IMG/VR virus record: IMGVR_UViG_3300046777_002520
Span: 64,001-128,000 of that record
Reading direction: 5' to 3' (one strand)
Source of the DNA: a virus
DNA: 64,000 nucleotides
Under the pieces are notes generated by a model. The model was not told the origin of the DNA and did not search any database. It saw only the letters and a list, made by a program, of their open reading frames with translations. Shown piece after piece: positions 1 to 64,000 of this stretch. Position numbers and translations under genes: made by a program. Within the stretch, counting starts at the first letter, position 1. Each line of letters starts with the position of its first letter.

Positions 1-2
1 GT

Positions 3-1547
<1,545 letters not shown>

Positions 1548-1559
1548 GCTAGCTTTTAG

Positions 1560-8340
<6,781 letters not shown>

Positions 8341-8352
8341 GAGGACGCTGCA

Positions 8353-9729
8353 ATGGGACTTGGACATTCACCCGCTATCGACACAAACAGCCTTCAGCTT
8401 TGCTTGGACGCTGCCAACGTCAAAAGCTATGCAGGTTCTGGTACAACCTGGACTGATCTAAGCGGTAACGGTCGTAACTTCACGCTAGTCAGCGGCCCTT
8501 ACGAAAGTCCGGGTTATCTTGGCAGCATGTACTTTGACGGCGTGGACGACTACGCCACTAGCAGTTACGCCCCAGTCTTTACTGGCGACTTCACTATTTC
8601 GTTTTGGGTGAACTTTAAGACTTACAAAGCCTATCAAAACGTAGTTAGCTCTACCAACACTGGCGGTGCCGCGTATGGCTTTTGGCTCGAGTTTGGGTCT
8701 ACTAGGGGTTTTACTCTTTACACAGGTTTGACAGGTTCAGCCACTTTGGTCTTAGAAGACAATGTTCAAAGTTTAACTAGCCTAGCCACTAATACTTGGC
8801 ACCACGTCTGCGTAACAAGAAGCGGATCAAGCACCAACAACATCAAGTTGTATGTCAATAACACGCTTTACGGTCAAAACACATACACAGGAAACATAGG
8901 CGTAGCCACTCAAAACTTGATGTTGGCCAAGTATTCTTACGACGCAGTCGGAAGTGAATGGCTTTTCAACGGGTACCTTTCCAACCTGGTGATCCAGCAC
9001 GCAGCTGTATCGTCCGATACAGTAGCTAAAAATTACGCAGCAGGTAGAGGTAGGTTTGATAACTTTTACACGCCTCCTTTGGTTACTAGCGGTCTAGTTC
9101 TTAGTTTAGACGCAGGCAATCCGTCCAGTTACTCTGGTACTGGGTCTACGTTTACCGATCTAAGCGGAAACTCGAATACTGGTACTTTGATAAGTTCTCC
9201 AACTTTTTCCTCAGCTAACGGAGGAAGCTTAACTTTTAACGGAAGCACCAACTGGGTGGACTGTGGAAACGCTGCTAGCTTGCAGCTCTACACAGGTACA
9301 GTGTCGGCTTGGATAAAGGCTTCTTCTTCAGGAAACACTGGTTATAGAGGAATAGTGGTAAAGCAAAACGCCTGGGCCATGTTTGTTTACGATAATCAAC
9401 TAAACGTATATAGCTGGAATACTTACGGCAATCAAGGAACAGGTAAAACTGTAGGGGACAACACTTGGCACCAGGTTGCTATGACATTCTCTGCTACCGA
9501 CGTTGGAGCCGCTGGTAACACAAGTATTTATCTTGATGGCGCTTTGGTAGGTACTGCTCGTATATACCACGCATCTCACGTCATACCTGTCACTTTAGCC
9601 TCTGGTACTAACGGCGCGCAGCAGATTTTAAATGGAAGCATAGCTCAAGCTTTGGTTTACAACAGAGTTTTGACACAGACAGAATTGCTTCAAAACTTCA
9701 ACGCGCTTCGTGGGAGGTTCGGCCTATGA
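8353..9729 (+). CDS. Tandem double LamG-like domain protein
   Basis: Two copies of the LDAxN..SY.GSG.T.TDLSGN module with W-H-H/Q-V motifs; GAGGA RBS upstream. Confidence 0.8.
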   Translation: MGLGHSPAIDTNSLQLCLDAANVKSYAGSGTTWTDLSGNGRNFTLVSGPYESPGYLGSMYFDGVDDYATSSYAPVFTGDFTISFWVNFKTYKAYQNVVSSTNTGGAAYGFWLEFGSTRGFTLYTGLTGSATLVLEDNVQSLTSLATNTWHHVCVTRSGSSTNNIKLYVNNTLYGQNTYTGNIGVATQNLMLAKYSYDAVGSEWLFNGYLSNLVIQHAAVSSDTVAKNYAAGRGRFDNFYTPPLVTSGLVLSLDAGNPSSYSGTGSTFTDLSGNSNTGTLISSPTFSSANGGSLTFNGSTNWVDCGNAASLQLYTGTVSAWIKASSSGNTGYRGIVVKQNAWAMFVYDNQLNVYSWNTYGNQGTGKTVGDNTWHQVAMTFSATDVGAAGNTSIYLDGALVGTARIYHASHVIPVTLASGTNGAQQILNGSIAQALVYNRVLTQTELLQNFNALRGRFGL

Positions 9730-10424
9730 GCGGTGAGTTTAAAGCTCTTGGCTCGTACGCTGGGCCTAACATTCCCACTAGTGGTTTGGTTCTGTATCTG
9801 GATGCTGGCAATACAAAAAGCTATCCAGGTTCTGGGTCAACTTGGACTGACCTCAGCGGAAACTCAAACAACTTGACGTTAGTAAACAGCCCTACTTTTT
9901 CTTCGTCTTACGGAGGTTGTTTAACTTTTAACGGCTCTACCCAAAGAGCATACATATCCAATGCGTCATGCAGCGCCAACTTTAAAACCATGACAGCTTA
10001 TTCCAGCGTAGCTGCCATAAAAAGTTTAAACTCCGATACGGCCTGGCACACGCTTTACAGCTTCGGTGACTCGTCTAATTTTATAGACATGTGGCAAAGG
10101 TCTGGTACTAGAGTGTTTGGCAGTGACGGTACTCAACTATACAGCTCTACCGATATGTACACGTCTGGAATGTCTGTATGGGCGCACACTAGTAGCGTAG
10201 CGGCAGGTGGCGTTCTTTATAGAAATGGTGAGTCCATAGGGTCTGCTTCTGTGGTTTCTCAAACTTCTACTTCGACTTATGACTTTGGAATAGCTTATGA
10301 CTCTAACACTTCATCGTATTTTGCTAACGTAGAGTTTCCCGTTTTACTCATATACAACCGTGTACTTACTTCTGCTGAGATACAGCAAATCTACTCTGCG
10401 TACAGAGGCAGATTTGGGCTATAA
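9726..10424 (+). CDS. LamG-like domain protein
   Basis: Same N-terminal (GLVLYLDAGNTKSYPGSG) and C-terminal (YRGRFGL) signatures as its neighbours; ATGA overlap. Confidence 0.8.
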   Translation: MSGEFKALGSYAGPNIPTSGLVLYLDAGNTKSYPGSGSTWTDLSGNSNNLTLVNSPTFSSSYGGCLTFNGSTQRAYISNASCSANFKTMTAYSSVAAIKSLNSDTAWHTLYSFGDSSNFIDMWQRSGTRVFGSDGTQLYSSTDMYTSGMSVWAHTSSVAAGGVLYRNGESIGSASVVSQTSTSTYDFGIAYDSNTSSYFANVEFPVLLIYNRVLTSAEIQQIYSAYRGRFGL

Positions 10425-10443
10425 TCACAGCTATGGCTTTTAG

Positions 10444-13490
<3,047 letters not shown>

Positions 13491-13491
<1 letters not shown>

Positions 13492-13757
13492 TGGCTGGAA
13501 TCAGCAGACGATGCAAACGCAGACCTAACTCTGGTGTGGGTGGTTGCACAAACGGAGGAGCAGGTTCTCCCCCAGCAACCTATCCAAGTAGCACTACTGT
13601 TATAAAAGCTAGCGCTACTAATCCATACGCGCCACCGCCTAGAGTTCCTCCTACCAAGGTAAAGGCAGCTGGTAACAAGGTTGTTCTGTCTTTCAATCAA
13701 CCTGTGACCGGTACTACTACGGGTATAACTGTAAAGGTAACGAAGGGGACAGGATGA
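13491..13757 (+). CDS. Small hypothetical protein
   Basis: ATG overlaps the TAA of the preceding gene, and the stop overlaps the next ATG (translational coupling). Confidence 0.5.
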
Positions 13758-14176
13758 CTGACTCATCAGAGCCTTGGTACAAAGACGGTCTTCAGTTTGA
13801 ATGCACTAAGTGCGGCGACTGCTGCAACGTGTGGGAAGGCTCTGTTTGGCTTGTCGAAGGCGACGTACCAAGGCTTGCTGATTATTTGAACATGTCTGAA
13901 GAAGACGTGATAAAAAAGTATACAAACAAAAACAAAGATGACTTGGTGATCCAAAGACTGGCCAATGGAGCCTGCCCTCTATTTAAACCAGGAGAGGGCT
14001 GCACGGTTCATGAGGCCAAGCCTAACCAGTGCAGCACTTATCCCTTTATGCGCTTGATGCAAGATTCAAGAGAAGGCTGGGATAACCTTACTGCCAAGTG
14101 TCCAGGTGCCAAACAAGGACCGCTCATACCAGCAGACGAAATAACTAGAAGAATAAAGCTTTCCGTAAAGTTCTAA
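13754..14176 (+). CDS. YkgJ-family cysteine-cluster (CxxCxxCC) protein
   Basis: PWYKDGLQFECTKCGDCC...C.LF...GC.VHEAKP.QCSTYPF...CPG. Confidence 0.8.
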   Translation: MTDSSEPWYKDGLQFECTKCGDCCNVWEGSVWLVEGDVPRLADYLNMSEEDVIKKYTNKNKDDLVIQRLANGACPLFKPGEGCTVHEAKPNQCSTYPFMRLMQDSREGWDNLTAKCPGAKQGPLIPADEITRRIKLSVKF

Positions 14177-14187
14177 GGAGCCTTTAG

Positions 14188-15156
14188 ATGGCTACTATTT
14201 CAACATCGCCTCCAGGCAGCTCAACATCGTCTTCATCTTCGTCGTCATCGTCGTCAACAACGACAACTACAACAACGACGACCACGACAACTACCACAAC
14301 TACCACAACTACAACTACTGCTGGACCTATAACAGCAGGCATAGCCTTAAACACAACAGACGCTGACGCCAAAGATCAGACTATTGTCTTAGACATATCT
14401 GGCGTAACTATTGAAGCCACAGACAGCGTTGAGATCATCATCGCAGCAAACTCAATACAGTCAGCTTTGGATGGAAGCTACGTAGCTGCTACTACTCTGG
14501 CCAACGCCGACATAGAAAACGAGTACGGGCTTAAGCTTCATCTTGATGCTTTGAATTACAAAAGCTACCCAGGCACAGGCTCTACTTGGTTTGATTTGAG
14601 CGAGAGCGGTAATAACGCTACTCTTGTAAACTGCGGCTTCACTACCACAAATTACGGAGGCATAACTTTCGATGGTTCTACTTCGTACGCTGATTTGAGC
14701 ATAGCCAACCTGCTAACTGGCACTACACCGTTTACTATCATAGTGGCTGTTACAACTGACGTTTCTCCAGGCGCAAATAACGCCATCATAGGTAATTATG
14801 GGTCTACCACTAGTAACACTCTGTGGTTTTCTGCGTCTTACGGTTTATACATTAACACTTCTTCGCCTTATTTTTCAGGTTATCCCATAGCAGCTGGTAC
14901 TTACATTTTGGCTGTCACTAGAAACGCTTCTGGCTTATGCACTCTATACAAGAACGGGGTATCAAACGGTACGGCTACTAACACAGCTAGCATTGCTACG
15001 GCTGCACAGAACTGGAGAATAGGCGCTGACGCTGGTACAGCTGGGGAAAAACTAGACGGTACCATTTACATGCTTCGCGTTTACGACAAAGCTTTCTCTT
15101 CCACTAGAATCTCTTCTTTCTATAATGCGTTCAAAGGCAGATACGGGCTAACCTAA
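14188..15156 (+). CDS. Ser/Thr-stalk plus LamG-like domain protein
   Basis: N-terminal poly-S/T tract, then LHLDALNYKSYPGTGSTWFDLSESGN...KGRYGL. Confidence 0.8.
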   Translation: MATISTSPPGSSTSSSSSSSSSSTTTTTTTTTTTTTTTTTTTTTAGPITAGIALNTTDADAKDQTIVLDISGVTIEATDSVEIIIAANSIQSALDGSYVAATTLANADIENEYGLKLHLDALNYKSYPGTGSTWFDLSESGNNATLVNCGFTTTNYGGITFDGSTSYADLSIANLLTGTTPFTIIVAVTTDVSPGANNAIIGNYGSTTSNTLWFSASYGLYINTSSPYFSGYPIAAGTYILAVTRNASGLCTLYKNGVSNGTATNTASIATAAQNWRIGADAGTAGEKLDGTIYMLRVYDKAFSSTRISSFYNAFKGRYGLT

Positions 15157-15167
15157 GAAAGGCTATC

Positions 15168-16040
15168 ATGTCTCCCAAGCTCACGATTGGAATGGCCAAC
15201 TGGGACGACCCAGAAGGCGCGTTCTGGACGCTTACAGCCATACGCCAATATCACGTCAAAGAAGACAACAAGGAAGTCGAGCTTCTTGTTGTTGACGATA
15301 TGCCAGAGAAGCAGCAAGACCTTGAGAACGTTTGCAGCAACTCTGGGACAAGATACGTTCACCACTCCAAGAACAAAGGTCCAGCTCACGCCAAAGACTC
15401 TGTATGGGAGCACGCCCAAGGCGACTACGTTCTTCTGGTTGATAGCCATGTCTTACTAGCGCCGTGCTCAGTCAACTACATCCTTGACGCCATCGACAGC
15501 GATCTAATAGGCAAAGACCTGTGGACAGGACCACTTCTGAACGAGCGTGGGCACATGATTGCTTCTGAGCTTTTACCAGAATGGCGTGGTCAGTTCTTTG
15601 GTGTCTGGCATACCGACCAGGACCTGCTGAAGACAAAGATCAAAGAGATTGAAGGACACGGTTCTGCTTATACGCTTATGAAGCGTGAACACTACCCATA
15701 CTTCAGCAAACACTTCAAAGGTTTCGCAGGCGAGGAGCTGTACATTCACCAGAAGGTACGCAACAACGGAGGTAAGTGCTACACGCACCTTGACCTCGGC
15801 TGGATTCACAGGTTTATGCGATCAAAGCCGATAAGCTACTCCTTGACACTCAATGATAAATTGCATAATTATCTCGTAGCTTCTTACGAGATGGGCTGGA
15901 ACATCAAGCAGTGCTGCGACTACTTCAAGAAGAGCCTGCCTGAGGACCAGTTCAACGGTGTACTTAATGGTGTTAAAGAAATATATCCGAATATAAATTT
16001 TTCGGATGATTCTGGCAAAAGGCACAAGGAACATGACTAA
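15168..16040 (+). CDS. Glycosyltransferase, GT-A/GT2-like
   Basis: LTIGMANWDD...LLVVDD...GPAHAKD...VLLVDSH (DxH variant of DxD)...FAGEE. Confidence 0.75.
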   Translation: MSPKLTIGMANWDDPEGAFWTLTAIRQYHVKEDNKEVELLVVDDMPEKQQDLENVCSNSGTRYVHHSKNKGPAHAKDSVWEHAQGDYVLLVDSHVLLAPCSVNYILDAIDSDLIGKDLWTGPLLNERGHMIASELLPEWRGQFFGVWHTDQDLLKTKIKEIEGHGSAYTLMKREHYPYFSKHFKGFAGEELYIHQKVRNNGGKCYTHLDLGWIHRFMRSKPISYSLTLNDKLHNYLVASYEMGWNIKQCCDYFKKSLPEDQFNGVLNGVKEIYPNINFSDDSGKRHKEHD

Positions 16041-16137
16041 CGCTGAGATGCTTTACACGGCTTTTACTATTGTTTTCTGCGTGGTAAGCTTCACAGCTAT
16101 CTACTTCGCTTATGACAGGTCAGACAAAGACGAATAG
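16033..16137 (+). CDS. Small membrane peptide (34 aa; not in ORF track)
   Basis: MTNAEMLYTAFTIVFCVVSFTAIYFAYDRSDKDE; AAGGA RBS; overlaps the preceding stop. Confidence 0.45.
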   Translation: MTNAEMLYTAFTIVFCVVSFTAIYFAYDRSDKDE

Positions 16138-16169
16138 CTTTACGAATATCTTTTTAAAGGAGTGCGGTC

Positions 16170-16340
16170 ATGGGTTACTACAAAAATTTGATCATTAAAA
16201 CAGGTGAACTAGAAGATAAGCTAAAGCACCTGAAGCTTTCGGCAAAAAAGATGAAACGTAAACTTTTTAGTTTACGTTCTGAGATTCTTGAAACACAAGA
16301 AGAGCTGGTAAAGCTAAAAAAAGCTGCAGAACAAAAATGA
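16170..16340 (+). CDS. Small basic coiled-coil protein (56 aa; not in ORF track)
   Basis: Strong AAAGGAG RBS; MGYYKNLIIKTGELEDKLKHLKLSAKKMKRK... Confidence 0.55.
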   Translation: MGYYKNLIIKTGELEDKLKHLKLSAKKMKRKLFSLRSEILETQEELVKLKKAAEQK

Positions 16341-16465
16341 ATAATATCTTGCGCTACTTGATGTACTCAGAGCCGTTCATGTACTTTTGCTTTATCTCTG
16401 CTGCCTTGCTAGCTGGATCGCTTTTGCTAGGCTACGTTCTTAACGATAAGACTGAAGGGAAGTGA
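16337..16465 (+). CDS. Small membrane peptide (42 aa; not in ORF track)
   Basis: ATGA-coupled to the previous ORF; hydrophobic FMYFCFISAALLAGSLLLGYVL. Confidence 0.45.
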   Translation: MNNILRYLMYSEPFMYFCFISAALLAGSLLLGYVLNDKTEGK

Positions 16466-16468
16466 TTT

Positions 16469-18934
16469 GTGCCTACTCGTTCTGGTCCTCGCAAAGTATT
16501 CCACGTCGTAGCCTTCCCCCACACGGACACAACTTACAAGCACGTAGCTTGCGCGTACACAGAGAAGTACCGCAAGTTCTGCAACATGATGGTCTCGCTT
16601 GGCCATGTTGTTTACTTGTACGGTGCAGAGGAAACACAAGCCTCTTGCTCCGAGTTCATTCCTTGCTTCTCTGCTGAAGACAAGAAGAAGTACCTGAAGC
16701 CAGACACAATCTGGATCGGGCAGCACGAAGCGTTCAAGGTAATGAACGACCGCGTGATCCACGAGATCAAAAACAGGCAGCACGACAAGAAAGACTTTAT
16801 CTGCACCATGGCTGGCACTCTGCACAAGCCTATTGCAGACGCCTTACCCCACCTGACTACCGTAGAGATCGGCATCGGCTACAGCGGTGTGTTCTCCAGG
16901 TTCAAGATTTTTGAGTCGTACGCTTGGATGCACACCATCTACGGAGCAGCTACAGGTGGTGACGCCTCCAAAACTGACGGTAACTACTTTGACTGCGTCA
17001 TTCCCAACTTCTACGAGATTGAAGACTTCCCGTTCTCGAATGAGAAGGAGGACTACTACCTGTACATGGGTAGGCTTACTTCCCGTAAAGGTATCCAGAT
17101 ACCTGCTGACGTTTGTAAGCATCTGAACAAGAGACTGATTATCGCTGGGGGCGAAGGCACACCTATGACCTACGGCGAATACGTCGGTTTGGTAGACGCC
17201 AAGACGCGTGGCGAGCTGATGAAAAAAGCCAAGGCTATCTTTACGCCTACACAGTACATTGGGCCGTTTGAAGGCACGCACGCTGAAGCCATGTTCTGCG
17301 GAACGCCAGTCATTTCCAGCGATTGGGGTGTGTTCTCAGAGACTAACGTTCACGGTGTTACAGGCTTCAGGTGTCGTACGTACGGAGAGTACATTCAAGC
17401 TGCTCAGAATGCGCATACCTTGTGCCCTACGGAGATCAGGCACTACGCAGCCGATAACTTCTCTACCGTAAACGTCCGTTGGAAGTACGAAGCTTATTTC
17501 GATCAGTTGTTGGACCTGTGGGAAGATGGCTTCTATTCCAAGCGTCAGCACTCATACAACAGGTACGGTCAAAACTATGCTAATGTAATACCTCCTGAAG
17601 AAGCTGTGTTTGCCAGACACGACTTACCAAAAGTTAGCTGCTACTGCCCCACCTACGGGCGTACGCACTGCCTTGAAGAAGCTATCGAGTGCTTCCTCAA
17701 ACAAGACTACAAGGGACCTAAAGAGCTTGTCATCCTCAATGACTACGAAGGCCAAGAGCTTGTGTTTGACCACCCAGAAGTGAAGGTCATCAACGTCAAG
17801 GAGCGCATCAAGCCTCTGGGCAAGAAGTTCAACGAGACTATCAAGCACTGCACGGGCGAAGTGCTATTCTGCTGGGACGATGACGACATCTTCCTACCCA
17901 ACAGAATCTCCTACAGCCTGCAGAAGATGGAACGCGGAGTGTTCTACACTCGCGACGGTTTCTCTGAAGACGCTGAAGGCCAGTACAGCTTGTTCCACCC
18001 CACAGCCGTAGCGCACTCAACCCACGCTTTCAGGCGTGAGGTGTTTGATGCTGTGGGAGGTTACCCAGAGACAGACCATGTAGCCGTGGATCAGTTCTTT
18101 ATCCAGAAGGTAAGGGACTACCTGGGTGGCGACTACTTCCAGAAAATTCCAAATGACAGAATCTTCTACGTCTACAGGTGGGGCAGCATCGGTGCTTACC
18201 ACACCTCGGATTGCGCCAGCAACACGCACAACGTCAGCGACCAGGTAGAAGCCAAGCTGGCCAGGCAGGTATCTGAAGGAACTATTCCCACAGGCAAGAT
18301 CGTTCTGAAGCCAAGGTGGAAGTACAACTACGACCATGTTGCCAAAGCATTCTGGAAACCCAAGATGGAACACATCTGGATGAATCCATGTTTTGGCGAA
18401 CCTTGGTTTAGTTACCCCAATCTCTACACGCAGTTCGTGAATGAGACTCCTCACAATGGGCGTATTATTGAAGTCGGTTCTTGGAAAGGAAAATCTACGG
18501 CTTATCTAGGCGTTGAGGTCATAAATTCCGGTAAAGACATTCATGTAATCGCCGTAGATACGTGGATGGGTTCTCCCAACGAAGACGTTCACCAGAACGA
18601 TCCAGCCGTAAAGGCTGGTACTCTGTATGACCTGTTCATCAAAAACATGGAGCCTATCAACAAGAGCAAGATGGTTGTAACTCCTCTCAGAGCTGACTCT
18701 GTCGAGGCTTCCAAGACAGTAGCTGACGGGTCTGTTGACTGTCTGTTTATTGACGCAGCGCATGACTACGAGAACGTGAAAAAAGACATTACAGCCTGGC
18801 TTCCCAAGGTGAAGAAAGGCGGTATACTGGCTGGGCATGACTGGAGCTGGCACGGAGTAAGGACGGCAGTGCAAGAACTGCTTCCTAACGCTGTGCCTAC
18901 AAATGAGGACTGCTGGGTTTACAGAGTCAACTGA
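16469..18934 (+). CDS. Trifunctional GT-B (GT4-like) glycosyltransferase + GT2 glycosyltransferase + class I SAM methyltransferase
   Basis: GT4-like YMGRLTSRKG...GPFEGTHAEAMFCGTPVI. GT2-like VSCYCPTYGR...WDDDDIF. Methyltransferase IIEVGSWKGKS...LFIDAAHDYENVKKDITAWLPKVKKGGILAGHD. Confidence 0.85.
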   Translation: MPTRSGPRKVFHVVAFPHTDTTYKHVACAYTEKYRKFCNMMVSLGHVVYLYGAEETQASCSEFIPCFSAEDKKKYLKPDTIWIGQHEAFKVMNDRVIHEIKNRQHDKKDFICTMAGTLHKPIADALPHLTTVEIGIGYSGVFSRFKIFESYAWMHTIYGAATGGDASKTDGNYFDCVIPNFYEIEDFPFSNEKEDYYLYMGRLTSRKGIQIPADVCKHLNKRLIIAGGEGTPMTYGEYVGLVDAKTRGELMKKAKAIFTPTQYIGPFEGTHAEAMFCGTPVISSDWGVFSETNVHGVTGFRCRTYGEYIQAAQNAHTLCPTEIRHYAADNFSTVNVRWKYEAYFDQLLDLWEDGFYSKRQHSYNRYGQNYANVIPPEEAVFARHDLPKVSCYCPTYGRTHCLEEAIECFLKQDYKGPKELVILNDYEGQELVFDHPEVKVINVKERIKPLGKKFNETIKHCTGEVLFCWDDDDIFLPNRISYSLQKMERGVFYTRDGFSEDAEGQYSLFHPTAVAHSTHAFRREVFDAVGGYPETDHVAVDQFFIQKVRDYLGGDYFQKIPNDRIFYVYRWGSIGAYHTSDCASNTHNVSDQVEAKLARQVSEGTIPTGKIVLKPRWKYNYDHVAKAFWKPKMEHIWMNPCFGEPWFSYPNLYTQFVNETPHNGRIIEVGSWKGKSTAYLGVEVINSGKDIHVIAVDTWMGSPNEDVHQNDPAVKAGTLYDLFIKNMEPINKSKMVVTPLRADSVEASKTVADGSVDCLFIDAAHDYENVKKDITAWLPKVKKGGILAGHDWSWHGVRTAVQELLPNAVPTNEDCWVYRVN

Positions 18935-18948
18935 AAGAAAGGCTAGAC

Positions 18949-20064
18949 GTGGCCAATATAGCCCTGGCGATGATCGTCAAGAATGAAGAGCCGATCATCC
19001 TACGTTGTCTTGAGTCTGTTAAGCCTCTTGTTGACTATGTCTATATCGCGGACACAGGCTCCACAGACAACACAGTCAAGGTCATAGCTGACTGGCTGGC
19101 TGCAAACGGCATAAAAGGCCAGGTCGTACACCATAGCTGGAAAGACTTTGCCTCAAACAGAACCAGAGTGCTGGACGAACTCAGGGACATGCCTGAGATC
19201 GACTACGTACTCACCATAGACGCTGACGAGATACTCACTTACGAAGTCACACCTGCTCAAATAGCAGACTTCAAGAAAGGTATGCACCACGACTTGTACC
19301 GTATCTGTTGCAGATATGGCAGCGTTGAGTACATGCGCGACAACGTCCTGAAGAACTCGTTGCCTTACTACTACAAAGGCATCATCCATGAGTTCCTGGA
19401 GTGCAAAGTACCAGCCAAGAACCAGGCCATACTCAAGGGCGTCTTCAACGTGCCCATCCAGGACTCAGCCAGGAATGCTGACCCTGAAAAGATACGCAAG
19501 GACGCTGAACGGCTTGAAGAGATAATCAAAACAGAAACTGATCCTTACATGTTGGCCAGGTACACGTTTTACCTAGGCCAGTCCTACCGCGACTGTAAAG
19601 AGCCGCATAAGGCCATAGAGGCTTACGCCAAGAGAATGTACCTGCAAGGCTGGGACCAGGAAAGGTACGTATCTCTGATACAGTCAGCGATGCTCAAGGA
19701 AGACCTGCACTTCCCAGCTGCTGAGATTCTCAACCAGTATCTGCTAGCCAGGGAGATATGCCCTCACAGGGCTGAGGACCTGTATAGAGCTGCCAAGTAC
19801 TGCTACTCAAACGGCAGGCCTCACCTGGCTCTGGCGTTCATCAAACAAGCCATGACGATTCCGCATCCTGTAGAGGGATTGTTTCTTGAGGACTGGATCT
19901 GGCAGTACGGTATGCTGGATGCTTTGATGGTGTGCAAGCATCAACTCGGTCATAACGACGAGAGTCTTGCTATAGCCAAAGAACTGCTGACAATAGCTCC
20001 TGAAAAGGAACTGGACAGGCTTAGGAAAAATGTAGAATATCTTGAAAGCCTGTCTAAGCAGTGA
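18949..20064 (+). CDS. GT2 glycosyltransferase with TPR-like C-terminus
   Basis: IALAMIVKNEEPIILRCLESV...DTGSTDNT...IDADE...HE; helical C-terminus with FYLGQSYRD and ERYVS. Confidence 0.85.
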   Translation: MANIALAMIVKNEEPIILRCLESVKPLVDYVYIADTGSTDNTVKVIADWLAANGIKGQVVHHSWKDFASNRTRVLDELRDMPEIDYVLTIDADEILTYEVTPAQIADFKKGMHHDLYRICCRYGSVEYMRDNVLKNSLPYYYKGIIHEFLECKVPAKNQAILKGVFNVPIQDSARNADPEKIRKDAERLEEIIKTETDPYMLARYTFYLGQSYRDCKEPHKAIEAYAKRMYLQGWDQERYVSLIQSAMLKEDLHFPAAEILNQYLLAREICPHRAEDLYRAAKYCYSNGRPHLALAFIKQAMTIPHPVEGLFLEDWIWQYGMLDALMVCKHQLGHNDESLAIAKELLTIAPEKELDRLRKNVEYLESLSKQ

Positions 20065-20070
20065 GGGCAA

Positions 20071-20937
20071 GTGATGGAAGTCCTCTTCGTAAACGACTTC
20101 AAAAAGCCCGACTACCTCAACGACATGATTTACCACGGACTCAAGAGTCTGTGGAATCTGTCCGTAAGCGAGACCAGCTACCCAAGCTACATGAGTCGTG
20201 ACTACCCCAGCAAAGCAAAGCTGTATGGTAGAGGGTTTACGCTGTACGCCAGCATGAAGACTGACACGCATCTGGAGATAGAGGAAACAATACTGCAAAA
20301 GATAAGCGACAAGTTTTACGATTTGGTCATATACGGCAGCATAAAGCGCTGCAGCTATTTTGTAGACTTTGTCACCAGTGTTTACGACAAAAGCAAAGTT
20401 GTGTTCCTGGACGGTGAGGACGAATGGTTCATCAGCAGACCAGACCTTGTCGGCAAAGGGCATTACTTCAAACGCGAGCTGCTGGAACCTGTAGAAAACG
20501 TTCATCCCATAGGCTTCAGCATTCCCAGCAGGCATCTTGTCTCAGTGATTCCAGAGAAGGAAAAGCTGATGGCAGACGTTAACGTGCAGGCTTACAGAAA
20601 CTACGAGTACGCCTCTGAGACTGAGTACCACGCGGAATACAGACGGTCTTACTTCGGTCGCACGACCAAGAAAGTGGGTTGGGACTGCCTACGCCACTAC
20701 GAGATCATGGCCAACGGCTGCGTGCCTCTGTTTGAGGATATCGAGCTTTGTCCTCCCACAGTCCTGACAGACTTTCCTAAAGAGCTGCTGGCGAAGGCCA
20801 GGAGCGTGTTCCATCCCCAGATGGTTCCAGACCAGAAGCAATACGCTGACACCGTTTACGCTTTGTTGCAGCACATGGACAAGCATTGCACCACTGTCGC
20901 CGCAGCCAGGAAACTGATTGAAAGGGTCACCCAGTGA
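20071..20937 (+). CDS. Putative glycosyltransferase (GT-B-like)
   Basis: DYLNDMIYHGL...FLDGED...YFKREL...KKVGWDCLRHYEIMANGCVPLF. Confidence 0.6.
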   Translation: MMEVLFVNDFKKPDYLNDMIYHGLKSLWNLSVSETSYPSYMSRDYPSKAKLYGRGFTLYASMKTDTHLEIEETILQKISDKFYDLVIYGSIKRCSYFVDFVTSVYDKSKVVFLDGEDEWFISRPDLVGKGHYFKRELLEPVENVHPIGFSIPSRHLVSVIPEKEKLMADVNVQAYRNYEYASETEYHAEYRRSYFGRTTKKVGWDCLRHYEIMANGCVPLFEDIELCPPTVLTDFPKELLAKARSVFHPQMVPDQKQYADTVYALLQHMDKHCTTVAAARKLIERVTQ

Positions 20938-21806
20938 TCAAAGACATAGCCATCTCTGTTGTCCGACCCAAGAACTACGTACACTCTGATTGCTTCAACC
21001 CTGTCATATCCTGCCTGTGTCACGCCTTGAAGATAAAGGGATACAACCCAGAAGTTCTCTTTAACGTTTACACGTCAGACAAGCCAAGCATCATTATCGG
21101 TGCTCACCTTCTTGACAAGCCCAGCGAGCTGGCTGACCTGAAGAAGTCAGTGATTTACAACTTCGAGCAGATTTCTCCAGAGTCGCACTGGATAAGCAAA
21201 GACTACTTCCAAGCGCTTCTGGCTAGGCCCTACATTGATTACAGTATTGCAAATATAAATAGCGCATTTGCTATAAACAGAAATATAGTTGCAAGGCATC
21301 TGCCCTTTGCTTACGAGTCGCCTATGGACTACTCGTACGTGACCAGGGATGCCTTCAGGGTGAAGCCCAAGGACATAGATGTCCTGTTCTTTGGCAGCAT
21401 GAACGACAGACGCGCCAAGGTTATAGACCAACTGAAGAACATGGGTTTGAACGTGCAGGCTGTGTTTGGGGTTTACGGTCCTGAGCTGAGCGTGCTGATT
21501 CACAGATCCAAGGTGGTGCTGAACATGCACTACTACGAGTCATCGATATTTGAGGCTGTTAGGGTTCTGCCTTTGCTAGCATCAAGAATACCTGTAATAT
21601 CAGAGCAGTCTGTAGACGACTCGGACTACAGCTACCTGAACCCACCATTTGGAATACAGTGCGCAACTTACGAAAGCCTGGCTTCTACCTGCAAAGTGTT
21701 CGTTGAAGACAGCGACGTTAGAGCACTGCTTGCCGACACGGGTTACTCTAATGTGAAGCTTAAGACTATGTCACAGTCAATTGAAAATATAGCGAGCCTA
21801 CTATGA
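20934..21806 (+). CDS. Putative glycosyltransferase (GT-B/CgeB-like C-terminus)
   Basis: DIDVLFFGSMNDRR...KVVLNMHYYESSIFEAVRVLPLLASRIPVISE. Confidence 0.7.
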   Translation: MIKDIAISVVRPKNYVHSDCFNPVISCLCHALKIKGYNPEVLFNVYTSDKPSIIIGAHLLDKPSELADLKKSVIYNFEQISPESHWISKDYFQALLARPYIDYSIANINSAFAINRNIVARHLPFAYESPMDYSYVTRDAFRVKPKDIDVLFFGSMNDRRAKVIDQLKNMGLNVQAVFGVYGPELSVLIHRSKVVLNMHYYESSIFEAVRVLPLLASRIPVISEQSVDDSDYSYLNPPFGIQCATYESLASTCKVFVEDSDVRALLADTGYSNVKLKTMSQSIENIASLL

Positions 21807-22525
21807 CACCTAATCTGGTCAGTTGCTACTGCCCTACTTACGGCAGAGTACACTGCCTGGAAGAGGCTGTAGAGTGCTTTCTTCGTCAGGACTACAAAGG
21901 CCCCAAGGAGCTTGTAATCCTGAACGACTACGCAGATCAGAACATTTCCTTTGATCACCCAGAAGTGAAGGTGTTCAATCTGCCCTACAGGATAAAACCT
22001 CTGGGTGCGAAGTTTAACGCCACCGTATCCCTATGCTCTGGAGATGTTCTAGTTTGCTGGGAAGACGATGACATCTATCTCCCCAACAGAATATCGCTCA
22101 GTTTGGAACTCATGCAGGACGGTGTGTTCCACACCAACACTGGTTTCTTTGAAGTGTCTCCCAAGCAGACAAGGCTTGAGTCAAACCTGTTCCACGCCAC
22201 GCATACGATCACCAAGGAGCTGTTCGACTCAGTAGGCGGCTATCCAGAAAAAGACCAATGCAGCATAGACCTGGAGTTCATGAACAGAGTGCGCGATAAG
22301 CTTGGAAAGGTATACTCTGTTCAGCTGACTAAGGAGCAGGCTTTTTACATCTATCGCTGGAGCACTGTTGCGTCCTATCACGGTTCTGGCTGGGGTCCAG
22401 AAAAGCTGGATGTCAGCGAAGCCGTAGAGAGCGTCGTTGAGAATCAGGTCAAGCGGGGACTAGCGCCTACAGGCAACGTGACGCTCAAGCCGCGTTGGAG
22501 CTACGAGTACGGCGACTTTGTGTAG
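21803..22525 (+). CDS. GT2 glycosyltransferase, close paralog of the middle domain of 16469..18934
   Basis: VSCYCPTYGRVHCLEEAVECFLRQDYKGPKELVILND is nearly identical to that domain; WEDDDIY. Confidence 0.85.
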   Translation: MTPNLVSCYCPTYGRVHCLEEAVECFLRQDYKGPKELVILNDYADQNISFDHPEVKVFNLPYRIKPLGAKFNATVSLCSGDVLVCWEDDDIYLPNRISLSLELMQDGVFHTNTGFFEVSPKQTRLESNLFHATHTITKELFDSVGGYPEKDQCSIDLEFMNRVRDKLGKVYSVQLTKEQAFYIYRWSTVASYHGSGWGPEKLDVSEAVESVVENQVKRGLAPTGNVTLKPRWSYEYGDFV

Positions 22526-22536
22526 AGGACTGGGCC

Positions 22537-23160
22537 ATGGCTTTCGTGGACGACATGTACGAGCAAGCGCTTACAGCTGAATACAGCGTGGACATCCGTG
22601 AGCATCTTTCCACGCTCAGGGAGTACGCGGCCAAGTGCGACACGGTTACCGAGCTTGGCGTGCGTTGGGTTGTCAGCACCTGGGCTTTTCTGGCAGGCAG
22701 GCCCAAATCACTTAGAAGCTTCGACATCACGCACATCTCTAACTACGGCAAGTCAGAGGAAGAAATAAAAAAAGCTGCAAGTGATATAAACGTATCGTTC
22801 AGCTTCTATAACGAGAATGTGTTAACCACAGAGAACATAATTGAGACGGATTTGTTATTTATCGACACTTTGCACAGCTACAAGCAATTGAAGATGGAGC
22901 TCAAGCTGCACGTCAGCAAGGTGAGGAAGTACCTCATATTCCATGACGTTGTGACATTTGGAGAGTCAGACGAGGCTGTTGTTGTTGAGAGCCCTGACTG
23001 GCCTGAGGATCTGAAAGACTACTTCAGGTCTCTGCCTGAAGGATACGGCATCAACAAAGCCATCGTTGAGCTGCTCACGGAAGACAGGGCGTGGCGCGCT
23101 GAAAGGCTGTTCTCCAACAACAACGGCTTGCTCATACTTTCGAGGTTGTCTGATGCCTAA
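22537..23160 (+). CDS. Class I SAM-dependent methyltransferase
   Basis: GAGG RBS before ATG 22537; VTELGVRWVVST...DLLFIDTLHSYKQLKMEL...YLIFHD. Confidence 0.75.
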   Translation: MAFVDDMYEQALTAEYSVDIREHLSTLREYAAKCDTVTELGVRWVVSTWAFLAGRPKSLRSFDITHISNYGKSEEEIKKAASDINVSFSFYNENVLTTENIIETDLLFIDTLHSYKQLKMELKLHVSKVRKYLIFHDVVTFGESDEAVVVESPDWPEDLKDYFRSLPEGYGINKAIVELLTEDRAWRAERLFSNNNGLLILSRLSDA

Positions 23161-23407
23161 CATCGACGGAAAGACAGTAACCAAGTTTGCCCTGCTGTTT
23201 ACCTTGGTAGCGCTACTGGCTTACGACTTGTTCGCGGTTTACAGGTACGGATTCGACGGAACAATCAGTGTAGTGGTATTTACGCTGGCGAAGAGTGCGC
23301 CTATCATTCCCTTTTTGGCTGGTGTCGTAGTAGGGCACCTGTTCTGGCCTATAGAGGGTAACTATGCTGACTCAGGAAGAGATTCAGGTAAGAATAACCA
23401 AAAATGA
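23153..23407 (+). CDS. Small two-TM membrane protein
   Basis: ATG overlaps the previous gene; hydrophobic FALLFTLVALLAYDLFAV and IIPFLAGVVVGHLFWP. Confidence 0.6.
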   Translation: MPNIDGKTVTKFALLFTLVALLAYDLFAVYRYGFDGTISVVVFTLAKSAPIIPFLAGVVVGHLFWPIEGNYADSGRDSGKNNQK

Positions 23408-23861
23408 AGAGGTCTCTACTTTCTACTACAGGCTGCATGTCCCAGAGAGCCTAGCCTGTGCTTACGACTTCGACGGCATCTTCTGTGAAGAGTGTCCCTC
23501 TGAGTACAAGGGCAACGACGAAGCGTATTACAAGTTTCTCTGCACAGCCAATCCTCTGTACTACCCAGACAAGGGGTATGTGCCTTTTATCATCACAGGC
23601 AGGCATATGCGCTACAGGGAGATCACCGAGAGGTGGCTCAAGCAGAACAAGATAACTTACGGCTACATGATAATGCGTGACTTCAACGTCACAGTCGAGA
23701 ACTCAACAGAGCTGATAGGTAATTACAAAGCAGAGTGCTACAAAAAGTACGGCTACGACCTTTTCATTGAAAGCAGAATGAAGCAAGCCAAGATCATCCA
23801 CGAGGCTACAGGCAAACCTGTGTTCTGCCCTGTAGGTCCTGTCATGTTGACCAAGAACTAA
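23364..23861 (+). CDS. HAD-superfamily phosphatase-like protein
   Basis: Motif I YDFDG, motif II IITGR, WLKQNKI, and C-terminal FIES. Confidence 0.6.
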   Translation: MLTQEEIQVRITKNEEVSTFYYRLHVPESLACAYDFDGIFCEECPSEYKGNDEAYYKFLCTANPLYYPDKGYVPFIITGRHMRYREITERWLKQNKITYGYMIMRDFNVTVENSTELIGNYKAECYKKYGYDLFIESRMKQAKIIHEATGKPVFCPVGPVMLTKN

Positions 23862-23880
23862 GATAACGATATGCTAATAA

Positions 23881-24432
23881 ATGAACCCAAGGAGCAACAC
23901 TATGAATTCGTTTCAAGTGTGGTGTTGCACAGAACGGGCTCTAAAGCTGAAACTGGGTTCTCTGCGCAACATCGAAATCCTGGCGCTCTTCCACGGCCCT
24001 TGGTGGTGGATATGCCGATACGGAGCAGAAGTCCGTTACAAACCTGGCAAGCTTAAATTCGCTTACGGTCCTGTAGCCGATTCAAATAGAGCAGTAGAGG
24101 AGGAAAACCCCATGTTGATTCTTACCGATAGCCAGAAAGTTACCCTGTCCATCAAGCCTGTCAGCAAGGCTGGCAATCCCGCTCCCATCGACGGGCTGCC
24201 CGTGTGGAGCCTTAGCTGCGAAGACCACCTCAAGCTGGAGCTGTCTGAGGACGGCATGAGCGTCACAGCCACAGCTCTCGGCAAGCTTGGTGTCTGCCAA
24301 GTGAATGTCAAAGTTGACGCAGACCTTGGCGATGGTGTCGAAGAGATCTTCGGGTCTGTTGACATTGAGGTGAAGGCTGGCAAGGCCGTCAACCTCGGTA
24401 TCGACGCTGGCGCTCCTGAAGAAGTTGGCTAA
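23881..24432 (+). CDS. Ig-like beta-sandwich protein (start uncertain; alternative ATG at 24112)
   Basis: MLILTDSQKVTLSIKPVSKAGNPAPIDGLPVWS...VNVKVDADLGDG, typical of phage Ig-like decoration domains; GAGGAGG upstream of 24112. Confidence 0.6.
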   Translation: MNPRSNTMNSFQVWCCTERALKLKLGSLRNIEILALFHGPWWWICRYGAEVRYKPGKLKFAYGPVADSNRAVEEENPMLILTDSQKVTLSIKPVSKAGNPAPIDGLPVWSLSCEDHLKLELSEDGMSVTATALGKLGVCQVNVKVDADLGDGVEEIFGSVDIEVKAGKAVNLGIDAGAPEEVG

Positions 24433-24457
24433 TATTACTTAGCCCTATAAACCACAG

Positions 24458-24492
24458 AGCCAGACAGGGTGTACCTGTCTGGCTTTTTCTTT
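24458..24492 (+). terminator. Rho-independent terminator
   Basis: AGCCAGACAGG-gtgta-CCTGTCTGGCT followed by TTTTCTTT. Confidence 0.85.
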
Positions 24493-24525
24493 TAAAATAA
24501 AGCTAAACCTTGAAAGGAGTTAAAA

Positions 24526-25293
24526 ATGATAACAGTAAACTATCGCGGCCTGAGTTTCAAACTGCCAAAGCAAGACACGCTGTTTAGAACGAAGATCCAC
24601 AGATTTGTGGACGAAGTTCCTGATACCGTGAAGTTGGCCAACATTCAGCCAGGAGGCGTTTTCTTTGAGATAGGTTTGTGTTTTGGCGTAAGCAGCATAA
24701 CTGCAGTCAAGACTGGGCTGTTCAGAAAAGCACTAGCCATGGAAGCAGACAGAGGCAACTGCACTCTAGCTGCGATAAACAAAGAGCTCAACAAAGCAGA
24801 TGTTACCATTTATCCTTATGCAGCTAGCGACGTAAGTGGTAAAGGCAGCATCAAGCTTAACTCAAAAGCTAACATAGGCGGCAGCGTGGTTCTTCACAAA
24901 GACACAGGTGCAAACGTCATAGACCTGATAACCATAGACGACCTTATAGAGAAAGAAAAAATAGATGTTAATGAGATCACCTTCGTGTGGTGCGACGCAC
25001 AAGGCAGTGAAGGTAGACTTATCAAAGGAGCTTCAAAGCTCTTAGCGAGGAAAATACCTTGGACTATAGAAGTAGCTCCAGAGCTTCTAGAGAATTTAGG
25101 CACCAGCAAGGAAGAGCTACTTTCTCTGGTAGCGCCTCATTTCAAATCTGTCATAGACCTTAAGGACACTACAGCCGCTGTAAGGCCTGTATCAGATATC
25201 GTGGACATTTTCTCTTATTACAAAGAACTACGCAAACCGATAGGCGATGGAAAAACTAAGGCGTCTCACACCAACGTACTGCTTGTTCCTTAA
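24526..25293 (+). CDS. FkbM-family SAM methyltransferase
   Basis: FFEIGLCFG...AMEAD...ITIDDL...VWCDAQGSEGRLIKGA; AAAGGAG RBS. Confidence 0.8.
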   Translation: MITVNYRGLSFKLPKQDTLFRTKIHRFVDEVPDTVKLANIQPGGVFFEIGLCFGVSSITAVKTGLFRKALAMEADRGNCTLAAINKELNKADVTIYPYAASDVSGKGSIKLNSKANIGGSVVLHKDTGANVIDLITIDDLIEKEKIDVNEITFVWCDAQGSEGRLIKGASKLLARKIPWTIEVAPELLENLGTSKEELLSLVAPHFKSVIDLKDTTAAVRPVSDIVDIFSYYKELRKPIGDGKTKASHTNVLLVP

Positions 25294-25314
25294 TTGTTTA
25301 AACAAGTGCTAAGA

Positions 25315-25456
25315 AAAACTCGTCGAATTTTATGTGAATTTTCGACGAGTTTTGCCTCAGCCTGAGCATCCAATAAGCTTTTTGCTTATAATTTACTAAA
25401 GTCTAGTTTATAACAGCAGAAACTCGTCGCAAAATCGACGTTTTTACGACGAGTTT
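25315..25456. repeat. Pair of related palindromes sharing AAACTCGTCG...CGACGAGTTT arms
   Basis: 25315-25353 has 13-bp perfect arms. 25420-25456 has about 15-bp arms with one mismatch. The AT-rich spacer contains TATAAT. Confidence 0.85.
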
Positions 25457-25503
25457 GACCCCCACCGCGTACTGCAGATAATAACCCAGAGGTTTACACT
25501 GAG

Positions 25504-25698
25504 ATGTTAGAGGCTCTGATCACCCAAGCTATTAACTTAGTTGATGGTCAAACCAGCAGTCGTATAGTTTTGGGACTCAACTGGCTGGCTCAGCACTACA
25601 ACGAGCTGCTGACCATGGTCAGGTGGACGGTACCTTGCGTAATAACATCTGGTGTATTATTCTGTTTGTTGGTGCCAACAGTTGAATTAAGGGAGTAA
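25504..25698 (+). CDS. Small hydrophobic hypothetical protein
   Basis: 64-aa ORF with a C-terminal hydrophobic segment and GAGG upstream. Confidence 0.4.
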   Translation: MLEALITQAINLVDGQTSSRIVLGLNWLAQHYNELLTMVRWTVPCVITSGVLFCLLVPTVELRE

Positions 25699-25702
25699 CG
25701 CG

Positions 25703-26485
25703 ATGCTGTCTCTGTTTCTGGCGCTTGTTCTCAACCAAGCGCCTGTTCCCAAGGTAGAAGTAGACGCCGTAATTACTGGCGAACCCAACAACTTCATTAC
25801 AGTGCTGCCCAAGACTAACGGTAAAACTGTAAAGTACGCCTATATCGATAAAGGCCTGAACATTTTCCCTTCGGCGCTTCTGTCCAATCCACTCGCCACC
25901 GTTGTCACGGCTCCCAAAGGCAAGTACCGCCTGCTGGCTTACACAGCCTTGGGTGATGTGCCTTCTGACCCTGCCATCATCGTTATCAATATTGGTAATG
26001 TTCCAGACAGCGCCCCGTTCGGCCCGTACAACCCTGCTCCCCTGCCTCCAGCTCCCGTACCTCCGACTCCTCCCACGCCTCCTGGCCCCATGCCTCCTGA
26101 GCCCGTACCGCCTCAGCCTGAGGACGCTCTGGAGAACTCTTTGAGAGCTATCTACGGAGGATTGCAGGAGCAGGGTATGTCTCTTAAAGTGGCCAAGCTT
26201 GCTGCTATCTACAGGGAAGCAGCCAGAGCAGCGTTGAACACCGACACAGACCCCAGCACAGGAAAGCCCTACTACCGTACTGTCGGTGACGTTTACACCA
26301 AGGTGAACTCGCTGGGTGTGGGGGCGCTTACCAACAACGACATCTTTGACATTCGTGATCGTATTCGCGTTGAGTTCAATTCCACACTTCCCAGAAACGG
26401 CACCATCGTTCTTGACGACAACATTCGCAAGAACCTGGCTGGGCAGTTTTCTCGCGTAGCCGCCATCCTGGAGCAACTGAAATGA
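25703..26485 (+). CDS. Signal-peptide-bearing protein with Pro-rich linker
   Basis: MLSLFLALVLNQAP signal-like N-terminus, beta domain, PAPLPPAPVPPTPPTPP linker, helical C-domain. Confidence 0.65.
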   Translation: MLSLFLALVLNQAPVPKVEVDAVITGEPNNFITVLPKTNGKTVKYAYIDKGLNIFPSALLSNPLATVVTAPKGKYRLLAYTALGDVPSDPAIIVINIGNVPDSAPFGPYNPAPLPPAPVPPTPPTPPGPMPPEPVPPQPEDALENSLRAIYGGLQEQGMSLKVAKLAAIYREAARAALNTDTDPSTGKPYYRTVGDVYTKVNSLGVGALTNNDIFDIRDRIRVEFNSTLPRNGTIVLDDNIRKNLAGQFSRVAAILEQLK

Positions 26486-26709
26486 ACGACTGCTGCAAAA
26501 AGACTCTTGAAGAAGTTGCAGAAAAGATCAGCAAGATAAGTGAGAAGGATTTAGACTTTCCTGAAGACGCTGATCTGTCCAACGGGCCTCCTCCGATGAC
26601 TGAGGCTCAGTTTGGCATGATGAAAGCTTACATGAACGTGTTTCAAGTTCTTGAAGAAGCTGGCTTAGAGCCCGAAGCCAAAATTAAGAGGTACAGCAGC
26701 AATGGCTGA
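26482..26709 (+). CDS. Hypothetical protein
   Basis: ATGA-coupled on the 5' side; overlaps the next start. Confidence 0.55.
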   Translation: MNDCCKKTLEEVAEKISKISEKDLDFPEDADLSNGPPPMTEAQFGMMKAYMNVFQVLEEAGLEPEAKIKRYSSNG

Positions 26710-27619
26710 TCTAGACGCACCAGAGTTTGCACAGGGCTGGGTAAACGATCCTCCTGAAGTAGAGGCTATCGTAGCCCTGCAGCCCTACAAGACTTTCTCT
26801 GATACAGAAGCAGGCAAGTTCATGCCTGCCTCTGATCTGCCCAAAAGCGTTTACCTCTGGGACGCTGCCAGAAAGGTTTTGGGTAAACTGCTACCCCCAA
26901 GAAGCCAGGGAAAAGTGGGCAGCTGCGTGGCTTTCGGCTGCTGTAGGGCCGTCGAATACACGATGTTGGCCGAGATCGCAGCAGGCGAAAACGAAGAATT
27001 TCGTGACCTCTGCACCGAGGTTAACTATGGCGGCGGGCGTATTGAAGTAGGTAGAGGGCGTCTCGGTAGAGGCGATGGCTCTATCGGCGCGTGGAGCGCA
27101 GAGTTCGTCAAGCGCTGGGGCTCCATCGATAGAGCTGTATATGGTAAGTACGACTTGACCAAATACAGTGAAGAACGATGTAGGGCTTGGGGAGCGACTG
27201 GAGTTCCAGATGATCTTGAGCCTGAGGTCAAGAAGTATCCAGTAAGCACCATCACGCTTGTCACAACCATTGAAGAAGCTAAGAAAGCACTTGCAGCTGG
27301 CTACGGTATCTCTGTAGCTAGCGGTCAAGGCTTTACTTATACAAGAGATAGCAATGGTATATGCGCTCCCAAGGGTTCTTGGGCGCACCAGATGTGCATC
27401 TGCGGCTACACGGAGATCAACGGAAAGCTGTATTTCCGTATCGACAACAGCTGGGGCGCAGATACTCACACAGGGCCTACAGGCCCAGGTAATCCTGGTC
27501 CAGAAGGTTTCTACGCCAATGGTGACACAGTAGCCAGAATGCTTGCGCAGAAGGACTCGTTCGCTTACGCTGGCGTGAAAGGTTTCGTACCACGCAACAT
27601 TATCGACTGGTTCGTATGA
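26702..27619 (+). CDS. Papain-like (C1-type) cysteine peptidase
   Basis: Oxyanion Gln and catalytic Cys in SQGKVGSCVAFG; His in WAHQMCICG; Asn in IDNSWG. Confidence 0.85.
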   Translation: MADLDAPEFAQGWVNDPPEVEAIVALQPYKTFSDTEAGKFMPASDLPKSVYLWDAARKVLGKLLPPRSQGKVGSCVAFGCCRAVEYTMLAEIAAGENEEFRDLCTEVNYGGGRIEVGRGRLGRGDGSIGAWSAEFVKRWGSIDRAVYGKYDLTKYSEERCRAWGATGVPDDLEPEVKKYPVSTITLVTTIEEAKKALAAGYGISVASGQGFTYTRDSNGICAPKGSWAHQMCICGYTEINGKLYFRIDNSWGADTHTGPTGPGNPGPEGFYANGDTVARMLAQKDSFAYAGVKGFVPRNIIDWFV

Positions 27620-27972
27620 TGTACCCCTATCCAAAGCAGTACCCTTCAGATGCCGTCAAACTGCTCATTGACTATGTGAGCCACGGAGACGAGTTTCTGG
27701 AAAAGAAAGACGCCATCCACGCTGGCTGGGTCATATCTGGGTATGCTTTGGGCAGGATATTCGGCGGCGGTCCAGAGATCATCGGTAAGAAGTTTAGAGC
27801 AACCAAGGTTCCTGTAGCCAAGTTAAAGCGCAAGGAGTTTCTCGAAAAGCTTTCCCAGTCTGTCGCTTACGGCAGCGTGAACAAGTTCGAGCAAACCAAC
27901 CCAAGCTGCTGGTTGCACCTAAACCAATTAGCGAAAGAAATGTTAAATGTTTACAAAGAATCAGCTGGGTAA
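27616..27972 (+). CDS. Hypothetical protein
   Basis: Coupled to the peptidase stop; 118 aa. Confidence 0.6.
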   Translation: MMYPYPKQYPSDAVKLLIDYVSHGDEFLEKKDAIHAGWVISGYALGRIFGGGPEIIGKKFRATKVPVAKLKRKEFLEKLSQSVAYGSVNKFEQTNPSCWLHLNQLAKEMLNVYKESAG

Positions 27973-28162
27973 TCATCTGATTATAGACGGTGTAGATACA
28001 CCTATAGATCACAATATTGCCCTCAGGTGGCACATGTCGCCTGAGGGCAAGTCTATTCCCACGCTGTACAAAAACGGTAAAAGAGTCACCAAAGCCTGGA
28101 CTATGGTTTACGCATATCTATCGCTAGAAGATCCGAACGGTAGCAACGCTAATACAAACTAG
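27947..28162 (+). CDS. Hypothetical protein
   Basis: 71-aa ORF filling the gap before the promoter; start uncertain. Confidence 0.35.
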   Translation: MFTKNQLGNHLIIDGVDTPIDHNIALRWHMSPEGKSIPTLYKNGKRVTKAWTMVYAYLSLEDPNGSNANTN

Positions 28163-28167
28163 GCGTA

Positions 28168-28196
28168 TTGCTGCGACTGTCTCAATGACTTATAAT
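28168..28196 (+). promoter_or_regulatory. Sigma70-type promoter
   Basis: TTGCTG (28168-73), 17-nt spacer, TATAAT (28191-96), in an intergenic position. Confidence 0.75.
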
Positions 28197-28202
28197 TCAA
28201 GC

Positions 28203-28446
28203 ATGTTGTGCGAAGGCACACCCAATATCCAAGCGTCGGTGGTGTCTGTTCGTTCTGCTTAGTCGAAGGTGCCGATTGGTTAGGTTTGGCTAAGTTTAGC
28301 CTTACAGGTGGACTTCTTGGACCGCAAGCCAGTAGTCAACGGTGGAGTGACACGGAGCACCTAAAACCTGTCACTGTTCCGCTTTAGCGGACACGGACTT
28401 CAGCCAGGGGATCTGAAGGGGTAGTTACAGAACAGACACCACTCGA
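28203..28446 (+). ncRNA. Candidate structured ncRNA or long structured 5' leader, family unassigned
   Basis: GTGGTGTCTGTTC (28239-51) is the exact reverse complement of GAACAGACACCAC (28430-42). Several internal hairpins. No ORF in the track across this region. Confidence 0.6.
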
Positions 28447-28462
28447 AGAAAGGAACTGGGCT

Positions 28463-28801
28463 ATGGCGCACAATCACGACGAAGAGATGGCAGAGCTTAC
28501 AGACAAGCTTGTTGACGGCCTGCTCAACAACGAGGAGTTGGCCAGCATAGAAGACCAGATACAAGACGACGGAGACGTTTGTGAAAGCGATCTCAAGTCT
28601 CTTTTCCAAGACCTTATCAGTCTTCGCTACAACTACACGATGGAGATGGTGTCTAAGAACATAGCCAGCTATCTTCTCAGACCCAAGAAGACGCCAGAAC
28701 AAGCTCTTAGGGATTACAAGAAAGTTGTCTTTCTCTCAAAGTTCCTGCTAGCGGAAACGCAGAAGGCCCTCGATGACGAAAAAGAAAACTTCGAAGATTG
28801 A
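28463..28801 (+). CDS. Acidic hypothetical protein
   Basis: AAAGGA RBS; 112 aa. Confidence 0.65.
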   Translation: MAHNHDEEMAELTDKLVDGLLNNEELASIEDQIQDDGDVCESDLKSLFQDLISLRYNYTMEMVSKNIASYLLRPKKTPEQALRDYKKVVFLSKFLLAETQKALDDEKENFED

Positions 28802-28970
28802 TAGACTAGCCGCCCTTGAGAAGGAAAACGCCAGGCTGCGTAAGGCTCTGTCCAAGCTGATAAGCACCTGGCGCGATCATGATCATGTTTACGGCGAAGC
28901 TTGTTTCGACGCCTGCCAGGCTGCTAAAGCTGTTTTGGAAGGAACGAGCAACAAGCTCACAGGTCGCTGA
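28773..28970 (+). CDS. Small coiled-coil hypothetical protein
   Basis: IDRLAALEKENARLRKALSKL; fills the gap if the next gene starts at 28978. Confidence 0.5.
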   Translation: MTKKKTSKIDRLAALEKENARLRKALSKLISTWRDHDHVYGEACFDACQAAKAVLEGTSNKLTGR

Positions 28971-28977
28971 GGTTGAG

Positions 28978-30003
28978 ATGTTTAACCCAATTCTTAGCGA
29001 TAAGACAATCGTCAAGCTGAGCCAGGCTTACGACAGCATGGCTTACAACCTGGGCGAGGCCGCCGCGCTGCTGAAAGAGGCAGCCGTTAAGACACACGCC
29101 CTGTCTGGCGAGCTGTACGGCTCCTCCAAGGGAGCCTTGCTTCTCAGCGTGCCCAACTCTCTGGTGCGAGGAGCCTTCTCAGCCCTCGATGAGAACGGCC
29201 TGGTGCTGCCCAACCAGGGCAAGTTCAACGCTCACATTATCGTCATGACGCCTGAAGAGGTGTCCAAGATCGGCGGCTTGACCAAGGTCACCGAGCGCGG
29301 CAAGCACTTCCACTATAATCTGGGACCCTTGCACGAAGGACCAGTCACCAACTCCTTTGACTTCAGCAAGGTCTGGTTTCTGTCCGTGACGAGCCCAGAG
29401 CTGGCCCAGCTCAGAAAGACGTACGGGCTGGACAGCGGACCTGGCAAGCACGGCTTCAACATCGTGGTGGCGTTGCGCAAGCTGGGCGTGCTGGGAAGAA
29501 ACGAGATCAGCAAGCTGGCTGGTGCGGATGTCCTGCCAGGCGGCAAGGCTGACGACCTGCCTGACTCCAAGTTCGACAAGAAGAAGCTGGAGCACGCGCA
29601 GAAGCATGAGATGGAACACACCAACAATCCTGCCATAGCCAAGGAAGTCGCCAAAGACCATATGGTCGAGGACCAGGATTATTACCCAAAGGTGGAAGTC
29701 ATGGAAAAGAACAAGGCAGCGGACAAGCTAATGGGCTTGCTCGCCAAGAAAGCATATGTCGGGAACGGTACGAGGCAGGAGTCAGATGCCGAAGTCGTCA
29801 CGCCTGCTGCGGAAGATATTGCTTTCCTTGGCAGTAAGCCTTCAAAGCCCGAGCCAAAGCCAGTCGATAACAACAAGAACAAAGCCAGTATTCGTAAAGC
29901 GTTTATTGAAGCGACGAAGGATACTGTTGGAGTGGACCCGTCTTTGAAGTCAGCTTCGTGGAACGAAGTTCTGCAAAAGCTGAAGGAGCTTGGCAAAAGC
30001 TGA
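28978..30003 (+). CDS. 2H-phosphoesterase-like domain + DUF5661-like module, with K-x-A motifs
   Basis: GAGG before ATG 28978. NAHIIVM...VWFLSVTSPELAQLRKTYGL...FNIVVALR resembles a 2H fold with degenerate motifs. LPGGKADD...HEMEHTNNPAIAKEVAKDHMVEDQDYY recalls DUF5661. Confidence 0.55.
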   Translation: MFNPILSDKTIVKLSQAYDSMAYNLGEAAALLKEAAVKTHALSGELYGSSKGALLLSVPNSLVRGAFSALDENGLVLPNQGKFNAHIIVMTPEEVSKIGGLTKVTERGKHFHYNLGPLHEGPVTNSFDFSKVWFLSVTSPELAQLRKTYGLDSGPGKHGFNIVVALRKLGVLGRNEISKLAGADVLPGGKADDLPDSKFDKKKLEHAQKHEMEHTNNPAIAKEVAKDHMVEDQDYYPKVEVMEKNKAADKLMGLLAKKAYVGNGTRQESDAEVVTPAAEDIAFLGSKPSKPEPKPVDNNKNKASIRKAFIEATKDTVGVDPSLKSASWNEVLQKLKELGKS

Positions 30004-30028
30004 TTGAACTCTTTAAGAGGTAGACACC

Positions 30029-30469
30029 ATGATCACTCTTTCAGACGTTCGACAGAAATCTCAATACGACTGCGGTATTGTTGCCGTCAAGGTTCTGCTC
30101 AGAGCCTTGGGTAAGCGCTTGACTCCAGAGAACACCAAAGCTCTAGCTACCACGCCCATAGACGGCACGGACCCACGTGCCATCGAGGCTCTGCTAAGGA
30201 AACTGGGTTTACACGTACTCTCTGGAGAGATGACGTGGAACGACCTTGTTTACTTCACGCAGACAAGGCCTGTTATCTGTTTAATAACATATGCTGGCGT
30301 AGGGCATTGGGTTGTAGCTTCTGGTATAAAAGATGGAAAGATGCACTATCAGGACCCAAGTGAGGGTCCACTGTATGTGGGGAAAAAGAAATGGCATGAA
30401 ATGTGGCGCGACATAGACCGATTAGGTGCCGTCTATAGGCAATGGGGAATAACAGCTTGGCGCAACTAA
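30029..30469 (+). CDS. C39-like cysteine peptidase
   Basis: RQKSQYDCG (Gln, Cys), GHWVV (His), YQDPS (Asp). Confidence 0.8.
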   Translation: MITLSDVRQKSQYDCGIVAVKVLLRALGKRLTPENTKALATTPIDGTDPRAIEALLRKLGLHVLSGEMTWNDLVYFTQTRPVICLITYAGVGHWVVASGIKDGKMHYQDPSEGPLYVGKKKWHEMWRDIDRLGAVYRQWGITAWRN

Positions 30470-30483
30470 TGGAGGTGCCAGCG

Positions 30484-31179
30484 ATGTCAAGAAAGAAAAA
30501 CCAGAAGATAGAGTTAAGCCCACCAGTCAACAATCAGCAGATAGATAAGACTGTAAACAAGTTTAACTTCACGTTCTTCAACGAGTATCAGAAGCAGGCT
30601 TGGGAGGCTATCGAGAACAACGACATCACGTTTCTTATAGGCCCAGCAGGCTGCGGAAAAACTCAAATCGCCTCTGCCTACGCAGCCAGCAGCATTCTCA
30701 AGAAGCAGCAGAGAAAGATAATACTGACCAGGCCGTGCGTGGCCACGGAGAGTCTGGGCTTTCTGCCTGGGACTGCCGACGAGAAGATAGCCCCCTACCT
30801 GGCACCTATCCTTGACTGCATCGAGATGTGTACGGGCAAGGACGGCGTGGACAGGAAGCGCATCACGGAAGCAATCGAGTTCTCGCCCATTGCTTACCTG
30901 AGAGGCAGAACCTTCTCGCACTCTGTCACCATCTGTGACGAGTTCCAGAACTGCACCTGGGAGCAGATCAAGCTGGTCCTGACCCGTATTGGGCGCAGAA
31001 CAAAGATGATCATCACAGGAGATCCTTACCAGTCGGACATCGGCAATGACTCCGGTTTGATGCCGATGGTCAACAGATTGGAAGGCATCGAGGGCTTGGC
31101 TGTTATCCATCTTCCTCCAGCCAGCATCGTGCGACACCCCATCATCACCAAGATGCTGGAGCGCATTGAACAGCCTTAA
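30484..31179 (+). CDS. phoH: PhoH-family ATPase
   Basis: GGAGG RBS before ATG 30484; GPAGCGKT, LGFLPG, LRGRTF, DEFQN, LTRIG, GDPYQSD, IVRHP. Confidence 0.95.
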   Translation: MSRKKNQKIELSPPVNNQQIDKTVNKFNFTFFNEYQKQAWEAIENNDITFLIGPAGCGKTQIASAYAASSILKKQQRKIILTRPCVATESLGFLPGTADEKIAPYLAPILDCIEMCTGKDGVDRKRITEAIEFSPIAYLRGRTFSHSVTICDEFQNCTWEQIKLVLTRIGRRTKMIITGDPYQSDIGNDSGLMPMVNRLEGIEGLAVIHLPPASIVRHPIITKMLERIEQP

Positions 31180-31240
31180 TCGGCCTGTCTAACACGTCAT
31201 AATCTATTGCTACGCATATATCCATCTGCGTAGTCTGACC

Positions 31241-31292
31241 GCCAGCAAGCGGATACCTCCCAAAAGGAGTTATCCGCTTGCTGGCTTTTTAT
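31241..31292 (+). terminator. Rho-independent terminator
   Basis: GCCAGCAAGCGGATA / TATCCGCTTGCTGGC 15-bp stem followed by TTTTTATTT. Confidence 0.9.
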
Positions 31293-31316
31293 TTCTTTAG
31301 CCCTTAGGAGATGCTC

Positions 31317-31442
31317 ATGTGGTTAACAGCTTTTGTGGTGGTGGTTCACTGCGCCATCGGCATGTGGCTGTACTACAGCCAGCAGCAGGACGAGATCCGA
31401 AAGGAAAAGAAATGGCGCGAGCGTTACGAGTGGCGGGACTAG
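31317..31442 (+). CDS. Small N-terminally anchored membrane protein (41 aa; not in ORF track)
   Basis: AGGAG RBS; MWLTAFVVVVHCAIGMWLYY followed by a highly charged tail. Confidence 0.5.
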   Translation: MWLTAFVVVVHCAIGMWLYYSQQQDEIRKEKKWRERYEWRD

Positions 31443-31603
31443 TCGTAATTCTCATTTTGACGGGGTGTCGCACCTGCGCGCCCCGTCATTGTTTCAAGCC
31501 CTCCCCTCTCAAGGTGGAGGTTGAGGCCTCGTACAAGTACGAGGACGGAACCGTTACTGTCCGTATGGGAAGGGAGTTTACACGTGAGTTTCAGACGAGA
31601 TAG
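31412..31603 (+). CDS. Small putative lipoprotein
   Basis: AAAGGA RBS; MARALRVAGLVVILILTG-C lipobox. Confidence 0.6.
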   Translation: MARALRVAGLVVILILTGCRTCAPRHCFKPSPLKVEVEASYKYEDGTVTVRMGREFTREFQTR

Positions 31604-31931
31604 AGATGACAGGAACTGGGTCACGAGTTTTAAGAAAGAAGAGCTGGAGAAAATAGCGCAGCTGGCTCTTCATCGAGCCAAGATAGGCGAAATGAGCGAT
31701 TCAGCGCTTATAAAGTTCGTGGCTGAGATTGCCGTAGGGAAGGTTAAAAACTTCTGCTACAACCTTACAGTCCTCGGTAGAGGTGCCAAAACCGATGATG
31801 ACGAACTTATTCTCCATCTAACAGAAGGAGAAGAAGATCTTGGGTTCTTGCAGGACATGTGCAACGACATACTCGTCAAAAGGAAAGTGTGGCGAAAGGC
31901 GCTAACCGACGCTATCAACGCTAAGGAATAA
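31584..31931 (+). CDS. Hypothetical protein
   Basis: GTG start with GGGAG RBS in the frame of track ORF 31521..31931. Confidence 0.55.
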   Translation: MSFRRDRDDRNWVTSFKKEELEKIAQLALHRAKIGEMSDSALIKFVAEIAVGKVKNFCYNLTVLGRGAKTDDDELILHLTEGEEDLGFLQDMCNDILVKRKVWRKALTDAINAKE

Positions 31932-31933
31932 TT

Positions 31934-32116
31934 ATGCGCGATAACTGGCTGATTCATTTCTGTTGGACGTGGGCTATCTTTATTTGGGCAACTTTTTTTA
32001 ATCCCTTCTTGTGGACCGTGATCTTTTGGTTCTACAGGGAGGACCTGAAGTGGCTGTTTAGAGGAGATGGTAAGGGGTGCAAAGCCAGCACCCCTAACCA
32101 CAACTGCTGGAACTAA
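31934..32116 (+). CDS. Small Trp/Phe-rich membrane protein
   Basis: AAGGA RBS; WLIHFCWTWAIFIWATFFNPFLWTVIFWFY. Confidence 0.55.
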   Translation: MRDNWLIHFCWTWAIFIWATFFNPFLWTVIFWFYREDLKWLFRGDGKGCKASTPNHNCWN

Positions 32117-32125
32117 GGAGATGTC

Positions 32126-32416
32126 ATGACCATTCTCGTATCTTTGTTCGAGGTTCCGCTCGGATCTTACGTGGCGACTGTCAAAGCTTTGCGGGAGGTC
32201 CAATGGATGGACCTCAAAAAAGCAGCGGGCATGGTGCGTCCCGCAGTTCCTTTTGCAGAGAACAAATTCGAGACCACGGTCTCGAATTTCATTCTCAGCG
32301 CTGAAAACTTCAGCAGCGCGTTGGGTTTTTTCTCCGAGCTTTGCAAGCTCGGCGTCCACTGCGAGGTGGACGGGGAAACCTTTAAGCTCGTTAACCGGTC
32401 TACCGTGCCGGTGTAG
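32126..32416 (+). CDS. Protein with ribosomal bL12 C-terminal-like segment
   Basis: VATVKALREVQWMDLKKAAGMV resembles VAVIKAVR...GLKEAKDLV of bL12; AAGGAG RBS. Confidence 0.4.
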   Translation: MTILVSLFEVPLGSYVATVKALREVQWMDLKKAAGMVRPAVPFAENKFETTVSNFILSAENFSSALGFFSELCKLGVHCEVDGETFKLVNRSTVPV

Positions 32417-32439
32417 GTGCCGTTTTTAGAAAGAGAGAT

Positions 32440-32934
32440 ATGAACGTAGACGTCGTCCCGACGGAAGTGCTTCCGTATCTAACAAGCCTACTCAGACAGC
32501 GTCCGCTTGTCAGAAAAGAGTGGGACACAGATGACTTTTACCAGGAACTGTCCCATAAGTACCTGGCAAAAGTTGCCTCTGGTCTGATAAGACATGTCGG
32601 CAAGGGCCAACAAATGTCTTTGCTCAGGATGATGGCCTTCCGTATGTGCTCTGACAAGCTTAGGCGCATCAAGCGAGACATTCGGTGCGCTCACGACAAT
32701 CTGAGGCTGAAAGTGAATGAAACTTCAAAACCGTTTATCGAACGGTTCCAAAGGCTGAAGGCGTTCCTGAAGCCGGTATATCAAGAGGTTCTTGAGCTAA
32801 AGCTTGAGGGCTTCACTTGGGACGAGATTGCAGAAAAAATGCAGCCTCGCAAAACTTCAAATGGCTGGTTTAGAGGCTTTCAGCGAAATGTTAGAGCCTT
32901 TGTTCTTAAAGAAAGGGCAACACATGGAGACTGA
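32440..32934 (+). CDS. ECF-like sigma factor
   Basis: Region-2-like DDFYQEL...MAFRMCSDKLRRIKR and region-4 HTH LKPVYQEVLELKLEGFTWDEIAEKM. Confidence 0.6.
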   Translation: MNVDVVPTEVLPYLTSLLRQRPLVRKEWDTDDFYQELSHKYLAKVASGLIRHVGKGQQMSLLRMMAFRMCSDKLRRIKRDIRCAHDNLRLKVNETSKPFIERFQRLKAFLKPVYQEVLELKLEGFTWDEIAEKMQPRKTSNGWFRGFQRNVRAFVLKERATHGD

Positions 32935-33124
32935 CAACTCTTTGGGCGAGATCCAGGAAATGATGGAGAAGCTCCTCGCCGCCGTGGACCGAGGGCAGGC
33001 CGTGTGCATTCGGCCTTCTGGCTGGATGCAGATCGGCAAGGAGATCTGGAACCTGCCTTATGCCGCGCATAAGGCAGGGTTCAAGGTTCCAGAAGGACTG
33101 CTGGGTCAAGCTGTTCTTGGGTAA
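32924..33124 (+). CDS. Small hypothetical protein
   Basis: ATG at 32924 overlaps the end of the sigma-like gene. Confidence 0.5.
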   Translation: METDNSLGEIQEMMEKLLAAVDRGQAVCIRPSGWMQIGKEIWNLPYAAHKAGFKVPEGLLGQAVLG

Positions 33125-33143
33125 CAATTCAAAGGAGAAGACC

Positions 33144-33722
33144 ATGATTACCGCAACAGTCGAAAAAGCAAAGACGACGGTTAACTTCCCTTGGTTGAAC
33201 CACCCAAGCCAGTCAGACAACCCCATTGTGGTGGCGTTGTCCGACAGGCTGGCCTGGGCCAAGACCAAGGGAGACGAGCCTCTTTGGCCTAACGGGCCAA
33301 CGGCCCAAGCCTATGTCCAGGGGTTCGTCAGAACTTCTGGAATGGGTTCCCATGTCAAGATCGCAGATCGTGACATGACCAGCCTCAACCATGTGTTGTG
33401 GCTGTTTGAGAGCTTGGGTTGGGAGGAGATCACTCCAGACGAACCAGCACCTGGGCACAAATACTACCAAGCGGTGATCAGCGTTGGCAGTATCTTCTCT
33501 GGGTACCAGTCTGCCGTGACCCTTGACAGGGTCGCGGACTTCTCGACTGTGAGGGTCCGCAAAGGTCCTCACGGATTCGAGCTGTACACGCCCGATGCTG
33601 AAGGTCGGGCCTATACCAGAGTAGTGTCTGCCATCGTTGACAAAGATGGACTAGTCACCTGGTATCCAGGTGAGATAACCCCGAAGGTTGATCTAGCGAA
33701 AGCCACGGTCAAGCTGATCTAA
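33144..33722 (+). CDS. Hypothetical protein
   Basis: AAAGGAG RBS before ATG 33144; 192 aa. Confidence 0.7.
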   Translation: MITATVEKAKTTVNFPWLNHPSQSDNPIVVALSDRLAWAKTKGDEPLWPNGPTAQAYVQGFVRTSGMGSHVKIADRDMTSLNHVLWLFESLGWEEITPDEPAPGHKYYQAVISVGSIFSGYQSAVTLDRVADFSTVRVRKGPHGFELYTPDAEGRAYTRVVSAIVDKDGLVTWYPGEITPKVDLAKATVKLI

Positions 33723-33776
33723 ACCCAAATGGGGAGTGTAGCCTAAAAGCTACACTCCCCACCCTGGGTTTTCTTT
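33721..33776. terminator. Probable bidirectional terminator between convergent genes
   Basis: GGGGAGTGTAGC / GCTACACTCCCC 12-bp stem with an outer AAACCCA/TGGGTTT stem and a T-rich tail. Confidence 0.75.
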
Positions 33777-33791
33777 TAGCTATCAGACGAA

Positions 33792-36700
33792 CTAGAACTC
33801 GCAGGCTCCACCCACACAGGCGTATGTCTGTGAACCCGTGGTCATGTCGTCGGACTCATACCGCACCAGCTTGGACCAATCGATCTCAGGCAGCGCAGCC
33901 AGTCTCTTTCGGTATTCTTCCTCGGTGATCTCCTCGTAGGGAGTACCAGTGTAAGTACCGTTATCGCGAGGCAGAAAGCTGACGCCACTAACCTCATCGA
34001 AATGCTTGTGGACCCAGAGACCAGCTTCAAACCACTCAGTCTCCTCCACATAAATTGTGGCAGACACTGAGTGCTCTGCGAAATGCTTCTTCCACACGAG
34101 CCAGTTGTCCAGCTGATCGATTGCCGTCTGATCATGGCGGGTCAAAGCTCCTTCTGGTGCCTTCCTTGGAAACTCGAAACAGACAAGCGACGGATCTTCA
34201 GGCGCAACCATCCACGGCACTCCCTGGTCCATGAGCATACGGGCAACAGGGCTGTCCTTGCGTTCACGCACACGTCGAATGAAGTACTTGCCGAACCAGG
34301 CGTGAATACCTGAACCGCAGTTGAAGAACTGCGAGCTGTCACCAGACGGTTTAACGCAGGTGTCGGCAGCGGCTCGGTTGATGCCTATCTTTTTCGCCCA
34401 CTCTTCATTCGTAGCTGCAACGACTGCCTTGAGATCTTCAAGGAGCTTCTCGCGGCCCTCGGCACCTGGACGGAGTAGAGGACAGTCCATCTGTCCTGTG
34501 ATGTCCACTCCGAGCAGTGCTTCCTCCTCACAGTTCTCGTGCCAAGTCGGGCGAATGTACTTAAAGTTCGTGCAGCTCGCCTGAAGAGTACCGAAAATAG
34601 TCGCAACACGGATCTTCTCCTTGAGGGTCTCGGGAGTGTCGTCAGGACGAGCGATGACAATCGTCAGATTGCAGAACTCATGGGGACGAAGAATGATCTC
34701 AGCGCAGTTGCCAGCAACGACACCGTTGGCGATGACATTGTGAGTCTCTGGCTGGTTCAGGCAGTACACATCAGAAATTCCTTCTTCCGCGACGCTTTTC
34801 ACAGTTGTGACGTAATCATCGTCGGAGGGCTCGATGTTGCCCATTTCCATCATGTTGTCCAGCATGGAGCCAGAAACACCGCCCATACCCACCACTTCCA
34901 TAAACCTGCCACACTGCCCCTGACTGATGGTCAGAGCGTAGCGCTCATGGTCGTTGTAGTTCTTCCGCTCGTCAATGACGGGCACGGAAGAGTCGGGCTT
35001 ACGCACGACCTTGCGCACACGGCTGACGACACCGAAGTTGGACAGCAGCATCTGGGTTTCCAGAAGCAGCCTGTGACTGGTGCTCTCCAGCACGAGGTTT
35101 ACCTCGGAGCCAGAGCCGCTGGCACGCACCACGCGACCAGCTGAGCTGAACAGCCCAGCCAGGTATCCAGCCACCATGCCACGGCAGCCCTGCATCACGG
35201 ACTCAGGCACCAGGTACTTCAGGTCCACGACGCTGTCCACGCCAGCAAAGCTCTGGATCTTGCTGTTGTACAGCGAGCCAGACGCCTTGGCCGTCTTGGT
35301 GCTCTTGAACCGCAGCTTGGCCTTGATACCACCGCTGGTGGTGCGGCTGACAAGAGCCCTCTTGCAGTCAGCAGCCATCTGCTGGTTCTGATAGCCCTCC
35401 ATGAACTTGTCGGAGTCCAGGAGAACACGGTGGCCTTCGCGCACCACCTCGCCAGAGCCAGCAGCCACGCCGAGATTCAGACCCTCACCAAAGCTGCCGT
35501 ACTGCCCGAAGAAGCCCTCGTCGGACTGCAGCATCAGCTTCATGCCAGGCTTCAGGTCCTTAAGCTGCTTGCGTCCCTTGTCGGTGGGGAACTCATGGTT
35601 CTCGGTGCAGACGATCTCCTGCCCGTGAGCCGTGGTCAGCTTGTAGACCTTGGCGTTCTGCTGCGTCATCTCAACCTGAGTCGCCATGCGCAGGCTGACG
35701 CCCATGCTCTTCGACTTCAGCGTGTCGCGCCCGTCCACGGTTACCCTGTTGATGGGCTTACCAGCCGTGTACAGATCACCGATGCGCACCAGACCCTCGT
35801 CGGTGTGAATGCGCGTGTCAGGGTGGAAGCAGGGGTTGGTGCCGAACTTGGCCTTCTTTCGGCGCTTGGGCAGCATCTTCATGACGCCCTCGCGATTGAA
35901 GATGCCACGCTCGCCAGAACCGCTCTTGGCCAGGCTCAGCCACTCTTCCATGAAGACCGTGTCGCTGGGCTTGCTGTTGAACACGGCCGAGTTGTTGGCC
36001 ATCGAGCGATAGACATGGTTCTGCCACCACGGGCCGCTCTTGGCCTCACGCATCTCGTTGCTGTTGAGGTCGGACAGCGAGATAAGCGCTGCACGGCGCA
36101 CGCCACCCACCTGCACGATCTTGCCCACCATGCAGGCCAGGTCGTGGCAGTCCAGCTCGGTGAAGTACTTGCCCTGACGCTTGAGGATCAGGTCTCTGGC
36201 AAACTTCAGCAGGTCCTTGAGGGGCTCAGGCCCACAGGACCTGCCACCTTTGGTCTTGAGCTTGGCACCAGCAGGACGAATCTTGCTGAAGTCGAACTCG
36301 ACGTCCGAGCCGTCGAACCAGGTCTCCAGCCCCAGCTTTAGGGCGTCGCACCAGCCCTCGGTGGAGTCGTCGATGACGTGGGTTGGCAGCATCGTGCCTG
36401 TCTGCCTCTTGACGCGAGGCAGATGCTCGATGTTGTCGGCCTCGACGGAGAAGCCTGCGCCTGTGCCCTGCATGAGGATGTAGAGCAGCTCGACGAACGA
36501 GAACAGGTCCTTGATGGGCAGGTAGGAGCAGTTGAAGACACCGACGTTGCAGCGATCCAGGGGAGGCCCAGCCATCTGGATGACACGCATCGCGGGGCTG
36601 GCCTTCAGGTTGTAGAGGTACTGGTACAGCTCGTCCCACTGTTCCTTGGGCACGTTCTTGAGCCTGGGCTGCTTCTTGAACCAGCCCATCACACGCTCGC

Positions 36701-37190
36701 AGACCTCCTGCCAGGTCTCACGGCGCTTGGCGTTCTCGTTCCAGCGTGCAAACTTGGTGATCAGCTGGAAGTATTGGATAGGCTCGCCAAAGTGTTTGGC
36801 ATCAGCTGATATCATGTCCTTAATATTCTGGTCAATAGGCTCCAGCTCACGAGCCTTGCGTCGCTCTTCCTTATAGAGCGTGTAGTGCGTGGCAACGCGA
36901 TCCATGTTGTCGATCCAGAACTGCTGGATCACATACTTCTGAACATCGTCCACAGGAACTGGGTTTACGTTGGTCTTAACGATAAGACTGCAGACGGCCT
37001 TTGTGACCTTGTCCACATACTTCTCTGTTTCCTCGTCCTGAGGCCAGTCTCCACCATTGATCAAAGCTCGTCGAACAGCGCTCTGAATCTTGCTGACTTT
37101 GAAGTCTTCAGACCTGCCTCCACGCTTTAAAACCTTGAATTTGGATTCGAGTTTACCGATAATGTCCTTAGCGCGAGTATTCCCACTCAT
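33792..37190 (-). CDS. nrdJ: Class II (AdoCbl-dependent) ribonucleotide reductase with N-terminal ATP cone and intein
   Basis: ATP-cone VLKRGG...F...KI; FNCSY, LMQGTGAGFS, GGVRRAALISL, GTNP|C.EI.L, TCVKPSG, C-terminal ACVGGACE. Confidence 0.92.
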   Translation of the reverse strand: MSGNTRAKDIIGKLESKFKVLKRGGRSEDFKVSKIQSAVRRALINGGDWPQDEETEKYVDKVTKAVCSLIVKTNVNPVPVDDVQKYVIQQFWIDNMDRVATHYTLYKEERRKARELEPIDQNIKDMISADAKHFGEPIQYFQLITKFARWNENAKRRETWQEVCERVMGWFKKQPRLKNVPKEQWDELYQYLYNLKASPAMRVIQMAGPPLDRCNVGVFNCSYLPIKDLFSFVELLYILMQGTGAGFSVEADNIEHLPRVKRQTGTMLPTHVIDDSTEGWCDALKLGLETWFDGSDVEFDFSKIRPAGAKLKTKGGRSCGPEPLKDLLKFARDLILKRQGKYFTELDCHDLACMVGKIVQVGGVRRAALISLSDLNSNEMREAKSGPWWQNHVYRSMANNSAVFNSKPSDTVFMEEWLSLAKSGSGERGIFNREGVMKMLPKRRKKAKFGTNPCFHPDTRIHTDEGLVRIGDLYTAGKPINRVTVDGRDTLKSKSMGVSLRMATQVEMTQQNAKVYKLTTAHGQEIVCTENHEFPTDKGRKQLKDLKPGMKLMLQSDEGFFGQYGSFGEGLNLGVAAGSGEVVREGHRVLLDSDKFMEGYQNQQMAADCKRALVSRTTSGGIKAKLRFKSTKTAKASGSLYNSKIQSFAGVDSVVDLKYLVPESVMQGCRGMVAGYLAGLFSSAGRVVRASGSGSEVNLVLESTSHRLLLETQMLLSNFGVVSRVRKVVRKPDSSVPVIDERKNYNDHERYALTISQGQCGRFMEVVGMGGVSGSMLDNMMEMGNIEPSDDDYVTTVKSVAEEGISDVYCLNQPETHNVIANGVVAGNCAEIILRPHEFCNLTIVIARPDDTPETLKEKIRVATIFGTLQASCTNFKYIRPTWHENCEEEALLGVDITGQMDCPLLRPGAEGREKLLEDLKAVVAATNEEWAKKIGINRAAADTCVKPSGDSSQFFNCGSGIHAWFGKYFIRRVRERKDSPVARMLMDQGVPWMVAPEDPSLVCFEFPRKAPEGALTRHDQTAIDQLDNWLVWKKHFAEHSVSATIYVEETEWFEAGLWVHKHFDEVSGVSFLPRDNGTYTGTPYEEITEEEYRKRLAALPEIDWSKLVRYESDDMTTGSQTYACVGGACEF
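34707..35831 (-). mobile_element. Intein (375 aa) with degenerate LAGLIDADG homing-endonuclease domain
   Basis: Starts CFHPDTRIHT after GTNP, has block B C-T-E-N-H-E-F, and ends VYCL...HNVIANGVVAGN before the +1 Cys (CAEIILRP). Confidence 0.9.
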
Positions 37191-37217
37191 CGAAGCTGTT
37201 CTCCGAACTATATGATG

Positions 37218-37277
37218 AAAAAAGTCGCACTGATGTGCGACTTAAGCGATTGTAGAGAGATGGCCCAAACAGGGCAA
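37218..37277 (-). promoter_or_regulatory. Sigma70-type promoter of nrdJ followed by a palindrome plus U-tract
   Basis: Minus strand TTGCCC (37277-72), 17-nt spacer, TACAAT (37254-49), then AAGTCGCAC-atca-GTGCGACTT-TTTT, then GGAG RBS. Confidence 0.65.
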
Positions 37278-37305
37278 ATCCAAATACAAAATTTTTGGTG
37301 ACACA

Positions 37306-37662
37306 ATGGATAATCCTTTGAATATGGGAAGTGTCATCGAGAAAGTCGCTGAAAAGCACCCAGATTTACAAACACTTCTGCTGGCCAAAGAGCTGTCAGA
37401 CAAGAAGAAATACATTCAGAAGAATGAGCTGCTTCGGCATCTGCTGCATAAGGCCCCAAATGACTTCGCTGTCTCAGAGCCTGACAACGGTGGGATAGTG
37501 GGAATTTCCCACCTGCCCACCAACTTCAGAATCCACACGCTTACCAGAAACCTGCCAGAGTCGCTCAAGCAAGCCTGCGAAGAGTTGACTGAGAAGCATC
37601 TGCTGAAGGAAGCAGCTGCCACTCGCATCGCTTACTTGATGGAAACAGAAACATGGAACTGA
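37306..37662 (+). CDS. Hypothetical protein with K-x-A motifs
   Basis: 118 aa; EKVA near the N-terminus, LKEAA near the C-terminus. Confidence 0.65.
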   Translation: MDNPLNMGSVIEKVAEKHPDLQTLLLAKELSDKKKYIQKNELLRHLLHKAPNDFAVSEPDNGGIVGISHLPTNFRIHTLTRNLPESLKQACEELTEKHLLKEAAATRIAYLMETETWN

Positions 37663-38690
37663 CTTACGCCAACCTGCCACAGCGCGTCAAGGAAGCAGCC
37701 AAAGAGCTGCTTCCAACCTATCTGGGAATTCGCAAGCACATGGATGCTTACGACAGCCCTGTGTGGATCAACGCGGACAACATCAAGGCTGCCTACCACA
37801 CAGAGTTCCACAGCACGGCTGACAAGCTGCAGCAGCTGGGCTTACCTGTAGGCCAGAGAGACACACGCCTCCCTGAAGGGAACTGGGTGTTCGTCAAGAA
37901 GGCTGACCCTGTGCTGATGTCGGATGTGTTAGGCAAGATCCCCAAGATAATGAACCTGGCTCCTAACTCGTTCAATAAGCATCTGGGCGAGTTTGGAACC
38001 AGTCCTCTGTTCAGTATGCTTACAAGCGGTTTACTGGGTGGGGGTTTAGGGTATATGGGTGGAGCTCTGGCTGAGCAGTTGCTGCCAGAGCAGTACCTTG
38101 AGCGAGGAAAGCTCCGAAAGACGTTGGGAACGCTTGGGGCTCTGGCTGGCGCAGCAGGTCCAGCCTACCTTGGCACAATCGGACACAGAAACTGGGAAGA
38201 CCCCAATCGCAGCGCCTGGAACTCGTGGATAGAGCCCAACGTCCTCTTCGGGCAGCAGAAGAAGGCCATTGATCTGGGCTTAGCCAATATCCGTAAGGTC
38301 ATGGCAAGCAGCGAGGGCTTACTGAAGGAAGCCTTTGATGATGGCATCACTGCGGGTCCAGGAATGCTGCCTATCATGCCTCATATTCCTGTCGATGCGT
38401 TCAATCGCTCGATCATGGCTGATCCCTATGCGCCTTTACCCATACAGACAGCTGCTGTGGGAGTGATAGAGGCAGCGAATCAGGCAAAAGGAAATTCTGG
38501 CCTCATTTCCCCTTTCGACATCGCTCGCATAGGTGTAGGAATGGGTGCAGGTCTGTCTCAGGCCTATATCGGGGGCAAGGTACTAGGCGCTTTGGCAGGG
38601 CTTACGCCTCAGGCACAGCAGACATTGCAGCAGGCAGGTATGTTCGCTGGAGCACTCAAGGCAGTCGTGCCAGGTTTATTCGGAAGGTAG
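37653..38690 (+). CDS. Putative virion protein with glycine-zipper hydrophobic segments
   Basis: GLLGGGLGYMGG, GTLGALAGAAG, GMGAGL...GGKVLGALAG; KEAA, KKAD, KKAI, KEAF. Confidence 0.7.
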   Translation: MELTYANLPQRVKEAAKELLPTYLGIRKHMDAYDSPVWINADNIKAAYHTEFHSTADKLQQLGLPVGQRDTRLPEGNWVFVKKADPVLMSDVLGKIPKIMNLAPNSFNKHLGEFGTSPLFSMLTSGLLGGGLGYMGGALAEQLLPEQYLERGKLRKTLGTLGALAGAAGPAYLGTIGHRNWEDPNRSAWNSWIEPNVLFGQQKKAIDLGLANIRKVMASSEGLLKEAFDDGITAGPGMLPIMPHIPVDAFNRSIMADPYAPLPIQTAAVGVIEAANQAKGNSGLISPFDIARIGVGMGAGLSQAYIGGKVLGALAGLTPQAQQTLQQAGMFAGALKAVVPGLFGR

Positions 38691-38696
38691 GCTCGA

Positions 38697-39986
38697 ATGT
38701 CTGTGTATGGGAACTACGACATGTGGTGGCGAGAAGACGGACGCGACGCTGACCCCAGAATAGACATCAGCTCGCAGCCACCTCATCAGGACATGAGGGC
38801 TCACAACACGTTAGACGCACGCCAAATAGAGATCGACAGAAGGCGCGAGTTGCTTACCAGAGCCTACATAGAGCTGTCCACGCCCAGACCTGGCACCAAC
38901 AGAGGTCCGTCAGCAGAACTCACGGAGGCTTACAGAGAGGCAATAGCCCAGCTGGGTCGATATGTCAGCATTGATGGGCTTACAAGGAACGAGACTGTGC
39001 AAAATCAATTTTACGCTGATAACTTTTTCGAACGTGACGGCTCGAATTTTTACTACGAGCTGGTGCTGTCAAACAGGACAATCAGCAATATACAGAAAGA
39101 TACTAACCTTACATATAATCAACTATCTTCCTATGCCAGAAGAAAGATAGAGAGAAAAATAGAAAGTCTTTATGCAGAAAACTCAGAATCAATTCTGACC
39201 AAGATCGAAGCCATGCGTCTGCTGCTCCTCATCATCGCGGACACACGCTCATTCTTTAACAGCACAGCTTATGACGAACCTCGCTATATAACTCCTAATT
39301 CCTGGATGTGCTACGTCTCGGGCCTAAGAGCACTTGCCTTCCTAGAGACTATCGCCCAGTTACTTGTAATAGCAAGAACCACCTATGCCAACGACATAGG
39401 TGTTTACCTAGATGAGGAGCTGGAGTTTTTGGCTTATGAACTAGAAGACGCCATGGAGATGGTAAAGCACAAGCTTTACCTCATGGAGGAAAACAATCTG
39501 GCCTTTAGACCCAATAGACTCGTTAACAGCAATCAGAGCGCCCCATTCCATTTCTTTGAGAGAGACACGCGACTGACGTGGATAGAGCAGAGGATAATGC
39601 CTCATCTTAACGCCAGTACGCTAAACGGAGCAAACCACTATGACACGTTCCCATCGTTTAGGACCCCAGTGACAGAGAGGGTTGAGGAGCGTGCTCCTCT
39701 TCCTGTGACGACATGGGAAGTGCTTACAGATGCTGAGAGCAGAGGAAGGGGATTGGGCTTACGGGTAAACGGTGTGACGCTTAGAGGGATTACTGGGTTT
39801 ACATTCGACTCAGAGCCAGGAGGAGTGACAAGGCTGTCTATACAAGCGCTTATCGTTCCTGGTCAAAGTACCCTTAGCTTTTCTAGCCAGTTATCTGATA
39901 CTATACAGACTACGGAGGGCAACGCTCTGCCAGTTGATACTGACAGAGTGCAGAGTGGACCTAATGAGCGGTTTATCGATCTATAA
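38697..39986 (+). CDS. Hypothetical protein with atypical AT-richer codon usage
   Basis: 429-aa ORF; no recognisable motif. Confidence 0.6.
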   Translation: MSVYGNYDMWWREDGRDADPRIDISSQPPHQDMRAHNTLDARQIEIDRRRELLTRAYIELSTPRPGTNRGPSAELTEAYREAIAQLGRYVSIDGLTRNETVQNQFYADNFFERDGSNFYYELVLSNRTISNIQKDTNLTYNQLSSYARRKIERKIESLYAENSESILTKIEAMRLLLLIIADTRSFFNSTAYDEPRYITPNSWMCYVSGLRALAFLETIAQLLVIARTTYANDIGVYLDEELEFLAYELEDAMEMVKHKLYLMEENNLAFRPNRLVNSNQSAPFHFFERDTRLTWIEQRIMPHLNASTLNGANHYDTFPSFRTPVTERVEERAPLPVTTWEVLTDAESRGRGLGLRVNGVTLRGITGFTFDSEPGGVTRLSIQALIVPGQSTLSFSSQLSDTIQTTEGNALPVDTDRVQSGPNERFIDL

Positions 39987-39998
39987 GAAAGGAAGACC

Positions 39999-40361
39999 AT
40001 GAGTCAGGACATCGTTAAGAACAATGGCTTGTTTACTTTCCGTGATCTGAAGTATTGGGCTCAGGACGGAATGGTTTACATCGTCGATGAGAGAGATGGA
40101 GAGATAAAGCACGAAGCCCCGATGACCATGAGATATAGAGCGCTGTCCTTTGCGCGTGAGGCAGATAGCATGAAGGACAGTGGTGGACATTATGCTAGTG
40201 ACCGCAAGGAATTGCTTACAGCTGCTAGGAATCTGATGCAGGTTGTGCAGACCGCTGAGATGCAGGGCTGCCCCATGGACCCGCGAGTTCTGCAGCAGCA
40301 GGTGGAAGAAAGAAAGAGGGTTTACGTTTCTCTGTCAGGGTTGAACATACCCACGAGGTAA
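39999..40361 (+). CDS. Hypothetical protein
   Basis: AAAGGA RBS; 120 aa. Confidence 0.7.
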   Translation: MSQDIVKNNGLFTFRDLKYWAQDGMVYIVDERDGEIKHEAPMTMRYRALSFAREADSMKDSGGHYASDRKELLTAARNLMQVVQTAEMQGCPMDPRVLQQQVEERKRVYVSLSGLNIPTR

Positions 40362-40363
40362 TC

Positions 40364-40876
40364 ATGGATAAGCTCACAGCATTCAAGGTGGCGTTCCTCA
40401 GCCGATGTGCTGAAGAGGGTCTGGACATCGACCAGATTCACCAGCGTGTCAAGGAAGCCGTGGCCAGGGCCGAGAAGACTCTGGAGAAGAAAGCCATCAT
40501 CGGTCCCGTGCTGAGCGGTATCGGCTTCGGCACAGGCTTCGCCAATCCCGACATCATCGGCAAGACGCTGGGTGGTATCGCTGGTGGAATCACTGGCTTT
40601 GTCAACAGTCCCAAGAACGACATCAAGACCGACCTGCTCAGCGCAGGCACAGGAGCCACTTTCGGCTACAACGCCAAGAAGATCGCTCCGCTGCTGCTGG
40701 GGGGTGGCGCTCTGCTGGCTGGCGGCGGTCTGGCTGCTGGCAAGCTGCTGGCCGAATCAACGGATGATCCCATGGCCGCTGACGAGGTCAAGCAGCAGGA
40801 ACTGATCAACGAGTACAAGCGTTTGACTGACAAGGCCAAGAGGCAGGCTAGATTCCGTCAACTGAAAGGGATGTAA
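40364..40876 (+). CDS. Putative virion/membrane protein with glycine zippers
   Basis: Helical leader ending EKKA, then GIGFGTG, GGIAGG and LLLGGGALLAGGGLAAG. Confidence 0.7.
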   Translation: MDKLTAFKVAFLSRCAEEGLDIDQIHQRVKEAVARAEKTLEKKAIIGPVLSGIGFGTGFANPDIIGKTLGGIAGGITGFVNSPKNDIKTDLLSAGTGATFGYNAKKIAPLLLGGGALLAGGGLAAGKLLAESTDDPMAADEVKQQELINEYKRLTDKAKRQARFRQLKGM

Positions 40877-41217
40877 TGAATATCCTGAACCACTTCGGGG
40901 TAGGGGCCAAGTATCGGCAGGAATCAGGGACGACAATGCACGGCTTCCCTATCCATGGGAAGATCGCGCCAAATCTCACTCAGGAAGAGTACGAGAACCT
41001 GCCACTTGGCCTCAACGTTCAAGTGCGTGTGTTTGATCTGTCTAAGGCTGAAGACCTTCGCGAATATGCTACTGTTCGAGATCAGATAGCTAATCGCAAA
41101 TGTGTACAGTTAGATAGAACCAAACTTGTATCTGAAGATGGACGCAACATTCATATTCATTTAGAATGGGCAGATGTAGAGGGCTACGTGCCCAAGAGTA
41201 TGCAACGGAGAATGTGA
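40876..41217 (+). CDS. Hypothetical protein
   Basis: TAATG overlap; 113 aa. Confidence 0.65.
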   Translation: MNILNHFGVGAKYRQESGTTMHGFPIHGKIAPNLTQEEYENLPLGLNVQVRVFDLSKAEDLREYATVRDQIANRKCVQLDRTKLVSEDGRNIHIHLEWADVEGYVPKSMQRRM

Positions 41218-41220
41218 CAC

Positions 41221-42075
41221 ATGAACGAAGCTCAAAGTAATGCACTCAAGTATACTCTGACTGCTGGGCTGCTGAGCGCTTTGGGCGGTGGCGGTCTGGC
41301 CTATCTGGCCAACAAGGTCCAGAAGACAGACCCCGAGACTCTGGAAGACCTCAACACCACTTCTCCTGATCTTGTCGAGATTCCCTATCCGATAGTTAAA
41401 AAGAAAAAGCCCCAAGGGGCTCTGCCAGCCCCCAAGCTCGCCTCGCTCAAGGGCTTTCTGGGCGGTGAGAACGCCGAGTCGTGGCATGAGGTGCCCTGGG
41501 CTCCTGTCGCCTTGGTTGGTGGCACGGCCCTGGGTGGTCTGGGCGCTTACAAGCTTATCGACAACATGATGAAGAAGAAGCGCAAGGAAGGCATGAAGGA
41601 CCAGCTCGCTGCTGCCGAAGAAGAGTACAAGAAAACTCTGCTCAACAGCTACGACCCCAGCCGACTGAAGCTGATCAAGTCCTCCAAAGCCCAGGAGATC
41701 AACGAGGGGCTGGAGAAGCTAGCTTCCCTGCTGAAGATCAGCGAGGAGGAGAACCTGGCTGACAAACTGGTCGCAGGCAAGGCTCCTCCCCCGTCAGCTG
41801 CCGAGAAGGCTTACGCTGCTGGCAGCTCGGCTGCTAAGACGCTGGGCCACAACCTAGGCGTTCCCGACACGAAAAACATGCCAAGCTGGACAGGCATTCC
41901 TGTTGGCTTGGCTGCGCTGGCTGGCGTCACCATTCCCCTCGCCTCAGGCTACGCGGCTTACAAGTACTTCAAGAAGCGCAACAAGTCCAACCTGGTGAAC
42001 GAAGCCGCCAAGGCCCGTGCCCTGGAGCGACTGGGTGAGAATGTGCCAGCGCCTTACGCTGCCATCGAGGACTAA
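41221..42075 (+). CDS. Putative membrane-associated virion protein
   Basis: Three Gly/Ala-rich hydrophobic segments, each followed by basic residues; KLAS twice. Confidence 0.7.
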   Translation: MNEAQSNALKYTLTAGLLSALGGGGLAYLANKVQKTDPETLEDLNTTSPDLVEIPYPIVKKKKPQGALPAPKLASLKGFLGGENAESWHEVPWAPVALVGGTALGGLGAYKLIDNMMKKKRKEGMKDQLAAAEEEYKKTLLNSYDPSRLKLIKSSKAQEINEGLEKLASLLKISEEENLADKLVAGKAPPPSAAEKAYAAGSSAAKTLGHNLGVPDTKNMPSWTGIPVGLAALAGVTIPLASGYAAYKYFKKRNKSNLVNEAAKARALERLGENVPAPYAAIED

Positions 42076-42090
42076 GATCGGGGTTTAGCG

Positions 42091-45000
42091 ATGCCCTCCG
42101 TACTAGACAACGACCTTCCCGAGCAGCCGATCCTCCCGTCAGGACCGGCTGCAACGCCATTGGTACCACCTCCAGCAGGTGTGATGGCTCCTGTGCTGCC
42201 CAAGCCCCAGCCAGAGCCCATGCGCGGCTTTGCCGACATCGACAAGACGCGTCAGGCGATCTATGACGGTGTGCTGGAAGCTGCCAGAGGACTGCCTGAG
42301 TTCTCCAACAACAAGTACAAGCTGCGGCTCGCTGACGTCAACTATGTGGACAGCGACAAGCCCACCATCGCTGAGCGCAAGAAGGCCATTCTGCGCTCGG
42401 AGACATTGGACAGACGACTGCAGGGCACCTGGCAGCTGACCGACCACGAGGGCAACCTGGTCGATGAGCGCAAGGTAACGATGGCGCGCATTCCCAAGCT
42501 GACCAACGGCGGCACGTTTGTGCTGAACGGCGTCGAGTACACGCTCGCCAACCAGGCCCGTCTGCGCCCAGGTGTCTTCACGCGCCAGAAGCAGAACGGC
42601 GAGATCGAGAGCCATGTCAACGTGATGCCTGGCAGAGGCGTCTCCCACCGCTACACGCTGGACCCAGAGAAGGGCACCTTCAAGCTGACCCTTGGTCAAG
42701 CTAACCTGCCCCTCTTTCCTATCCTCAAGGCGCTTGGAGCCACAGACTCCCAGATTCGCGGCGTCTGGGGCAACGAGCTGTACGAGCAGAACGCCAAGCA
42801 GAATGACCCTCAGGCCGTGGACAAGCTGGCCCAGAGGCTGCTGAAGAAGTCCGACATGACGCTGGAGTCTGAAGGCAGGCTCAACAGGCTTCGGGAAGTC
42901 TTCAACAAGATGGAGCTGGACGACACCGTCACGTCCAGAACATTGGGTAAGCCCTATAAGAATCTCTCCGTGGACGCGATTCTCGACTCCACGCGCAAGA
43001 TTCTGGCCGTGCAGCGCAGGGAAGCCGAAGCCGACGACCGTGACGCCATGGCGTATCAGATGGTGTACGGCCCTGAGGACTTCTTCGCTGAGAAGATGCG
43101 CTCAGCCTACAAGGTGATGAATCCGCTGCTGTGGAAGTCCACCTTTAAGAACAACCTCAGCCCTCTTGCCTCCAACTTTCTGGGCAAGCACCTGAACTCG
43201 GCCATTCTGAACTCAGGTTTGGGCCAGCCCTCTGAGGAAGTGAACAACGCTGAGATTCTTGGCCAGCTGACACGCATGAGCCGACTGGGTGAAGGTGGCA
43301 TTCCCTCGCTGGACGCTGTGCCAGACGAGGCTCGCTCCGTGCAGCCGTCCCACTTCGGCTACGTGGACCCGCTGCTGACACCAGAGTCCCTGAAGGTGGG
43401 TGTGGACAGCCGTTTAGCGATGGCGAGCCAGAAGGGCAAGGACGGCAAGATCTACACGAAGTTTCTTAACGTTAAGACTGGAGAGCCTGAGTGGCGCACG
43501 CCTCAGGACGTGGCCGACTCGGTCATCGCGTTTCCCAAGGAGATGGACAATCCCAACGCCAAGACCGTAGCCGCCCTGGTGTCGGGCAAGATCAAGTATG
43601 TGCCCAGGGAGTCCGTGGAGCTGACGCTGCCCCACATGGAGGACTCGTTCAATCCTCTGGTCAACATGATTCCGCTGAAGTCCACCATCAAGGGCCAGCG
43701 CGTGATGATGGGCGCGAGAATGCTGACGCAGGCTCTGCCCCTCAGGGACGCTGAGGCTCCTCTGGTGCAGTCAGGAGTTCCAGGCGACGCGGACGAGTCG
43801 TTTGAGGAGCGCTACGGCAAGTACATGGGCGCGATTCGCTCCGATGTGGAAGGACAGGTCGTCAAGGTGACAGCTGACGAGATTCACGTCAAAGGCCCAG
43901 ACGGCAGAATCCAGACGCACGAGCTGCACAACAACCTGCCCTACAACCGCAAGACCTACCTGCACAACAGCCCCGTGGTGAAGGTGGGCGACATGGTCGG
44001 CAAGGACAGCCTGCTCGCCAAGTCCAACTTCACCAACGACAAGGGGGCTACGGCGCTGGGCCTGAACCTGCGCACGGCCTATATCCCCTACAAGGGCTAC
44101 AACTTTGAAGACGCCACGGTCATCTCCGAGTCAGCAGCCAAGAGGCTGTCCTCGGAGCATATGTACCAGCATGACGTGGAGTTTGACGACAAGACGAAGG
44201 TGAACAAGAAGCACTTCATCTCCATGTATCCGTCCACGTTTGACAGGCAGACGCTGGACAACATCGACGATGATGGCGTCATCAAGCCTGGCACGGTGGT
44301 GAACTCTGGCACTCCGCTCATTCTGCAGGTGCAGGAGAAGGAGCGCGCCCACAACCAGATCACGCGTGGCAGGTCGCCCCTGCACTCGGACTCCTCGGTC
44401 CTCTGGGAGCACCATGACCCAGGCGTCGTCACGGACGTCGAGAAGACCAAGAAGGGCGTCGTGGTGACGGTTAAGAGCTACGCCCAGATGCAGGTGGGTG
44501 ACAAGCTGTCAGGCCGCTACGGCGACAAGGGCGTCATCGCTGACATCGTGCCAGACGACAAGATGCCCAAGGACAGCGAGGGCAGGCCCTTTGAGGTCCT
44601 GGTGAACCCTCTGGGCATCATCACCAGAACCAACCCTGGCCAGATGGTCGAGGCCGTGCTGGGCAAAATTGCCGAGAAGACTGGCAAGCGCTACGCCGTC
44701 AAGGACTTCGACAAGATTCAGGACATGACCGAGTTCGCCAAGGAGGAGCTGCGCAAGCACGGCCTCAGCGACACCGAGGACATCGAGGACCCTGAGATCA
44801 ACCAGAAGATCAAGGGCGTCTTCACGGGCAACCGCTTCTTCATGAAGCTGCACCACATGGCCGAGAGCAAGGGCTCTGGCCGTGGTCTGGGTTCCTACAC
44901 GGCAGAGGAGTCTCCTGCCCGTGGTGGTCCGATGGGCAGCAAGAGAGTCTCGCTGGCTGACAACAACGCGCTGCTGTCCCACGGTGCACTGGAGGTGCTG

Positions 45001-46551
45001 ACGGACGCTGGAGCCATTCGTGGCCAGAAGAACCAGGACTACTGGGCAGCGTTCATGTCGGGCAGAACGCCTCCGCAGCCCCGTGTTCCCCTCGTCTACA
45101 ACAAGTTCTTCGAGCAGCTGCGCTCCGCTGGCATCAATCCCGTGCGCAACGGGCCGCGTGTGCAGATCATGGCGCTGACTGGCAAGGACATCGACAACCT
45201 GGCCGAGGGCAGGGAGATTCAGTCGGCCGAGACGGTGGACTGGAAGGAAGGCCTCAAGCCCATCAAGGGCGGTCTCTTTGACGAGACTCTCACAGGGGGA
45301 CACAACGGCAATCGCTGGAGCTACATCAAGCTGCACGAGCCGATGCCCAGCCCCATCATGGAAGAGCCGATTCGCAGAGTGCTCGGCCTGACGCAGCAGA
45401 AGTTCATGGACGTGCTGGGAGGCAAGGAGAAGCTGGGCGAGGAGACAGGCCCAGAGGCCATCGGCAACGCCCTGAAGCGCATCAACCTGCCAGAGGCCGT
45501 CAAGAGAGCCGAAACCGAGTGGCGCAACAGCAAGCGCTCCACCAAGGACGCGGCCCTGAAGCGCTGGGCGCTGCTGAAGCACACCGAGAAGCTCGGCCTG
45601 CATCCCAGCGAATGGATGCTGGACAAGATTCCCGTGCTGCCTCCAGCGTTTCGTCCCGTCTCCGTCATGGGGGCGAGCGGTAAGCCGTTGGTGTCAGATC
45701 CCAACTATCTCTACAAGGAAGCCTTTGACGCCAACCAGGCGCTGAAGGAGACCGCCAGCTTCTCGAAGGAGCTGGCCGACGAGCGCACAGCCCTCTACAA
45801 GGCGTTCAAGGGCGTCACAGGGCTGGGTGATCCCGTCACGCCCAAGAACCAGGAGAGCAACGTCAAGGGTGTGCTGAAGTACATCTTTGGCGACAATCCC
45901 AAGTTCTCCGTCATGCAGCGCAAGCTGCTTTCCACCACGGTGGACGTGGTCGGCAGAGGCGTCATCTCGCCCAATCCTAATCTCGACATGGACCAGGTCG
46001 GACTGCCTGAGACCAAGGCCTGGGAGATCTACAGGCCGTTCGTCATTCGCAGGCTGGCTCGCAGGGGCATACCAGCCCTAAGAGCTGCCGAGATGGTCGA
46101 GAAGAAGGAGAAGATCGCCAAGGACGCGCTGCAGCAGGAGCTGGACGAGCGTCCTGTCATCATCACGCGCGCTCCCGTGCTGCATCGCTACGGTGTCATG
46201 GCGTTCAAGCCGCAGCTGGTCAAGGCTGAGACGCTGCAGATTCCTCCAGCCATCGTCAAGGGCTTCGGCGCAGACTTCGACGGCGACACGATGAACTACC
46301 ACGTGCCTGTCTCCGAAGGGGCCGTCAAGGACGCTCTGGAGAAGATGCTGCCCAGCAAGAACCTGCTCAGCACCAAGACCTTTCGAGCGCATCAGCTGCC
46401 CCAGAACGAATACCAAGGCGGTCTATACCACGCTACAGCGTTCGTGTCTAATAAACCTGAAAGGTATTTCGCTACAAAAGCTGATGCCATAAAGGCTTAC
46501 AGAAGTGGTGAGATAGGCCCAGACCAGAAGGTGGTCATACTGAACCAGTAA
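42091..46551 (+). CDS. Multisubunit DNA-directed RNA polymerase: beta subunit fused to the N-terminal half of beta'
   Basis: Beta motifs GDKLSGRYGDKGVI, VLVNPLG..R.NPGQ, FMKLHH. Beta' motifs PVLPPAFRP, VDVVGRGVISP, RAPVLHR and catalytic ADFDGDTM. Confidence 0.93.
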   Translation: MPSVLDNDLPEQPILPSGPAATPLVPPPAGVMAPVLPKPQPEPMRGFADIDKTRQAIYDGVLEAARGLPEFSNNKYKLRLADVNYVDSDKPTIAERKKAILRSETLDRRLQGTWQLTDHEGNLVDERKVTMARIPKLTNGGTFVLNGVEYTLANQARLRPGVFTRQKQNGEIESHVNVMPGRGVSHRYTLDPEKGTFKLTLGQANLPLFPILKALGATDSQIRGVWGNELYEQNAKQNDPQAVDKLAQRLLKKSDMTLESEGRLNRLREVFNKMELDDTVTSRTLGKPYKNLSVDAILDSTRKILAVQRREAEADDRDAMAYQMVYGPEDFFAEKMRSAYKVMNPLLWKSTFKNNLSPLASNFLGKHLNSAILNSGLGQPSEEVNNAEILGQLTRMSRLGEGGIPSLDAVPDEARSVQPSHFGYVDPLLTPESLKVGVDSRLAMASQKGKDGKIYTKFLNVKTGEPEWRTPQDVADSVIAFPKEMDNPNAKTVAALVSGKIKYVPRESVELTLPHMEDSFNPLVNMIPLKSTIKGQRVMMGARMLTQALPLRDAEAPLVQSGVPGDADESFEERYGKYMGAIRSDVEGQVVKVTADEIHVKGPDGRIQTHELHNNLPYNRKTYLHNSPVVKVGDMVGKDSLLAKSNFTNDKGATALGLNLRTAYIPYKGYNFEDATVISESAAKRLSSEHMYQHDVEFDDKTKVNKKHFISMYPSTFDRQTLDNIDDDGVIKPGTVVNSGTPLILQVQEKERAHNQITRGRSPLHSDSSVLWEHHDPGVVTDVEKTKKGVVVTVKSYAQMQVGDKLSGRYGDKGVIADIVPDDKMPKDSEGRPFEVLVNPLGIITRTNPGQMVEAVLGKIAEKTGKRYAVKDFDKIQDMTEFAKEELRKHGLSDTEDIEDPEINQKIKGVFTGNRFFMKLHHMAESKGSGRGLGSYTAEESPARGGPMGSKRVSLADNNALLSHGALEVLTDAGAIRGQKNQDYWAAFMSGRTPPQPRVPLVYNKFFEQLRSAGINPVRNGPRVQIMALTGKDIDNLAEGREIQSAETVDWKEGLKPIKGGLFDETLTGGHNGNRWSYIKLHEPMPSPIMEEPIRRVLGLTQQKFMDVLGGKEKLGEETGPEAIGNALKRINLPEAVKRAETEWRNSKRSTKDAALKRWALLKHTEKLGLHPSEWMLDKIPVLPPAFRPVSVMGASGKPLVSDPNYLYKEAFDANQALKETASFSKELADERTALYKAFKGVTGLGDPVTPKNQESNVKGVLKYIFGDNPKFSVMQRKLLSTTVDVVGRGVISPNPNLDMDQVGLPETKAWEIYRPFVIRRLARRGIPALRAAEMVEKKEKIAKDALQQELDERPVIITRAPVLHRYGVMAFKPQLVKAETLQIPPAIVKGFGADFDGDTMNYHVPVSEGAVKDALEKMLPSKNLLSTKTFRAHQLPQNEYQGGLYHATAFVSNKPERYFATKADAIKAYRSGEIGPDQKVVILNQ

Positions 46552-46611
46552 AAATGCTGAACAAGCGTAGGTTATGCGGACTTCGCATAAATACTGTGAG
46601 GTTTACCTGCT

Positions 46612-47706
46612 ATGTCCGATGAAGCTATCAAGCAGGCGAATAGAATGGCGCTGCTCAACGCCCTGCGTGGTGGGGCTACGGCTGCAGCCAGCAACGCTGC
46701 CAAAGCCTCGGTTCGTCCCCAGGTCACCTCAGCGCTGACTCAGGCGATGGCCAACACGGGCAAGTCGCTGTCCGAGCGCTCTGGTCTGTCCCAGTTTGCC
46801 CGTAATGAGGTTGTGCGTCCGTTCAGGCTGGGCGCAGGTCAGGCTGCTGCAGGAGACCGCTATCTGCAGGGTCTGGGCACAGCCACGCCAGCCCTCAGGC
46901 AGCAGGCAGCAGCCAAACTGCTCAATCTCACCGACAGGTCGGCGCGACTGGGTGGGGACACGCTGGCCACGGCTGGCAACTTCCTGGGCAAGAGCCTGCC
47001 CGAGGTCAACAAGGGTGTCGGCCAGTTTGTCCGCACGCTGCCCAACCTGCTGAATAACCCCATAAACCGCCTGCCTGGCTTCAACAAGCTGACCGATCTG
47101 CTGCAGTCCCTCAAGGGCAGACTGCCCAAGGCCATACGCTGGGCGCTGCCTGGCACTACGACTGGAGCGCTGTCAGCAGGCGTGCTGGGTCATTCGCTGG
47201 CCAGCACAGGCAAGCAGGTCGGTGAGATCTACAACGATTCAGTGCAGCCCATGATCGACAAGGCCAAGCTGCTCACCGAGGCTCCAGACGCCAGCAGCAA
47301 GATGCAGCAGGTCTATGACGCCTCAGGCAGGGCGCTCAAAGGCGTCACCACGGCCCTGACAGGCCCTGCTGTCACCAACTTCGTGGAAGGCGTGGCCAAT
47401 CTGCCTGCTGTCAACGCAGCCAAGCAGAAAGCCACCAGAGTGGCTGGCAACATTGGCACCAATGCTCTGACAGGACTGGCCAACGACTTGTCCTACAACG
47501 TTGGCACAGGCCTGTTCAGAAACACGCCCATCAAACTGATGGCCAACGCCTCTCCAGCCATGGCTGCTGCCCACAGCGCGTTCAACTACTTCAATCCTGG
47601 CGCTCAGAGACTCAGCACCGAAGAGCTGAAGAAGCGCTTAGCCTCCAGAACACTCGGTTCGATCAAAGATGAGTTTACTGGTATGCTACCGTGGTCGAGT
47701 AGGTGA
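46612..47706 (+). CDS. Ala/Leu-rich amphipathic hypothetical protein
   Basis: 364 aa; N-terminal IKQA. Confidence 0.65.
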   Translation: MSDEAIKQANRMALLNALRGGATAAASNAAKASVRPQVTSALTQAMANTGKSLSERSGLSQFARNEVVRPFRLGAGQAAAGDRYLQGLGTATPALRQQAAAKLLNLTDRSARLGGDTLATAGNFLGKSLPEVNKGVGQFVRTLPNLLNNPINRLPGFNKLTDLLQSLKGRLPKAIRWALPGTTTGALSAGVLGHSLASTGKQVGEIYNDSVQPMIDKAKLLTEAPDASSKMQQVYDASGRALKGVTTALTGPAVTNFVEGVANLPAVNAAKQKATRVAGNIGTNALTGLANDLSYNVGTGLFRNTPIKLMANASPAMAAAHSAFNYFNPGAQRLSTEELKKRLASRTLGSIKDEFTGMLPWSSR

Positions 47707-47738
47707 TAAACTGATAGTTACCCACAAGGAGTACTGAT

Positions 47739-48518
47739 ATGCCTCTGAATCCCATTCTCATTCAGCAAGTCAAGCAAGCGATGGCGGCTAAGCGCGCCTT
47801 TGTGCCTCCTGGTGGTGGCGCTCCTCCTGGGGGCGACCCTGCGGCGATGGGTGCGGCTGGAGGCGCTCCCCCCATGGACCCTTCGATGATGGGTGCAGCA
47901 GGTGGGGCACCTCCTATGGACCCAGCCATGATGGCTGCAATGGGCGGTGGCGGTGCTCCTCCTATGGACCCGAGCATGATGGGCGGTGCGCCTCCCATGG
48001 ACCCTGCGATGATGGGTGGGGCACCTCCTATGGACCCAGCCATGATGGGCGGCGCTCCTCCGATGGACCCAGCAGCCATGGGTGCAGCCCCTCCTGCGCC
48101 TCCTGCTCCTAGCGCGGCTCCCTCCGAGGAGATCAAGGCGCTGATTCAGGCCGAGATTCAGAAGGCCATGTCGGGTGGCGGCAGCTCAGGTGGCGAGGCC
48201 AAGCCCAAGAGCAAGGGCGCTGGCAAGGTCGATCCCAGCCAGATGATCGAGTACATGGAGCGCCAGCAGAAGCTGCTGATCAACCTGTACGAGAGCCTGG
48301 GTCTCAACCTGCCCTACGACATTCTCGACAAGCCCAAGCCCGAAGGTGGCGATGAGGCCAAGCAGGAGGAAGCTCCCAAGGAGCAGCAGAGCGACACCAA
48401 CGTCTCTGGCATTCCTCCCATCAAGCCGATTGACCCCATTGGTGGCAAGCAGGCCAGCATTCGAGAGAAGGCCGCAGCAGCCCGTTACCTGCTGGCTGCG
48501 CTGAACAAGAAAGGCTGA
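47739..48518 (+). CDS. Low-complexity Pro/Gly/Met-repeat protein
   Basis: AAGGAG RBS; leader ending AKRA, then tandem GGAPPMDP(A/S)MM repeats. Confidence 0.75.
   Translation: MPLNPILIQQVKQAMAAKRAFVPPGGGAPPGGDPAAMGAAGGAPPMDPSMMGAAGGAPPMDPAMMAAMGGGGAPPMDPSMMGGAPPMDPAMMGGAPPMDPAMMGGAPPMDPAAMGAAPPAPPAPSAAPSEEIKALIQAEIQKAMSGGGSSGGEAKPKSKGAGKVDPSQMIEYMERQQKLLINLYESLGLNLPYDILDKPKPEGGDEAKQEEAPKEQQSDTNVSGIPPIKPIDPIGGKQASIREKAAAARYLLAALNKKG
47814..48080 (+). repeat. Seven GGAPP(M/GG)DP(A/S)(M/A)M peptide repeats
   Basis: Read from the translation; DNA copies differ at synonymous positions. Confidence 0.9.
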
Positions 48519-48521
48519 TCC

Positions 48522-48743
48522 GTGAAACTGGAGTTCGGTCAGGGCGTTCACGGCAACATGTCCGTGAGCGCCACACGCCTTGTCGTCAGGGACAACTTCA
48601 ACCAGCCGATCATGCTGGTTGTCGAGCATGACCCCCAGACGATCATGGTTTACAAGGCCAAGCCTGGAGACGACTCCCTCAAGGAGATGCTCAGCAGGAT
48701 TGGCGTAGAGCACAACCATGAGGTTCGAGAGATTCGAATATAG
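48522..48743 (+). CDS. Small hypothetical protein
   Basis: GTG start with AAAGG upstream; fills the gap before the beta' C-half gene. Confidence 0.65.
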   Translation: MKLEFGQGVHGNMSVSATRLVVRDNFNQPIMLVVEHDPQTIMVYKAKPGDDSLKEMLSRIGVEHNHEVREIRI

Positions 48744-48745
48744 CC

Positions 48746-50653
48746 ATGCCAACGCGCACGACCATAGGCCAGCTACTCGTCAACGAAGCTCTTCCTGAGG
48801 AGTACAGGGACTATGACCGTGTGATGGACAGCAAGACTGTCCAGAAGATCATGCAGTCCGTGGCTGACAAGAACCCTGACCAGTACAGGGATGTCCTGAA
48901 AAGGCTCTTTGACGCTGGCAGGGATGTCGCCTACAGGACGGGTGGCTTCTCGTTCGGCCTGGACTCCCTCAGGACAGCCGTAGCCTCCAAGCGCATTCGC
49001 TACGAGCTGGAGAACAAGATCAACCAGATCCAGTCCACTCCAGGTCTTGACGATAAGACTCGCAACGAGGCCATCGTCAACACGGTGCTTCAGTACCAGA
49101 AGCCCCTGGAAGACGACATCATGGCCGAGTCCAAGGCCGAGCAGAACCCTCTGGCGCTGCAGGTGCTGTCAGGCTCCAGAGGCAAGCCCTCCAACCTGAA
49201 GTCGCTGCGTGGCGGCGACCTGCTGTACACCGACCACAGGGATCGGGCCATTCCCATTCCCGTGCTGAACTCCTTCAGCTCTGGGCTGACGCCTGCCGAG
49301 TACTTCGCTGGCAGCTTCGGTGCCCGTAAGGGTGTCGTCGATACCAAGTTCTCGGTGCAGCACTCTGGCTTCTTCTCCAAGCAGCTCAACCAGCTGGGCC
49401 ACAGGCTGATCGTCACGGCCAAGGACTCCGACGACGAGGAGTTTGTCCGCGACAGGGGTATGCCTGTCGCGGTGGACGATCCCGACAACGAGGGCTCGCT
49501 GCTGGCCATTTCGGTGGCAGGCTATCCGCGCAACACGGCCCTGACGCCCAAGGTTTTGAAGGACCTGCAAGCAAAAGGTATCAAGAAGATAGCCGTGCGT
49601 AGTCCCGTGGCGTCTGGCTCTCCAGACGGAGGCCTGTATGCGCGAGATGTTGGAATTCGTGAGCGTGGGGGCTTACCTGGTGTTGGGGACTTTGTGGGCA
49701 TTGCAGCGGTGCAGGCACTCAGCGAACCAATCTCACAGGGAACCCTGAGCTCCAAGCACAGTGGTGGCGTGGCTGGCGGCAAGTCGATCTCGGGCTTCAA
49801 GGTGCTGAACCAGCTGATTCAGTCTCCAAAGCAGTCGCCCTACTGGGCCTCACACGCCCAGATGGACGGCAAGATCTCGGCCATACAGCCTGCCCCCACG
49901 GGTGGCAGCTTCGTCTACATCAAGGACATGCCCCACTACGTCAACCCAGAAGCCGCCATCAAGTACAAGGTGGGCGATGAGGTGGAAGCTGGGGACATTC
50001 TGTCCGACGGCGTGCCCAATCCTGCCGAGTTCGTCAAGCACAAGGGTCTTGGCGAAGGCAGACGGCAGTTCGTCAACGCCTTCAGGTCGTCGATGCAGGA
50101 AGCAGGCCTGGGAGCGCACCGTAGAAACATCGAGATGCTGTCACGTGGTGTCATCAACCATGTGCGCCTCAACGATGCCGTGGGCGACTATATGCCTGAT
50201 GACATCATTCCTTACGACATGTTTGAGAGAAACTGGCAGCCTAGAGCTGGCAATAAGCAGGTAGCTATCAATGCTGCCAAGGGTAAGTATCTAGAAAAGC
50301 CTATTTTGCACTACACGGTTGGTACAAGGTTAACTCCTAGCGTTATGAAGGAGCTTAACGACTTCAATATTAAAGACGTTACAGTACACGACGAACCTCC
50401 ACCGTTTGAGCCTCACTTCTTGCGTGGATTAGACAATTTACAGTATGATCCAGATTGGATGACTCGTATGTTGGGTTCCAATCTGCAGAAGTCAACGCTT
50501 AAGGCTGTCTGGTCTGGAGCCACGTCTGACGAGTCTGGTACTTCATTTGTGCCTTCTCTGGCCAAGTCTGTCGGCTTCGGGCAGGGCGGCAAGATCAAGA
50601 GCTACGACCCCAAGGAAGTAGCCAAGCCATCCAGCGACGGCGGTGTTCTATGA
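48746..50653 (+). CDS. RNA polymerase beta' subunit, C-terminal half
   Basis: TTIGQ start, SGSRG, bridge helix YFAGSFGARKGVVDT, trigger loop SEPISQGTLSSKHSGG, RRNIEMLSR. Confidence 0.9.
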   Translation: MPTRTTIGQLLVNEALPEEYRDYDRVMDSKTVQKIMQSVADKNPDQYRDVLKRLFDAGRDVAYRTGGFSFGLDSLRTAVASKRIRYELENKINQIQSTPGLDDKTRNEAIVNTVLQYQKPLEDDIMAESKAEQNPLALQVLSGSRGKPSNLKSLRGGDLLYTDHRDRAIPIPVLNSFSSGLTPAEYFAGSFGARKGVVDTKFSVQHSGFFSKQLNQLGHRLIVTAKDSDDEEFVRDRGMPVAVDDPDNEGSLLAISVAGYPRNTALTPKVLKDLQAKGIKKIAVRSPVASGSPDGGLYARDVGIRERGGLPGVGDFVGIAAVQALSEPISQGTLSSKHSGGVAGGKSISGFKVLNQLIQSPKQSPYWASHAQMDGKISAIQPAPTGGSFVYIKDMPHYVNPEAAIKYKVGDEVEAGDILSDGVPNPAEFVKHKGLGEGRRQFVNAFRSSMQEAGLGAHRRNIEMLSRGVINHVRLNDAVGDYMPDDIIPYDMFERNWQPRAGNKQVAINAAKGKYLEKPILHYTVGTRLTPSVMKELNDFNIKDVTVHDEPPPFEPHFLRGLDNLQYDPDWMTRMLGSNLQKSTLKAVWSGATSDESGTSFVPSLAKSVGFGQGGKIKSYDPKEVAKPSSDGGVL

Positions 50654-51759
50654 ACCTATTTGAGCAACTGGGCAAGGCTGCAGCTAGTAATCTGATCAAG
50701 CAGGCTGGTTTGATGGAAAGCCTGCCTGAGCCTGCGCAGCGCGCCTTGGTTCAGGGCGGTATCGGTGCCCTGCTCGGCGGCGCGCTGGGTGGAGTCAAAG
50801 GGCTTATTGCTCCAGATGAGGAAGTGGACTCCGACGGCCAGCCGACGGGCAAGCGCAAAGGCAGACTGGCTTCAGCCCTGCGCAACGGCCTGATCGGCGC
50901 TGGCGTTGGTGGTGGCGTCGGCGCTATACGTGGCGGTGTGCGCGGCTATTTTGACTCCAAGCGCAAGCAGATGCTTCCTCCAAGTTTGGGCGGTTCCAAC
51001 CCGAATCCAATACCTGCTCCAAGACCCACCGACGCTCCCAAGCCGTCGGCTCCTAGCGGAAAGCCCAAGACAAAGCTGCAGGAGGCCAGGGAAAAAGGCG
51101 GTCCTGTGATAATCAACAGGCCCAAGTCTGACAACACAGATAACTTTGATGCCAAGCGCAGGGATGCAGAATTAGACGCAAGAATGGATAAGGATATAGC
51201 CGCTGCGACAAAAGGTATTCCTCGATTTACTAATGAAAGCTTAGACACGATTAAAAAACAACAAGCTAAGCACATTGAAAGCTTACAATACTTATTGGGT
51301 GAATCACAAAGGCCAGACGGAAATGCTTCAAGATCGCCTCAAGAGTACAAACAGTTGCTCGAAAAGGCAAAAGACGACTTTAAACAAATAGAAAACTGGC
51401 AAAATAGTCCTTCCACTAGTCTGATGCTCCATCAGCAGTTGCTGCTGGACAAAGCTATACGCAATGCAGGGCCTAATACGTTTGTAGGTCACAACTACGA
51501 CAAAAAAACAAAGCTACCAAAAGATTATTTGTTAGCTTACCCAAAAGACGGAAAGCCTCTTAACAATTTGCCAGCTTGGATGGACAGTAACTACGGCTTT
51601 TCACCAAAAACTAAAGAAATAGCTTTGGCACAAAACGAAGTAGGTAATCTTTTTGCTTATCCGCAAACGCAGGAAGCCCAAAACAAATTAGAATTGATAC
51701 TAGACAGACTTAGAGAACCATCAGAAAGAAAATTCGATTACTACACGGATTACAGATAG
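50650..51759 (+). CDS. Putative virion protein with glycine-zipper hairpin
   Basis: Leader ending IKQA; GGIGALLGGALGG...KRKGR...GLIGAGVGGGVG; AT-rich variable C-terminus. Confidence 0.7.
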   Translation: MNLFEQLGKAAASNLIKQAGLMESLPEPAQRALVQGGIGALLGGALGGVKGLIAPDEEVDSDGQPTGKRKGRLASALRNGLIGAGVGGGVGAIRGGVRGYFDSKRKQMLPPSLGGSNPNPIPAPRPTDAPKPSAPSGKPKTKLQEAREKGGPVIINRPKSDNTDNFDAKRRDAELDARMDKDIAAATKGIPRFTNESLDTIKKQQAKHIESLQYLLGESQRPDGNASRSPQEYKQLLEKAKDDFKQIENWQNSPSTSLMLHQQLLLDKAIRNAGPNTFVGHNYDKKTKLPKDYLLAYPKDGKPLNNLPAWMDSNYGFSPKTKEIALAQNEVGNLFAYPQTQEAQNKLELILDRLREPSERKFDYYTDYR

Positions 51760-51771
51760 AGGCTGCGTAGC

Positions 51772-54210
51772 ATGACAGACATCACCAAGCTGGCTGAGCA
51801 GGCTGCTGACCAAGTTATCAGCGAGACCTCTGCCAAGAAGAAAAAGAAGAAAACCTCTCCTGCGTGGTTGCTGGCTCCTGCTGGCCTGGGAGCCGCAGCT
51901 GGGCTTGGTGGTGCTTACGCTCTGGCGTCAGACTCGCACGCTGCCAACCTAAGCAAGGCCATAGAGAACAGCAAGACGCCTCTAGGCCCAGACGAGACTC
52001 CACTCACACGTTACACGCAGACCATGAGCCAGCTGGCCAACTCCACGCCAGGTGGTGTGCCTATTGGCGAGATTTTGGCCAAGGCCCGATCTTCCGCTGA
52101 CCTGATGAAGCGAGTCGGTATCGGTGAAGCCTACGCTGCCACCACTCCTGGAGCTTTTCAAGAAGCGCGTATGCACTACGACGCTTTCAGAAAAGGCCCT
52201 ATTGCAGCGTTGTATCACATGATGCAGCCAGAAGCCAGAGGCAATACGGCCATTCCTCAGGAACTGGTGCCAGACAGACTCAAGGGAAAAGTGAACAACT
52301 ACGGCGAAGCCATGAATCCCCATTTCAGGGACGCTTGGAAGAAATTCGTCGCCAAGAAGCTGCCAGGAGCTGCTGGTTGGATCTCCCCTCTGGAGATTGA
52401 CACCAAGGTCATTCCGTACAAGGACCAGCTTGAGTTCTTCAAGGAATATGAGAACAGCATTCCAGCCGATCTCAAGGCCCTGCGCAAGAACGTTGAAGGC
52501 GGTATGGGTGAAGGCCTGGCTGGCAACACCAGAAACTATATGCCCATAGCCGAGTCTGCCCTGAAAGCTAGACAGCTGATGAAGAACGTCGGCATCACCT
52601 CGGCAGGCGCTGGCGCAGGCGGTCTGTTGGGCCACTACCTGCACGGAGCGCTGGCTGATCAGGAGAACCCCAGCACTCTGGGCTATCTGGCCTCGACGCT
52701 GGGTGGCGCAGGTCTGGGTGGAGCAGCCAGTTATTTCGGCGGTACCGAGCAGGGCAGGCAGCAGGCCTCCAACCTGATCGGCAAGCTGATGTCGATGATG
52801 CAGAAGAAGTCCGCTGCTGGCGACAAGATCGAGTCGTCCTCGGTAACAGATCCAAAAGCCAAAGACTATCTTCCCAAGCCAGGCACACAGACCTATTACG
52901 CCAACGAGGATACAGGCTACAAGACTATGCCTACTCCAGGCAGTCCTGAAGACCTGAAGATGAAACAACAGGCTCTAGGACCCGTAGGCCCAGGCGCGCC
53001 AGCTCCCGCAGCGCCTCCTGCAGCTCCTGCGCCTCAGGCTACCCAACCTGCCCCAGCTCCAGCGCCTGCTCCTGCTCCCCAGCAGGGCAACTGGCTCAGC
53101 AACCTGCCGACATCCCAGGCCCTGGTGCCTCTGGGGGGTATGGCTCTGGGTGGTCTGGTAGGCAACATGATGGGCGGTGGTGACGAGGACGAGGAACCCA
53201 GCACACTCAGAAGGCTTCTTTACACTCTGGGCGGCGTTGGCTTGGGCGGCGCTGCTGGTTACTTTGGCGGTACTTCACAAGGGAGAGAAACGATGTCCAA
53301 CGCATACAACAGCCTTTTCGGCAAGAAGCAGGCAGCAGCCAACAAGCTCAACGGTCTGCTGAGCAAGAAGGCAGCCGAGAAATGCGACTGCTGCAAGAAG
53401 ACACCCTGCCAGTGTCCTCCTGACTGCTCCTGCGGCTGCAAGCAGAAGATGGCTGCTAGCAAGCCTGGGCTGTGGGCCAACATTCACGCCAAGAAGCAGC
53501 GTGGTGAAGCGCCTGCCAAGCCTGGCGACAAGGACTATCCCGACGCCAAGAACTGGAAGAAAGTGACGGAGGAGTCCGAGAAGAAGGCTCTGTTCGGCTT
53601 TGGGGCCAAGAAGCCCAAGGGCATGACCGTAGAAGAAGCTTCCAAGCTGGTCGATCCGATGCTGATGGCCAGAGCGGCTATGCTCAACGAGCTGTTCGAG
53701 GCGTCGCAGGACCCGACAGGCAAGGCTGTGCGCAAGAAGTTCAAGAACCCCCAGTTCAGGTCCATGTTCTTTGAGGGCATGACTCCTGAGATGTATGACG
53801 CCGTGTCAGTACCTGCCGAGAAGAAGGCCTCGCCTGCCTGGCAGACCTCCGAAGGCAAGAGCGAGTCTGGCGGTCTGAACGACAAGGGCCGAGCCAGCCT
53901 CAAGGCGCAGGGACACGACATCAAGCGTCCCCAGCCTGAGGGCGGTCCCCGTAAGGACAGCTTCTGCGCCCGTATGAAGGGCATGAAGTCCAAGCTGACC
54001 TCGGAAGAGACGGCCAGAGATCCCGACAGCCGCATCAACAAGGCACTGCGCAAGTGGAAGTGCGGCAGCGCCAACGAGAAGATGGCGGCTCTGGCCGAAC
54101 TTGCAGCCAACACGCTGGGCAAGGCCATCGAAGGACCCAGGAAGGAAAAAGGATCTGGCATCAAGATCCAAATCGGCTCGGCCGCTCCCATCGCCAACTT
54201 CTTCCGCTAA
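51772..54210 (+). CDS. Modular polyprotein-like virion protein: glycine-zipper hairpins, Cys-rich segment, GLWANIH module, DUF6321-like module
   Basis: Modules are separated by K-x-A motifs. SPAWQ.SEGK..SGGLN.KGR...SFCARM.GMK.KLTS..TA.DPDSRINKALRKWKC recalls DUF6321. Confidence 0.7.
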   Translation: MTDITKLAEQAADQVISETSAKKKKKKTSPAWLLAPAGLGAAAGLGGAYALASDSHAANLSKAIENSKTPLGPDETPLTRYTQTMSQLANSTPGGVPIGEILAKARSSADLMKRVGIGEAYAATTPGAFQEARMHYDAFRKGPIAALYHMMQPEARGNTAIPQELVPDRLKGKVNNYGEAMNPHFRDAWKKFVAKKLPGAAGWISPLEIDTKVIPYKDQLEFFKEYENSIPADLKALRKNVEGGMGEGLAGNTRNYMPIAESALKARQLMKNVGITSAGAGAGGLLGHYLHGALADQENPSTLGYLASTLGGAGLGGAASYFGGTEQGRQQASNLIGKLMSMMQKKSAAGDKIESSSVTDPKAKDYLPKPGTQTYYANEDTGYKTMPTPGSPEDLKMKQQALGPVGPGAPAPAAPPAAPAPQATQPAPAPAPAPAPQQGNWLSNLPTSQALVPLGGMALGGLVGNMMGGGDEDEEPSTLRRLLYTLGGVGLGGAAGYFGGTSQGRETMSNAYNSLFGKKQAAANKLNGLLSKKAAEKCDCCKKTPCQCPPDCSCGCKQKMAASKPGLWANIHAKKQRGEAPAKPGDKDYPDAKNWKKVTEESEKKALFGFGAKKPKGMTVEEASKLVDPMLMARAAMLNELFEASQDPTGKAVRKKFKNPQFRSMFFEGMTPEMYDAVSVPAEKKASPAWQTSEGKSESGGLNDKGRASLKAQGHDIKRPQPEGGPRKDSFCARMKGMKSKLTSEETARDPDSRINKALRKWKCGSANEKMAALAELAANTLGKAIEGPRKEKGSGIKIQIGSAAPIANFFR

Positions 54211-54222
54211 GAAACTGTACAA

Positions 54223-54254
54223 AACCTCGGTACTTGTGAATAAGTACCGAGGTT
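54223..54254. terminator. Intergenic 13-bp hairpin (terminator or processing/regulatory site)
   Basis: AACCTCGGTACTT-gtgaat-AAGTACCGAGGTT; A-run on the 5' side, weak U-tail on the plus strand. Confidence 0.55.
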
Positions 54255-54267
54255 ATGTAGGTGCAGC

Positions 54268-54633
54268 ATGAACGCCAGAATACAACTCATCAAAGCCGTG
54301 CTGGCCGCAGGCACTGAGAAGTCCGCTCAGAACCTGCAGCAAACCCTTGCCAAGGCAGCAGCCTGCTGGAAGGGCTACGAGCGCGTCCCTGGCACCAAGG
54401 CTATGACACCTGGCTCATGCAGGCCCGTCGGTGAGGGCAAGGACAAAAAGAAAAAAGAAAAGAAGGCGTTCATCAACAGCGCGCGTGAGGCTCTGGGCAA
54501 GTATGTGCAGGAGAAGACTGATCCTGCCAGCTACATCAATACCGACAACCTTGAAGCCATTCTCAAGCACTACTCCAAGGTCAAGCCCCAGCTGCTCAGG
54601 CTTTTGCAGGAAGAGCAGGAGCTAGAGCAGTGA
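54268..54633 (+). CDS. Small virion-type protein with CWKGY...C module
   Basis: EKSA, AKAA-A-CWKGYERVPGTKAMTPGSC, EKKA. Confidence 0.65.
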   Translation: MNARIQLIKAVLAAGTEKSAQNLQQTLAKAAACWKGYERVPGTKAMTPGSCRPVGEGKDKKKKEKKAFINSAREALGKYVQEKTDPASYINTDNLEAILKHYSKVKPQLLRLLQEEQELEQ

Positions 54634-54634
54634 T

Positions 54635-56113
54635 ATGAGCAAACCAGACCTCAACCTGGCTTTGCGCTATCTGGAGCATAAACAGGCTGCCATCAATCCC
54701 GATGTCACGCCTCAGGAACACCAACAGCGTGTGGCTGACAGGCTGTCTGGGGCCAACCCCAGGCTGCTTGTCTACCACGGTCTAGGCACGGGCAAGTCCC
54801 TTGCCTCCATTCTTGCGGCTGAGCAGGCTGGCGGCGATTATGGCATAGTCGCCCCAGCCGCTTTGCGCCAGAACTTCAACAAGGAAATCGAGAAGTTCAC
54901 GGAAGGCAGCAACCCTGAGGTGATGTCCTACACGGGTCTCGGCATGGGCAAGCAGTTTGCCAAGCAGCCAGAGACGCTGATCGTGGACGAGGCGCATAGG
55001 CTGCGCAATCCGTCTGGCAAGGCCAACAAGGCCATCGCGGACCAAGCTGCCAAAGCCAAGCGCCTGATGCTGCTGACAGGCTCACCCATCGTCAACTCGC
55101 CCACAGACCTGGCGGCTCCCATCAGCCTGCTCAACAACATCAACTTGTCTCCAGAGAAGTTTGAAGAGGACTTCATCGACTACAAGAAGGTCAACCCTGG
55201 CTTCTTCGCCAGTCTGCGTGGCGTGACGGCTGGAGAGAAGCCAGCCATCAAGAACGAGGCCAGGCTGCGCGAGCTGCTCAAGGGTAAGGTCGATTACCAG
55301 CCCAGCAAGACTCCAGAGGGCGTCTCCGTCAACGAGGAGATCGTCGATGCGCCCATGTCTGCGGACCAGGAGCGCATTCAGAACGCCATTCGCAAAAAGA
55401 TCCCTCTCAAGTTCCTGTGGAAGCTCGACAAGGAGTTCCCCCTGTCCAGAAACGAGATCACCAAGCTGAACGCTTTTCTGTCAGGCCTCAGGCAGGTGTC
55501 TCTGTCCACGCAGCCGTTTCGGGCTGACAAGGACCCCCTCAAGTCGTTCGAGCAGTCTGGTAAGCTGACCACGGCCATGAACAAGCTCAAGGACTTGCTG
55601 GCGTCTGATCCGCGTAAGAAAGCAATCATCTACTCCAACTTCGTGCAGTCAGGTCTGGACCCTTACGCTGCAGCCCTGGCCAAGGAAAAGATACCGTACG
55701 GCTACTTCCATGGCGGTATCAGCGAAGCGGATAGGAAGAAAGCTGTAGACGAGTATAATGCAGGTAAGCTCAAGGCTCTATTGATTGGACCAGCTGGTGC
55801 AGAGGGTTTAAGCACCAAGGGAACAAGTCTTATACAGCTTTTGGACCCTTACTGGAATGAGACTAGGTCTAACCAGGCACAAGGCAGGGGTTTACGCTTT
55901 GATTCCCATATAGGTTTACCTGAAGAACTTAAAGACGTTAAAGTACAGAAGTTTATCAGCAAGGGTCAGCAGCCTTCCACATTGATGCGATGGCTCGGTG
56001 CCAAACCAGTCAGGACAGGCGATGAGATGCTGCAGTCTATGGCTGCATCCAAGGAAGAGCTGAACGAGCGCTTCAAGAAGCTGCTGCAGGAAGAGGGGTC
56101 CAAGCGTGAATAA
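54635..56113 (+). CDS. Superfamily 2 (SNF2-like) helicase/ATPase
   Basis: HGLGTGKS (Walker A), IVDEAHRLRN, LTGSP..N, GAEGL, DPYWN, QAQGRGLR..SH. Confidence 0.9.
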   Translation: MSKPDLNLALRYLEHKQAAINPDVTPQEHQQRVADRLSGANPRLLVYHGLGTGKSLASILAAEQAGGDYGIVAPAALRQNFNKEIEKFTEGSNPEVMSYTGLGMGKQFAKQPETLIVDEAHRLRNPSGKANKAIADQAAKAKRLMLLTGSPIVNSPTDLAAPISLLNNINLSPEKFEEDFIDYKKVNPGFFASLRGVTAGEKPAIKNEARLRELLKGKVDYQPSKTPEGVSVNEEIVDAPMSADQERIQNAIRKKIPLKFLWKLDKEFPLSRNEITKLNAFLSGLRQVSLSTQPFRADKDPLKSFEQSGKLTTAMNKLKDLLASDPRKKAIIYSNFVQSGLDPYAAALAKEKIPYGYFHGGISEADRKKAVDEYNAGKLKALLIGPAGAEGLSTKGTSLIQLLDPYWNETRSNQAQGRGLRFDSHIGLPEELKDVKVQKFISKGQQPSTLMRWLGAKPVRTGDEMLQSMAASKEELNERFKKLLQEEGSKRE

Positions 56114-56768
56114 CATAGAGAAAATAGCCAAGCTGGCAGCGAACAGGGCTTACCCTTTGCTGAAACGTGCCAACTTTGGTGAGAGCGTATTCGAGTGGGG
56201 CAAGGCCCAGACGGCTCCTGGCCAGCTGCAGAAGCAGCTGGAAAGCTTCAATCTGCCCAAGAACCAGATGTTCATGTCGATGATGGCCCAGAATGCTATG
56301 CCTCTGTTTGAGGCTGCAGGCAACGTCGGAGGGCTGCCAGCCATCGCTGGGCTTTTGGACATGTTCAGGGGTGGCGGTAACATCGGCATGTTGCTGCGAG
56401 GCAAGGACAACTCCAGCCCGTTGGCGCTGCTGCGTTCCTCAACAGCTGCCGATCCCGAGGCTGTCTTTGATCCCCAGCAGCTGCAGAAAGCCATGCAGCC
56501 CAACGTCAACCTGACGCCTCCAGCCGCTCCTGGCGTGGTAACGCCTCCCCCTCCTCCTGCTGCCCCAGTCCAGCAGCAGCCTGCCCCAGCGCCTGCACCT
56601 ACTCCTCCACCTGTGCCTGCTCCAGTCCCTGCCCCAGCGCCACCAGCACTAAAGCCTGCTACTAACCAAAGCAAGCCATTACAGCCGTATACCAATATTC
56701 AACAGGTACCTCCAAAGATCACTGCGTCTAAGCCCATTGATTCGATGCAGCAAGTGAAGCCATTCTGA
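56106..56768 (+). CDS. Hypothetical protein with Pro/Ala-rich C-terminus
   Basis: EKIA, KLAA and LKRA leader; PAPAP linker. Confidence 0.65.
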   Translation: MNNIEKIAKLAANRAYPLLKRANFGESVFEWGKAQTAPGQLQKQLESFNLPKNQMFMSMMAQNAMPLFEAAGNVGGLPAIAGLLDMFRGGGNIGMLLRGKDNSSPLALLRSSTAADPEAVFDPQQLQKAMQPNVNLTPPAAPGVVTPPPPPAAPVQQQPAPAPAPTPPPVPAPVPAPAPPALKPATNQSKPLQPYTNIQQVPPKITASKPIDSMQQVKPF

Positions 56769-56843
56769 TCTGTCGAATATGGACAGGGCTTAGCGTTACT
56801 GATAGAGTTTTAAATAGAGCTCATACAAACATAGGTGTTTAAC

Positions 56844-57482
56844 ATGGCAGAAAAACGTGCTTTCCTTGAGACGTTTAACTCACTGTCACCCCAGATGAAA
56901 GGCGCGCTTATCGGCGGCTTGGTGGGCGCAGGCGGCGCTGCTCTGTTTGGCAAGCGCAAGAACATGCTTCAGAACATGTTGATGTTCGGAGGCTTGGGCG
57001 CTGCAGGCGGTTACGGCTTGGGGCATCTCTATAGAAGTATGCAGCCCAACATTCCTGGACTGGGTGGCGTGGCGAAAGGCGTCAACGCTGCTGCAGGCAC
57101 AGCCAGCAAGGTGTTGCCAGCTGCTGCCACAGCCGTGCCAGCAGCCATGATGGGCAACATGACTCCAGCCATGAACACAGCCAAGGGCGTGATGAGTGGC
57201 GCTGCCGACCTGGGCAGAAACATCACCTCAGGCGTTTCTTCGATGATTCCAGCAGCCAGCGACGCCTCCAAGTGGATGGGCAGAGCCATCAGCGCTGGCA
57301 AGATTCAAAACGCTTACAACACAGCAACTAACGCTATCAGCAACCAGCAAGCCAAGGGGCCAGCAGGTAGAGCTGCAGCCGCTGTCAAGAACGCGCCTCC
57401 AATGCACACTCCTGTCCAATCCTGGGCAAACGAGGCCTACCGTCCGACAAACTCGCACGCAGCTCCAGGGTATCTCGACTAA
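56844..57482 (+). CDS. Putative virion protein with glycine-zipper hairpin
   Basis: AGGTG RBS; MAEKRA leader; GALIGGLVGAGG...KRK...GGLGAAGGYGLG. Confidence 0.7.
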   Translation: MAEKRAFLETFNSLSPQMKGALIGGLVGAGGAALFGKRKNMLQNMLMFGGLGAAGGYGLGHLYRSMQPNIPGLGGVAKGVNAAAGTASKVLPAAATAVPAAMMGNMTPAMNTAKGVMSGAADLGRNITSGVSSMIPAASDASKWMGRAISAGKIQNAYNTATNAISNQQAKGPAGRAAAAVKNAPPMHTPVQSWANEAYRPTNSHAAPGYLD

Positions 57483-57499
57483 CCAGAGAGGTCCGACTC

Positions 57500-59956
57500 A
57501 TGCTTTCCAAGAACACACGTCAGCAGCTTGAAGAATGCCGCAAACTGATGCGCGACCACTCTCCGCTTGAGAAGCTGGCTGCTCTGGGTGGCGACGGCAA
57601 CGACAGCCAGTTCGAGCAGTCGTTCTCGAACCTCGCCCACGCTTTCATCAAGGACAAGGCCCCCTCGCTGCTCGACTACGAGGTCGGCTTTCAGCTGATG
57701 GACCGCAATGACGACAACACCAAGGCTGTCGGCATCTTCGGTTTCAAGGTCGGCGGTCAGTGGCTCTATGCTCCCGTGTTCTTCCTGAACGGCGACATGA
57801 AGGGCACCGAGCTGCTGTACCTCAAGGACCAGGACCAGTTCGTGCCCCTGAAGGAGAACTGGCTGAACTACATTCTGCAGCGCAAGCCCAACGTCATGGG
57901 CTCGGAGACGGGCCGCAACCTGCAGCAGCTGGGCGTGCTGTCTCCCGACCTGCAGGCTTTCTCCCGTCCTCCTGCCAAGTTCGCCTCGGCAGGCGGCATG
58001 GAAGCTGGCGAGTCCGCTTTCGCTTACTTCGCCACCAGCAACCCCCTGTCCGACGACAAGTACAAGGATGTGCGCACGCTGCCTGAGTTCCTGAAGGAAG
58101 CGGGCCTGAGCACCGTCAAGTCGCTGATTCAGGGCATGGAGGCTTACCCTGCCGTCGCTGAGGCCGTCGAGAAGATCTACGGCAAGGAGACGATCAAGCA
58201 GGCCATCGCCGCAGCTGCTGCCAACGAGAAGGAAGCTGGCAAGAAGGTGCGCTGGATCAAGCAGAAGGAATACGGCCGTCAGGAGGACGAGGACGATTCT
58301 CCCCAGAAGCCCAAGGGCGTGCTGGAAGCCTACAACGGCAGCGTCGAAAACAAGATCATGCGCGAGAAGGCCTCGGCCATCGCCATTCTTACCGTTAAGA
58401 CCGTCGTCCAGCGCGGCATCGGCTTCGAGCCCACCGACAAGGAACTGGAAGACATCGCCACCGAGGGTGTGTCGATTCGCGACGAGCGCCCCGACGCCTC
58501 GGTTGCCTACGAGGTCCAGACGCCCCTGAACCTCACAAACCCTCCAGAGACCGGGGTTTACGACATACTGTGCAAGCCCAGCGCCTTCTGCAAGGGCCTG
58601 GTCATCGTCGGTCCCCAAGGCCCCAAGGGCACGGTCGGCTTCTCCACTGTCATCGACCTCGACGACAAGAAGTGGACCAATTTGCACCAGGCCCACGTCT
58701 GGACTCGCGAGCGTGGCGTGCAGGAAGACGAGCTGCGCAAGCTGCACGACGAGCTGCCCGAGCTGACGCCTGCCTCTTTGAAAGAAGACGGGCTGTATGT
58801 CATCGTGGGCGGCAACCGTGAGGGCACGCTGCCCTTCAGGGTCAAGGAAGTCTGCGACAAGGACGACGCCTGCTCCAGCTTCAAGGTGGACTTCATGGAC
58901 TACGCTGGCGCTCCGCGTCCAGCGAACCTGCCCAAGCTAAACAGTAAGGAAACTTATTGGGGCTACGGCTCTGATGCCCATCCTTACGGCTGCGGCTGCT
59001 CGGCTATTCTGCACCTGACCAACAAGACAGGCGGCAGAATGCGCAACATGCACAACGAGCTGTATGTGCCCCAGGGTTACAAGGTTATCAAGATCGACGA
59101 GAAGGCCGACGAGTACGGCCACATGGACAGGGGCGAGAAGCCTGCCATTCAGTACGGCAACCTGCTGGATGTCCAGAAGGCTGTTTACGAGAAGACGGCT
59201 GGGCTGGAAGTGCGCCACACCGGTTCCGTGGTCAACATCAACGGCAGGGACTTCGACAAGGTCGCCGCCGTCGTGCATCTGGTCCAGGACTGGATGCTGC
59301 GCGAGGGTCAGGCCAAGGCGATAGTAAAAGCCGCCTCCGACAAGAAGGCGGTCAGATACCGTGTCGCCTTCCCAGAAGGCTACGAGTCGATCATCAAGGT
59401 CGCCGCCCCTGGCGACATGATGGACCCGAGAATGGTAGCGACCACAGGCGCTCCTCCGTTCCCGTCGCCTCCCAGCGGTCTGGAGCAGACGATGCTGGGC
59501 AGCGTCCAGTCGATCTATCCGCAGCAGGAAGCCCTGCCCGTCATGCCCTCCTCGGTCAACCTGGTCGGCAACGAGCAGGTTTACGACCCCAGACTGCCCG
59601 ATCCCAAGACCATGGCGCTCGGCTATCAAGCCGCCCAGTCCGGTCAGAAGGAAGTGTTTGACACCAGCATGGTCGGCTCGCTGCTCAAGAACGTGCGCAG
59701 CGACTCCATGGTGGACAAGTACCTGGGCGATCTGATGAAGGGCATGGACCGCATCGGACGCATTCTCTTCTCGTTCTACTGGCACGGCGAGGAGATGCAG
59801 GACCGCTACGGCAAGAAGGACATGCCCGAACTGGAAGAGTCGCTGCGCAACGCCTTCGAGGCTGTCGGTGACGTGGTGCTGTTCCTGAAGCAGAAGACCG
59901 TGGAGCCGTTCCCCGAGGAAGGCTTCAACTCAGACCTGTCCGACACCGCTGGCTGA
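57500..59956 (+). CDS. Large hypothetical protein (818 aa) with K-x-A motifs
   Basis: Long ORF with strongly biased, GC-rich codon usage like the RNAP genes; EKLA, KFAS, EKTA, KVAA. Confidence 0.8.
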   Translation: MLSKNTRQQLEECRKLMRDHSPLEKLAALGGDGNDSQFEQSFSNLAHAFIKDKAPSLLDYEVGFQLMDRNDDNTKAVGIFGFKVGGQWLYAPVFFLNGDMKGTELLYLKDQDQFVPLKENWLNYILQRKPNVMGSETGRNLQQLGVLSPDLQAFSRPPAKFASAGGMEAGESAFAYFATSNPLSDDKYKDVRTLPEFLKEAGLSTVKSLIQGMEAYPAVAEAVEKIYGKETIKQAIAAAAANEKEAGKKVRWIKQKEYGRQEDEDDSPQKPKGVLEAYNGSVENKIMREKASAIAILTVKTVVQRGIGFEPTDKELEDIATEGVSIRDERPDASVAYEVQTPLNLTNPPETGVYDILCKPSAFCKGLVIVGPQGPKGTVGFSTVIDLDDKKWTNLHQAHVWTRERGVQEDELRKLHDELPELTPASLKEDGLYVIVGGNREGTLPFRVKEVCDKDDACSSFKVDFMDYAGAPRPANLPKLNSKETYWGYGSDAHPYGCGCSAILHLTNKTGGRMRNMHNELYVPQGYKVIKIDEKADEYGHMDRGEKPAIQYGNLLDVQKAVYEKTAGLEVRHTGSVVNINGRDFDKVAAVVHLVQDWMLREGQAKAIVKAASDKKAVRYRVAFPEGYESIIKVAAPGDMMDPRMVATTGAPPFPSPPSGLEQTMLGSVQSIYPQQEALPVMPSSVNLVGNEQVYDPRLPDPKTMALGYQAAQSGQKEVFDTSMVGSLLKNVRSDSMVDKYLGDLMKGMDRIGRILFSFYWHGEEMQDRYGKKDMPELEESLRNAFEAVGDVVLFLKQKTVEPFPEEGFNSDLSDTAG

Positions 59957-59968
59957 TAGGAGTTTACG

Positions 59969-60409
59969 ATGCGTATCTACGAAAGACGTCTTTGCAGCCT
60001 GTCTGCTCCGCTGGGTCAAACCACCTGCTGGCAGATCGGCTTTCCACCCGAAGCGTCCATCAAGCGTGTGATTGTCAAGCAGACGGGCGGCACCGCTGCC
60101 AACTTCAAGATCATCGTTTTCAACGCGCTGCACGCCTGCCAGCCAGGAACCAGCTCGGACGGTGATCCTGACGGACCTTCGGGACCGCTGAAATGCGTTT
60201 CCGACCCCGACCTGTACGTGGTGTTCCCAGAGACGAGCGGCACGTCGGGCGAGCTGCTGCAGATCTCTGACAGCGTCGGTCGCTCCTTCCGCAACCAGGA
60301 CGGCACATACACGCTGCCCGTGCGCAAGATTTATCTTCAGATCACACCAGAAGGCAGCGGCGACGCTACCTGGGACGTGCTCATTGGCGGGGATACGGAC
60401 GTCAGCTGA
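59969..60409 (+). CDS. Beta-rich hypothetical protein
   Basis: AGGAG RBS; 146 aa. Confidence 0.7.
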   Translation: MRIYERRLCSLSAPLGQTTCWQIGFPPEASIKRVIVKQTGGTAANFKIIVFNALHACQPGTSSDGDPDGPSGPLKCVSDPDLYVVFPETSGTSGELLQISDSVGRSFRNQDGTYTLPVRKIYLQITPEGSGDATWDVLIGGDTDVS

Positions 60410-61368
60410 TGCTTGTAAACCTCACGCGGGACAATCCGCAACGGCCTCCAGATTGGCGTTGGCTCAAGGCTTCCAAGTACACGGACGCAAACCGTGTCAT
60501 ACCAAGAAGCCACAGAGACAGGCATATCTGGGAGGCCGTTGAGTTTGCGCAGCGGCTGCGGGATCTTCCCACCAACCAGGAGGAAGCCGCTTTTGAGATG
60601 GTCGGACTGTCTGTGGACTTTCCAGAAATCTCACAGGCTTACGACATCTACGACAACACGGGACCAAACGGATTCAGATGGGAGCTGGAAGCAAGAATAC
60701 TGGCTAATGAGTCGTTTGAGGAGATATCCAAGAAGTCCAGTACTTCTGTAGCTGTTCTGGAAACATACGAGAACCTGTTCTTTAACGTATTGGATCGGCT
60801 TGAAGCTTGGACATGGGTTCTTAACTGCGTCATAGGTCGGTCAGTACACGCTGGTATGACCGAAAGAGACTATGACCTTCTATGGAAGTTGTATGGCTAC
60901 GTAGGTGGTCCTTTCTTTGTAGACATTCTGACTAACAAGACAGGTATGCACGAGAAAGTCAAACCTAAATCAATACAAGAAGCCCTTAATATGATGCGCG
61001 ATTCTACTGAAACTAACGCTACTGTTGTGGCAGCAAAAGGGTTTACTCTTACTCCTGTCAACAGTTTTACTATTGCTGGTTTAATTGCAATAGAGCAAAA
61101 CTATAGACAGATAACCAAGGAGTCTGCTGGTATCTCTGCTGCTCAGAATTGGCTGCAGCTGGCTGGCTCTGTTATGTCGCGTTTGCCACACTGTTCTGGA
61201 AATGATAAGATAAACCAACCTGTGTTGAATGCGCTAAGAGAAAAGTATGACAATACACCTGCTGAGTTGAGAGCACACGAAGCTATCTTAGTGGCTAATG
61301 GAGAAACGCTACAAGGTATTGAAAACGAAAGGCTACCAGAGCCAGAGGCTAAAGATGGCAATGAGTAG
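60409..61368 (+). CDS. Hypothetical protein
   Basis: TGATG overlap; 319 aa. Confidence 0.7.
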   Translation: MLVNLTRDNPQRPPDWRWLKASKYTDANRVIPRSHRDRHIWEAVEFAQRLRDLPTNQEEAAFEMVGLSVDFPEISQAYDIYDNTGPNGFRWELEARILANESFEEISKKSSTSVAVLETYENLFFNVLDRLEAWTWVLNCVIGRSVHAGMTERDYDLLWKLYGYVGGPFFVDILTNKTGMHEKVKPKSIQEALNMMRDSTETNATVVAAKGFTLTPVNSFTIAGLIAIEQNYRQITKESAGISAAQNWLQLAGSVMSRLPHCSGNDKINQPVLNALREKYDNTPAELRAHEAILVANGETLQGIENERLPEPEAKDGNE

Positions 61369-62761
61369 GTTGAGCAAACAAGCCGAGCAGCGTCTGACCG
61401 AGGCCCTTGAGAAAGTGGCCACGTTGGTGTCTGAGGGAGAACATCCCAACGATGCCATTGTCAAAGTCGCCAGCGACGGTGGCATTCCAGCAGGTCACGT
61501 CAACCTGATGGTCACGGCCTTCAACACGGGCCGCACTGAGACGCAGCGCAAGATCGGCCAGGACATCTTCGAGAAGTCTGCCGAGTTTGATCTCGCTGAC
61601 GCCGAAGAGATCCTCAACCGAATGTACCCCAAGGAAGTGAAGTCGGCAGCCGCAGCACGGCTGTCGTCTGTCGTTTCCGAGGAGTATGCAGCGCCGCCCA
61701 CGTGGCATCGCGACAGCATCAAGAAGGCCACCTTCAACCAGGAGCTGCCTCCCCTGACCACCAGGGCTGGCACCGTGGTCAAGAGCGTGGAGCCTCTGCC
61801 TGCCGATCCCGTGCTGGCGATGAAGAAGGCCCACTGCCAGGCAGCCGACACCCGTCGCGAGCTGGAGAACCGCCGCGCCGAGGTCTCCAACCTGCAGGAC
61901 AACCTGATCAGCTCGATCACCAAGCTGGCCGAGTACTTCCGTCAGCCTGGCTGCGAGCCGTACCTGGGCGTGAAGGGCAACATGGTGCGCCTGTTCGACA
62001 AGAAGGCGTCCGCTCTGTTCAAGATGCTGGAAACCCGCAATCCCAGGCTGATCAAGCAGGCTGGCGACGGCAGCGAGTTCTACTCGCTGGTCAACTTCCA
62101 GAAGGAGCCGTACGCTCTGGTGCGCAAGTGCCTGACCGAGGCCGAGGTCCTGGTCGAGAAGCAGGCCTCCTTCAACGAGTTCGAGAAGCAGGCCAAGGCG
62201 CAGATCGAGGAAAAGCTGCTCCCTTTTGCCCAAAGCCAGGACCCATCAAGAACACCTGGGGTCCTGGCGTCTGTTGAGAAGACCGCAGCCGATCTGTTCG
62301 GCCTGGCTTCTCCGTTCAGCGCCTCCAGCACCATGCTGGGCTTTGACTCGGCTGCCGACAGGCTCAACAAGGCCATCGGTGCCGAGATTGCCGAATCCCA
62401 GCTTGGGACCAAGCAGAAAGCTCTTGGCAAGGTCATGAGCGAGCTGGAAGACCCCAAGCACATCGGCAAGCTGCGCAATCTGCAGGCTTCGTCGCTGCTG
62501 ACAGGGCTTATGGCCAACGATGACGTCATCAGCGGTTACGACCCTGAGGAAGTCATGGGCCACTACAACGAGCTGAGCCAGATCGCTCCGCGAGCCGCCC
62601 TGCATGAGGGCATCATGCGCGCCATGCTGCGACGCAGGCTGGCTGGCGGCAGCAGCGCCATTGATCCGTACGAGATCGGTGAGGTTCTCAAGTTCGAGAA
62701 CCAGCTCAAGGAGCGCGACACCGATCCTTACAAGAAGAAATCCCCTCCTGGCGTCATCTGA
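61361..62761 (+). CDS. Helical hypothetical protein very rich in K-x-A motifs (start 61355 or 61361)
   Basis: KQAE, KVAT, KVAS, KSAE, KSAA, KLAE, KQAG, KQAS, KQAK, KTAA. Confidence 0.75.
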   Translation: MSRLSKQAEQRLTEALEKVATLVSEGEHPNDAIVKVASDGGIPAGHVNLMVTAFNTGRTETQRKIGQDIFEKSAEFDLADAEEILNRMYPKEVKSAAAARLSSVVSEEYAAPPTWHRDSIKKATFNQELPPLTTRAGTVVKSVEPLPADPVLAMKKAHCQAADTRRELENRRAEVSNLQDNLISSITKLAEYFRQPGCEPYLGVKGNMVRLFDKKASALFKMLETRNPRLIKQAGDGSEFYSLVNFQKEPYALVRKCLTEAEVLVEKQASFNEFEKQAKAQIEEKLLPFAQSQDPSRTPGVLASVEKTAADLFGLASPFSASSTMLGFDSAADRLNKAIGAEIAESQLGTKQKALGKVMSELEDPKHIGKLRNLQASSLLTGLMANDDVISGYDPEEVMGHYNELSQIAPRAALHEGIMRAMLRRRLAGGSSAIDPYEIGEVLKFENQLKERDTDPYKKKSPPGVI

Positions 62762-62773
62762 GTAGGAGCTGTC

Positions 62774-64000
62774 ATGGACCTCGAAAAAGTTGCTTCCGAA
62801 CTGGCTCAAAAGGCTGTTGCCGTCCGTAACTCTGACACGCGACTGGCTCCTGGCGAATACCCAGCCTGGGCCTCTGAGTTCAAAAAGCTGGCCGAGGAGC
62901 ACTACGCCGAGCTCGGCCTGGCCAAGGAAGCAGCTGGCGAGGACTACAACCCGTACAGCCGCTACGACCAGGCTGTGCAGGGCAATGAGGTCCTGTCCAA
63001 CCCTCTGGTGCGCAACGCGCTGGTGACTGGCGGTCTTGGCGCGGGTGTCGGCGCTCTGGGCTCGCTGGCGTCTAATCTCCTGTCCAAAAAGAGGAAAAAG
63101 CGCTATCTGTCTGACGCTCTGTCGGCTGGCCTGATGGGCGGCTTGGCAGGCGGTGTGGGTGGCGCTGGTTACACAGCTTTGACCGACAACAAGGCCACCA
63201 ACGATCTTGTCGGGCAGGTCAGCAAGGCTTTGGGTGGCACCAAGCCGCCTCCAGCCAACCGTAACGCTGCTCTGGAAGGCGAGAGAGCCGCCATCGAAGA
63301 CAAGACCATGGGTCAACTTAACCCAGCGCTTGCTAAGGCTCAAACATTCGGCAATATGGCAGCCGCAGGCGTGGGCCTCAAAAAGCCTGTGACTGCTTTG
63401 GGTAAAGGATTGGCAACTGGTCAATTCACCACGACGGCTGACACAGCCAAAATGCTCAGCCACGCTGAGCAGCAGCTGAACGCTTTCAGAGACTCGCTGG
63501 CTGATAGCAGCAAAAAAGGTTTGCCGACAGGCAACAGGCAAGCGATATTCAATGACTTTTTGAAAGAACACAATCTTGTTGATACCAATGGCGTTATCAA
63601 GGTCAAAGACCCCAGACACCTGTCAGCTGCGCTGCAGGATCTTAAAAATCTAAACTCAAGAACAGAGGCACCGCCAACGCCTATACCCCCTGCAGCACCA
63701 AGCGCCTCAGGCAGAAGACTAAGTAAACCAATCGACACCAATACTTTGCTGCACAATATCATGGGGACAAACGCTTCCCCCACTTCGGCTACCCTGACCA
63801 CAGGAGCTAGTCCTGGTGTTCTGCAGTCGTTCAGCAACCCTGAGCTGGCTGCACGCAGACTCAACGCTATGACTAGAGGCGGTGCCTTGAGCGCCGCTGA
63901 AGCGGCTAATTTTATAAACCAAGGCTATGCAAAGCCTTCTCCTGCACTCGTTTCATTGTCCAACAACCCTCCTGGCGCTAAAAGCTACAGATTTTATGAT
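62774..64000 (+). CDS. Glycine-zipper hairpin protein, 3'-truncated (absent from ORF track)
   Basis: AGGAG RBS, ATG 62774, open to the window end. MDLEKVAS...KKLA...AKEAA, then GGLGAGVGALG...KKRKKR...GLMGGLAGGVGGAG. Confidence 0.8.
   Translation, partial: MDLEKVASELAQKAVAVRNSDTRLAPGEYPAWASEFKKLAEEHYAELGLAKEAAGEDYNPYSRYDQAVQGNEVLSNPLVRNALVTGGLGAGVGALGSLASNLLSKKRKKRYLSDALSAGLMGGLAGGVGGAGYTALTDNKATNDLVGQVSKALGGTKPPPANRNAALEGERAAIEDKTMGQLNPALAKAQTFGNMAAAGVGLKKPVTALGKGLATGQFTTTADTAKMLSHAEQQLNAFRDSLADSSKKGLPTGNRQAIFNDFLKEHNLVDTNGVIKVKDPRHLSAALQDLKNLNSRTEAPPTPIPPAAPSASGRRLSKPIDTNTLLHNIMGTNASPTSATLTTGASPGVLQSFSNPELAARRLNAMTRGGALSAAEAANFINQGYAKPSPALVSLSNNPPGAKSYRFYD

What the first reader, a model, noticed from the sequence alone, without database searches (positions are those of the whole stretch)
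28978..64000. Recurrent K-x-A motif delimits leaders and modules in about 16 proteins: a candidate new virion polyprotein/propeptide processing code
Seen in sequence: many unrelated-looking ORFs carry [E/hydrophobic]-K-x-A-[A/S/G/F] either at the end of a short N-terminal helical leader or immediately before a discrete module. Leader examples are IKQA|GLM (50650), EKRA|FLE (56844), AKRA|FVP (47739), EKKA|IIG (40364), LKRA|NFG (56106), HKQA|AIN (helicase) and EKLA|ALG (57500). Module examples are EKKA|SPAWQ (DUF6321-like), KMAA|SKPGLWANIH, AKAA|ACWKGY and SKLA|GADVLPGG (DUF5661-like). ORF 61361 has about ten copies. Established knowledge: T4 gp21 cleaves internal head proteins after (I/L)-x-E, phiKZ gp175 after (S/A/G)-x-E, poxviruses at AG|X and ASFV at GG|X. 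Inference: K-x-A is this phage group's maturation-protease site, with the leaders acting as capsid-targeting propeptides. From memory (unverified), the CWKGY and DUF6321-like mini-modules follow Glu sites in T4-like phages, which would mean the same cargo sits behind a different cleavage code.
Basis: partly seen in the sequence, partly recalled or inferred. Interest (0 to 1): 0.85.

Follow-up and report, generated by a model that had tools for sequence, protein, structure and literature searches.

The report
Lys-x-Ala head-protease cleavage motif
The capsid-assembly and capsid-packaged proteins of this uncultured ~192-kb phage, and of its cultured relatives Salmonella phage Arash and Vibrio phage D69, share a conserved Lys-x-Ala signal at leader ends, between mini-domains and along scaffold proteins; it is most likely the cutting site of the phage's own capsid-maturation protease, a new specificity for a well-known enzyme type that still needs mass spectrometry to prove.

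Summary
The signal belongs to the head module, window 37306 to about 5.6 kb past the window end.

There, K.A ranks second or third of 1,600 gapped pairs. It ranks first in the head modules of phages Arash and D69. Among residue pairs conserved in orthologs it stands alone (26 vs 3.5 expected, z 12.8). Consensus: hydrophobic-(Glu/Val)-Lys-x-Ala-(Ser/Ala/Gly).

Nine of 20 alignable proteins keep one within residues 1-45, including the capsid protein, an SNF2 helicase and the protease.

The gene just past the window folds like the T4 gp21/herpesvirus assemblin protease (Z 9.9). It carries invariant K-x-A at residues 37-39 and in its disordered linker (241-243).

Two mini-modules (GLWANIH-type, DUF6321) are flanked by K-x-A here. 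In T4-like phages, hydrophobic-x-Glu sits in the same register.

Arash virion proteomics places the homologous RNA polymerase subunits and helicase in particles.

Best reading (about 0.7): a prohead-protease code with P3 Lys and P1 Ala. No cleavage has been shown, and the capsid-targeting role of the leaders is untested. The scan found the same code before on other DNA (e1-5347414, e1-5742009).

The parts
37306..64000 (+). Module of capsid-packaged and head-assembly genes. It continues about 5.6 kb past the window end (genome 128321-133587) with the protease, scaffold-like proteins and major capsid protein.
   Evidence: Synteny with Arash gp206-gp226. The Arash homologs are detected in virions (PMC10585845). 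K.A is enriched only in this gene set.
40364..40876 (+). 170-aa protein with conserved K-x-A at aa 8-10 (nt 40385-40393), 30-32 (nt 40451-40459) and 42-44 (nt 40487-40495).
   Evidence: K and A kept in 5/6, 6/6 and 4/6 orthologs.
42091..46551 (+). Multisubunit RNA polymerase beta-like subunit (homolog of virion protein Arash gp206). Conserved K97-K-A99 at nt 42379-42387.
   Evidence: PHROG RNA polymerase hits. 30% identity to Arash gp206. The site is kept in 8/8 orthologs with x varying, and a matching site sits at aa 61 of the Arash and D69 homologs. The total count is not enriched (10 vs 9).
47739..48518 (+). 259-aa protein with a 20-aa leader ending in K18-R-A20 (nt 47790-47798), followed by a Pro/Gly-rich stretch.
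   Evidence: K and A kept in 8/8 orthologs; x is R, Q, N, S or D.
48746..50653 (+). RNA polymerase beta'-like subunit (homolog of virion protein Arash gp216). It has no conserved K-x-A.
50650..51759 (+). 369-aa protein with K9-A-A11 and K17-Q-A19 (nt 50698-50706) ahead of a Gly-rich hydrophobic segment.
   Evidence: Only one weak ortholog was found, so conservation is untested.
51772..54210 (+). 812-aa multi-module protein. A Cys-rich stretch (aa 538-558) comes first, then a GLWANIH-type module (aa 562-603, nt 53455-53580) and a DUF6321 module (aa 687-769, nt 53830-54078). Both modules are bracketed by K-x-A at aa 559, 604, 684 and 770 (nt 53446-53454, 53581-53589, 53821-53829, 54079-54087).
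   Evidence: Pfam DUF6321 E 1.2e-14. PHROG families of 50-141 aa match single modules. In relatives the modules are reordered or sit in other ORFs, yet they are still flanked by K-x-A.
54268..54633 (+). 121-aa protein with K18-S-A20 and K29-A-A31 (nt 54352-54360) directly before a Cys-Trp-Lys-Gly-Tyr module.
   Evidence: In L005 the same module follows K-E-A inside a concatenated multi-module protein.
54635..56113 (+). SNF2-family helicase with an 18-aa leader ending in K16-Q-A18 (nt 54680-54688).
   Evidence: Pfam Helicase_C and SNF2-rel_dom. The site is kept in 6/6 orthologs. The Arash homolog gp217 aligns from our residue 22 and has no leader.
56106..56768 (+). 220-aa protein with K-x-A at aa 6, 9 and 20-22 (nt 56163-56171).
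   Evidence: Orthologs are too few and too partial for a conservation test.
56835..57482 (+). 215-aa protein with K-R-A at aa 7-9 (nt 56853-56861) before a Gly-zipper-like segment.
57500..59956 (+). 818-aa virion protein (homolog of Arash structural protein gp218). Its leader ends at K25-L-A27 (nt 57572-57580). Further conserved sites lie at aa 160, 199, 233, 565 and 633.
   Evidence: 11 K.A vs 5.2 expected. Sites 25, 160 and 633 are kept in 9/9 orthologs and site 565 in 8/9.
61361..62761 (+). Scaffold-like protein with 13 K-x-A (homolog of Arash gp220, which has 10).
   Evidence: 13 vs 4.1 expected, no shuffle of 5,000 reaches it. Seven sites are kept in at least 75% of orthologs. Arash gp220.
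62774..64000 (+). 5' part of a 515-aa protein with K-x-A at aa 5, 38 and 51. It is the last gene before the protease.

Best explanation
K-x-A is most likely the P3-P2-P1 recognition motif of this lineage's own prohead (capsid-maturation) serine protease. The fuller consensus is Leu/Phe, then Glu/Val, then Lys, x, Ala, followed by Ser/Ala/Gly/Glu. The protease is the 486-aa product of genome 128321-129781, 321 nt past the window end.

Inferred steps, by analogy with T4 gp21 and phiKZ gp175:
1. Inside the procapsid the enzyme cuts after the Ala.
2. It removes N-terminal leaders of 8-37 residues from the major capsid protein, from itself and from several packaged proteins. These include the SNF2 helicase and the products of ORFs 40364, 47739 and 57500.
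3. It releases small modules (GLWANIH-type, DUF6321, the Cys-Trp-Lys-Gly-Tyr module) from multi-module precursors such as ORF 51772.
4. It chops the scaffold-like proteins and its own C-terminal half into short peptides.

Shown here: the motif, its enrichment, its conservation, its positions, the protease fold, and the equal register with hydrophobic-x-Glu in T4-like phages. Inferred: that the motif is cut, that the cut falls after Ala, and that this protease does it.
For: (1) Unbiased motif scans. K.A ranks second or third of 1,600 gapped pairs in the head module (109 vs 67 without the RNA polymerase subunits and helicase, z 5.8). It is not in the top ten in two control gene sets of the same genome. 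It ranks first in the head modules of Arash (46 vs 21) and Vibrio phage D69 (51 vs 22), whose capsid proteins are only 32% identical to ours.

(2) Conservation. Among conserved residue pairs, K.A gives 26 vs 3.5 expected (z 12.8), with the next pattern at z 5.7. Thirty-nine sites in 13 proteins are kept in at least 75% of orthologs while x varies. Lys is almost never replaced by Arg.

(3) Position. Nine of 20 alignable proteins keep a site within aa 1-45; the next-best pattern occurs in 3. The capsid-protein site at aa 26-28 aligns with the Arash site at aa 27-29.

(4) Periodicity. The constrained positions are -4, -2 and 0. That is the spacing of an extended strand in a protease cleft, and the same P3-x-P1 layout as T4 and phiKZ sites (established knowledge).

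(5) The enzyme. The N-domain model (pLDDT 79) matches T4 gp21 at Z 9.9 over 142 residues, and varicella-zoster and cytomegalovirus proteases at Z 7.2 and 5.1. It also matches phage G gp19 and many annotated prohead proteases. His60, His101 and Ser163 are invariant in 82 sequences. K37 is invariant and A39 nearly so. K241 and A243 are invariant and lie in the low-confidence linker 233-249 that ends the catalytic domain.

(6) Module junctions. The GLWANIH and DUF6321 modules keep flanking K-x-A even when reordered in relatives. Of 132 GLWANIH copies, 70 have K-x-A with Ala 4-5 residues before the module, 30 have hydrophobic-x-Glu at the same distance, and 9 start a protein there. In T4-like cyanophage DUF6321 proteins, 54 of 66 contexts have hydrophobic-x-Glu in the place where this clade has K-x-A.

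(7) Packaging. Arash virion mass spectrometry finds the homologous RNA polymerase subunits, helicase and gp218-224 in particles.
Against: - No peptide-level data exist. The Arash supplement holds only a gene table.
- The motif also occurs, conserved, inside folded domains where cutting seems unlikely. Examples are RNA polymerase aa 859 and five sites in the protease core. At best the motif is necessary, not sufficient.
- Some relatives lack K-x-A at a module junction (L012, L015).
- Pfam models of prohead proteases S77 and S78 do not match anywhere in the genome, and a sequence search of solved structures finds nothing.
- The phage G capsid protein has no K-x-A.
Confidence: 0.7

Rival explanations
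1. K-x-A is a short docking motif that is bound but not cut. For example, it could be the contact by which scaffold and cargo proteins hold on to the capsid interior, the portal or the protease's C-terminal domain.
For: The motif is densest in scaffold-like proteins. It is conserved inside folded domains where cutting is unlikely. Nothing here shows a cut.
Against: A docking motif does not explain why the motif brackets shuffled mini-modules. It does not explain the shared register with the known T4 cleavage motif, or with the natural N-termini of free-standing modules. It does not explain the site in the disordered linker at the end of the protease domain.
Confidence: 0.15
2. The pattern is a by-product of Lys- and Ala-rich amphipathic helices in scaffold and internal proteins, with no specific reader.
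For: The carriers are rich in Lys, Ala and Glu and are largely helical.
Against: Only K.A stands out among 1,600 pairs, and it does so in three distant phages. Arg hardly ever replaces Lys. The constrained positions have a spacing of two, not three or four. The conservation z of 12.8 is far above any other pair. Sites also occur in Pro/Gly-rich, non-helical contexts such as ORF 47739.
Confidence: 0.05
3. The motif is cut, but by another enzyme: a host protease or a second phage protease, rather than the assemblin-fold protein beside the capsid gene.
For: The link between enzyme and motif is only by gene context and analogy. Precedent from my own knowledge: staphylococcal phage 80alpha head proteins are trimmed by a host protease.
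Against: The motif follows the phage lineage across hosts as different as Salmonella, Vibrio and freshwater metagenome hosts. The protease carries invariant copies of it at both ends of its catalytic domain. No other protease candidate was seen in the head module.
Confidence: 0.07

Closest known systems
Phage T4 prohead protease gp21, its (Leu/Ile)-x-Glu sites and the capsid-targeting leaders of internal proteins
   Same: It has the same fold (Z 9.9) and the same P3-x-P1 layout of the motif. A site lies near the N-terminus of the capsid protein, many sites lie in scaffold proteins, and sites lie in the protease itself. Short N-terminal leaders on packaged proteins end in the motif. DUF6321 and GLWANIH modules sit behind the T4-type motif in T4-like phages in the same register.
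   Different: P1 is Ala and P3 is Lys, instead of Glu and Leu/Ile. There is no Pfam S77 match. The protease is fused to a long helical C-terminal region. The leaders differ in sequence from one another, so no single shared targeting tag is evident.
phiKZ gp175 and SPN3US gp245, which cut after (Ser/Ala/Gly)-x-Glu or Ala-x-Glu in giant phages that package a virion RNA polymerase
   Same: The head carries many packaged proteins, including split multisubunit RNA polymerase subunits and a helicase. Processing there removes N-terminal propeptides, and the protease cuts itself (PMC10052503).
   Different: P1 here is Ala, not Glu. The genome is smaller (192 kb). The capsid protein is 310 aa with a leader of about 28 aa rather than a long propeptide. 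The lineage is different (nearest cultured relatives are Arash and D69).
Herpesvirus assemblin, whose maturation and release sites follow (Val/Leu/Ile)-x-Ala then Ser
   Same: Related fold (varicella-zoster protease Z 7.2, cytomegalovirus 5.1). The inferred P1 is Ala, with Ser or Ala most common at P1'. The site consensus is from my own knowledge.
   Different: P3 is Lys, not an aliphatic residue. There are dozens of sites in many substrates, rather than two in the scaffold precursor.
HK97 gp4 prohead protease (Pfam Peptidase_S78)
   Same: A prohead serine protease next to the capsid gene; from my own knowledge it digests itself. BFVD neighbours of our model include annotated COG3740 head-maturation proteases.
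   Different: There is no S78 match. Substrates here go far beyond the capsid protein's own delta domain.

Membership tests
Prohead serine protease of the T4 gp21 / HK97 gp4 / herpesvirus assemblin fold | Assemblin-like fold of the catalytic domain | tested here: met
   The model of aa 1-270 (pLDDT 79, pTM 0.75) matches T4 gp21 5jbl at Z 9.9, rmsd 3.8, with 142 of 165 residues aligned. The next match is varicella-zoster protease at Z 7.2. The top three Foldseek PDB hits are 5jbl, though weak (E 0.03). BFVD gives 94 hits at E <= 0.001, including annotated prohead proteases.
Prohead serine protease of the T4 gp21 / HK97 gp4 / herpesvirus assemblin fold | Catalytic Ser and His conserved | tested here: inconclusive
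   Ser163, His60 and His101 are invariant in 82 sequences. I could not map them residue by residue onto the catalytic positions of gp21.
Prohead serine protease of the T4 gp21 / HK97 gp4 / herpesvirus assemblin fold | Match to the curated sequence models (Pfam S77, S78) | tested here: not met
   No match in the whole genome at E <= 1. No Pfam hit for the protein at E <= 0.1. None of the 120 listed homologs, out of 1,234 found, carries a protease Pfam domain. It is therefore related by fold, not a member of those sequence families.
Prohead serine protease of the T4 gp21 / HK97 gp4 / herpesvirus assemblin fold | Gene sits with the scaffold and major capsid genes | tested here: met
   Gene order: protease (genome 128321), two scaffold-like genes, capsid protein (genome 132188), then the tail sheath further on. 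Arash and D69 have the same order.
Prohead serine protease of the T4 gp21 / HK97 gp4 / herpesvirus assemblin fold | Proteolytic activity on head proteins | not testable with these tools
   This needs virion N-terminomics or an in vitro assay.
T4-type head processing code (P3-x-P1 motif shared by capsid protein, scaffold, protease and leader-bearing cargo) | One short motif recurs in the capsid protein N-terminus, scaffold proteins, the protease and the N-terminal leaders of packaged proteins | tested here: met
T4-type head processing code (P3-x-P1 motif shared by capsid protein, scaffold, protease and leader-bearing cargo) | P1 is Glu | tested here: not met
   The conserved positions are Lys and Ala. 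This is the point of difference: it works like the T4 code but with another specificity.
T4-type head processing code (P3-x-P1 motif shared by capsid protein, scaffold, protease and leader-bearing cargo) | Leaders direct cargo into the procapsid | not tested
   The only hint goes against a strict requirement: the Arash helicase lacks the leader yet is in virions.
DUF6321 (Pfam PF19846) | Match above the curated cut-off | tested here: met
   ORF 51772 aa 695-762, 55.1 bits against a cut-off of 28.5, E 1.2e-14.

The most novel reading that the evidence does not exclude
Protease specificity and hundreds of substrate junctions have been recoded together. The same pool of exchangeable 40-80-residue mini-modules (GLWANIH-type, DUF6321, the Cys-Trp-Lys-Gly-Tyr module, DUF5661, a Cys-rich unit) is strung into polyproteins. 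The head protease then releases them inside the capsid as free small proteins for delivery into the host. The junctions read hydrophobic-x-Glu in T4-like phages and Lys-x-Ala in this large clade, in the same register. That would make these modules a widespread class of injected phage mini-proteins, and the clade a natural experiment in the co-evolution of a protease and its whole substrate set.
Probability: 0.35. Interest if true: 0.8.

Novelty: new variant of a known kind. Interest (0 to 1): 0.66.

Why it matters
Prohead-protease codes are known by experiment for only a few phage groups: T4, the phiKZ/SPN3US group and HK97. All the well-defined multi-substrate codes cut after Glu.

A Lys-x-Ala code would be a new specificity for the assemblin-fold protease. 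It would resemble herpesvirus proteases at P1 and P1'. It would apply to a very common but barely studied lineage: 1,234 protease homologs in metagenomes with no Pfam family.

If true, it gives an immediate rule for predicting mature virion proteins, propeptides and released mini-proteins in these genomes. It can be tested directly, because two relatives (Salmonella phage Arash, Vibrio phage D69) are in culture.

The equal register of K-x-A and hydrophobic-x-Glu in front of the same modules also points to a shared, portable set of capsid-delivered mini-proteins of unknown function.

Tried and rejected
It was nearly null and at first suggested chance. I rejected it as the wrong gene set once the head module was defined.
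- **Pfam prohead-protease models.** S78 and S77 gave no hit over the whole genome.
- **Pfam and PHROGs on head genes.** They were almost empty, apart from weak hits for the capsid protein, tail sheath and the C-terminal part of a maturation protease.
- **Profile search of solved-structure sequences with the protease alignment.** Nothing relevant came back.
- **First fold of the protease with a 10-sequence alignment.** The catalytic domain was unreliable (pLDDT below 50). I repeated it with 82 sequences.
- **Arash paper supplement.** It holds a gene table only, with no peptide list, so leader removal could not be checked.
- **Literature.** I found no report of a Lys-x-Ala prohead code. The phage G structure paper is not in the library, and the phage G genome paper gives no cleavage sites.
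- **Phage G as an outlying user of the code.** The protease gp19 has 8 K.A vs 2.4 expected and the portal has a site at aa 18, but the capsid protein has none. I left this open.
- **Nearest DNA relatives in the phage collection.** They share only the DUF6321 stretch.
- **Related loci via the RNA polymerase gene.** Few turned up, so I fetched regions from the large contigs instead.
- **Complex prediction.** Not used, because the tool's own guidance rates enzyme-substrate pairs as low-yield.

Full report
**What the window is.** The window is bases 64001-128000 of a 191,966-bp IMG/VR phage contig that CheckV rates 93% complete. From about 37.3 kb onwards nearly all genes are on the + strand. They include two multisubunit RNA polymerase beta/beta'-like genes (42091-46551 and 48746-50653), an SNF2 helicase (54635-56113) and many proteins of no known family. 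Directly after the window come a 486-aa protein, two scaffold-like proteins, a 310-aa major capsid protein and then a tail sheath. The nearest cultured relatives are Salmonella phage Arash and Vibrio phages D69, D181 and D148. Their capsid proteins are 32% identical to ours and gene order is the same. In Arash, virion mass spectrometry found the RNA polymerase beta subunit gp206 (the most spectra of all proteins), beta' gp216, helicase gp217 and gp218-224 in particles (PMC10585845).

**Is the motif more than chance?** My first test said almost no. Over ORFs 28879-64000 there are 102 K.A against 84.8 +/- 7.9 in composition-preserving shuffles. The count is 78 against 75 once ORF 61361 (13 vs 4.1) and ORF 57500 (11 vs 5.2) are removed. 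That test used the wrong gene set. It included about 8 kb of unrelated genes and lacked the head genes beyond the window end.

An unbiased scan of all 1,600 residue pairs at spacings 1-4 gave a different picture. Over the module (window 37306 to genome 134000), K.A ranks second or third: 124 vs 84, or 109 vs 67 without the RNA polymerase subunits and helicase (z 4.9-5.8). It is absent from the top ten in two control sets of the same genome. The same scan puts K.A first in Arash gp218-226 (46 vs 21, with L.K second) and first in D69 genes 266-275 (51 vs 22, with K..S second). D69 control genes show nothing. The three logos agree: hydrophobic, Glu or Val, Lys, x, Ala, then Ser or Ala.

**Conservation.** Twelve related loci at 38-90% identity, plus regions from five large contigs, gave 20 ortholog alignments.
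- In the first 14 alignments, pairs with both residues conserved in at least 85% of orthologs give K.A 26 vs 3.5 expected (z 12.8). The next pattern has z 5.7.
- Lys and Ala inside K.A are conserved more often than other Lys and Ala (45% vs 29%, and 49% vs 24%).
- Thirty-nine sites in 13 proteins are kept in at least 75% of orthologs while the middle residue varies freely.
- Lys is almost never replaced by Arg.
- Nine of the 20 proteins keep a site within residues 1-45. They are ORFs 40364, 47739, 54635, 57500 and 61361, the protease, a scaffold-like protein, the capsid protein and the 142-aa protein after it. The next-best pattern occurs in three proteins.
- The capsid-protein site (aa 26-28) aligns with the Arash site (aa 27-29), and D69 has the same site.

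**The enzyme.** The 486-aa protein just past the window has a highly conserved N-terminal half and 1,234 homologs in metagenomes. None of the 120 listed homologs carries a protease Pfam domain. A first fold with 10 sequences failed for this half. With 82 sequences the model of aa 1-270 reached pLDDT 79. An exhaustive structural comparison puts the T4 gp21 capsid assembly protease first (Z 9.9, 142 residues). Varicella-zoster and cytomegalovirus proteases follow at Z 7.2 and 5.1. Foldseek agrees weakly on PDB and strongly on predicted viral structures, which include phage G gp19 and many annotated prohead proteases. His60, His101 and Ser163 are invariant.

The protein carries 16 K.A. K37 is invariant and A39 nearly so. 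K241 and A243 are invariant and lie in the only low-confidence stretch (233-249), the linker that ends the catalytic domain. The Arash and D69 homologs have sites at matching places. This is the pattern expected of a self-processing prohead protease fused to a scaffold-like tail.

**Module junctions and the register argument.** In ORF 51772 the GLWANIH-type module (aa 562-603) and the DUF6321 module (aa 687-769) are each bracketed by K-x-A. In relatives the same modules are reordered, concatenated with the Cys-Trp-Lys-Gly-Tyr module, or placed in other ORFs. K-x-A still sits at most junctions, though two relatives lack some.

In 66 distinct contexts from T4-like cyanophage-type DUF6321 proteins, 53 have Glu three residues before the module's Ala-Trp, and 41 of these have a hydrophobic residue two places earlier. 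Another 13 have the same motif shifted by one. Only 2 have K.A. In our clade Lys and Ala occupy exactly those two places.

The GLWANIH module has 761 representative homologs. Among 132 copies in the best 150, 70 have K-x-A with the Ala 4-5 residues before the module. Thirty have hydrophobic-x-Glu at the same distance, and 9 begin a protein at that point. So K-x-A stands where the established T4 cleavage motif stands, and a cut after Ala would give the same N-terminus as the free-standing modules. This is the strongest indirect evidence that the motif is cut, and that the cut falls after Ala.

**How it most likely works.** The constrained positions (-4, -2, 0) have the spacing of an extended strand, and the P3-x-P1 layout matches T4 and phiKZ sites. 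I infer that the protease binds the motif as a strand, with Lys in S3 and Ala in S1, and cuts after Ala. That would trim leaders, release mini-modules and degrade scaffold proteins and itself.

The motif cannot be sufficient on its own. Conserved copies lie inside folded domains, for example RNA polymerase aa 859 and the protease core.

The leaders' role in capsid targeting remains open. They differ from one another. The Arash helicase has stop codons just upstream of its start, so it truly lacks a leader, yet it is in virions.

**Comparison and novelty.** The system works like T4 gp21 with its sites and leaders, and like phiKZ gp175 and SPN3US gp245 in phages that package an RNA polymerase (PMC10052503). 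The differences are P1 Ala and P3 Lys instead of Glu and an aliphatic or small residue, and no match to the curated S77 and S78 models. P1 Ala with P1' Ser or Ala recalls herpesvirus assemblin sites (my own knowledge), although P3 differs. I found no report of such a code. I rate it a new variant of a known kind.

The scan has reached the same reading before on other DNA: e1-5347414, a ~190-kb lineage with the same cultured relatives, and e1-5742009. I saw these notes only after my own tests, and they are not independent evidence.

**Limits.** Nothing here shows a cut. Gene starts were taken as the longest ORF, so leader lengths may be off by a few residues. Several carriers (ORFs 50650, 56106, 56835) have too few orthologs for a conservation test.

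Noticed in passing
window 41221-42075, 50650-51759, 51772-54210, 56835-57482, 62774-64000: Several packaged-module proteins carry Gly-rich hydrophobic, glycine-zipper-like segments soon after the leader. This suggests membrane-inserting ejected proteins. Arash gp4 has similar tracts.
   Followed up: no
window 53383-53445 (ORF 51772 aa 538-558): A Cys-rich unit of about 20 residues sits directly before the K-x-A that precedes the GLWANIH module. The same Cys-Gly-Cys-Lys ending precedes the site in at least six distinct metagenomic homologs.
   Followed up: partly
L033:1175-1621 (Synechococcus phage S-MbCM7) and proteins P0121-P0242: In T4-like cyanophage-type DUF6321 proteins the module is almost always preceded by hydrophobic-x-Glu, the T4 gp21 motif. 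These small proteins are therefore probably head-processed cargo in T4-like phages too.
   Followed up: yes
window 53434-53607 and proteins P0243-P0392: The GLWANIH-type module has 761 representative homologs at 50% clustering. It occurs at N-terminal, internal and C-terminal places in proteins of 51 to 1,329 residues, so it is a very mobile mini-domain of unknown function.
   Followed up: partly
L017:8841-9743 (Bacillus phage G gp19) and L017:4337-6283 (portal): Phage G's protease homolog has 8 K.A against 2.4 expected, including sites near aa 43 and in its C-terminal tail. The portal has one at aa 18, but the capsid protein has none. The code may reach this far.
   Followed up: partly
genome 46038-47963 (about 18 kb before the window start): The portal homolog (27% identical to Arash gp204) lies far from the head module. 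In Arash and D69 it sits just upstream of the RNA polymerase beta gene.
   Followed up: no
L001:2321-3781 (genome 128321-129781): The protease family has 1,234 homologs in metagenomes on contigs of up to about 227 kb, and no Pfam family for its catalytic domain. It is a candidate for a new curated family.
   Followed up: partly
window 28879-30003: This ORF joins a 2H phosphoesterase domain to a DUF5661 module, outside the head module. DUF5661 co-occurs with DUF6321 in some metagenomic proteins (P0183, P0219), so it may belong to the same pool of mini-modules.
   Followed up: no
window 54635-54697 vs L016:21262-22680: Our helicase has an N-terminal extension of about 20 residues ending in K-Q-A. 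Arash gp217 lacks it: there are stop codons in frame just upstream of its start.
   Followed up: yes
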